Shown: positions 1-51,679, counted from the whole stretch's first letter. The stretch is DNA of 51,679 nt, filler included, from Jimgerdemannia flammicorona (GCA_003990765.1; 2 parts of 2 records of this genome joined end to end with filler, not necessarily neighbours in it); one strand, 5' to 3'. Notes: a model not told the origin generated them from the letters alone. Program-made: numbers and translations.

Positions 1-412
1 AAAAAAGGTAACATTTCAATTACAAATTAACAATGAATAAAAAGCAAATTTCATGGTTACATATATATTCCATACTTGAAGAAAATTGACCGGGAATATT
101 CTAGTATTATTTCCGTTTAGTGGAAGTCAGGTTGCCAGATTTGATCTTCAGGTTGGACCACGGTTGCTAGGTTGAATCATTGCCAGGTTAGCGCTCGGCG
201 ATCGCTTCCAGGTGGCGTTATTTAGCCTAGCATCATCGATAGGCGATCTAACCAGGTGACTGGGTTGAACACAAATGAATCGGGTTGAATAAAAACCTGA
301 TTGGAACGAGCCAAACAAAATTAATTGTCTGTAACAATGCCTTCGGTTTTATCATTTGCGAGCTGTATTCAAGTTCTTATTACAATAAATGTATATTTAT
401 AAATAGTAAAAG

Positions 413-542
413 ATACGATGTTTTCTATACCTGTACTGGATCTGGAATCGTCCATGGTAACTTGGATGCAGTTAAAAATACGATGTTTTCTAAACCTGCA
501 CTGGATCTGGAATCGTCCATGGTAACTTGGATGTAGTTATAA
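413..542. repeat. 65-bp tandem duplication (2 copies)
   Basis: ATACGATGTTTTCTA.ACCTG.ACTGGATCTGGAATCGTCCATGGTAACTTGGATG.AGTTA starts at 413 and again at 478, with few mismatches. Confidence 0.9.
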
Positions 543-1525
543 ACAGAGTCGATTGTAATCGCCATTGAATGGAACTTGTGAACTTGTCAAATTTCGTCAT
601 TTACTATCTATCTATCTATCTATGCTTAATGACGTACTCGACTCATGAAACGATAAGCTAAGGAGGTGGTGTTGGGTAGCACGGTTTCAACTGAAGGGGT
701 GAGGTGCAGGGATTCACGTCCGCGACAAACAGGACCAGATCGGAGATTGATTTAATTTGTAACGTGTCCATGACGTAATGCCAGAAATGGAAATCCTCAG
801 TTCGGAATTCCAAGTCAAAGCGGCGGCCCAAGCAACTCTGTGGATTATTAATGTTCAAATTCGTTTGTTGAAAATCCCAACTAGGAAAAAAAGAGACAAG
901 AGAAAGAAAGGTCAGGTCCGAAAACCGGCAAGTGAGAGCGCTGGGCAGAAAGGTGGGAAGGTGATCAGGTATCAAGGCGGTTGACACAAGTAAACACTGA
1001 CCAAACATCTAATTGCAGAAGGTTCCGTCCGCCACCGCCATAAAGAGGTACAAACGGACTACGCCTCCGGCCAACTATAGGCCTTGGGCCCATGATTCCC
1101 CAGGCTCCCCAGGTCCCCGGGTCCCACGATCCCCGGCCTTATCCTATACACTGTTTGAACAAACAATAGTGCAGGTTGGTTCAGCGACCCTCGAGTAGAG
1201 GTTAGTACGATCCAGAGACACAAGGTTGCAAGTCATCAGAAGCACTATTACTTAGTAATCACGCTGCATTTAACGACTCTAAGGGCCTTGAACAACTTCT
1301 CTGTGTAATTTCCCACAACCGCTTTGGTGGATGCCTCCTTTCGGTTTTCCCACGGAGGGGCCATGCATTTTTTTCTGGGATGATCAGAGGACGGGACCGG
1401 GCGCCGACTAGAGGGTCGTTCGCCTGAGCCACTAGCAACACAACCGTCTCGGTCATCCACGTTTTTCACAACATAGCTATTTTGCATTCTAATTTATAAC
1501 AAACCATTTTGTGTCTGTCCTGCAC

Positions 1526-1692
1526 CGCCAGGTGCCTGTGCCAGGTGCAAGGTGCCAGGCGCTATACGCCAGGACGCCAGGTGCCTGGCGACAGGTGCCA
1601 GGTGCCAAGTGCCAGGCGCTATACGCCAGGACGCCAGGTGCCTGGTGACAGGTGCCAGCCAGGCGCTATCCGCCAGGTGTCAGACGTTATCC
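1526..1692. repeat. GCCAGG(T)-based minisatellite with a 57-bp higher-order unit
   Basis: GTGCCAGGCGCTATACGCCAGGACGCCAGGTGCCTGG.GACAGGTGCCAG at 1552 and 1609, flanked by degenerate GCCAGGT monomers. Confidence 0.9.
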
Positions 1693-1892
1693 GCCAACCG
1701 GAAGCCGCCGCAAGCCACATCCGCCGCTACCACCAGTTTCTGTTTGGAGTTCGCTTGCACTTGTCAGAGAGACCCATAATTGGAAGGGGCCAGGCCATGA
1801 ACAATAAGATGGGTTGGTCACCAACGAGTTGGTCCACACACGGATTCTGATACCTGGACATGCCCCGCGACCTGCATGGTAGCAGCGGACGA

Positions 1893-1979
1893 GGAACTGG
1901 GATGCGGAACGGGGATATGGAACCGGGATGCGGAACCGGGATAACCGGGATGCGGAACCGGGATATGGAACCGGGATGC
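1893..1979. repeat. 13-bp tandem array GGAACCGGGAT(GC/AT), ~7 units, upstream of the Zn2Cys6 gene
   Basis: Units read directly from the sequence; one unit is shortened. Confidence 0.9.
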
Positions 1980-2104
1980 ATTGACTGTTGAGCTTATAAA
2001 ACGCTTTGACATCTTGGGTTGAGAACTCAAAACACTCTCATCACAATGCAATCTCACGACTTCGGTTACAATCCAGAAACTTACCTGTCCGTCGAAGAAA
2101 ATTT

Positions 2105-2167
2105 GTAGGTCACATTTCATTCCATTACCTGAACCATAACGTGTCTATTTCTCTGCTCATCTAACAG
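2105..2167 (+). other. Probable 63-nt 5'-UTR intron of the Zn2Cys6 gene
   Basis: GTAGGT donor at 2105, pyrimidine-rich end ...GCTCATCTAACAG at 2167, typical fungal intron length. Confidence 0.5.
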
Positions 2168-2196
2168 ATGATATTGATTTACAATTTTTGTGAAGT

Positions 2197-3045
2197 ATGG
2201 CGGAGCACCTTCCGCAGGACGTGCCAACCCCCTCCGAAGTCATCAGTCACTTTTCACAAATCGCAATTTTTACGGGTCCACCTCCGCCACCTCCGACAGA
2301 TGGCGTCACGGAAATCTCGGATCAGGTGGCGTACAGGCCAGGCCAGGCTGTGGCGGACAGTGAAATCCGCATGGTATACGAAACTGGGACTCAACAACCC
2401 AAGTCCAGGGGTTCGAGGACACGCCAAGCTTGCGATCTCTGTGCCAAGTCCAGGCGAAAATGCGACGACTTAAGCCCATGCGGAGAATGCGCCAAACGCG
2501 GGAAAGACTGCACCTACACACGGCCGCAAAAACGACCTTCTCGCACCTCGTTGAGATCTCGATCCTCCGGGCCGTCGACGAATGTGGGGCACAACGTACC
2601 GCCGTTGCCCGAGCCTTTCGGTTTTCAATCTTCGCTTGAAACCAATGACCCTATGGACGAAGATCATGTAGGCATCCCGGCGAGCGATCTTCATCACACA
2701 CCTGTCATCCGCTCTATGCGAGACAATGAAGATCTCCTGACAACAATTACGGAACAACTAAACGTTTGTCAGCGCATGATTGGACGGATGTATCGACAAC
2801 TTCAACTCCAATCTCGATCCCGACAAGCACAAAATCGTGGAACCCGAAGCGAACAAGAAGAAGACAAAGATAATGGTCAAGATAGTCGCGATATACCTAC
2901 TAGCCACACCCCCAACCTTCCTGCACGCCGTTGGCGGGGCTTGCCGAAATTTATGTCTAGAAAGGTATCGTCCAAGAAACCGAGAAATTCAATTTTCAGG
3001 AGTTGGGGAAAGTCACATCGTGGAGCTGATGGCGAAGCCTCGTAA
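2197..3045 (+). CDS. Zn(II)2Cys6 (Gal4-type) fungal transcription factor, 282 aa
   Basis: Uninterrupted ORF with RTRQACDLCAKSRRKCDDLSPCGECAKRGKDCTY (CX2CX6CX5CX2CX6C), followed by a basic linker and a probable coiled-coil (LLTTITEQLNVCQRMIGRMYRQLQL). Confidence 0.9.
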   Translation: MAEHLPQDVPTPSEVISHFSQIAIFTGPPPPPPTDGVTEISDQVAYRPGQAVADSEIRMVYETGTQQPKSRGSRTRQACDLCAKSRRKCDDLSPCGECAKRGKDCTYTRPQKRPSRTSLRSRSSGPSTNVGHNVPPLPEPFGFQSSLETNDPMDEDHVGIPASDLHHTPVIRSMRDNEDLLTTITEQLNVCQRMIGRMYRQLQLQSRSRQAQNRGTRSEQEEDKDNGQDSRDIPTSHTPNLPARRWRGLPKFMSRKVSSKKPRNSIFRSWGKSHRGADGEAS

Positions 3046-3272
3046 TATAGAGAATACTTCGTAAGGTATTATTTTTTGCTGCCGGAGTGTTTCCGAATTT
3101 GTTAAAAGCTTCAATGTACACAGTCTGAGCTTTGCGAACCTGTAGCCATACGCAAGGGACCTGGTTACTGCTGGTTGGCAACTAGGTCCCCGAGCTAGAT
3201 TTCCTGAGAATAATTGAGGTGACCACTTTAAAAGTTGCCGCCTCAATTTAGGATTCATTTTATTTTTCGCCA

Positions 3273-3304
<32 letters not shown>

Positions 3305-4136
3305 TACACTTGTATTTTCATTCATAAATTCCATAAACATCCTTCCCTTGTCCCGCGTTTATGTTTCACCCCGTATAATTAAGAGGATCTCTGGAAATTT
3401 GAGGACTCAGAATGTCTCAAGTGTTGTTCCACGAATCTCCAGCATGCTCTGCAGCCACAATCTAGTAAAGTGTCTTGCACGCGAGGGTTTGCAGAGTGTG
3501 TAGAGTAAATGTACGGTGTGTGGATTATAAAATAAATGAAAGTACGGTGAAAAGGAGTAATTGAAAATGTTAAGCAAAACCAGAATACAAAAAGGCCGGA
3601 CGTGGGGTTTGGGCTTTTGAAGGCCCGCCATTCGCGTACATATGCGAAGGGGCCATTCGCCCATTTATTCCAAAAGGGATGGGTGGGAGGGATGTGTAAA
3701 AATCGATTGAAGATACAAAGATACGATAGAAAATGTCTGCTTAATGAAGAGTATGCTTGAAGGTAAAGTAATGAGCGCTGAAGGAAGGAAGTGCGTTACG
3801 GCTGCTGAAACTGGCGTACTTGAAACTGGACTAAGTTAGACTGAAAGGGAGGCTAAGACTACGAGTGAAAGGTGAATTGCATAATTGCGCTGCTGAAACG
3901 AATATTGCTAGGGTGAATTGCATGACTGCATTGCTGAAATGAATGTTGCGCGGTTCGTGCCACTTTGCTGCAGTTTGAACTTCGTTCATAACTCTATCAT
4001 ATATCTGGATACATTCCGATATATATATATATATATATGAGCTCTAATCGACAAATAATTTCGTTTGTATTTTTATTTATTTATTAAACTCACCCATAGT
4101 ATATTCAATGATTGTTCTATGAATAGTCGTTATCCA

Positions 4137-4478
4137 ATCATAGCTCAGTAATCGTCGCTCAGTCCATTGGCTAGTTCATTGTCCGCAGAACGACGATGAG
4201 GAACATTTGCAGAATGATGACAACGAAGAATAATCCGCAGAATGGCGATGACAGAACAATGACGACGACGACGAACAACGGCGACGATGAACTAGACGAT
4301 GAACTGCTGAATGACGATGGACGATTGGATGACATACTACTGAGTGGCAATAAATGGACAATGAACGACAACGATGACGAAATGGACAATAGATGGAATA
4401 GACAATGGACTATGATAAACTGCTGAACGGCGACCGAATCGATAATGGACTGAACAAGGGACTACTGCAGATTATGAT
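4137..4478. mobile_element. Small foldback/MITE-like element with GACGA-rich interior
   Basis: Imperfect terminal inverted repeats: CAGTAATCGTCGCTCAGTCCATT (4146-4168) vs the reverse complement of 4444-4467, CAGTAGTCCCTTGTTCAGTCCATT. A related sequence lies inverted at ~6092-6215. Confidence 0.5.
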
Positions 4479-4732
4479 GTGTTTTTTTTTTTTTTTTTTT
4501 TGACCAAAGAATGTCAAAAACACCGTGACCAGTATTTGCAGATTCACACTGTGCGACTTCCTCCAGAATTTGTTGAACGCGTCCTAAGTTAGCCCATGTG
4601 CAATATTAAAGAGGATGATGAATGACTTTTGGACAAGGAGTAGAAATATTGCCGTGCAGCATCTCACTCTCCCCGATGCAGTCTTGCATTCCCCTTTTCC
4701 TCCTTGTACAGTGAGCTCACTGTGTATAAGAG

Positions 4733-5098
4733 TCACCACACTACTCCCTTATACGACTCATCAATAATTCGATGACTCCGGCGGGATCCCGTATGCGACG
4801 CAGCTGAAGCATCCGCAGCGGCACGCCTCCTTCTCGACCCCTGCATGCCATCGGCACCGCCATCCGCTGTGTACACCTGGAACTCAGCAGGATCGTAGAG
4901 GTTGCCATATGTGGAACTCAGGTGACGTTTTGTTAGGGAGGCGGGCAAGGGTTTGGATTGGGAACGCGTGGGTTTCGCGGCGATCGCGGTGGCCTTGTTG
5001 CTGCTGATTGGCGAGGCGACGGCGGATTTCATTGCCTTGATGGGTGTGGTTTGCGCAAAGGAGCTTAGGGGCATGGTGATGGGAGATAATGAATACAT
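4733..5098 (-). CDS. Small hypothetical protein (121 aa, Ser/Ala/Arg-rich, ends IIDESYKGVVW) with a spliced 5' leader
   Basis: ATG-initiated ORF. Upstream on the minus strand: donor GTACGT (5401), acceptor CCCCACAG (5318), donor GTAAGC (5230), candidate acceptors at 5131 or 5112. Confidence 0.6.
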   Translation of the reverse strand: MYSLSPITMPLSSFAQTTPIKAMKSAVASPISSNKATAIAAKPTRSQSKPLPASLTKRHLSSTYGNLYDPAEFQVYTADGGADGMQGSRRRRAAADASAASHTGSRRSHRIIDESYKGVVW

Positions 5099-5669
5099 CC
5101 GATGAGTAGTTCTAGTAAGCGAAAATGGTTCTGAGTAGCCGATCCTTCTTCGTCACTTGCACAAACCAGCATGGGGATCGCGGCCAATTCAAATTTCTTG
5201 GTCACTCTATAGAAACTCTTAATCGCTTACCTGCAGCACGAAAATAAGGCTTCGTGGCCTTTGTCCACTGCTCCCTCTCTTCGGCCTCTACTGCGATGTT
5301 GGCGAAATCATATATGCCTGTGGGGAAAATGGGTAGATATGTTAATATAAAAGAAGAGACCTATTTGTCGCAACAGAAGATTTTGATTGACAAAAACGTA
5401 CGGAATTAACAGGTGTTCCCACCATTGTGTGTTTTTGTTGTACGTCGGATCACGTTTAGGGATTGATTACTCGTGACATTTCGCAATTCGGCGGAAATCG
5501 TGCGAGCGGGGCGAGCAATTTTGTGTGTATTAATTAACACGTGGACAATATCTTCTTCCCAACCTCCATATATCATCAATATTGGTTTGGACAGCTTACC
5601 AATAAGTATCGTTGTCTGGGAAATACCATTTTTCCGTATCCATGCCAAAGCCCAAACATAATTTAATTA

Positions 5670-5921
5670 TCCCTTACTCTGTAATGCAGCCGAATTTGGC
5701 TGCAAAAAAAAAAAACTATAAAAATATTATAAAAATCAAAAGAAAATCAAAAAAATGAAATTATCAAAAAAAAATTTCAATTTTTTTTTTCAAATTTCCT
5801 AACTTTTTTCAAAAAAAAAATTTTTATAATTTTATAATAAATATTAAGTCAAAAAAAAAAATTAAAAATTTAAAATTTTTTTGCAGCCAAATTTGGCTGT
5901 ATTATATTACAGAATAAGGGA
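5670..5921. mobile_element. MITE (~250 bp), TA-flanked, A/T-rich interior
   Basis: TIRs TCCCTTACTCTGTAATGCAGCCGAATTTGGCTGCAAAAAAA and its near reverse complement TTTTTTTGCAGCCAAATTTGGCTGTATTATATTACAGAATAAGGGA; TA on both sides. Confidence 0.8.
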
Positions 5922-6091
5922 TATATATATTTGAATAGTGATATCAAATGCTTTGTATGTATGAACCATGAGGCTATGATTCCAATTTATAAGTCCATAA
6001 TAAAGCTCCGTGTGGTCTCGCTTCCTAACTCTTTGACCACAATCCGGACCCAATCCGAAACCCAATCCGAAGCATAAACGTTTTGCGGTTT

Positions 6092-6215
6092 ACCATCATT
6101 CTGCTTTTGCAGATCCTCGTCATCGTCGTCGTTTTGCGTATAACAGTCGTCGTTCTGCAGATAATAGTCCTATAATCGTCGTTATATATAACGATAACCA
6201 GCAAGGACTATTCAA
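6092..6215. repeat. Inverted partial copy of the 4137-4478 repeat family
   Basis: ATCATTCTGC...TCATCGTCG...GTCGTTCTGCAGA matches the reverse complement of 4181-4220. Confidence 0.5.
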
Positions 6216-7369
6216 TGAAGAAGCAAATTAATGAGCGACTTACCGCATTCGAAAGTTCGAATTCGATTCGAATTGGCCCAGATTTGATAGATTCCATTCG
6301 AATCGGCTCCGATTCGTTCGGTTCCAATCCACAACCTCATATCTCCCGGCGCGTGGTCCGATTCTTATGTTCATTAGTTCGTTAGAGCGGGCCCGGACAT
6401 GATAATTCCAGCGAGCAAAAGATCATATTGGATGACGCGTCATCGAAATATGATGTGAAACGTCTGGCGTGTTACCTAAAACCCGAATCGATTCAGGAAA
6501 GGGCTTGGAATGATCGTTTCGGAGCACTACTGTACAGCAAGCATACCGAGCGACGAGAGCGATTTTAAGACTGTGAAAATAAAATGTTGTTAGCTTTGAT
6601 ATTGAGAAGTGGAGGGCACACGACGAGTCAAGTTAAAGTAGATGTACAGGTTTTAATGAACACAGTGATCCCTCAAACATTTTTCTCAATATAAACTCTC
6701 AAAACTCTCAACAGTACGCAAATTTCGGAACCGGCTCGTGAACAATACCTATCGTTGGAATTGGTGGCGAAATTCAATCCCACATCCTGCTCCATTTTTT
6801 TTTTTTTTTTTTTTTTTTTTGCAAATACGATGTCTCGAAGTCCCTTAACACCTAACGGTCACCATATCCAGATTCACAGGCCACTAAAACTTGTTTTTTT
6901 ACCGGGCTTGCAATAAAACCAAACACTTGCCAAACGATACGGCCACAAATAATAGCATACCTGTGACGACCAATCGCTTTTGAGCCGAAAGGTTCTGTGG
7001 CAGTGGAATAACGTGAATGTACTTGTTCGAAAGGTAGCACCTCCGTTCAAGTACGTTTTTGGTATCGACGTCTGGGTTGGCGGTTTCGAGAACGTTCCGC
7101 TGATTGAGAAAGATGTCTTCTCTCCAAGGAATGAGATCGTTGTCGACGCGCTTTGCTCTCCGTCTTGAAATCTCCGACGCTTGTCGATGTAGACTGAGAT
7201 GGCACGTTCAGTTGGACTATCAACGTGGACCAGGTCAATCGAATGAGTTCACCAGCATAAATCATAAGACCTAAGGAGATTTTGTGCTCGTCTCACGGAA
7301 TGCGTGAGGGCGATGGCGGGGAAGGGAAGCCAACACAATAAAATCAATATATGCCATGCAAAAACATAC

Positions 7370-8107
7370 CACCTTAACCTCCTATTCGTACTTTCTCTCT
7401 TCTCTCCCTCCCTCCTTCTACCTCCACCCCCCTCTTCCTCTTCCTCTTTCCCTCTCTCCCTCTCTCCCTCTCTCCTTCCTTCTACCTCCACCCCCCTCCC
7501 CCTCTTCCTCTCTCCCTCTCTCCCTTGCCGGCTCACTCATGAGGTTCTGGCTCCCACAAACGCCCTTCCGGGCCTTAAAAACTGAACATTCATGTGGCCA
7601 GCGCAACCTTTCCTCCTGTCCAACGCCTCACCCGATTCCAGCGCATCATCATCGAACGGGAATTTGCGACGACGCGATGTCGCCAGCACGCCCAGGTCGA
7701 CTATCCGTACCAGATCACGCCAGGCTGCAGGCTAGGGGAAGGAAAGTGTCGCAGGATGCGGACAGGCATGCGCGAGGACGCGTCTTGATGCGGGACTGGA
7801 ACGGGTGGCTATTGGAGCACGACGACGCACGAGTCGGACAAAAGCACGACTCAGACGGAAGACCGCGGTGGGAGCGGTTATGTCTGGCGGCGAGCTTAGG
7901 GGCGGGGTTGAGGCAAGGGTCTATGTCCGTGTCGGTGTCTTCCAGGAGGCGATCTAGGGTTGCGAACATGGGACCACGCATGTTTGCATCGGCGGGGCGA
8001 GGGGGTGTGTGGAAGGAAGAGAGGACGAAGAGGTCGTCGAGGAGGGAGGTCGTTGCGGTGTGATCGGAGTCAGAGTCGTGCTCGGGGGACGGGTCCGTAG
8101 AGTCCAA
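7370..8107 (-). pseudogene. 5' fragment of a GID4/Vid24-family gene, pseudogenised
   Basis: 7588-7541 reads CS+FLRPGRAFVG+SQNL across a +1/-1 frameshift pair. After a GA-rich insert the same frame gives YE*EVKV, then a GTATGT donor at 7369. This matches the fungal Vid24 start CSFL.PG..F.G.Q...W.VKV. Upstream boundary uncertain; downstream domain exons not seen. Confidence 0.55.
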
Positions 8108-9916
8108 GTCGTTGTCGAGCTCGAGGTTGATTTCGAGGTTGATGTTGGGAAGTCAAGACAGGAAACGATACGGTAAGAGAAGCCCTTTAACTACACTCTG
8201 AAATTTCTACCGACTCCCAGTTGATACGATACGCGTTCGTATATGAGCGATCTCCGTTCACGGCAATGGAGTCGGGATCGGGGCGGGTTGTGGCTCGGCT
8301 CGCGGGTTACATACGGGTTCGTGACGGTGACGGCCAGCCGTTTTCGGCGCGAAGGGAACGGAGAGACCAGAGCGTTCAAATTCCGTCTATTTGAATTTTT
8401 GTTTTTTTTTTTGTTATTTGTTAGACGACAAACAGTATTGTCGTCCTAGGGTACCGATGACAAACAGTATTGTCGTTGGGTACCCGGAGTTCCCTTGACC
8501 AAGGATCATATTTCCAAAGATATTAATATCCAAGTACTCTAATCGATCCACTCGTACTCTATTTCCATGGATAGTTCCATGTACTCTATTTCCACTGGTC
8601 GTTGTACATCTCAAAGAGGGTCCGGTGGGTTGGGTCGACGAGCGCTTTTATAGCAAAGTCCGAAGAGTGGCATTGTGGGATTGTGGATGCTGAATTTTTT
8701 GCAGTTATCAGGCAAACGCTCATTGGCCAAGTGAGCTAGAGGCCATTTCTCCAAGCTCGCGTCATCCATAGCCACAGAAATCAGATCATTTGGTGACGTA
8801 GAAGCACGTGCCAAAAACCAAGCCCATACCGTGTCCAAGCATGTAGTCTCTTCGCCATCGTTCCTCATTGTCATCCCCTATCCTCATCATACCAGACGAA
8901 CTATTTCAGGTATGGCCATCTCCAATGGGATACCGAAGCCGCGTGATGCTGGAGATATTCCAGGTTGGAGTAAACGTTTACTTTTTCCAATGTGCCGAGC
9001 TGCCAGCTGACTATAGGTATGGATTCATAAGGAGACATCTTTTAATTTCCCTTTCCTGTGCGGCGAGCAAAAGGATTGATGCGCGTTCCTTCTTTTTCTT
9101 TTGTTCGTCTTGGAAAACTTTCATTTGATATTTTTATTTTCATTTTCTATCTAAACTCTTCATTGTCTCATTATCACAAGAGTTGACTAATGCTGTCACC
9201 CTCTGCCCAAAAACCACACGTCCCGCAAGATCTTGCTGAACCAGTACATGGATTCGGACGACAAAGTGATGATATTCCCTTTCTTGAACGTCTTCTTTGA
9301 TGGAACCTTTTTGATGCCATACACCTCATCGCACTTCCCGCTTCTTTTCTACAGGTAGTCGATTACATAACTTCTCGGCGTCACAGTTTGGCTGGGTTGA
9401 TGGGGCAAATAGGTGTGAGTAGATGTTTGATATTAAATCGACGTAGAGGCAAGGTTGCACTATGCCTGACCGCGCCTCGTCACATATACTTCTTTTCAGC
9501 TCTTCGTCACATCGTACCGTATGACCTCTCAGCTCGCCGACCTCACTTACCTATCTTGCCCTGCCTGATCGTCGGCGCGGTTCTTGAGCGGGGAGATGCA
9601 CCGCAAAGATAAAGGTTGAGATGGTACCATTGTGAGGAGCTCAACTGCACTCGTGGCATCAGGACGTATTGGCGTCAAAGGCACTAACGAGCATAATACA
9701 TATCGTTGAGTTTGAAGAACAGACTGGCTATGGGAAATTCGACCACTGCACGACGATAGAGGCCACCACGGAATGGACAACGTTTTTTTCTGCACAAGCA
9801 TGACAGGGAGAGAGTTGTTGCAGCTGTGACCATTGTTCACCTACGAGCAAAATAGCAAAATATTTTATCTAGCACATTAAAATATTTTGGGTATATGATC
9901 GAGACATATGTAGTAA

Positions 9917-10193
9917 TGTTAGGGGATAGAAGTTGTTCAAATTAGTTATATAATATTTATAGCTTTGTAAAATATCTCCTTAATTATAAAAATGACAGAT
10001 GTATTTTTTTCAAGTTTAATAAGTTTCAGATATTTTCTTAATAGAAGTCTTTGATTGTTATAAGCTAGATATTATCAGAGATCTCAGAGATAGAGATAGT
10101 ATAAATAGAGATTACATATATTTTAATTTATACTAAAACCGAACTTATCTGTCTTGATAAATATCTGCTACTGAGATATAATCTGTACTAACA
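9917..10193. mobile_element. Possible solo LTR
   Basis: TGTTAG...CTAACA ends, TATAAATAG box near 10100, ~277 bp; flanks AGTAA/ACTAT match only 3/5. Confidence 0.35.
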
Positions 10194-10535
10194 ACTATTA
10201 TAGTTCAGAAAATAGTAAATATAAATATTATATTAAATAAAAACTAATTATTTTAATTTTAATATTAGTTTTAGTTAAATAAGTTAAAATTAACCTATTA
10301 TTATTTAGTAAAAGAATTAATAAAGATCTAATTTTAGCTATATATTTAAAATAAAAAATAAATTATATTAAAAAATATAACTTAAATATTAATAAAACAT
10401 CTCTTGTTCTTTTAGTAATTTTGTAAAAAATCTCAATAAAAGGTTATAAGTTTTACTAGTATCAGTAACTAAAAAAAAACCCCCCTTAAATATATATTAT
10501 TATAATAAAACTATATACTAATAGAATTAATATAT

Positions 10536-12430
10536 TGTGAATAATTAAGATAACTATTAGTTCTAAGTTCTGAGTTTTTATAAGAAAGCACTAAGTTCCA
10601 ATTATCAATTATAGTAGTATATTTAAGTATCACTTTCAAGTTCTTATACTGATAGAGATACTATACTTATATCTCAAATTAATTAGACTCAGAATTGTTA
10701 ACAAGTTAGATCTGAGAGTTTTTGATAAGAATACTGATTTATTCTTATATTCAGAAAAAGCAGAGCTTCAGGCTTAATCTGGAAAGTATACCAGATAATT
10801 GACTGTTACTTTTTTTTTTAGCTTTTAGACTAAAATTATAATATACTCAGTATAGAAAGTATTTTTACAGATTTGGGACTATGGCTAAATATAGTATACT
10901 GGATATATCTATATGTAGTTATACTATATATGATATCTATAATTACTATATTGAAAATTCTATTGAAATTTCCAGTGACTTTATTGCTATATAATAAACT
11001 ATTATATTCTTCTTTTCTTTTATAAAAAGTAATAAAATATTCTATAATTTTATTATTATATAATGAACTATTATATTCTTTCCTTTAATAAAAGGTAATA
11101 AAATATTCTATAATTTCTCTTAAAAAAAATAAGTACAGATTCTCTTATTTATATTATATAAATTATTTTGACAGTTTCTTTATTAGAACAGATTCTTAAA
11201 GTATAGATGATTTCTGTATAATATAGATATTTTGGTAATTTTCTTAATAAGATAGATTCTTGTATATAAATATTTTAGCAGATTTTCTTAAAATAGTTAA
11301 TTTCTCAAAAGAGTGTAAATTTCTAAATAATATAGATTTTATATAAAATAGTAGATTTGGTGAATTTCTCAAATAGTAGTTAATATTAATTTTTCAGAAT
11401 TTGAATTGTCTAAGTCAGAGTCTGAGGATTTAAATTATCTAAGTCAGATAAATATATAATAGCAATTCTTTAGGATTCAAATCATCTAAGTTAGATAGAC
11501 TTTTTGAGTAGTATAGATAATAGTAATTTTCAGATTTCATCAGAAAGTAGACCAAGATCAGATAATTTAAGTTTTTCTTAGAGTTATCTACACTTTAGAC
11601 TTCTTGAGAAGAAATTACTTTAGTTAGAGTAACTTTTTGCTACTACTAAATTATAATATAGATATTTTCTAATTTATTTGACTTTGTCTAGAAAGCAAAT
11701 TCTTGAGTTCTTTTAACTTTATCTAAGAAGTAAATTCTTGAGTTCTTCTGGTCTTGTCTGAGAAGTATACTAAAATATAATAGATTTCTAGCTTAATCTG
11801 ATAAGTAGAGACTTTTTTTTTTGTATCAGAAAGTAAACTGGAGTAAAAAGAAATAAAGCTTATAACTTTTAGTAGTAGCTCTTAGTAGATATTCCTCCTA
11901 AGTATTACAATCATCTATAGATCAAGTGACTCTTAGTCAGTATTCTCTTTCTAAGTATATCAGATAATTGATTTTTACTTTTTTTCTATTTTCTGACTGA
12001 GATTACAATATACTCAATACAGAGAATATTAATATAGATTTGGGACTATAGTTAAATATGATATTCTAGGTATATCTATATAGTTATATTATATATAGTA
12101 TATATAACTAGTGCTCTTAATAAATCAAATTGAATTAAATTTGATCCAAACTTAATTTAATTCAAATGAAATCAAAGGTCTAATTTGATTTGAGATTCAA
12201 TTCAAACTCTATTTTTTGAAATATAATAATCTGATAAAAACATATCCAAATTTAATGATCTTTAGCTTGTTAAATTTTATCATATTTTCATCAAGTTATT
12301 ATATTTATAAAAATAGGGTTTAAATTAGACTCTCAATTCAATTTGAATTTGATTTGATTTATTTAGAAGTACTATCTGTAACTACTATGTTGAAAATTCT
12401 ATTAGAATTCTATTAGAAATTCTGTTAACT
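10536..12430. mobile_element. Heavily decayed LTR-like sequence related to the Gypsy LTR, with an internal duplication
   Basis: 10784-10972 is repeated at 11953-12410; 11823-11880 resembles LTR segment 13704-13765 (ATCAGAAAGTA.AC..GAGT..AAAG...TAG.AGTAGCT). Confidence 0.5.
12109..12374. mobile_element. hAT-family MITE (266 bp)
   Basis: Ends TAGTGCTC...AGAAGTACTA; ATTTGA/TCAAAT subterminal repeats; degenerate 8-bp TSD TATATAAC/TCTGTAAC; empty site TCTATAAT at ~10936-10943 in the duplicated copy; left end matches the hAT end at 51558. Confidence 0.75.
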
Positions 12431-12683
12431 ATTATAATTATACTATATATACTTATTTATAATATAGATCTAATAATCTCTTTAATAATATAATCTAAAG
12501 AATTACTTAAAGTTTAAATAATAAATAAGAGATTATAATATTATAAAAATAAAAAAATACTTATATAAAAATTATTTTTAATTTATTAGATTTATAAGTA
12601 TAGTCTATATTATATAAGTTTATATTTTTTAAAATATAAATTTTAGTCTATATTGATTAGTAAAGATAATTTTATATATAGAC

Positions 12684-12908
12684 TACTCTTTTCTCTACTA
12701 TTATATTAGTTATAAGATTTTAGTAGACAACCTTCTGAGTCTTTTTTCTATAACTTTTACTATCTCTACCTTAGATTAGTTTGCTGTATCTATTTCAGAA
12801 TAGTAGGAGAGAGATAATGATGATAAGTTGTCTTTTTATCAGTACCAGATTAGTACTTTCTCTACTTTTTTATAGTTTCTGATACCTCTGGCTATATCTG
12901 GAGTATAT
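12684..12908 (+). mobile_element. 5' ~225 bp of a third, heavily mutated copy of the 1.2-kb poly(A) retroposon, interrupted by the Gypsy LTR
   Basis: Colinear with the reverse complement of 43256-43035 (TTAGTTTGCTGTA, GATAAGTTG..TTTATCAGT, CTTTCTCTACTTTTT); similarity stops exactly at 12908. Confidence 0.8.
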
Positions 12909-14110
12909 TGTAACATGCCTGGCTCAATGGAGACAAATTACAAGATTGGGAGTTGGTGTAGTTTGGCTTGAGCCCCCAGTTACTTTATTAAAAGCAATAA
13001 AATGTTCTTGATATTTAGTGGTATAATAGTTAAAGCTAGATATCTGCAAGTGATTTATATATTAATTTCCTAATTGAGATAGTTCTCTAGATATAGTAAT
13101 GATCTATATAGTATGGGTATTCTCCAAAAGTATGTAATTTCTAGGTAATGATCTCTTGTATAGTGCTGTGGGTTCCTTATATATGACAGTCTGGCAATTT
13201 GGTAGATTTCTTATATGATCTCTATATAATGATCTCTGTGTAGTATATTAGATTCCTTATATAATCTCTGTATGATAATCTCTATATAGTATGGTGGATT
13301 TCTTATGTATGATATTTTAGTAATTTGGTGGTTGATTCAATTTGGCATAGATTCTCCTAAATCAGCTTACTGGGAACAAATGAATAACTCAGATAACCTG
13401 GATAACTTGGATGATATAGATTCTTTCTGAATCAGTAGGGTTCTTCTGGGAATGTAGTAAATAACTCAAAAATGGCAGATGATGTAGATAACTTAGATTC
13501 TTGATAAGTTACATCAAAAACTGGCTTTATTTGCACTAATGAATCACTGTGAAGTTGTATCAGATAGACTGGCTTATGGCAAGAATGGTAGGCTCTCTGG
13601 GAATAGTGGATAACCTCAAATGGCAGTAAAGTTCTTCCTTGAACTTGGTGGATTTCTTCAGACTTATCTGGCAAGCAAACCAAAAATATAACAAACTCTT
13701 CTTTATATCAGAAAGTAGACCAGAGTGGAAAGGAATGCTTTGCTCATAATCTTCTAGCAGTAGCTATAGAGTTTCTCTCAAAGTGTAGTAGATAGACTTA
13801 ACTTTTACTTTGGATTCAATTTGGACTGAGGTTTATTTACTCTTATCTCTGGAGTATTTTATATATTATAGTTGCTATCTAGTTACTATGTGGCTAACTA
13901 TAGATTTGCTATTTATGATAGATATGCTGGTTTGGTACAAGTATGTAGGTCTAGTATAGGTGTACAGATCCTGCATAGATATATCTTATCTAGTAGTCTG
14001 GCTATTTATACAGTTTTCTGCAGTAATAGTTACTATGTCTGGTTACTATACTATGTGTTCATATCATCTGGCTAAGTTATAATTCAGGTGGTACATTTTG
14101 GTTTGTCACA
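12909..14110 (-). repeat. 3' LTR (~1.2 kb) of the Gypsy element
   Basis: Minus strand TGTGAC(14110)...GTTACA(12909), preceded by purine tract TTAGTAGAGGCTGA (14124-14111); internal degenerate tandem repeats at ~13095-13330. Confidence 0.8.
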
Positions 14111-14150
14111 TCAGCCTCTACTAAAGGATGGTCTGTCCTCAGACTGTCCT

Positions 14151-14663
14151 TTAGTCATCATTCCACTATAGATAAGTATCTTCTGTATCAATATCTGTTC
14201 TATCATCTTCATCATCTATACCATAGTTGCTCTATTCCAAGGGTTCTTCTTCTTCTGAGAATAGGATTTTGACAGCATTGATGATGCTCAGATAAGTAGC
14301 CAGGTTCATTCTTCATATATCATACCAGGGAAATTATACTTGTAACAAGGCTGCAGGGTTATATTTATAAAGGGTGTAGAGCCTGTCTACAGTAGTGATA
14401 TCTCTTTTTGATAGTCCTGTAGTATTTCTCATATATGTTTGTTCTGGGGCTGGAAGGTTCTGTAATTGTTCTCCAATCATATAGTGGGTCTGAAGTTAAT
14501 GAATCTGCAACAATCATCTGGCCAGAATAAGATTCTCTTAATGAATCTGAAATTTCTAAAGGATATTTCCATTAACTTCTTGGAATTGAGGTAGGGGAAT
14601 TAGTAGTAATTAAAATGAGCTAAGGATAAGAGTCTGGAGGTAGTTGTCAACTCTCTGACTCAT
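14151..14663 (-). pseudogene. Extra ORF (~170 codons) between integrase and PPT, unknown function
   Basis: MSQRVDNYLQTLIL...THYMIGEQLQNLPAPEQTYMRNTTGLSKRDITTVDRLYTLYKYNPAALLQV... plus an acidic tail; in-frame stops are TAA/TAG/TGA, restorable by single transitions; one frameshift near the 3' end. Confidence 0.6.
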
Positions 14664-14699
14664 GATATAGGAAAAGGTATATCTTGAGATAATTGATAT

Positions 14700-15720
14700 A
14701 TACTGGTATTCTCAGAGTTTGTCCATCCATACCTCTTAAATAGATACTGGTTTCTCTGATATTGTGCACAAGATAAGATCCTTCCTATTTGGACTCTAAT
14801 TTGGTGGTGAAGTTTGTTTCAATTATACTTCTACAAACTAATACTTTATCTTCAATCTTGATCTTCTGATCTTTCTGTTTCTGGTCATAATACTTCTTTT
14901 GTCTTTCTTGAGCTTTGGTAATCTGAACTTAGGCCTGATTATGTAACTTTTCTGCCTTCTTGAGGAGGTCTTCAAGATTCTTATGGTCAGCAGTTCTGGT
15001 TTTCTTAGAAAATATAATTTCAAATAGCTTTTGTTTAGTAAAGGTAGTAGGGGTATTCTGAATTTCCCATAGAATCTCAGGTAAGCAAAGATTCCAGTTG
15101 ACAGGATTGACTCAGGCAAGTTCTTTCTTGATGATCTGGTTCATTCTTTCTATCATGCCATTGGTCTGAGAGTAGTATGATATGGTCTGCTTGAGGTGGA
15201 TTTTGTGAATTTAGGTATAACTTGTAATTATGTTATTGATGAATTTCATATCTTGGTCAGAGATAAGTTCTTTTGAGGGTCCATATCTGAGTGTGAGTCT
15301 ATAGAGAAGGTCTACAATAGTTAAGGCATCTGTGATTTCTATTGGGAAAGCCTCAGGCTACTTGGTCAGATGTTCTATAAATACAAGGATATACTTGTTT
15401 TTTCTTGGTATGTATAACTAGTAGAAGTCCAATTATATCTACTCCCCATCTCTGAAATATGTTATCTGATAGTGTGATTGGTTATAGTGGTGTTTGGTAG
15501 TTCTTTCTTCCTTGGTACTTCTGGCAGGTATCACATTTCTTGAATATATATCAGACTTGTGTTCTGAGATTGAGCCAATGCTGATATATTATTTGCAAGT
15601 TTTCTTCTATGTTTGCTTATCCTTAGTGGGCTTTCTGATATTCCTTTCAGATGAGATCTTCTTGTATCTTAATGGTCTGAGGAGCTTTATTTAGAGTATA
15701 GTTCCTTGGAACACCTTTCT
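14700..15720 (-). pseudogene. Gypsy integrase remnant (zinc-binding, core, GPY/F); no chromodomain seen
   Basis: KCDTCQK; LISDQDMKFINN; YSQTNGMIERMNQII; KAQERQKKYYD; KLESK*EGSY. Confidence 0.9.
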
Positions 15721-15749
15721 TCTGATTCATTAGGACTGGCAGGAAAGTA

Positions 15750-16980
15750 TATCAACATTGCTGTAAGCTTTTCCTACTTTATAGATGATGGTGATTTTGT
15801 AATCCTAAAGGATAAGGATCCAGTGGGCTAGGATTCTAATAGGTTTCTTGCAGTTGAATAGCTATTTAAGGGCTGCATGATCTGTGATCAGAGTGAACCT
15901 TTTTCTGATAAGATAATGCTTAAACAGAGTGACTGTCAATATGACTGCAAGCATTCCAGTTTGGTGCTACCATAGTTCATCTATTGCTAATTGATAGCTT
16001 GGCTTATATAAGCTATCATATGGTATTATTAATCTAGTCCTTTTTGGGCTAAAACTGTTCCTAGGCTATCTTTGGAAGTATCTGTATACAAGATGAATGG
16101 CTTCTATAGATTGGAGTGTATAAGAATTAGTGCTGTAGTTATATGGTTCTTGAGTTCTTTGAAGGCTTTCTCTTGTGATTCTGTCTATTTATAAGGTACT
16201 TCTTTCTTGAGAAGGACTCAGATTGGGGCAGTGATTTGGGCAAAGTCCTTGATAAATCTTCTGTAGTAGGATACTAGCATCAAGAATGATAGTATTTCTT
16301 TTGGAGTCTTAGGTACTGGCCAATTATTGATCTTCTCAGTTTTCTTTGGGTCTGCATAGATTCTTTCTTTTAAAACTATGAATCTAAGAAATTCAAGTTT
16401 CTGTTTTCTGAAGTAGTATTTCTTTGCATTGAGTCTCAGATAGTTCTTGTAGGTGAGCTTGAAGAATTCCTCTAGGTGGTGCAGGTATTCTTCAAAATTT
16501 GCTAAATAGATATTGGAATCATTATGTATACAATCAGGCAGTAGTGGATCAAGGGGGCATAGACTGAATTTATCATCCTCTGAAAGGTGGAGGGTATATT
16601 GCAAAGTCCAAAAGGCATTCAGAGATATTCAAACAATTTACCTAGGGTAAGAAAGGCTGTCTTTCAAATGTCTTTGGGGTCTATGGAGATCTTATGGAAT
16701 CCTGTGAAAAGGTCCATACTGCTGAAGTATCTGATATCTTATAATTGATCCAAAAGCTCATCAATTCTGGGCAAAGGATAGACATCTTTTTCAGTGACTG
16801 AATTGAGTTTTCTGTAATCTACACAGAGTCTCCATCCTCCTTTCTTTGGTACAATAAGTATAGGGCTGGCTCAGGGACTAGTAGAGAGTCAGATAACTCC
16901 ATTATCTAAGAGTTCTTGAATATGCTCCTTTTCAAATGTGTTTAAGTAATAGGGTATTCTATAGGGTTTCTGTCAGATGG
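15750..16980 (-). pseudogene. Gypsy reverse transcriptase and RNase H remnant
   Basis: [90 protein letters not shown]. Confidence 0.95.
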
Positions 16981-17624
16981 GTATTGCTTTTCTTGTATTT
17001 ATACTATAGTGATATGATGGATTGTATAGTAGGTTACTATAATCAGTGGTGAAGATATCTTGATATTTATTGAGGAGTTCAACTAGTTGTTGCTATTGTT
17101 GGGGTATTAATTCTTCTCTAATATTGGTGGAAGGCTTCACTGTCTCCTGAGTCGCAGAGTGGCCTTTTCTTTCTTCTGGGACCTTTTGCTGTTTCCCAAT
17201 AGGTTTAGTTCATAAACTTCCCTATGAGTTTAGTTGAGAAAAGGTACCAGATTTCCTATAATAGTTTCTTTTGGTAAGATGATGGTCTCCCAACTTTGGT
17301 TGGTTGTTCAGGAGTGCACCAGATTCATCTTGTTAGAGAATGTGTATCCTTCTATATCCAAGTATGGGATATCTTCATTGAATTCAAAGAAAAGGTTCCT
17401 GGGGTCAGGTGGTATAAAGATTTCGAAGGTAGTTTGTTCTCTAGGCTCCAGGATGAGATTCTTGTACAGTTTGACTAGTTGGTAGTATACTTGCTGAAAA
17501 ACATTCCTCTTAAGGTAGTTGACTTGTAGGAGATGTACTTTCTTCTTGTCTGAACTTCCAAATCCTTTGGCTTGTCTTATTTCTTTGGTCAGTTTGGAGA
17601 CTTCTTGTAATTGTGGAGTCTTGG

Positions 17625-17950
17625 CCTTCATAAAGACTGCTTGAGTAATCTTCTGTCCTCTAATGATTCAGTGCTATTCTGTACTACTGTTGTATAGAAT
17701 GACCTTGATTTTGCCTGTATATCCTGAGTTAATAGTTCCTCCTTCTATGGTTATTCCTTATCTGGTAAGTCCAGACCTTGAGGTCAGTTAGATGTAAGCT
17801 CCTTGGGGTGGTTGTATGGCTAGTCCAGTTCTGATCATGAATGTTTTTCCAGACTTGATGGATTCATCCTCCAGACTGTGAATATTATATCCTATATCTT
17901 CTGGGTGAGCTTTGGTTGGGGGTTTGGCCTTGGGATATAGCAGGGTATAC
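17625..17950 (-). pseudogene. dUTPase domain within the Gypsy pol
   Basis: AKPPTKAHPEDIGYNIHS (motif I), IRTGLAIQPPQG, TSRSGL (II), GGTINSGYTGKIKVIL (III), GQKITQAVF (IV). Confidence 0.9.
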
Positions 17951-19244
17951 TGGGTGATATCCTTGCTGAGTTTGGGCTGTCCTAGGGCTGAAGCTCCACT
18001 AGCAGAGAGCCTCTAGGCTCTGAGGTTGAGGTGTGGCCATCTGGCTCCAGTAGAGGGATCTTGGAGATAGTTGATTCCTCTTCTTCTTATAGGATCTAGA
18101 GCTTCTATTAAATTGGTGGCATCCTCTGCCCATTCTTGGTGGGTGATATGTCTAATAAGAGCTAGGATGTCTTCTTCTAGATTGTAGATCTTAAGAATCC
18201 TTCTTTCTGGCTTCTTGGTCTGGCTTTTTCAGATCTGGCCTCTGTTATCTCCTCTATTCAAGGTGTGGATCATGATATCATAACTGAGGTGAATCTTCTG
18301 ATATCTGCAGTCTCAACAGTCTGGGTGTCTTCTATGGTTACAATATCCCATTGCTCAGAAATGATATTTCCAGTTGTTGATCTCTTGTTGTCTCAAGAAT
18401 CAGTACCCATCTTGGTCATAAGTTGGAGAAAGAGTAGACAAGGGGTATACTTCTGTTTGGGTGAAGAGATCTTGTCCTCTGAATTGTCTTTGCAACTTGG
18501 TGATAACCTCTTGGAAGGTAGTTAACTGTGCAACTATATTTGAGGGTTCTGGTCTCTGAGGTCTCTGTCTCTTCTGTTGGTCTAATAAATGGTACTGCTA
18601 GCAATAGTCTTAAGGAGAGTGGAAGACTATTTGGTATAGACATCTTTCTAGCCAAAAGCCCTTTCTTGGTAAGTTTCTTTCTTAGGAATAATGGAGATAA
18701 TGCTGGATCCTTTTTCCATATTCCAAGGATCATTATTTTCAGATAGTATCCAGCAAGAGTTATCTCAGAGAATGAGTTTGGAGACCTCTTCTTCTTCAGA
18801 TGCTTCTTGTTCAGAAACTTCTTGGTCAGAAACTTCTTCTTCCTCAGATAATTCTTGGCCCCAAATTGCTTATACTTCTGCAGCTTTGGCTGCAGGTATT
18901 TCTGAAATATATCTGCATTTCTTCTTCTTCTTTCTATTCTCTAGGCAGGCTATGCCAGGTGATTTTCTTGTCTCAATGATCTTGGAGGAGTGCTTGGGGC
19001 ACTTGTGTCTCTTGAGGTAGGTGGGGTATCTTTTGATTTCTCCTGCAATGGCTCCAATAGTAATGGGGATAGTATTTTTGGCCCATACATTGTCTTCTGG
19101 CCTGTCATCCACTAGGTTGATCCTGGGATTGAGTCTGGGATCATTTCCATCTTCAGATTCTTCTTCTTCCTCTGTGGTAGACTCTCCACTACTGATATAT
19201 TCTTCCTAGATATTGACCTTCTTCTTTTTCTTTAATTGCTCATA

Positions 19245-19600
19245 GCTGGTCACCTTAACTCTATACTTCTTGCCTCAGTAGTCAAACTTGAGTACTTGTT
19301 GACTGATATCAACAACTGCATTTATTTCCTTCATCCAATTAGTGCCAAGGATTATATTATAGATGATAGCTTCAGTGATAATAGCTTTTGGGATGGAGAA
19401 CTAAATGTGTCTAAGGGAAATAGTGATGTTTTATACTTCACCAAGAGGTTGAGTTCGAGCTCCATCTGCTACTATGATTCTGAGGTTGAATGGTCCATCA
19501 ATGAGCCATTGGAGGGTATTCAGGAATTATTTGGCAATAATATAGACAGCTACTCTTATATTTATGAGAATTTTCACCTTTGTCCTCCAATATCTCCATG
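19245..19600 (-). pseudogene. Retroviral-like aspartic protease remnant
   Basis: KILINIRVAVYII (= ILIDTGAAVCII after transitions), IVADGARTQPLGEV, IILGTNWM. Confidence 0.8.
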
Positions 19601-19619
19601 TAGATAGGTACTGATATGT

Positions 19620-20295
19620 CTTTCTACAGCTTGGATAGGAATGGAAGCTAGTTCTTATTGTGGGATTGAAACTTGGCCAGTGCTAGACCTGGTGGTCCTC
19701 AGTAATTTGTTTTAGACTTCAGCTAGTATCAGTTGCAGAAACTACAGAAGAGGGACTTCTATCTTGGCTTCTTGAATCTTCTGCCAGGCTTCATTGTAGA
19801 TGTCTCTGGACATGGTTTTCAGGGTGTACTTCTTCTTAGGTTTTGAGACAGCAGGTTCCTGTTCTTTTTGTTCCATTTTCTCATCTTCTGGTAGCAACTT
19901 ATTTGTCTCAGAGACAAAAGGTGAGGGGGTCTGGAGAGGTGTTTCTACTTGCTCTTCCTCATGTTCTTTATCTTCTTCTTAAATAATTTTTCTGCTGATA
20001 TTCCTGGATGGCCTTTCTATGGGTCTCTTCCTTTTCTCTGCTGGGTAGACTGTTTTTTGGATAGTAACCTTAGTAGGGTACAAGTCTAAATTACTATAAT
20101 CTTCACTGTTGCTTGCTTCTTCAAAATCTTCAATAGGATGGACTTCAGTCTTCTTATACTGGGTTTTATTCCTTCTGTTTGGTGGTTCTGAGTTCCTTTG
20201 GTCACTTCTTTTGTTGTCATATTCAGTAGCATAGTGTCCAAATTGTCTATAGTGGAAGTATTGGACTTGGGCTCTATCTTGGACAGGGTATCTTC
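19620..20295 (-). pseudogene. C-terminal part of gag with a mutated CCHC zinc knuckle
   Basis: QYFHYRQFGHYATEY at 20263-20219 has CX2CX4HX4C spacing with all three Cys replaced by Tyr. Confidence 0.8.
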
Positions 20296-20387
20296 CATCT
20301 TTCTCTACTACAATTCGCGTTACACACACTTTTACAACACACTTTCAAGGCATTTATTGGAGAAAGATACTAAGGCAATGTCGACTA

Positions 20388-22446
20388 GCAAGCAAGCCAA
20401 TGCATGTACTAGGTCAGGTGGACCTGGGGCCTTCAACTGGCAGTATGTCAGAAGAGGGTATGGACTGGGGATGGAGTCTTTCAGTGGCTCAGGTGGGCAG
20501 GGCAGCTTGGGTAGTAGAAGTAGCATTGGGGGGGGGGGCTGGAGGGCAGCAGGGAAGGAGCTTTGCAGACATGCTGAGGACAGGAGGCTGGCCGATGGGA
20601 GATCATAGTGGACAGACAGGAGGGAAGGGGAAGAAGAAGGCTGGGAATGCTGGGGGAGCTGGGCCTTCGTCAGTGGGAGGTGGGGGAAATGGAGGAGCTG
20701 CTGGGGGTAGTGGTGGGACTGCTGATGGTAGCGTGACGGTGAATCAGGAGGAAAAAAAAAGAGATGTGATGGCTGATGGCCAGGAGGGGCAGGGGTACCC
20801 GATGCAGAAGGGGGACCTAGCAGATGGTGTAACAGGACTGGCAGTGGCTCCATTGCTCAAGAAGTCGATTTCGGAGTTCGCGGCTACCTTGTGCTTCTGA
20901 GGCTAGGCAGTGATGGTGAGGATGGTTCTGGGGCTTATTTCGAAGCAAGTGGCTGGGGTAGTCTTGGTGAAATTCCTGAAGGGTCTGGAGGGAGTTGAGG
21001 TGGGCTTTGAGGAGGCAGGCCCACTGGAAGAGGCACTGAGGGCTGGAGAGGCAGTTGGGGAGGTGGTGGTCCCCATGGTGCAATGTTTGAGGTGGGATCC
21101 CAGGGTGGTGCAGCTGCTGGTAAGGGGAGTACCCATGGTGACTAAGGAGGAGATGAGGAGGAGGGTGGAAGAGGTGATGGTCGAGTATGGTGACATAGTG
21201 GACATTGGCTTTTAGTTGTGGGAGGGGATAACTTTCAGGACAGGCGACATCGATGTCAGGATTTGGTTGGCAGGGCAGGAGGCTACAGGGAAGACGAGTG
21301 ACTGGCCCTCAGTGCTGATGTGGGGGGCCATTGTCTGCAAGGTGTCGAGGGTGAAAGGGAGTGAGGAGGAGGAGGAGGACTTGTTGGAGGCACTGGAGGA
21401 GTTGAGTGGTGCTGTGGAGAGGAGGGTGAAGGCCTGGAAACTGTATGAGGAGTTGATGCATCTGGAGGTTGTGGGCGGGAAGCATATCTGTATGGATAAG
21501 AAGCAGTGGGAGTGGGCCCAGGGATACAAGAGGCAGAGGGAGCTATTGGCTAGTATGACAGGAGGGGTGAAGAAGACATCAGTTGGAGCTGAGGAGTCTG
21601 GAGGTATTAAGGCCAGTGTCTGGGCTGGTACAGAAGGAGAGGAGGTGGAGGCAAAAGAGGCAGAGGCTGGGAAGAAGCTGGACAAGGACCCATTTGCTGA
21701 TGGTACCTTCAAAGTGTGGGAGCTGGAGTTAGATGCCACCCCCCCCCCTCTTATCAGGAGGGGCCCAATTGGAAAGAGAGGGGCGATGGAGGATGTGCGG
21801 ATGCAGGGGGCCCAGCAGGTGCACTTTGGGGTCCCTAATGTGGAGCAAGGGGGTCAGATAGTGGCAGTTGGTGAGGATGAGCTGGTGGATGTCTCTGAGG
21901 AGGAGTGGGATGAGGCTGCCAGTGTAGGAGCTGACACCACAATGCTGGATGCTGAGTGGCCGGGGACTCCAGGAGGGAAGGAGGTGGGGAACTTGTTGTG
22001 GATGCGCAAGGTGATGGATAATCTTGCAGCAGAAGCTTTGGGAGAAGTGGACCTGTGGGCAATGCCTGAGGAGCATTGGGCACAGGTTCTGCATGGTGAT
22101 GGAATGGTGGAGGCACTAAAGGTGGAGATTCTGGAAATTTTCCTAGAGGAGGAGGGATATGAGGTTGACGAGGTGAGGAAGGCAGAGCTGGGGGTTAAAC
22201 AAAAAAAAAAAGGCAGAGCTGGGGGTGGTTGCTGGTGAGCGGGTGGCCTACTGCTGGGCAGAGCACCATGGTCTGTGGCTCTGGCAGGAGGCCTGTCTGG
22301 AATATCATGAGGATTTTGAAGAGCATGAAGATGGGGCAATGGTGGAACTTCTGGAAGTATTGGCGGCATGGGAAGCTAGAGAGAGAGAACTAGCTGCTGA
22401 ACGTGACTTGGACTTGGTGCAGGAGGAGCAGAATGTGGACTTGTAG
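20388..22446 (+). pseudogene. LINE ORF1 remnant (RRM-like core, acidic C-terminus)
   Basis: Joins ORF-track pieces 20198/20400/20910/21216/22225; VQLLVRGVP...VMVEYGDIVDIG...FRTGDIDV resembles L1/Tx1 ORF1 RRM. Confidence 0.7.
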
Positions 22447-22477
22447 AGGATGGGACCATGATATATTATTTTTCTTT

Positions 22478-25400
22478 ATGAACAGTACAACCAATGTTTT
22501 CTCCTTGAATGTGAATGGGTTAAGGGGCTCTGGGCAGCATAAGAACATTTTTACTTGGCTTAAGAGATTGGAGGCTGATCTCTTTTTACTACAGGATGTT
22601 TGGTGTGAGGATGAGGATGATCGGGTAGAGTGGACTAGGGAATGGGGTGGGGCTACTGCTTGGTTTGGAAAGGTAGCGATTTTGGTAAGGAAGGGCAGAG
22701 GAGACTTGGGGGGAATCAGGAGCTGGGGTGATCGCTTGGTCTGGGAAGACTGGTATCGGCCAGGGTGGGAATCGGTGAAGGTGGGCTCTTGCTACTGCCC
22801 TGCAGCTAGGGGTGAGCGAACTGCATGGATTAGGGGGCTGCTGGAGGAGGGTATTCTCTTGGAGGAAGGGGTTGATGTGCTCAGTGGGGATTTTAATATG
22901 GTTCAGGATCCGCGTCTGGACAGGACTGATGGAGGGAGGAGTGCCAGGGGTAGAAGTGGAGGTCTGGATGCATGGGAGGAGGTGGAGGCATTGAGCTCCT
23001 TGGGGGATATGGGCAGAACAAGGTGGGGTGATGCCAGGGTCTACACACATTGGGTGAATGGCTTGGGCACAAGAATTGACTGGATTCTGATGGTGGAGTG
23101 CTGGGGTTTGGATGTTTGGAAGGCATTGGAAGTGGAGTGGTGCCTATGGTCTGATTACTGGAGACTGGTGGGGCAGAGACAGTTTGGGGGGAGTGGAGAT
23201 GGACCCAGACATTAGTGCCTTAACTCCTCCCTGCTGGCTGAGAAGGGGTTGTGGGAACTGTGGGTGGAGGATATTTAGGCAAAAGTTTTTAACTGAGTGA
23301 GGGTTTGCCTGTGGCTGTCTGCTGGATGAGATTGAAAGAGGCTGCAAGGGTTTATTGGGGAGGGGCTGGTAGAGAGGCCGGCAGGCAGAGGAGGAGGCGC
23401 ACGAGGTGTGCTTCTAGCAGGCTGTGGAGACTACATATGGATTGGGCAGATTTGCTCACTATTGATGGGGTGGAGGACTGGAGGATAGAGAGGGCGAAAT
23501 TGGAGATAGTAGAACTACAACAGGTGTTGCAGGAAGAGGAGGAGACCCATTTGCAAGGCATGGCTGCTAGGTTAAGGTGGCAGGGGCTTGAGGAGGGTGA
23601 GCAGCCTATTAGGTACCTTTCACGACTTCTCAAAGCTAAGAGGGTGAGATATCGGTGGGATGAGGTCCTGAATGCTGATAGAGAAATGGTACATAGCACA
23701 CAACGAATCTTAGGGGTGTTGAAGGAGAGATGGCAGGGCTTGTGGAGTGAGGGAGAAGGGGGTGCTGATGAGGTGGAGATTGTGGATACACTAGAGGAGT
23801 GGGGGCTGCTGCAAGTAGCTGGACTGGGTGACTTGATCTTACTGATGCAGGGAGAGGAGATCCAGAGTATCCTGGCAGCTACTAAACTTAGGACAGCACC
23901 AGGGGAGGATGGATTGCCTTGGGACTTCTGGAAGAAGATGGTAAATGTCCCCGGAGTTTTGGGTGAGATGGCTGCTCTCTGTGACTATATCCTTCAGAGC
24001 AGTGAGTGGGTTGGTGAGCAGGATCTCAGACTGGTGGCCCTATTGTACAAAGACAAGGGGAGGAGGGAAGACTGGAAGAACTGGAGGCCAATCATGCTTC
24101 TGGACATAGACAGGAAGATGGTGACTAAGGTGATTGTCACAAGGCTGCAGAAAGTTGCCCAACAGGTGCTGGGGGAGGAGCAGTGGGGCTTTGTTGGGGG
24201 CAGACTTATAAGAGATGGGACTGCATGAGTTCATGGTGTCATTGAAGGGGCCTGGGCCTGTGGACTGGATGGAAGATTGGTCTTTTTGGACCAGGAGAAG
24301 GCCTACGACCATGTATGGTGGGTGTGGCTGGACAAGGTATTGGACTGAATTGAGGTTCCCCCAAGGTTTAGGGCCTCTATGTTGAGTCTGTTGGAAAGCA
24401 GTTGGGCAGCTCTGACATGTAATGGGCACCATGGGAGGGCATTTCCCTTGGGAAGAGAAGTTCCTCAGGGGGACCCCCTGTCCTCTATTCTCTATGCCCT
24501 TTCATTGGAGCTGTTGATGGATAGGATTCGCTGGAGGGTGGCAGGGCTCTCTATCTATGGTATAGTGTGGAAGATGGGGGCCTTTGCTGATGATATGGTG
24601 GTTGGACTTGGGTCTGTGGCAGATGTAGAGGTGCTTCAGGAGACTGTGGAATGGTATGAGGCTCACTCTGGGGCGAAGCTCAACTGGTATAAGTGTGAGA
24701 CAATGGTGTTAGGGAATGGGCTAGTGGGTGGGGATGTCATTGGAACAATTGTCCCTACTGGTGAGGTGGTGTGGTATCTGGGCATCTTCCTCTCAGTATA
24801 TGGTTCTGTCTTGCCATGAGTGTGATGAGAGAGCAGGGTGACTATTTGGGGGGAGGCCCTTCAAAGCTGGGGAGGCTGCCATATCTCTCTAGCAGAGTGG
24901 GTGTCGATCCTGAATGTATATTGGTTCCCCAAGCTGTAGTATGTGGCGTATCATCTCGACTTCCCAGCATGGATGGTGAAGAAGCTGATGAAGGTGGCTA
25001 GGGATTGGATTTGGGTGGGGAGGAGGTCTCAGGTCAGTTGGGATACTCTGGCAAGACCAGTAGTTAGGGGAGGTCTTAGCCTGGTGGATTTCCCTAAGAG
25101 GCTGTATTGCTTGCGAGCCTGGTGGTTGAAGAGAGCTGTGGAACTGCAGGGTGGAGGTTGGGTGCCTCTGCTGCAGAAGGTATGGGAGATGCAAACATCC
25201 CCTCAAGGGTCCTCTGGTGATCTGCTCTCTTTGGTGGGGCTGAATGGAATTAGGAGGCTGTGGTTCAAGGGCTTTTGGTAGGGTATGGCTGATGGGGCTC
25301 ACCGAATTGGCCTGCGCTGGCAAGGCAATGAGGGAGAGGTGGTGTGAGGGTCTAGCATGTGGCGTTGGGATAGGCTGCTCCTGGGGGGTGCTCCACTTGC

Positions 25401-25790
25401 TTCATTCGATATTGGGGAGGGAGTGGAGTGTCAGCAGGGACTGGGCCAGGATCTTTGGCTGAGTGGATGGTAGGTGGCAGAGATCGGCGAGGAGTGGGAC
25501 TGGGCCAGTATCTGGTCTTGGAGTGCAGAGGTTCAGAGATGGCTTCCTCCCAAGTTCTGGGTGGTATGGTGGAGAATGTTGTGGAGGAATGTCATGCTGA
25601 ACTTCCACACAGGGCATTTGGTAGATGGTGGACAATTCGACTGTGAGGAGTGTTATGATGTTGGGCGAGCTGGGGGTCATGTACAGATGCCAGAACATTG
25701 GCTGGGAGAGTGTGAGGTTTTGGGGGAATTTTGGGCTGAAATAGGGGATAGACTGGGTGTGGGGTGTAGGCTGGTGGGGGAGGGGGGCCG
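22478..25790 (+). pseudogene. LINE ORF2 remnant: APE endonuclease, RT, zinc-binding tail
   Basis: FSLNVNGLR, LLQD, SGDFN, TRIDWIL, WSD; APGEDGLP, KNWRPIMLL, LDQEKAYD, PQGDPLS, AFADD; CEEC...EHWLGEC. Confidence 0.95.
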
Positions 25791-25890
25791 NNNNNNNNNN
25801 NNNNNNNNNNNNNNNNNNNNNNNNNNNNNNNNNNTTAATTAATTAANNNNNNNNNNNNNNNNNNNNNNNNNNNNNNNNNNNNNNNNNNNN
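25791..25890. other. Artificial contig-joining linker / assembly gap
   Basis: N44-TTAATTAATTAA-N44; the core gives stops in all six frames. Confidence 0.95.
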
Positions 25891-26001
25891 AAAAATTCAT
25901 ATTTCAAAATATTTGAGCTCCTGGTTATACATATGTTGATTATTCAGATAGTAAGTAATTATAATACAGATTGTAACAATATATTGTATTATATTTCTTC
26001 T

Positions 26002-26038
<37 letters not shown>

Positions 26039-27323
26039 TTTAATGGACTCATGTCCTGCAGATTTTTATTGGAAGGGAACCTAAACTATATAGGCCAAAA
26101 CCCTCTCCCACCACCCACCAAGTACTGCTCCCCCATTAACCTAGGTTAGCTATTGTCCAGCAGCTCAACTATGTTAGACACAGTAGGGCCAATGTAGGCC
26201 TGCATCTCATTCTGCGTACTATACTCTCCCTACCATCAGGGGAAACCCAACTATACACCAATGACTGAAAGCACATGCCTGAGAACCCAACATATATACA
26301 AGGCCATACCTGAGCTGAATAGAATAGCCCCTGCCACTCCAAAGAGAATGACAGGCAAAGAAAAAACCCTCATCAAAGTACAACATGGTGGGTAGGACCT
26401 GGTTCTCCCAGTCAAGGTGAGTAAAGGACTTATATATGAGGCGGGAGGAAAACCCCCAATACTCCACTACTTAAGCCTGTGGGCCTCGATCATATTGCTG
26501 TATCAGCTCTCAGTTCCAGTTGAGTGTAGCTAAGATGTCTGAAATAGGTAGCCTCGGGTCCCCCGACCCCCTCTGATGACTGGGGCCCAACTCTGCTGAC
26601 TGCCAAAAGAAGCCGAGAGTGACACCTACCATCTAACCATGCCACACTAATCAAAAGGCCCCATCGAAGCAGCACCTGCCCCAGCCCTGATGACTACCCC
26701 CAGCCTGATACCCTACTGGTCCACCATTATTGCCCTTCCTCCTATCTGTAATAGCTATCTTCCCTCCCATCCCAACAACACTTGAAAAACAGTCACCTAT
26801 ACCAGAACCATGCTCACCAGGAAGCTCACCAAAGTCAGAGGGCCCCACCACAGGCACTGAGGACCTGCAGGTAACCTACACTGAGCACTCAATGCCCAAG
26901 GTCAGCTGACTCCCTATGTAGCCCAAGACACACTGAGACAACTCCTCATTGGTGGCGGCAAAAGGAAGAAGGTGCTGCATCAAAACAGATATACCCTAGA
27001 TACAGCTGAAGATATCAGAATCCACGAAAAAGTAGAGGAAGTACTGATCTAATACTGATAAAGGGGCAACTCATCACCATTGCCCTCCTCCCACCATGCC
27101 CCTGCAGGTACAGCAAACCAACCCAAGGTAGAGAGGTAATATGTAATAGGGGAAAGGTGACTTAGAAGGTTACCTACCAAATCTTGTAACTGGTAAGATA
27201 GCAGAGAAAAGAGCAAAGATGTATATTTCTTCCCTCTTTTGGTGTTTGTTCTCAAACAACAAAAGCTGAATTTCCTTGATGGTGCTACTGGAGTATTCAG
27301 AAAAAGAATCTCATATTAGTTTG

Positions 27324-27362
<39 letters not shown>

Positions 27363-27570
27363 ACAACAGTTAATGAAAAGCACTATCGAACAATTTTCAT
27401 CCACTTAATGGAAGTAAGAATTTAACTGTCAAGCAAAACTTTCTAAAATCCGTTGACCAACCAGAGACTCTAATAAGGTCAGGTTCAGATACCAAGTCTA
27501 ATAAATATGGATTGAGTAGCACTCTGTACTCCTTTTCATCCAAAAGAAATTTATAGTGATATGTTAGCAT
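25891..27570 (+). pseudogene. Decayed spliced gene fragment hosting the poly(A) retroposon in an intron
   Basis: ...APGYTYVDYSD then GTAAGT (25951); acceptor after the insertion (CAAAAG 27266); exon LNFLDGATGVFRKRISY*FG-polyA-TTVNEKHYRTIFIHLME; GTAAGA donor at 27413. Confidence 0.35.
26005..27221 (-). mobile_element. Non-autonomous poly(A)-tailed retroposon (SINE-like, ~1.2 kb), copy 1
   Basis: T-run 26005-26037 (poly(A) on minus), AATAAA ~25 nt upstream of the tail, 15-bp TSD TATATTTCTTC(T/C)CTC at 25990-26004 and 27222-27236, colinear with 42066-43256. Confidence 0.9.
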
Positions 27571-27696
27571 AATGTTAGAACTAGATAATATCTTGTGGAT
27601 AAAATAGTTATAACTCAGTTTAACATTCTATTTAATCTGACACTATGTAATATTTTGCTAACTTTAGGACTATCTATTATTTCATTGTTATGAATA

Positions 27697-30398
27697 CAGT
27701 TCAAACTTCTGCAAACATCACGAAAAAATAATTCAGTTCTAAGTATGTTCATCAGAGATCTACAAATTCTAGTGTATATTCATAATAGTATATCATAAAC
27801 TTGAACATATTTTACAGACAGGAACATATATATAGATTTGAATATTTGCTATGGATATGAACTTGTTTTATTAATGATAGATATGAACTCTTTAATGCAA
27901 GTATGAACTTATATTCTATAGATATAAATAGCTTGTAAACAATAAGCAAACACAAAGTTGAATTAAAAAAAGACTATTTTATTTCTTTTTTTATTTACAA
28001 ACACTCCTATGAACATTTTTCTTTGCAGATACTTCTCTTCTACAAATACTTCCTTCTTCTATAAATAGTTTCTTTTACTATATATCATGCTTTATATTAT
28101 ACTTATCTCTCTCTTGGATCAGATTATACTTGTTCAATAAAAGAAGAATATTGAGGATGTTTGATTGTCTCATTGTCTTCATCTGAGTTAATATCTTTGC
28201 ACTGTTTTTTCAATCTCAAGTAGTTCAATGTGGTCATGAATCTTATTGATCATCTTTAGTCATTTTATATATATTTTCTTATACTCTCTTTTGTTGAAAG
28301 GTCTTAGTAAAACATCAGACCAGATAATATAATCCAGCTATAATTGCATAAAGAAATATATATATGTTAAATAAGTATATACTGATAAATATAAATATAT
28401 AAACTTGAAAATATACTTACAAATATATAAATAATAGCAACTATATAATGGTTAATAAGTTCATCTTTTTGAAACATATTCATAAACTAAGGTTTCTGTT
28501 TAAAGAATATGAAATAGAGTAGTTACTTTATATAGTTACTATAGAATGACTTGCTGAGCTCACTCTTGTTATCTTTTAAATAAATTAAATTATTCTGGAC
28601 TTATAAATGTTATACTGCTTATTGGTAAGCATGAGTGAGATCTTTTGAAACTATAGATCTTGGCTTGTTTATATTGGAGAATATTTGATCAAACCTTTTA
28701 TCAAAGACTTTATGAATATAGGAATAACAGACTATAATTTGATAGTATAGCTATTTTTTTAATAAAAATGAAAATAATTAAGTTTGTTAACTACCAAATA
28801 AATATATGAATAGAATATATATAAAATGGTTACCATAGCATAAATTGACCAATTACTGTCTTTGGCCTTTAAGTCTATATCTTTAAAAATTTTAACAATA
28901 ATATTTGTTTTGGATTATTATGTATTACACTTTGGGAAAAGGTCTTTAAGAAAAAGATATTGAAGAAGTATATTTACTATAAGCTTCTAGATCACTTCAT
29001 TAATCTTATATTTCTAGCAGAGCTCACTAATACCTATGGATATGCTAAATTATGATATAAAAATTCAATTTATATAAACTATAATTTATGAACTTATTTT
29101 TAAAAAAAAAACTTACCTATTTATTTTTCTGTCTCACTTAACTATCTGTTCTCTATATCTGATCAAATTAGACTCTATATTGTTATTCTGAAGCACCTAA
29201 TTATCTGGAAGTATCTTATTATTTAGAAGTATCTTATTGTCTAGAAGTATCTCATTATATAGAAATATCTTATAATCCTGAATTATAAGCTTAAATCATT
29301 CATCATTCTCTCCATATCTGTCTTGTTCACTACTCTCATCTTGTTCACCAACTCTGTCTTATTCTTGTTTAATTTATTTGCCCTCATTCTGTTCACCTTA
29401 ATCTTACACTGTCTTTTACTATTTGACTGCCCTCTTATTGAAGTTAAAAGTCATAAACTTACTGATATTGACCTCATCTGGATACAATGTGGTCTGCTTC
29501 TTGGTTTTATATATATATATATCTTCATAGTTAATATAATCTATCCATAGTCTGCTCCTTAGTTTTACATATCTTTATAGTCTGCTTTTTGGTTTTTTGT
29601 ACCTTTGTGATCTGATATGGTCTGTCTATAGTCTGCTGCTCCTTGGTTTCACAGAACTGATATGATTTGTTCATAGCTTAGTATATATTATTCATATTTT
29701 AGTACTTATTGGTTATACTGGAGTGTATTTTATTTATCTTAGAATGCAATCTGTTATCTTTAGATATAAAAATATTATGGTAGAGAGGGAGTAAGAAAAG
29801 ATATAATTCTTTTAGATAAAAATATCTTTTTATACTTATAATATTTATAATAGAAATATATAAATATATAAATATCATAAAAAAGTCTAATAAGTGAATA
29901 TAAAGCTTACTTACTTATATTTAGTTAATATGATAATATATAAGTATATGTATATTAAGTAAGTATAAGTATATTAAGTAAGTATAAGTATATTAAGCAA
30001 GCACAAGTACATTAAGCAAGCATAAGCATATTATATAAGTACAAAAGTACAAAGTCAATTGGATAAAAAATTAAATTTTAGACCAGTGTGTTTCATGATT
30101 ATGAACTTATTAATAAACTTACTGTTAAAATTTATAAACTCAAAATATTATACTCAAATCCTTCTCTACTTTTCAAATCTAATACAAATATAAAGTTTTC
30201 TTACTTATACTATAATCTAAATTACAAATCTGTCTTGAGATTGACTTGATATATCTGCAAGATATGCAATGTACTTACATGATATTAGAGTGATAAGTTT
30301 ATCCTTGAATTTTCAGTTTGTTAAGATTTTAGTAACTTTAATATTATACTACTATTGTTTATAAATCCATCTATAGTTCATGAGTTAACCTTGAATTA
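27697..30398 (-). mobile_element. Possible TA-flanked DNA element carrying a decayed multi-exon non-transposase gene
   Basis: TA|CAGTTCAA ... TTGAATTA|TA (inverted allowing transitions); TGAAC/GTTCA motifs near both ends; minus-strand GTAAG donors at ~28419, 28833, 29115; exon-like frames with EQD and NEILPD repeats. Confidence 0.4.
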
Positions 30399-30543
30399 TA
30401 CACATATTTCAAGTTTGAGCAATCCATATAAATGAACTTAGAAGATTTTAGATAATTATACTAAGTATATATATATAATTTAAGATAATATTAGTAGTAA
30501 TGACTTATCTTTATCTAACTTATCTGAGTTTTATACTAACAGC

Positions 30544-30700
30544 TTAATTCAAGAACAAAAAAGCCCATCATTCAGCAAAAATAATAATTTAATTTAAGAA
30601 CCAGAAAGTCTATCATTTAGCAAAAATGATAATTTAATTTAAGAGAAAAGATAATCATTTAGAGAGAATAATAATTTAATTCAAGATCAGAGAAGCCCAT
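30544..30700 (+). repeat. 45-bp coding-type tandem repeat (~3.5 units, LIQEQ.SPSFS.N.N) in a decayed ORF
   Basis: TTAATT(C/T)AAGA...TCATT(C/T)AG...AAT.ATAAT units. Confidence 0.7.
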
Positions 30701-30924
30701 CTACTATATTGGAGTTCAGTAAGGATTATATTATCTATAAACCAACTAATAGTCAGATTATCAATAGTAAGAAAATATTTATATAGTATAATGAATTTAT
30801 TTCTAAACTTAGATAGGTATATATAACTAATGCAAATAATGAAGCCCATTCAGACCACCAGCTGCTATTATAACCCCTCTGCTGAACCTCCATTCTTACA
30901 ATTTAGCCTACTCTCTCTAATACA

Positions 30925-33900
30925 GAGGGTGACTTGGAAGCTGAACAGCTCTTAGATCTGGCTGGGGATGAGATGAACATAGAATACTAGGCTGAGGTCT
31001 CTATTGCAACATTCTTTCAATATGAACAGTACAACTAGGATATTCTCTTTGAACGCAAATAGGTTACAGAGGGCAGCAAGGAGGAAGTATATATTTGGAT
31101 AGCTTAAGGAACTGGATGCGGACCTCTTCTTGTTACAGGATGTTCATTATGAGGCAGATGTAGATGTATAGGATTGGACTAAGGAATGGGGGGGGGGGCA
31201 GTGGTATGAATGGAGAAAGTGGGTATTCTCATTAGGAAAGAGATGGGGGACATTGGGGACATTGGACATTGGGGGTTTTGGGTAGTGTGGGGAGTATGGA
31301 AGAGGCCTAGATGGGGCTCGTTGAAAGTTGGGTCTTATTACTGCCCAGCTGAGAGAGGGGAGAGGGTGGATTGGATTCGCAGGTTGAAAGAGGCTGGTGT
31401 CTTGGGAGAGGTTGAGTTGGACTGTATGGGGGGTGATTTCAACATGGTATGGGATAAGGAGATGGATAGAACAGATGGCGGGAGAGGCATGTAGAGTGAA
31501 AGTGGTGGGTTGGGTGACTGGTTGGAGACAGAGAGGTTGAGTTCTTTGGTAGACTCGGGGAGACAGTTTTGGGACAATCAGTGGGTGTACACCCACTGGA
31601 CAGCAGGGCTGGGCTCCAGGATTGACTGGGTTTTGACAGTGGAGTGTTGGGGAGCTGATGTCTGGATGGTGCTGGAGGTAGTTTGGTGTCCATGGTCTGA
31701 TCACTGGGGGCTGCTTGGAGGGGAGAGGTTTGGGGGAAGTGAGGATGGACCTGGACATTGGTGGCTAAATTCTTCCTTATTGGAGGATAGGGCTTTGTGA
31801 GAGAGTTGGGAAACAGAGGTTGTTGGGAATATTGGAAGATGGTGGAAATGGGGCCTGGGAATTGGGGACTACTGGAGGAGACTGAAGGTGAATGCTCAGG
31901 GATATTGGAGGGAAGCAGGGAAAGGAAGGTGTACCCAGTGATGGCAGAGGGTGCTGTGGGCCTCACAGCATCTGGCATCACTCATGGAGGGATGGGCAGG
32001 TGTGCTAGAAGATGGGGAGGTGACTGATTGGCATATTGTGAGAATCTGAAAGGAAGTGGAGGAGCTTAAAGGAGTGTTACAAAGAGAGGAGGAGGTGAGG
32101 CTGCAGGGGATGGTGGCCTGACTGAGGTGGCAGGGGCTTGAGGAGAGAGAGAGGCCTACTAGGTTTTTGATGTAGTTATTGTAAGCATGATGAATGAAGC
32201 AGTGGTGGGAGGGAGTTCTGGATATGAATGGCAAGCTGATGGTGAGGACTCCAGTGATTCTGGGATTACTGAGAACCTATTGAGAGAATCTATAGAGTGA
32301 GGAGGAAGGAGGAGTGGATGCTTTGGACATTGAAAGGCAGCTGGGGGATTGGCATCTGAACTCTGTGATGGGCCTAGGGGCTTTGGGGGACCCAGTGAAT
32401 GGAGAGGAAATTTGCAAGGTTGTGGCCTTGACAAGTAAGGGGATAGCTCCAGGGGAGGATGGACTTCTCTGGGATTTTTGGAAGAAGATGGCTGGAGTGG
32501 GCAAGGTGCTAAAGGAAATGACTGCAATGTGTAATGAGGTTCTTCAGTCTGGTACTTGGATTGGGGACCAGCACCTAGGGCTAGTCTCCTTGCTCTACAA
32601 GAATAAGGGGAGGTGGGAAGATTAGAAGAACTGGCAGCCAATCCTGCTACTTGACATGGACTGCAAACTGGTGATGAAGATCTTGGTGAGGAGGCTGCAA
32701 GGAATCACTCAGCAGGTACTTAGTGTGGAGCAGCATGGGTTTGTTGGTGATTGGTTGATTCACGATGAGACAGCTTGGGTATATGGAGTGATTGAAGGTG
32801 CCCAGGCTGTAGGGGTGGATGGCCAGTTGGTATTTCTGGATCAAGAGAAGGCCTATGATAGAGTGCAGAGGATCTGGCTAGAGGGAGTACTGAAATGGAT
32901 TGGTATCCCCCCAGGGTTCCAAGGATCATTGATCGGCCTCTTGGAGGACAGTCAGGCAGTATTGGTCATTAATGGCCACAGGGGGGTGACTTTTTCTCTA
33001 GGGCATGGAGTGCTGCAAGGGGACCCCTTGTCACCCATATTGTATGCCCTCTCTTTGGAGCCCCTACTGGACAGGATTTGGTATCAGATTGGGAGTTTGG
33101 TCATTTTAGAGATTAATTGGAAGGTGGGGGCCTTTGCTGATGATATGGTGGTCGGGCTGGGCTCCTTGATAGATGTGGGGGAGTTACAGAGGTCTGTGAA
33201 ATGGTATGAGAGGGGTTCTGGTGCTAAACTAAACTGGTACAAATGCAAGACTCTGGTGCTGAGTGCTAGAATTATTGGTGGTGATGTCATTGGGACAGTG
33301 GTGCCAGCTGGCAAACCAGTGCATTATTTGGGGATCTACTTCTCAGTGTTCAGATCTCTTCTTCCCCGGGCTTGGTGGAACCAATAACTTCTGGAGTGGA
33401 GAAATGTTCTGCTATGATGGGGAGGTCAGCATATGCCCCTAGCCAGAAGGGTGATAGTGCTGAATGTGTATTGGATGCCAAAGCTATGGTATGTAGGGTA
33501 TCATTTGGATTTCCCAACTTGGGTGGTCAGGGGGCTGTTGAAGATGGCAAGGTCATGGATCTGGGGAGGGCAGCAAAGCCAGGTGGGTTGGGAGGTGCTC
33601 ACAATGCCCATGGAAAGAGGTGGGCTGGGTTTAGTTGACTTTACTAAGCAGCTTCACTGCTTGAGAGCTTGGTAGTTGAGGAGGGCAAGTGAGCTAAGGG
33701 GTCAGGAGTGGGTGCCACTCATGCATAGAGTGTGGGAGGTTTGGTATTCCCCTCATGGTGACTCTGGTGACCTGCTTGCAATGGTGGCCATGGATGGGAG
33801 CAAAAGGATGCAGTTTATGGGCTTCTGGTGGGGGGGTGGTGGATGGCGCTAAGAAAATTGGACTTCGGTGGCAAGGTGATGAAGCTGAGGAGGATTGGGG

Positions 33901-34750
33901 ACTACAGATGTAGCAGTGAGACAGGCTTTTACTGGGTGGTGTTCTGGTGGAGGATTTTCAGCTTGGCAAGGGTTTGGAGTGTCTGCAGGGCTTGGGTAGA
34001 GACCTGTGGCCTGAAGCCTGACAAAGGGTTGGAATTGGTGAGGAGTGGGATTGGAATGGACTCTGGTTTTGGAGCAAACAGGTGAGGCAGTGGCTGCCCC
34101 CCAAGTTCAGGGTGGTGTGGTGGTGAGTCTTATGGTGGAATGTGATGTTGAACTATCAGTCTGGATACTTGGTAGATAGTGGAGTGTTCGAGTGCAAGAA
34201 ATGTTTCAATGTTGGTCAGAAGGGAGGAGTGGTACAAAAACCTGAACATTGGCTTGGTGAGTGTGAGGTTTTGGAGGAGTTTTGGAGATGTATCATAGAC
34301 CAGTTAGGGCTGTGTGCCTTGGAGGGAGGGGAAGGGGGGAGATGGGGAGAGCTCTGCCAGAGACTGCTGGGTGGGGTTGGGGATGAATGGCTGACCTTCG
34401 GTTGGGCTCTGGCCATATGGATTGAATTGGCTGAGCATTGGGTTCATGTATTTGAGGAGGGACAGTGGGTTGGAGTTGGGGATAAGGTGGCATATTGGAA
34501 ATGGTTATTATTGGACATTTTGAATAGCTGGTGGTGAGGGTGGGGGCTGGGTGAGGGGAATCACAGGGGTTTGATATAGTGTATCTCCCAGAAGAGTAGT
34601 GGGAGGATTCGGATAGTGAGTGATTAGGTTGTACTAGGGCAGGGGGAGGTCAAGGGGGGAGGGTTGGGTCCATGGGGCATTGGTTGAGGGTTTGGGGTGA
34701 TATTGTATTGTTAGAATTATAGATGGTGGTAATATGTAAAGGGCAGTCTC
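30925..34750 (+). mobile_element. L1/Tx1-like LINE copy B, 5'-truncated at the end of ORF1, tail missing
   Basis: ORF2 from ATG 31022 (MNSTTRIFSLNANRL), GGDFN, SRIDW, WSDH, LDQEKAYD, LQGDPLSP, AFADD, CKKC...EHWLGEC. Confidence 0.95.
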
Positions 34751-37700
34751 TTAGACTATACCTTTATTACTACTCCTATCTATAATATAATATTATACCC
34801 TATCCCCCTTATTCTATCCCATATAGAATCCTCCCATCTCTATCCTTTACTCAGAACACTCTTCTATCAGATATCTCAATCCTCCCTCTACTCTCCACTG
34901 TAATCCTTCTCACCAGCTCCTTCCAGCTCCTCTTCTTGGACTCCCATCCAATCTACCACCTATTTAGGAGCTCTAACATCAACTACTCCCACCTTATCTC
35001 CCTTATACCAACTGCCAACCTGGGCCTCTCCTCAAAGATACTCTACTAATATTCTATAAGTCTAACCTATATATGTAGCTATTATCCATCTGACTATCAA
35101 TTACTCATTACCCAAACCATCTACCAAATATAACTGCAGAACCTCCCACCACCCACCTCCTCCTAGTACAGGGGCAGCTATCCCTAATCTCTATCCAATC
35201 CTCTTCCAGAAAATTTTCAAGCTCTCATACTCCTCTAGCTAGTATTTCAGGATCTGTACCACCCTGCCCTCCTATCTGACTGAAAGTTTAGTATCAAATT
35301 CTATCTCAGGAACCTCCTTATTCTATGACCAGATGCTAGCCCAGTCTCATCATTCATTAATACCAACTCTCTGCCAGATCTCCAGCCAGAGATCCCTCCC
35401 TTATTCTCTAAAGTACTCCATTCTATCCTCAAGACTAAAGTTCTCTACCTACCCTCTATATCTGAGGCCCCCAGTCCTCTTCCCCCTCCTTGCCCCTCTA
35501 TTGGAGACTAATATGATAGACACTATTGACCACACCCTACTAAAAGTCTTTATATTGTATCTTTTGACTCTACACCAGTACTATCAAAGAGAGTAAGTCA
35601 CCAGAACCTCCCCTAGGTGATACCTGTATCTCCCAAATATATTATATTAGGGGAATCCATTTTCCTTCCCTCAGCTCACTAGCTCATTTCAACCACCATA
35701 CTCTCAAGCAGTACAGACATTTGGTGAAGTCTATCAGACCAAGCTCTTTATGGCCCACTAATACTGTCAGCATCTCTCATCTGATTTAGCTATACCTCTC
35801 CACCCAGAGTCATGAGTAGACTATCTTCAGAAGCCTTTTAATCACCTATTTCAGAAAGTCCAGATAGTACTCTAGGTATTATAGCTTTGGCATCTAGTAT
35901 ACATTCAGTATCATCACTCTTCTCACTAGCAAAATGTATCTACTACTCCAGCCTACTAGTATCTTACTCCACTCTACCAGCTTATATTCCCACCACTTCT
36001 TAGGTAGCAAGAAGCCATATACTGAGAAGTAGATTTCTAGATACCAGACTGCCTCTCTAGCTAGGACAATTGTTCCAATAATATCTCCCTCTATCACTCC
36101 TTTACCAAGTACCATTGTCTCATATTTGTACCAGTTGAGCTTCACCTTGGTACACCTTTTATACCATTCTACTGTCCTCTTTAGTTCAGCTACATCCTCC
36201 ACTAAACTCAATCCAATTACTATATTATCTGCAAAGGCCCCCACCTTCCAATTCACTCTGAGAATATCCAAACCTCCTACTCTGTACCTGATTCTATTCA
36301 GCAATAGTTCCAGAGTGAAAGCATAAAGAATAGGAGAGTGGGTCCCTCTGTAGTACCCCTCTTCCCAGGGAAAAAGAGGTTCCCCTGTGACTATTCACCA
36401 AGATAGCTATCCAGCTCTCCTCCAGCAGACTAATAATAGAGCACTAAATATCCTGGAAAATACTAATATACTATAGTACTATATCAAACCAAACTCTCCA
36501 GACCCTGTCATAGGCCTTCTCCTGATCCAAAAACACTAGGTAACTATCCACTCTTGTAGCCCTTGTCTCTTTGATAATGTCATGGATTCAGGTAGTACAA
36601 TCCCTAATAAGGCAGTCCTCTACAAAGCCCCTCTGCTCCTTCTCTAACACCTGTTAAGCTACCCTCTATAATCTGGCCACCAGAACCTTTGTCACCATCT
36701 TACAGTCCATATCAAGAAGTATAATCAGCCTTCAGTTTTTCCAATCCTCCCTCCTCCTCTTGTCTTTGTACAATAGAGTTACCAGCTCTAAATGCTGGTC
36801 TCCAATCTATACCCCAGAGCCAATAACCTCATTACACATCTGTACCATCTCCTCTTCCAGATATCACTCAATGTCTAACATATCTTTCTCTCTCCTTCTC
36901 ACTCCAAAGTCTGTTCCAATAGCTACTCAGATGTTCTAGTATACTCTATACCCCCACCACTATCTTACCATCCTCATCCAATACTCCATCCTACCTATGC
37001 TATGCTCTCTTTTCTCTGAGAAGTCTCAATAGAAACTTGGTAGGTCACTCTTCTTCCTCTAGGCTCTGCCATCTCAGCCTAGCTACTAATGCTCTCATAT
37101 GTATATTCTTCTCTCTTCTCAGTAAGTTCTGTAGCTTGGCCACCTCCAGTTTAGTCTGCTGAGCCCTCCAGTCTATCACCCCTTCCTCCTCCAACAGCCC
37201 TGCCCATTGTATCAGTAACCTTTCTAACTGCTGAGATACTCACCAGATACTCCTTCTCCTCTGAGCCCCCCATATCTTCCCTATCTCTCCCCAAAAATAC
37301 AGAGTCTCAGACTTTAGTCTCTGCCACTAGTCTCCAATATCTAGGCCTGCCTCCTTCTACATTATAATCTGGGACTGAATTCTCCTCTCTTAGATATTCT
37401 ATAAAGTAGCTTCATCCAACAGAGAGGAGTTCAGATATCAATGATCAGGTCCCTCCTCACTTTCTCCAAACCTTCCTCTTCTCTGGACACCCCAATGATC
37501 TGACCAGAGGTACTATTCCACCTCCACCCTCTCCCAGACTGTCTCTCCCCAGCACTTGGTAGTCAAAACCCAATCAATCCTAGAGCTCAGCCCTCCTGTC
37601 CAATGTGTGTATATCTGATATTCACTACCTTATAGTCTCACAGCATCCATCAGAGCACTAAGCCTCTCAATCTCCTTCTAGTCCTCCATCTCTCCACTTC

Positions 37701-40184
37701 TCCCTAACATTCCCCTTCTATCATCTGTCCTGTCCAGTCTGCAATCCCAGACCATATTAAAGTCCTCACCCAGGCAGTCCACACCAGCCTCCATCAGAGT
37801 ACTAAAGTTCTGCAATATCTGTATCTATTCCACCCTAGTCCCCCTCTCTACTGGATAGTAATAAGAACCTACAACTATATTTCCCCAGCCTAGCCTCTGC
37901 TATGACCCCTACACCAATATACTCTCCCAATGTCCAATGTCTCCAATGTCCCCCTTCCCCCTCCTGACTAATATTCCTATCTTCCCCTGCCATATCACTG
38001 CTCCTCCCCACTCTCTCATCTATTCCAATCTATCAACCTCAACCTTACACTATACATCCTACAGTAGAAATATATCTGCATCCAATTTTCTCAGCTAGCT
38101 AAAGATATTATGACATCTCTTCACCCCCTGAAGTTTATTCATATTGATAGAGAATATATTAGTTGTACTGTTCATGGTGAATAATATTATAAAGGTACAA
38201 ACCCACTCTACAATTCTATGCTCACATTCTCTCCTGCCAAATCTAAGTTTCACTCAATCTCAGCCTCTATCTTCAATTCCTGCTATTCATCTAGAGCTAT
38301 CAATAACTCTATATAATCCTCTCCATTTACTATTTCCATAAATGCTCAGTACTCCTTACACACTATCTGCCATTTCATCAGTTCATTTCTCAGCCCCCAC
38401 AGATATACTGCTCTCTCATTTGCAATACTCAAAAGAGTTACCTCTCAGGCTATATCTATCTCATACTCCTCCTTCTCTAACAGTGCAGCCATCATCTCAT
38501 CTCTCAGCTTCCACACCACCCCCTCACTCTACAGTACTTCTCTCCAGAAGGCCTCACTGATCACTCAAAAGTCCACTTCACTCAACTCCTCTGCTGCCAT
38601 ATTTGTCATTGCCTTCCACAGCCACTTCTCTCCACCAACTACCTCCTCCCCCCAGGTCATCTTCTGCTTCCAATTCCCCTGCTCTCCCCCTCCTCAGTTC
38701 TCTTAGATTCATCTCATTCATCCTCTGACACATCCTGCAACTCCTCCTCTCCAATGCCAGATACTCTATACTGAATCAAAGCACTCTCTACTATCTCTAT
38801 ATCTGCTGCTACCTCCTCTAACTCTGGACCCTTGGCACCCTTCCAGCCTTCCCCTTGCTACCCTGTCTCAGCCCAAATACTAGTCTTCACACCCTCTCTA
38901 CCAGCCACCTTGGCTCTCTTCTGGGCCTCTTTTAGGCTTACCAACAACTTCTTCTATACCTTCCTCCCTTATGCCTTCTCCCAGAGAGCCTTGTCCATCT
39001 ACACCTTCTTGCCATTAATAACCTCAACTACCATTCTAGTCTCATACTCCTTCCAAGCTATCTGCCTCCTCTTGACTGCTCTTACCATATTCTCCAATAC
39101 TTCCAGCAGGTCCTTCTCCTCCTTCAGCATCTCTATCACCCTTGATATCTTATATTCCACAGGTCCCCACCTCAGTACTACTACCAGTCCCTCTCTTTCT
39201 CAGTATTCTCCTTCTCTGCCAGCCTCACTCTGATATTCACATTACTAGTCCTGAGCTCTGTCTCCTCTTAGACTCAAAATCCAATATCTACAATCTCACC
39301 AAACTTATTGATCACCTCCTTCACTAATTGCCTAGTCCTCTCCTTCTTAATAGTTAGCAGGTTGGTCACTACCAGCTATACCACCTAGAGATCCCAGCAT
39401 ATACACCTCATCATTAGAACTGCTATCCCCCTGATCACCAGCCCCTTCTCCAAAGCCCCCAATAATAACTCCTCTTCCTCAAAGCCTATCTCTACTGACT
39501 TGAGCTTTTTCAAAAACTTTACTGAGATCACACCTTTTACCTCCTTTGCCAAGATTCTCAGCACTATCTTTGCCATCACTACCAGACCCTGGAAGTATAT
39601 TATGACTGTGAATTCAGATCTTGACTTCTTGAGTAATAGTGCTACCACCAGCTCCATCACACTATCAGCAAGATTACTGGACCTCATGCTCTTCCTACAA
39701 CTTGGTCTATCATCAGCAGTCTCATCTCAATTTTTTGCCAGATTGTCTATCATACTCTCATCAGCAGTTATCTCTTCAGCCACTACACCACTAGCCCCAC
39801 TACTCTGACCCCCCAGAGAGGCTCCCCCCTTCTCTCCTATAGCTGGCTTCTCTCTCTCTAGCTCCAGCCATCTATCTAGACCCATTGTCTGCTCCCATCC
39901 TGACCTTGTCTATAAAGGTCAACTGTTTAATTCTCTGCTATCTTACTCTATCTCTTCTATTACTACCAACCTCTTAACCCCTCAGAGCAGTACTCAGTAT
40001 CTCCAAATCTATATCTTGGCCCCTCTCTACATACTACTAGTTAAAGGTACTGAGGCTGCCCTGCCCCATATGCTCTCTAGATTACTTGTTGCTCACCATA
40101 TTATTACTATCTTTTTGCTGAAAATATTGTTTGAAGTATTGTCTGAAGTTTGTATAACCTAAATGTTACTAGAGAAAGACAATG
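34751..40184 (-). mobile_element. L1/Tx1-like LINE copy C, near full length, heavily mutated, internal deletions, tail missing
   Basis: ORF2 ATG at 38175; VNWKVGAFADN; ORF1 LLKKSRSEF; colinear with copy D; ~165-bp deletion near 36853 relative to D. Confidence 0.95.
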
Positions 40185-40189
40185 TTAAT

Positions 40190-40946
40190 TATATGATCTC
40201 TTTTTCAGCAGAAGATTAGAAATCAATAAATTGAGTTATTGATAGATTTTAAGAAGAGTATAATATGATTTTTCATATCTTCTACCTTGTATGAGATCAA
40301 TCTTTAGTTTTTGGATGAGTAGTAGCTTGAGTGGTAGCTTGGGCTTAGACAATAGCTTGGACTTAGACAGTAGCTTGGACTTGGATAGTAGCTTGGGCTT
40401 GGGCAGCAGCTTAGACTTGAGTGGTAGCTTAGGCTTAGGTGGTAGCTTGTGCTTGAGTGGTGGCTTGGGCTTGGGTGGTAGCTTGGACTTGAATGATAAC
40501 TTGGGCTAGAGTAGTAGTAGCTTAGACTTAGACTAGGGCTTAGACTAGGACAGTAGTAGCTTAGGCTTAGGTGGTAGCTTGGGCTTAGGCAGTATCTTCA
40601 GGGATCTTAGGGGTCTCAGAAGTAAAGACTTCAGAGATAGCCTAAGAGATAGCTTCAGATACAGTTCTTAAGATAAATTACTTGATTGCTTCTTCAATTT
40701 TCTTCTTCTTCTTGTATTTATAGATTCTTCATCATCCAATCAGATGATAACCTTGTTGATAGCATTGTTCATATCCTCAAAGACTCTAGAAAGATAATTG
40801 ATATAAAATTGAAGTTTTTTATAAGATGAGATTATTTTTTGTATTTTGTTTTTTGTTTTTTGTTTTTTGTTTTTTGTTTTTTGTTTTTTGGTTTTTAGTT
40901 TATTTTTTATTATTAAAGCCAGCTTATTTATATATATTTTATCCAT
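40190..40946 (-). pseudogene. Decayed ORF with an 18-bp tandem repeat (40318-40592), probably ancestral Pro/Glu-rich repeat
   Basis: Units AAG CCC AAG CTA CCA CCC revert to GAG CCC GAG CCG CCG CCC by undoing transitions; one long frame broken only by transition-type stops; cut by LINE C. Confidence 0.45.
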
Positions 40947-41038
40947 ACTTATTACAATATCTGAAGCTCTCAGCTTATGCTTATTGCTTATAGGCTTATA
41001 GACTTATACTTATTATAATATTTGAAGCTCTTGGCTTA

Positions 41039-41134
<96 letters not shown>

Positions 41135-41450
41135 GCTTTTAGCTTATACATACTTATTGCTTACAAAACTTTTGACTTATACTTATTGCTTATAGAATTA
41201 TAGACTTGTAGGCTTTTATTACTCATAAGATTATAGGCTTATAGACTTTTGTTACTTATAGGATTATAGGCTTATAGGCTTTTGTTACTTATAGAATTGT
41301 AGGCTTGTACTTATTGCAATATTTGAAGCTCTCAGCTTATACTTATTACTTACAGGATTGTAGACTTATACTTATTGTAATATTCAAAGCTCTTGACTTA
41401 TACTTATTACTTACAGAATTATAGACTTACAAGCTTATAAGTATAAGTAT
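40945..41450. repeat. Degenerate GCTTATAC/GGCTTATA tandem array with long poly-T tracts
   Basis: Repeated CTTATACTTATT, TAGGCTT and TGAAGCTCTCAGCTTA motifs; T-runs at 41042-41131. Confidence 0.8.
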
Positions 41451-42065
41451 TTCAGATATAGTAACTAAGTATATATAATATATATTTTTAAGCTTTAAAT
41501 ATATTTAAAATTCTATATATTATATAATTTATACTACTTATCATCTATTCCTAGTACTTCTGGGCAGATATAATGATATCTTACTCATCTCATTAGAACT
41601 AGAAATAATAAAATTATATTCAAATATAACAATCAGGTATGTATTTAGAAATTATATTTAGATATGGTATATCTATAAGTTCTGAGTCATACTTATATGT
41701 ATAATATGATATCTGAGTACTATATTTATTTGGTATTTTGAAATTTAACTATATTTTGAGATTTAAGATCAGCTATTATTATTGGAATACTAGACTGATT
41801 ACTATGCCTTTAAATACATATATTCATGAATTATTTTAGAGTCTAAAGTATCTCTTTTAGCTGTTATAAGATCTTTACTACTTGAAAAAACTCTCTCAAT
41901 TAGAGTACTTGTTACTGAGATAGTTAAGTAGTTATATGCCATTTTTGCTAAATTTGGGAAATCTCTACTATAGCCTTAATATTTCCAATTAATTAAATCA
42001 ATTAGAGAAACTTAAATAATATTTCAAATTGACCTAATTCAAATATAAATTCCCAACTCACTTGC

Positions 42066-43256
42066 TTTTTTTTTTTTTTTTTTTTTAATGGACTCATGTC
42101 CCACAGATTTTTATTGGAAGGGAATCTAGACTATATAGGCCAAAACCCTCCCCCACCACCCACCAAGCACTGCCCCCCCCATTAATCTAGGCTAGCTATT
42201 GTCCAGCAGCTTGACCATGCTAGGCACAGCAGGGCTGATTAGACCCGTACCTTATTCTGCGCACCATGCTCTCCTTACCATCAGGGGAAACCCAACTATA
42301 TGCCAATGACCAAAAGCGCATGCCTGAGAACCCAATGTATGTACAAGGCCATGCCCAAGCCAAATAGAATAGCCCCTGCCACCCCAAAGAGAATGATAGG
42401 CAAAGAAAAAACCCTCATCAAAGCACAATACGGTGGATAGGGCCTGGTTCTCCCAGTTGAGGTAAGTAAAGGACTTACACATAAGGTGGGAGGAAACCCC
42501 CAATACCCCACTACTCAAGCCTGCGGGCCTCAATCACATTGCCATGTCAGCTCCCAGTTTTAGTTGAGTGTAGCCAAGATGCCTGAAATGGGTAGCCTCG
42601 AGCCTCCTGACCCCCCCTGATGACTGGGGCCCAACCCTGCTAACTGCCAAAAGAAGCCGATAGTGATACCTACCATCTAACCATGCCGTACCAATCAAAA
42701 GGCCCCACCAAAGCAGTACCTGCCCCAGCCCCAATGACTGCCCCCAGCCTAGCACCCTACTGGTTTACCATTATTGCCCTTCCTCCTATCTGTGATGGCC
42801 ATCTCCCCTCTCATCCCAACAACACCCAAAAAACAGTCACCTATGCTAGAACTGTGCTTGCTGAGAAGTTCGCCAAAGCCAGAGAGCCCCACCACAGGCA
42901 CCGAGGACCTGCAGGTAACCTATACTGAGCACTTGACGCCCAAGGTCAGCCAACTCCCTACATAGCCTGAGACACACTGAGACAACTTCTTGTTGGTGAC
43001 AGCAAAAGGAAGAAGGCACTGCACCAAAACAAGTACACCCCAGATGCAGCCGAAGGCACCAGAATCTACGAAAAAGTAGAGAAAGCACCGATCTAACACT
43101 GATAAAGGGGCAACTTATTACCATTGCCTTCCTCTCACTATGCCCCTGCAGGTACAGCAAACTAATCCAAGATAGAGAGGGTAATAATAGGGGAAAGGGG
43201 ACTTAGAAGGTCACCTACCAAACCTTATGACCAGTAAGGTAGCAGAGAAAGGAGTG
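42066..43256 (-). mobile_element. Non-autonomous poly(A)-tailed retroposon, copy 2, inserted in the hAT transposase
   Basis: T-run 42066-42086, AATAAA signal, 14-bp TSD CCCAACTCACTT(G/A)C at 42052-42065 and 43257-43270. Confidence 0.9.
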
Positions 43257-43762
43257 CCCAACTCACTTACTATCAAGATAATATATCAACTCCTGCTTAA
43301 AATTTAACAGTTTTACTTTTTAAATAAGCATCTATCTCTTACTCAGAATTTGTCATCAGTTTTTGTCTTTTATTGAATATATATTTATATAGTGTAGCAT
43401 TGACATTATTTTCTACTTCTTCATAATCTTTAGAACTTATTTAATTAATTGATTCAGATAGAGGAGTATAGTTTTTATTATAAACTATATAAAGTTTATC
43501 TTTAGCCCTTTAATCTAAATATCTTCTCAATCATGTGATAAATAATATTCTAGCTTACCTGAGATTGAGTACTGGTTTTTATTAAAAAATAAAATAAAAT
43601 AAAATATAAAATAAATTAGTAGTGACTAACAAGCAAATTTTGAAATAGATTTATACTATCTCCAACATTAAGTAAATTTTGAAATATTTACTTACTAGTA
43701 TTAATATAATAAATTGGAGTATTTGTTATTAAATAATATATCTTTAACTTAGTAATAGCTAT

Positions 43763-46700
43763 TTTTTTTTATAGTTACTTAGACTATATCTTTATTACTA
43801 CTCTCATCTATAATATAATATTACACAGTATTCCCCCCCCCTATTCTATCCTATATAGAACTCTTCTATCCCTATTCTTTATCTAAGAGACTCTCCTATC
43901 AGATACCTCAATTCTCCCTCTACTCTTTACTACAATTCTCCTCACCAGCTCCTTCTGACTCCCTCCCTTGGGTCCCTATCCAATCTACTATCTATTCAGA
44001 AGTTCCAACATCAACCACTCTCACCTCACCTCTCTCATATCAACTACCAACCTGGAGCTCTTCTTAAAGACACTCTACTAGTATTCTATGAGTCTAACCT
44101 ACATAGCTAACACCCATCCAACTATCAGCCACTTTATCCACACTACCTACTAGATATAATTATAGGACTACCCACCTTCTACCTCCTCCTGATACCAGGG
44201 CATCTACCCCCAACCTCTGCCCAATCCTTTCTAGAAAATCTCCAAGCTCTTACACTCCTCTAGTCAATGTTTCAGAGTCTGTACCACCCCACCCTCCTGC
44301 CTAATATCATAGCATTTCTCACAATTAAAGGAACCCCCTTTCACTAAGTACTCTGACTAGAAGTTCAGTATCATATTCTATCTCAGGAACCTCTACCACA
44401 TCACTCAGAACTTGGGTGAGAGCTATCTCACTACTACTTTATTCTATGACTAGATATCAGCCTAGTTCTATCCTTCACCAATATCAACCCCCTGCTAGAT
44501 CTCAGATCAGAAATCCCTCCCCTGTTCTCCAAGGTACTCTATTCTATCCTTGAGGCTAAAGTTCTCCATCTGACTACCTCTCAATAGAAGACAGTTCCAT
44601 CTCCACATCCTAGGCCTCCAGTCTTCTTCTCTCTTCTTATCTCTCTATCAGATATCAATATAGTGAGCTCCATTAACTGCATCTTACCAAAAGCCTTTGT
44701 AGTATATCTTTTAGCTCTCCTCCAGTACTACTAAAGAGAGCAAGTTACTAGAACCTCTCAATATCCACATCTCCCAAATATATTATATTAGAGGTACCTA
44801 TTCCTCTCCCCTCAGCTTATTAGTATACTTTAACCACCATACTCTTAAGTAGTACAGATATTTGGTAAAGTCTACCAGGCCAAGCCCTCTATAGCCCACA
44901 GACACTGTTAGTACCTTTTATCTAATTTGACTGTACCTCCTAGCTCAGAGCCATGAGTGGGCCATTTTCAAAAGTCTCTTAATCACTTATTTCAAAAAGT
45001 CAATATGGTAGCCTAGGTACTACCGCTTCAGCATCCAGTATATATTCAGCACTATTATCCTTTCTGCCAATGAAATGTGTCTACCACCTTAGCCTACTAG
45101 TACCTTGCTCCATTCTATTAGCTTTCATTCCCACCACTCCTTGGATAGCAAGGAGCCATATATGAGAAGTAGATCCCTAGGTATTGGACTATCTCTTCAG
45201 CAGAGATAATTATTCCAATAATATCTCCCCCTATCACCTCTTTATTAAGTATTATTATCTCACACTTATGCCAGTTGAACCTCACTCTAGAGTATCTCTT
45301 ATACCATTCTACTACCCCCTTCAGCATGGCCATATTCTTTACTGATCCCCATCTAACCACTATGTCATCTGTAAAGGTCCCCACCTTCCAATTTACCCCA
45401 AGAATATACAAACCTCCTACTTTATATCTGATCCTATCCAGCAATAGTTCTAATGCAAAAGCATAAAGAATAGGAGAGAGTGGGTTCCTCTATAGTACCT
45501 CTATTTTAAGAGAAAAGGAGGCTCTCCTATGACTATTAGCCAAAATAGCTGCCCAGCTCCCCTCCAGTAGACTAATAATAGAGCATCAAATGTCCTGGGG
45601 AATACCAATATATTACAGTATTCTATCCAGCCAAACTCTCCAAACTCTGTCATAGGTCTTCTTCTGATCTAAGAATATTAAATGACCATCTACTCTTATA
45701 GTCCTTACCCCTTCAATAATACCATGGATCTAAGCAGTACTATCTCTAATAAGGCAATTCTCTATAAAGCCCCTCTGCTCTTTCTCTAACACCTGTTGAG
45801 TCACTCTCTGCAATCTGGCCACCAGAACCTTTATCACCATCTTATGGTCCATGTCAAGAAGTATAATCAGCCTCTAGTTTTTTCAATCTTCCCTCCTCCT
45901 CTTATCCTTATATAACAAAGTCACCAGTCCCAACTACTGTCCTCCAATCTATGCTCCAGAGTCAATAACCTCATCATATATCTGTACCATCTCCTGTAGT
46001 ACCTCCTCAACTACTGCTATCTTCTTTCAAAAATCCTATGGCAATCCATTCTCTCCAGGAGTAATATCAAGACTTATTGAAGCCAGGATCTAGAGAATTT
46101 CCTCCCACTGTACTGATACTCTAAGTTCCCCCAGACCCATAGCTGGAACTGAGTGCCACTCTTCCAGATATCACTCAATGTCTAGCAAATCCTCCCCTCT
46201 CTCCTTCTCACTCTAAAGTCTACCCAACAACCACTCAGCTGTTTCAGTATACTCTGTACCCCCACCACTATCTCACCAGTCTCATCCAATACTCCATTCT
46301 ATCTATACCATACTCCTCTTACTTAGAGGAATCTTGACAGAAACTTGGTAGATTGCTCTCCTTTCTCTAGTCTCTACCATCTCAGCCTAACCACCAATAC
46401 TCTCATCCACATATTCTTCTCTCTTCTCAGTAAGTTCTGTAGCTCAGCAATCTCTAACTTAGCCTGCTGAGCCCTCCAGTCCATCACCCTTTTCTCCTCC
46501 AATAGTCTTATCTATGTTTTCAGTAACCATTCTAATCACTGAGATGTCTACTAGACACTCCTCTGTCTCTGAGTACTCCATGCCTTCCCTGTCTCCTCTC
46601 AAAAACACTGAGTCTCAGACTTTAGTCTATATCACCAGTCTCTAATGCCCAGATCTACCACCTTTTACATAATAATCTAGAACTTAATCCTCCTCTCTCA

Positions 46701-49486
46701 GAAATTCCACAGATCAGCTTCATCTAACAGAGAGGAGTTCAGATATATCCAGGTCTCTCCCCACTTCTTCTAAACCTCCCTCTACCCTGGACACTCTAAT
46801 AATCTAATCAGGGGTACCATTCCATCTCCACCCTCTCCCAGACCATCTCTCCCTAGCACTCAGCAGTCAAAATCCAATCAATTCTAGAGCCTAGCCCTCC
46901 TGCTCAATATATATATCTGGTAGTCACTACTCTATAGTCTCACAGTATCTATCAGAGCACCAAGCCTCTCAATCTCCTTCTAGTCCTCTATTCCTCCACT
47001 TCTCCCTGATATCCCCCTTCCTCCATCAGTTCTGTCTAGTCTGCCATCCTGGACTATATTAAAGTCCCCACCCAGACAGTCCACTCCAGCCCCTACCAGA
47101 GCCCCAAAGTCCTGCAATCTCTATATCTATTTCACCCTGGCCCTTCTCTCTGCCAAATAGTAATAAGAATCTACAACTATGTTGCCCCAGCCTGGCCTCT
47201 GCCATGACCCTCATATCAATCTGCTTCTCTAATATCCAATGTCTCCAATATTCTCCTTCCCCTTCCTAACTAATATTTCCACCTTTTTCTACCATATTGC
47301 TCCCCCACCCCCCCCCCCCCACTCTCTTGTCTATTCCAATCTGTCAATCTCTACCTTATACTGTATATTCTAAAGTAGAAATACATCAGTATCTAGTTTC
47401 CTCAGCCAGCCAAAGATATTGCAATATCTCCCTGCCCCCTGAAGTCTATTAACATTTATAGAGAATATGTTAGTTGTATGTTCATGATAAATAATATTAT
47501 AGAGGTATGAAGCTACTCTATAATTCTATACTCATATTCTCTCCTGCCAAATCCAAGTTCCACTCAGTCTTGACCTCTGCCTCCAATCCCTACTGTTCAT
47601 CTAGAGCTATCAATAACTCTATATAATCCTCTCTATTCACTATTTCCATAGATGTATGGTACTTCTCACACACTATCTACCATTTTATCAGTCTGTTCCT
47701 TAGTCCCCATAGATATACTGCCTGATTATTTACAATATCCAGAAGAGTTGCCACTTAGGCCACATCTATCTCATATTTCTTCTTCTCTAATAGTGCTGCT
47801 ATTATCTCATCTCTCAGCTTCCTCACCACCCCCTTACCTCACAGTACTTCTCCTCAGAAGACCTCACTGATCACTTGAAAGTCCACCTCACCCAACTCCT
47901 CTACCACTACATTCATCATTATCTTCTACAGCCACTTCTCTCCACCAACTGTCTTCTTCTCTCAGGCTGTCTCCTGCTCTCCAGCTCCACTGCTCTCCCC
48001 CTCCTTAGTCCTTCTAGATTCATCTCATCTATCCTCTGATATATCCTACAGCTCCTTCTTCCCAATATCAGATACTCCATACTGAATTAAAACACCCTCT
48101 ACTATCTATATATCTGCTATCACCACCTCTAACTCTGGACTCTTTGCTCTCTCCTGGCTCTCTCTCTGCTGCCCTATTCTGGCCCATATGTTAGCCCTTA
48201 CACCCTCTCCACTAGCTACCTTGGTCCCCTTTGGGGCCCCTTTCAGACTTACCAACAACTCCTTCTGTGCCTTCCTCCCTTGAGTCTTTTCTTAGAGAGT
48301 CCAGTCTATCTACACCTTCTTGCTATTGACAACCTCAACCACCATTTTAGCCTCATACTTCTTCCAAGTTTTCTGCCTCTTCTCAAACACCTCCACTGTA
48401 TTTTCTAGTATCTCTAGTAGGTCCTCCTCCTCTTCCAGCATTTCTATTACCCTTAATATCTTATATTCTATAGGTTCCCACCTCAGTACTACTGGCCAGT
48501 CCCTTTCTTTCTCAGTATTCTCCTTCTCTACCAGTTTTACTTTGATATCTATATCTCTAGTCCTGAGCTCTATCTCCTCTCAGACTTGATAAACTCCTTG
48601 ACTGTATCCACCATTAGTTGTCTCACCTTCTCTTTCTTGATAGTTAGTAGGTCTACCACCACTAGCTATACCATCTGGGGGTCTCAGTATATATATATCT
48701 TACTATCAGAACTACTACTCTCTCAATCTCCAGTCTCTTCTCCAAAGCCCCCAACAATAACTCCTCCCCCTCAAAGTCTATCTCCACTAACTTAAGCTTT
48801 TTCAAGAACTTTACTAAAGCTGCATCTTTCACTTCCTTTACCAAGAACCCCAGTACTATCTTTACCATCACCACTAAGCCTTAGAAGCACATTGTGACTA
48901 TAAATTTAGATCTCAACTTCTTAAGTAATGGTGTTACCACTAGCCCTATCATACTATCAGCAAGATTACTAGGCCTCATGCTCTTCTCACAACTCAGTCT
49001 ACTATCAGCAGTTCTATCTAGATTTTTTTCCAAATTGCCTGTCATACTTCCATCAGTAGTTACTTCTTTAGTTACTATACTACTAGCTCCACTATCTTAG
49101 CCTCTTAGAGAGACTCTCTCCTTCTTTTCTACAGCTACTTTCCCCTTCTCTAGCTCTAGCTATCTATCCAGTCTTATTATCTAAGCTCTCATCTTAACCT
49201 TATCAGTAAAGGTCAATCACTCTATTCTCTGCTATCTTATTCCATCTCTTTTACTACCACCAGCCCTCTGGCCTTATAGAGCAGTACTTGGTATCCCCAA
49301 ATCTGTATCTTGACCTCTTCTTACATACTGCTAGTCAAAGGTACTGGGGCTGCTCTGCCCTGTATGCTCCCTAGATTGCTCATTGCTTACTATATTATTA
49401 TTATCTTTTTATTAAAATTATTGATTAAAGTTTTATCTGAAGTTTGTATAACCTAAATATTACTGGAGAAAAAGGTGAACTGAGTG
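43763..49486 (-). mobile_element. L1/Tx1-like LINE copy D, full length, heavily mutated, inserted in the hAT transposase
   Basis: 17-bp TSD AACTT(A/G)GTAATAGCTAT at 43746-43762 and 49487-49503; short poly(A) (T-run to 43770); AATAAA; ORF2 ATG at 47485; VNWKVGTFTDD. Confidence 0.95.
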
Positions 49487-50189
49487 AACTTGGTAATAGC
49501 TATAGTTAGTATTAGGTAAATAATATTTAACTCTTCTGTATATTTTCAAATTTCTTGATCATTATTCTTCAATATATCTATTAGAAAGTTATAAATAGAA
49601 ACAGTAGAATAAATTATTGAATATTTATAATAAGTTATAAGATCTGTTATTTGTTTAAGATACTTTAGCATATTAATAATATCTTTTAGTATCTGCTAAG
49701 TATAGCCTTCTATAGTATATTTTTGCAAATCTTTATTAGCTATAACTGTTGAGATTAAAGATTATTAATAAATTAAATTATTTGATTATTTGAAGAAAAA
49801 ACTAAAAAATAAAAAAATTAAATATAATATAATCAGCTTACCTCTAATAATTCTAAGATCTATTCAACTATTAAATATATTGAATTCTATCAAGTTTTAA
49901 TATTCAAAATAAGTTTTTTAGATTGCAGACTTCAAAAGCTTTATATTATATAGTAAATCTCTCTCAATATTATAGTGATGACTAGATCTTAATAATAATT
50001 AATTGGAGCTTTGAAATTATTTCTCCAGAACCATTTTCACTCATATCATTATCAGCTTTTAAATAGACTAAAAAGTCTTGAACAGCTAAATTAATAATAT
50101 GAGTTAGATGGTATATATATTATATTAACTAATAGTTGAAGTTAGTATGATTAAACTCTGTTCTAATTATTTAAAAAAACATGGCATTG

Positions 50190-50340
50190 TTGAAACCCCA
50201 ACCTTTTTTAAAAACTCAACCTTTTTTAAAAACCCAACCTTTTTGAAAATCTGATCTTTTTCAAAAACCCAACTTTTTTTTTAAAAATCTAACCTTTTTT
50301 GAAAACCTAAACTTTTTAAAATATGATCTTTTTGAAAGAC
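50190..50340. repeat. ~20-bp tandem array AAAAACCCAACCTTTTT within the hAT transposase
   Basis: About seven degenerate units read directly from the sequence. Confidence 0.8.
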
Positions 50341-50950
50341 TTATTCTCTATATATCTTTGTCTATATATCAAAATCTCAAATATAGTTTATAAAGACACT
50401 AGTAAGATTTTTACCTAAATGAGATTCTGATAGCTTGACAAAATCAATTAATATATAGTTGAGTTACCAATTTTGACAAATTCAGTATATATTAATTTTA
50501 AGAAATGTATATATATTGGATAATATCTATGTATCAATAGTGAAGGATATTTGACCAAATCATTTTATTTTATCAAAATAAGATTAATTCAAAGCTATTC
50601 AATTTTGAGATATTTAAATTTATATTCAATATTAAAATATTAAATCTTATCTATAGTGTAATTTTGATGATATTATATTTTTATTAAAAGACCAGTCTAA
50701 TTTTATTTCATATAGTTCTAGCAGAAGGAATAGTAATATCCAGTTTCAGAAGATAAAAAAGATCTGCTTTGAATTCTTAATAACTATAAAAGGCTGACTA
50801 TTATAGATAATCTAGTAAATAAATTTATCTTAAAATAACTTTACAGAGAATCTTGACTATTTAGAGAATTATTAAGTAATAATAAATTAATAATAAGAAT
50901 AATAAAAAAAGAAAAAAAAGTAGATAAATTATATAAAAACCATATATTTG

Positions 50951-51008
<58 letters not shown>

Positions 51009-51679
51009 AAAAAAAAACATATATTTAAAAAAAAAAAAAAAAAAAAGACTCTATTACTTCTATTTGATAACTTTTATGAAATTTGTTGAAATATATCTAT
51101 AAATTTATTATTGAGCTACTAATAGCCTTATATGATACCTTATAATAGTTATATTTAATTTAAATATCTCTATTTTCCTTATACTTCTTTATAAACTCTT
51201 TCTAAATATCAGATTACTCTTGTATTTTCTTTTTTCTTTCTCAGATAAGATTATACTTATTGAAGCTATATCTGATACTGAGGCTGTTGTCATAGTATTC
51301 TCTATAAAGAGTATAAAAAGTATATCTGACATAAATACTTTGGAAGAGTATATATATGTGTATATTGTAAGTTATATTATATATATTTGGAATTATCATA
51401 TTTAGTTTTGAATTTTGAATTTGATTTGATTTGAATTGTGATGTGATTTAATTCAAATTGAATTAGACTCTAATTTGAATTAGTTCAAATCAAATTGGTC
51501 TTTAATTCAATTCAACTCAAATTGAATTAGCTCTCAATTTGATTCATTCTAAGCACTACTTATAACTTTAATATTTTAATTATAGTTTAGTAAAGTATAT
51601 CATTATTTATAATAATTATAAAATTTTTATTAATTGTATTTTATCTCTATTTTAGTTTTTTTTAGAGTTTTTTTTTTTT

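Follow-up and report, generated by a model that had tools for sequence, protein, structure and literature searches.

In RIP as known from Neurospora crassa and Pezizomycotina more widely, CpA is the first target, changes are strand-coherent, duplications are attacked above a threshold of length and identity, and the process takes place before meiosis. Methylation-driven decay of CpG in transposons is known in Basidiomycota and vertebrates. The passages of PMC8647823 on methylation and RIP describe the transposons of Rhizophagus irregularis as CG-methylated and state, citing Venice et al. (2020), that RIP signatures were undetected in Mucoromycotina. According to the Dim2 results in PMC8016269, Dim2 of Zymoseptoria tritici methylates transposons (CG 43-61%, CA 10-22%, CC 3-8%, CT <0.01%) and raises C>T mutation in repeats; the Dim2-dependent mutations reported there are nearly confined to CA and leave CG abundance unchanged. 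In PMC9963178, RID is described as exclusive to Pezizomycotina, and DIM-2-like homologues are noted for Endogonales. In the sections of PMC12543289 devoted to kingdom-wide screens, RIP-like, repeat-directed mutation signatures are placed in ascomycetes only. Jimgerdemannia flammicorona appears in S1 Table of that study, but only scaffolds >50 kb entered the k-mer screen, and the N50 of this assembly is about 11 kb.

The window analyzed here (the whole stretch of 51,679 nucleotides) comes from J. flammicorona (Endogonales, Mucoromycota), which is an early-diverging mycorrhizal fungus and not a RIP-competent ascomycete; the sequence-only reading had allowed for an early-diverging host. Its transposons resemble those hit by RIP in N. 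crassa in that C:G to T:A change is repeat-confined, elements are killed by stops, decay ends in AT-rich relics and CpA is the preferred target among non-CpG sites; the composite RIP index is positive in a minority of bins (11 of 42). They differ in the target order (CpG > CpA > CpC >> CpT), in the absence of strand-coherent tracts and in that the mutations extend to a fragment of about 230 bases. With CpG-decay systems they share a loss of CpG only at transposons and a gain of TpG/CpA in moderately decayed copies; that model, however, is CpG-only, whereas J. flammicorona also loses about one third of CpA and one quarter of CpC per lineage, down to 20% GC.

A sharply bounded transposon block

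The block between 9901 and 51679 (~42 kb) holds 105 CpG, against about 1426 expected. The genes at 1-9900, over which spliced contigs from two runs span 1335-9908, lie outside the hypermutated domain and have retained their CpG (Table 1). At the border, GC falls from 0.47 to 0.09 inside 600 bases; 43 CpG lie in 9061-9900, and the next ones are met only at 10140 and then at 17153. C:G to T:A change is confined to transposons of all classes, and the adjoining genes are spared.

Table 1. Layout of the window and state of its elements
Feature	Position	Strand	Evidence and composition
Gene-bearing flank, internal control	1..9900		CpG 552 seen, 522 expected
Zn2Cys6 gene in flank	2197-3042	+	Zn_clus ORF 100% identical to J. 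flammicorona protein
Sharp border, normal to CpG-free domain	9845..10140		<250 bases wide
AT-rich end-stage block	9901..12685		GC 0.20; RIP index +0.18 to +0.54; CpA O/E 0.69, CpC 0.71, CpT 1.63; 65% of leftover C precede T; no hit in Pfam domain search; CpG 1 vs 35 expected over 9901-13000
Short retroposon-family fragment, heavily mutated	12686..12908	+	Scored at columns where copies 1 and 2 agree
Dead Ty3/gypsy element	13001..20300	-	RVT_1 E = 4.5e-15 (read-through, X at stops); CpG 3 vs 248 expected; no LTR pair found
Ty3/gypsy integrase	near 15430-15540	-	Motif location
Ty3/gypsy RT	near 16780	-	Motif location
Ty3/gypsy protease	19545-19568	-	Motif location; reads LINIRVAV
Ty3/gypsy gag knuckle	20219-20260	-	Motif location; reads Y-x2-Y-x4-H-x4-Y
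LINE copy A, least decayed	20301..25790	+	Exo_endo_phos (APE endonuclease) E = 3.6e-12 and RVT_1; ORFs up to 340 aa; GC 0.54; CpG 59 vs 319 expected
Retroposon copy 1	26021..27213	-	85.9% identity with copy 2; 9 CpG remaining; poly(A) tail seen as poly-T run at left end
AT-rich decayed block	27214..30900		GC 0.25; CpG 3 vs 57 expected; 50% of leftover C precede T; no Pfam hit on portions searched
LINE copy B	30901..34700	+	RVT_1 E = 1.3e-20; CpG 15 vs 188 expected
LINE copy C	34750..40177	-	Aligned with copy D; CpG 0 vs 194 expected
hAT DNA transposon remnant, 3' part	40201..42051	-	Dimer_Tnp_hAT E = 8.3e-10 (dimerization domain 41805-41975); GC 0.27; zero CpG; 57% of leftover C precede T
Retroposon copy 2, inserted in hAT	42066..43256	-	Target-site duplication 42052-42065 / 43257-43270; GC 0.50; 14 CpG left
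hAT remnant, upstream part	43271..43777	-	GC 0.20; zero CpG; 59% of leftover C precede T
LINE copy D	43778..49471	-	RVT_1 fragment 45121-45489; CpG 1 vs 189 expected
AT-rich end-stage block	49501..51679		GC 0.19; CpG 0 vs 20 expected; 56% of leftover C precede T

The Pfam domains of the LINEs are limited to the APE endonuclease and RVT_1, and their sense strand is G-rich and C-poor (GC skew magnitude 0.33-0.59), a skew that looks intrinsic to the family since the least decayed copy already shows it. The target-site duplication around retroposon copy 2 is a 14-base direct repeat, identical at 13 of 14 positions, with G/A as the sole difference. For annotation, the C-to-T process in the block accounts for the stop codons that riddle most of its transposon genes and for AT-rich blocks devoid of recognizable domains.

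Several of the lesions that the sequence-only reading had picked out hold at the level of the codon. TAC or TAT stands at all three Cys positions of the gag knuckle, the protease motif is altered to NIRV, and a TGG in retroposon copy 1 (26721-26723, minus strand) is TAA in copy 2 (42765-42767). A TGA TAG pair is likewise present in a hAT-like stretch (43270-43275, minus strand); the R-W ancestor proposed for it is the earlier reader's own supposition. On a larger scale, the pattern lies far outside chance. The gypsy pol was compared with 120 homologues at 274 conserved columns, of which 170 are unchanged. Among the 104 that differ, a single C>T/G>A step separates 52 from the conserved residue, a single reverse transition 3 and a single transversion 22; the rest comprise 4 double C>T/G>A changes, 22 other or multiple changes and 1 ambiguous case.

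Spectrum and context of the mutations

LINE copies C and D are 78% identical over 5499 aligned bases and differ by 1049 transitions and 153 transversions. When changes were polarized with copies A and B as outgroup, 292 of 347 proved to be C>T/G>A; the remainder comprises 36 reverse transitions and 19 transversions. The excess belongs to C and G: changes from these bases number 292 transitions and 9 transversions, those from A or T 36 and about 10. C>T had occurred at 20/21 CpG (95%), 121/316 CpA (38%), 110/441 CpC (25%) and 40/549 CpT (7%), the difference between CpA and CpT being highly significant (Fisher p = 1e-28), and reverse T>C at 35/1519 sites (2.3%). Non-CpG transitions are therefore context-biased and above the neutral background, as had been anticipated. 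The two strands have similar rates in each context (sense: CA 33/67, CC 10/40, CT 10/153; antisense: CA 88/249, CC 100/401, CT 30/396).

The two retroposon copies are separated by 160 transitions and only 4 transversions, a ratio of 40 at 14% divergence. Their C>T changes affect 15/23 CpG, 52/170 CpA, 34/186 CpC and 8/160 CpT (CpA vs CpT, Fisher p = 5e-10). The short fragment, over 239 columns, has 13 C>T and 16 G>A at 84 C/G sites, 7 reverse transitions at 109 sites and 13 transversions; by context, 2/2 CpG, 7/14 CpA, 12/21 CpC and 4/32 CpT are changed. The target order CG > CA > CC >> CT is common to these three independent comparisons which, together with the CpG deficit of the block, confirm the cytosine hypermutation beyond CpG that the sequence-only reading had claimed.

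The 5' neighbor is of little weight (AC 152/402, CC 196/478, GC 84/224, TC 154/569) and CHG symmetry is absent (CAG 113/217 vs CTG 13/117). The rate is set by the 3' neighbor, as expected of a C5-methyltransferase. Clustering of changes by strand within each copy, which had been put forward as a test for RIP, was not seen: runs tests on both pairs detected no strand-coherent C>T or G>A tracts in any of the four copies (runs observed vs shuffle means: 40 vs 42.9, 35 vs 34.9, 212 vs 204.7, 223 vs 235.2), a result to be read with the caveat that repeated rounds of mutation could have wiped out such tracts.

Composition across the block follows a single decay series. The share of leftover C that precedes T is 0.23 in genes, 0.30 in the least decayed copies, 0.44-0.47 further along, and then 0.50-0.65 in AT-rich blocks. 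The ratio (CpA+TpG)/(ApC+GpT) reaches 1.3-1.9 in moderately decayed copies, reflecting the TpG/CpA gain, and the composite RIP index, TpA/ApT minus that ratio, exceeds 0 in 11 of the 42 kb-bins of transposon sequence, which all rank with the more decayed ones. In the nested pair, the host hAT (GC 0.20-0.27) is more decayed than the retroposon copy inserted in it. Since this DNA transposon has decayed like the retroelements, reverse transcription is not needed.

DIM-2-type methylation and deamination as the probable cause

We consider it probable (roughly 0.6) that the transposon block is a present or past domain of DIM-2-type methylation with deamination; the footprint in the DNA is what suggests the methylation, the enzyme and the deamination route alike. 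DIM-2-type methyltransferases, of the DNMT1 family, would methylate the block with the preference CG > CA > CC >> CT, and methylated C would turn into T on both strands by deamination, either spontaneous or enzyme-promoted. CpG would be erased first, CpA and CpC next, and CpT spared, with relics of 20% GC as the end point; the adjoining genes would have kept their CpG by lying outside the methylated domain.

Candidate enzymes are on record. In Dataset S1 of PMC9963178, J. flammicorona AD002 is credited with three DIM-2-like proteins (JGI 471264, 479070 and 483080), with BAH and C-5 methyltransferase domains. The DNMT1 rows of the same dataset go from Dichotomocladium to Endogone sp. with none for J. 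flammicorona, so no replication-coupled maintenance enzyme is listed there for this species; the assembly is about 70% BUSCO-complete according to its entry in S1 Table of PMC12543289, and a DNMT1-type gene may therefore be missing from it.

The resemblance to Z. tritici Dim2, as characterized in the relevant results of PMC8016269, lies in the restriction to transposons and in the order CG > CA > CC >> CT, which in J. flammicorona is read from the sequence footprint. The methylation levels given above for CG, CA, CC and CT in Z. tritici compare with C>T losses of 95, 38, 25 and 7% here. The Z. tritici mutations, however, leave CG intact, whereas CpG is erased first and completely in J. flammicorona, and the parallel is therefore with the methylation preference of Dim2 rather than with the mutator observed. 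Moreover, Z. tritici is an ascomycete that has RID beside Dim2, whereas J. flammicorona belongs to Mucoromycota and RID is reported only in Pezizomycotina.

A true RIP-like process is doubtful as the source of this pattern. Duplicates would be recognized, probably at about the time of the sexual cycle, and an enzyme of the DNMT family (a DIM-2-like paralogue, not RID) would drive bursts of C>T until the copies diverge, with methylation as a by-product or absent. The transition/transversion ratio of the retroposon pair would suit such bursts, as would the distribution of the composite RIP index, which exceeds 0 in none of the 10 genic kb-bins. Transitions also appear front-loaded: judged by transversions, the LINE pair is 8-fold older than the retroposon pair, yet its transitions per base are only 1.4-fold higher. 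This hints at a burst, but with just 4 transversions a clock with saturation cannot be rejected. The three listed DIM-2-like paralogues, the 'mitotic RIP'-like mutator derived from Z. tritici Dim2 in PMC8016269 and the RIP-index signal reported, with caveats, outside Dikarya in Zoophthora (PMC11105155) point the same way. Against it, the first and most complete target is CpG and not CpA, strand-coherent tracts are absent from both copies of both pairs, and RID is reported in Pezizomycotina only (PMC9963178). The fragment of about 230 bases is equally heavily mutated with the same context order, which counts, if weakly, against a RIP length threshold. The earlier proposal of either a RIP-like process or dense non-CG methylation with deamination is supported as an interpretation, and the evidence leans, without settling the matter, to the methylation branch, because CpG goes first, the order equals the Dim2 preference and strand clustering is absent.

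Untargeted neutral decay, in which old DNA free of constraint erodes under ordinary AT-biased mutation, is highly improbable. It would be expected to leave relics rich in AT and, overall, more C>T than T>C, and even CpT changes exceed T>C in rate. Yet it does not yield a transition/transversion ratio of 40 or a 5-fold gap between CpA and CpT, nor does it strip all CpG over tens of kb beside so narrow a border, and changes of A/T origin are ordinary where those of C/G origin are not. Still less credible is an AID/APOBEC-like deaminase that edits retroelement cDNA or RNA during retrotransposition, the edits being inherited by inserted copies: retroelements do form the majority of elements in the block and the sense strand of the LINEs is markedly rich in G and poor in C, but that skew is already present in the least decayed copy, both strands show like per-context rates set by the 3' and not the 5' neighbor, the changes separate copies after insertion (one sits within a target-site duplication), and the hAT DNA transposon shows the same decay.

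Concluding remarks

Context-specific, transposon-confined C>T change in Endogonales, together with DIM-2-like genes, makes the age of the link between the DNMT1 family and mutagenic defense testable. The same holds for how a genome of 231 Mb, 73% of it repeat (entry in S1 Table of PMC12543289), disarms its transposons. We tentatively raise the possibility, on balance an unlikely one, that Endogonales have an active DIM-2-dependent mutator, a RIP-like defense without RID that would hit CpG, CpA and CpC of transposons and whose machinery would be the three DIM-2-like paralogues. If this is true, mutagenic repeat defense would predate Dikarya, or would have two separate origins in one and the same enzyme family.

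Host and Gene-Bearing Flank

The host, Jimgerdemannia flammicorona, belongs to the Endogonales, Mucoromycota; it is therefore not one of the RIP-competent ascomycetes but sits in an early-diverging fungal lineage, as the sequence-only reading had allowed. Among the public sequencing runs listed as sharing words with the window, none is RNA. Contigs of two public runs, whose kind is a guess and which share 0.26-0.33 of the words of 1-9900, cover 1335-9908 with minus-strand GT..AG joints, indicating that this flank bears spliced genes. Within one of these genes the contigs skip 5064-5230, 5317-5400, 6169-6242 and 6571-6960, with CT..AC ends; the gene is expressed, and the skipped stretches are its introns, which read GT..AG on the minus strand. 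No Pfam domain was found in the ORFs of it that were tried. The same contigs give zero cover at 10006-12673 and over most of 14675-20000, and stack at 12674-14007 to a summed depth of at most 546. There the matches are partial and continue into unlike sequence, and the stacked contigs probably come from elsewhere in the genome, from further copies of either the retroposon family or the gypsy 3' end.

Features of the two joined records
Feature	Position	Strand	Remarks
Zn2Cys6 ORF	2197-3042		100% identical, full length, to an NCBI J. flammicorona protein
Gene	4600-7390	-	
Retroposon fragment	12686-12908		short
Ty3/gypsy element	13001-20300	-	
LINE A	20301-25790	+	APE endonuclease and RT; gap behind
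Poly(A) retroposon, copy 1	26021-27213	-	full copy, 1.2-kb family
LINE B	30901-34700	+	APE endonuclease and RT
LINE C	34750-40177	-	APE endonuclease and RT
Poly(A) retroposon, copy 2	42066-43256	-	full copy, 1.2-kb family
hAT DNA transposon			interrupted by retroposon copy 2
LINE D	43778-49471	-	APE endonuclease and RT
AT-rich blocks			without recognisable domain

A Mosaic of Dead Transposons

From about 9900 onwards, the window consists of a mosaic of dead transposons. Pfam screening used stop-free ORFs plus short read-throughs with X at stops, and returned no match in the AT-rich blocks. Self-BLAST of the window revealed no LTR pair for the gypsy element, thereby precluding LTR-based dating. 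Between its protease and RT, a weak dUTPase match lies at 17311-17667 on the minus strand, with E = 7e-4 and a score of 19.8 bits where Pfam requires 22. The scaffold join that separates LINE A from retroposon copy 1 is marked by two stretches of 44 N (25791-25834 and 25847-25890) standing 12 bases apart. LINE A may be nested in the gypsy element; on its far side it borders this gap. LINE A and LINE B are diverged subfamilies (61% identity; 661 transitions, 629 transversions), an uninformative pair that was used only as an outgroup.

CpG Loss and Its Border

For the genes of 1-9900, base composition predicts 522 CpG and 552 are observed; for the twelve segments of 9901-51679 together, about 1426 are predicted and 105 observed. 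The loss is nearly total in LINE C (0 observed, 194 expected), LINE D (1 and 189) and the gypsy element (3 and 248). The border between CpG-normal and CpG-poor DNA is sharp: 9061-9900 holds 43 CpG, the next one lies at 10140, and the one after that at 17153.

C-to-T Change Beyond CpG

Cytosine loss extends beyond simple CpG decay, as had been proposed from the sequence alone, CpA and CpC being lost far above CpT in the LINE C/D pair, the retroposon pair and the fragment. Of 1167 aligned bases, 164 differ between the two retroposon copies, 160 by transition and 4 by transversion; LINE C and D differ at 1202 of 5499, with 1049 transitions and 153 transversions. Restricted to sites where LINE A equals LINE B, polarisation of the LINE C/D changes yields 231 G>A, 61 C>T, 19 T>C, 17 A>G and 19 transversions. 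On these polarised sites Fisher tests separate CpA from CpT (p = 1e-28), CpC from CpT (p = 2e-14), CpA from CpC (p = 1e-4) and CpT from T>C (p = 7e-7). The fragment, scored against positions where retroposon copies 1 and 2 agree, follows the same order.

C-to-T change by 3' neighbour (the two rows of pair differences count C/T differences with a conserved 3' neighbour, strands pooled)
Comparison	CpG	CpA	CpC	CpT	T>C
Retroposon 1/2, C/T differences	15/23	52/170	34/186	8/160	
LINE C/D, C/T differences	none left	399/716	240/563	122/890	
LINE C/D polarised, per ancestral site and lineage	20/21	121/316	110/441	40/549	35/1519
Retroposon fragment	2/2	7/14	12/21	4/32	

The 5' neighbour has little effect on the rate and CTG is not changed like CAG, so this is no CHG-type preference. 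Composition agrees with the context order in every element class, the fraction of remaining C that precedes T being 0.23 in the genes, 0.30 in the least decayed copies, 0.44-0.47 in the gypsy element and LINE C/D, and 0.50-0.65 in the hAT element and AT-rich blocks.

The footprint can also be read in codons, and four of the examples put forward by the sequence-only reading are present, although we infer the ancestral states behind them. The gag knuckle, said to have lost its cysteines to tyrosine, reads Y-x2-Y-x4-H-x4-Y; the decayed protease motif is LINIRVAV; retroposon copy 2 has TAA where copy 1 has TGG; and the TGA TAG pair lies in the hAT-like stretch, at 43270-43275. The gypsy element was further compared with 120 homologues, over the 274 columns in which at least 30 homologues aligned and at least 70% shared a residue. 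Agreement is seen at 170 of these columns. Of the 104 differences, 52 lie a single C>T or G>A step from the conserved residue, 4 are a double C>T/G>A, 3 lie one reverse transition away and 22 one transversion away, 22 are other or multiple, and 1 is ambiguous.

Mechanism

Hypermutation of C to T in the transposons is real and strong. We favor, with a probability of roughly 0.6, transposon-targeted cytosine methylation followed by deamination: DIM-2-type enzymes would methylate transposon cytosines with the preference CG > CA > CC >> CT, and the methylated cytosines would then deaminate to T. In Zymoseptoria tritici, Dim2 is reported to methylate transposons at 43-61% of CG, 10-22% of CA, 3-8% of CC and <0.01% of CT (Möller et al., 2021, PMC8016269). 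DIM-2-like homologues are described in Endogonales and Glomeromycota (Navarro-Mendoza et al., 2023, PMC9963178); Dataset S1 of that study lists three for J. flammicorona AD002 (JGI 471264, 479070 and 483080), all carrying BAH plus C-5 methyltransferase domains, as well as a DNMT1 with a replication-foci domain for Endogone sp.; at the place where species order would put J. flammicorona, it has no DNMT1 row. Endogone sp. has a DIM-2-like entry besides its DNMT1, Glomeromycotina have one DIM-2-like each, and there are Mucorales with neither enzyme. Phycomyces reportedly combines DNMT1 and Dim-2 with 2.2% mCG (Nai et al., 2021, PMC7862722), and Rhizophagus transposons carry CG methylation (Dallaire et al., 2021, PMC8647823).

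A repeat-induced mutator driven by DIM-2 is the strongest rival, and seems rather unlikely. In Z. tritici, where the affected dinucleotide is CA, Dim2 is reported to increase mitotic C>T change in repeats (PMC8016269). Positive values of the composite RIP index occur here in 11 of 42 transposon kb-bins, each of them one of the more decayed, and in 0 of 10 genic bins. RID, for its part, is described only in Pezizomycotina (PMC9963178), and the per-copy clustering of C>T versus G>A that had been suggested as a check is absent in all four copies. Transitions and transversions per base amount to 13.7% and 0.34% in the retroposon pair, and to 19% and 2.8% in the LINE C/D pair; these rates speak against a steady clock, as a hint and not a result because of the mere 4 transversions and the saturation of CpA sites.

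Neutral decay as the source of the footprint is contradicted; the non-CpG loss is context-biased. Editing of cDNA is likewise contradicted. Decay has affected the hAT DNA transposon as it has the retroelements, and has gone further there than in the retroposon copy 2 inserted in it. This copy is flanked by a 14-base target-site duplication (42052-42065 and 43257-43270), 13 of 14 bases being identical; the sole difference, G/A, makes TAA out of a CAA codon in the hAT frame and is a CpA-type change after insertion. The decay of a DNA transposon and the change within the duplication therefore indicate that the changes arose after insertion and do not depend on reverse transcription.

In LINE C/D, the sense and antisense strands show similar C>T rates in each context. 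The process therefore acts on double-stranded DNA, and the G-over-C skew of these elements is not explained by it. The sense strand of all four LINE copies has an extreme purine/G bias (GC skew magnitude 0.33 to 0.59 per kb), already present in LINE A, the least decayed copy, and the skew looks intrinsic to the family.

Relation to Published Screens

The proposal that an early-diverging host would point to a poorly described RIP-like or methylation process stands, given an Endogonales host and a context-biased non-CpG loss. Our searches on Jimgerdemannia methylation, RIP in Mucoromycota and Endogon* DNMT found no paper describing such a footprint. The Entomophthora genome paper (PMC11105155) describes a RIP-index signal in Zoophthora and considers, with caveats, that Dikarya may not be the only fungi in which RIP acts. 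Badet and Croll (2025, PMC12543289) report repeat-directed signatures in ascomycetes only; their table includes J. flammicorona (231 Mb, 73% repeats, N50 10,860), and scaffolds >50 kb were the input of their k-mer screen. Dallaire et al. (PMC8647823) report no RIP signatures detected in Mucoromycotina. The published screens thus report no such footprint in the lineage in which it is described here.
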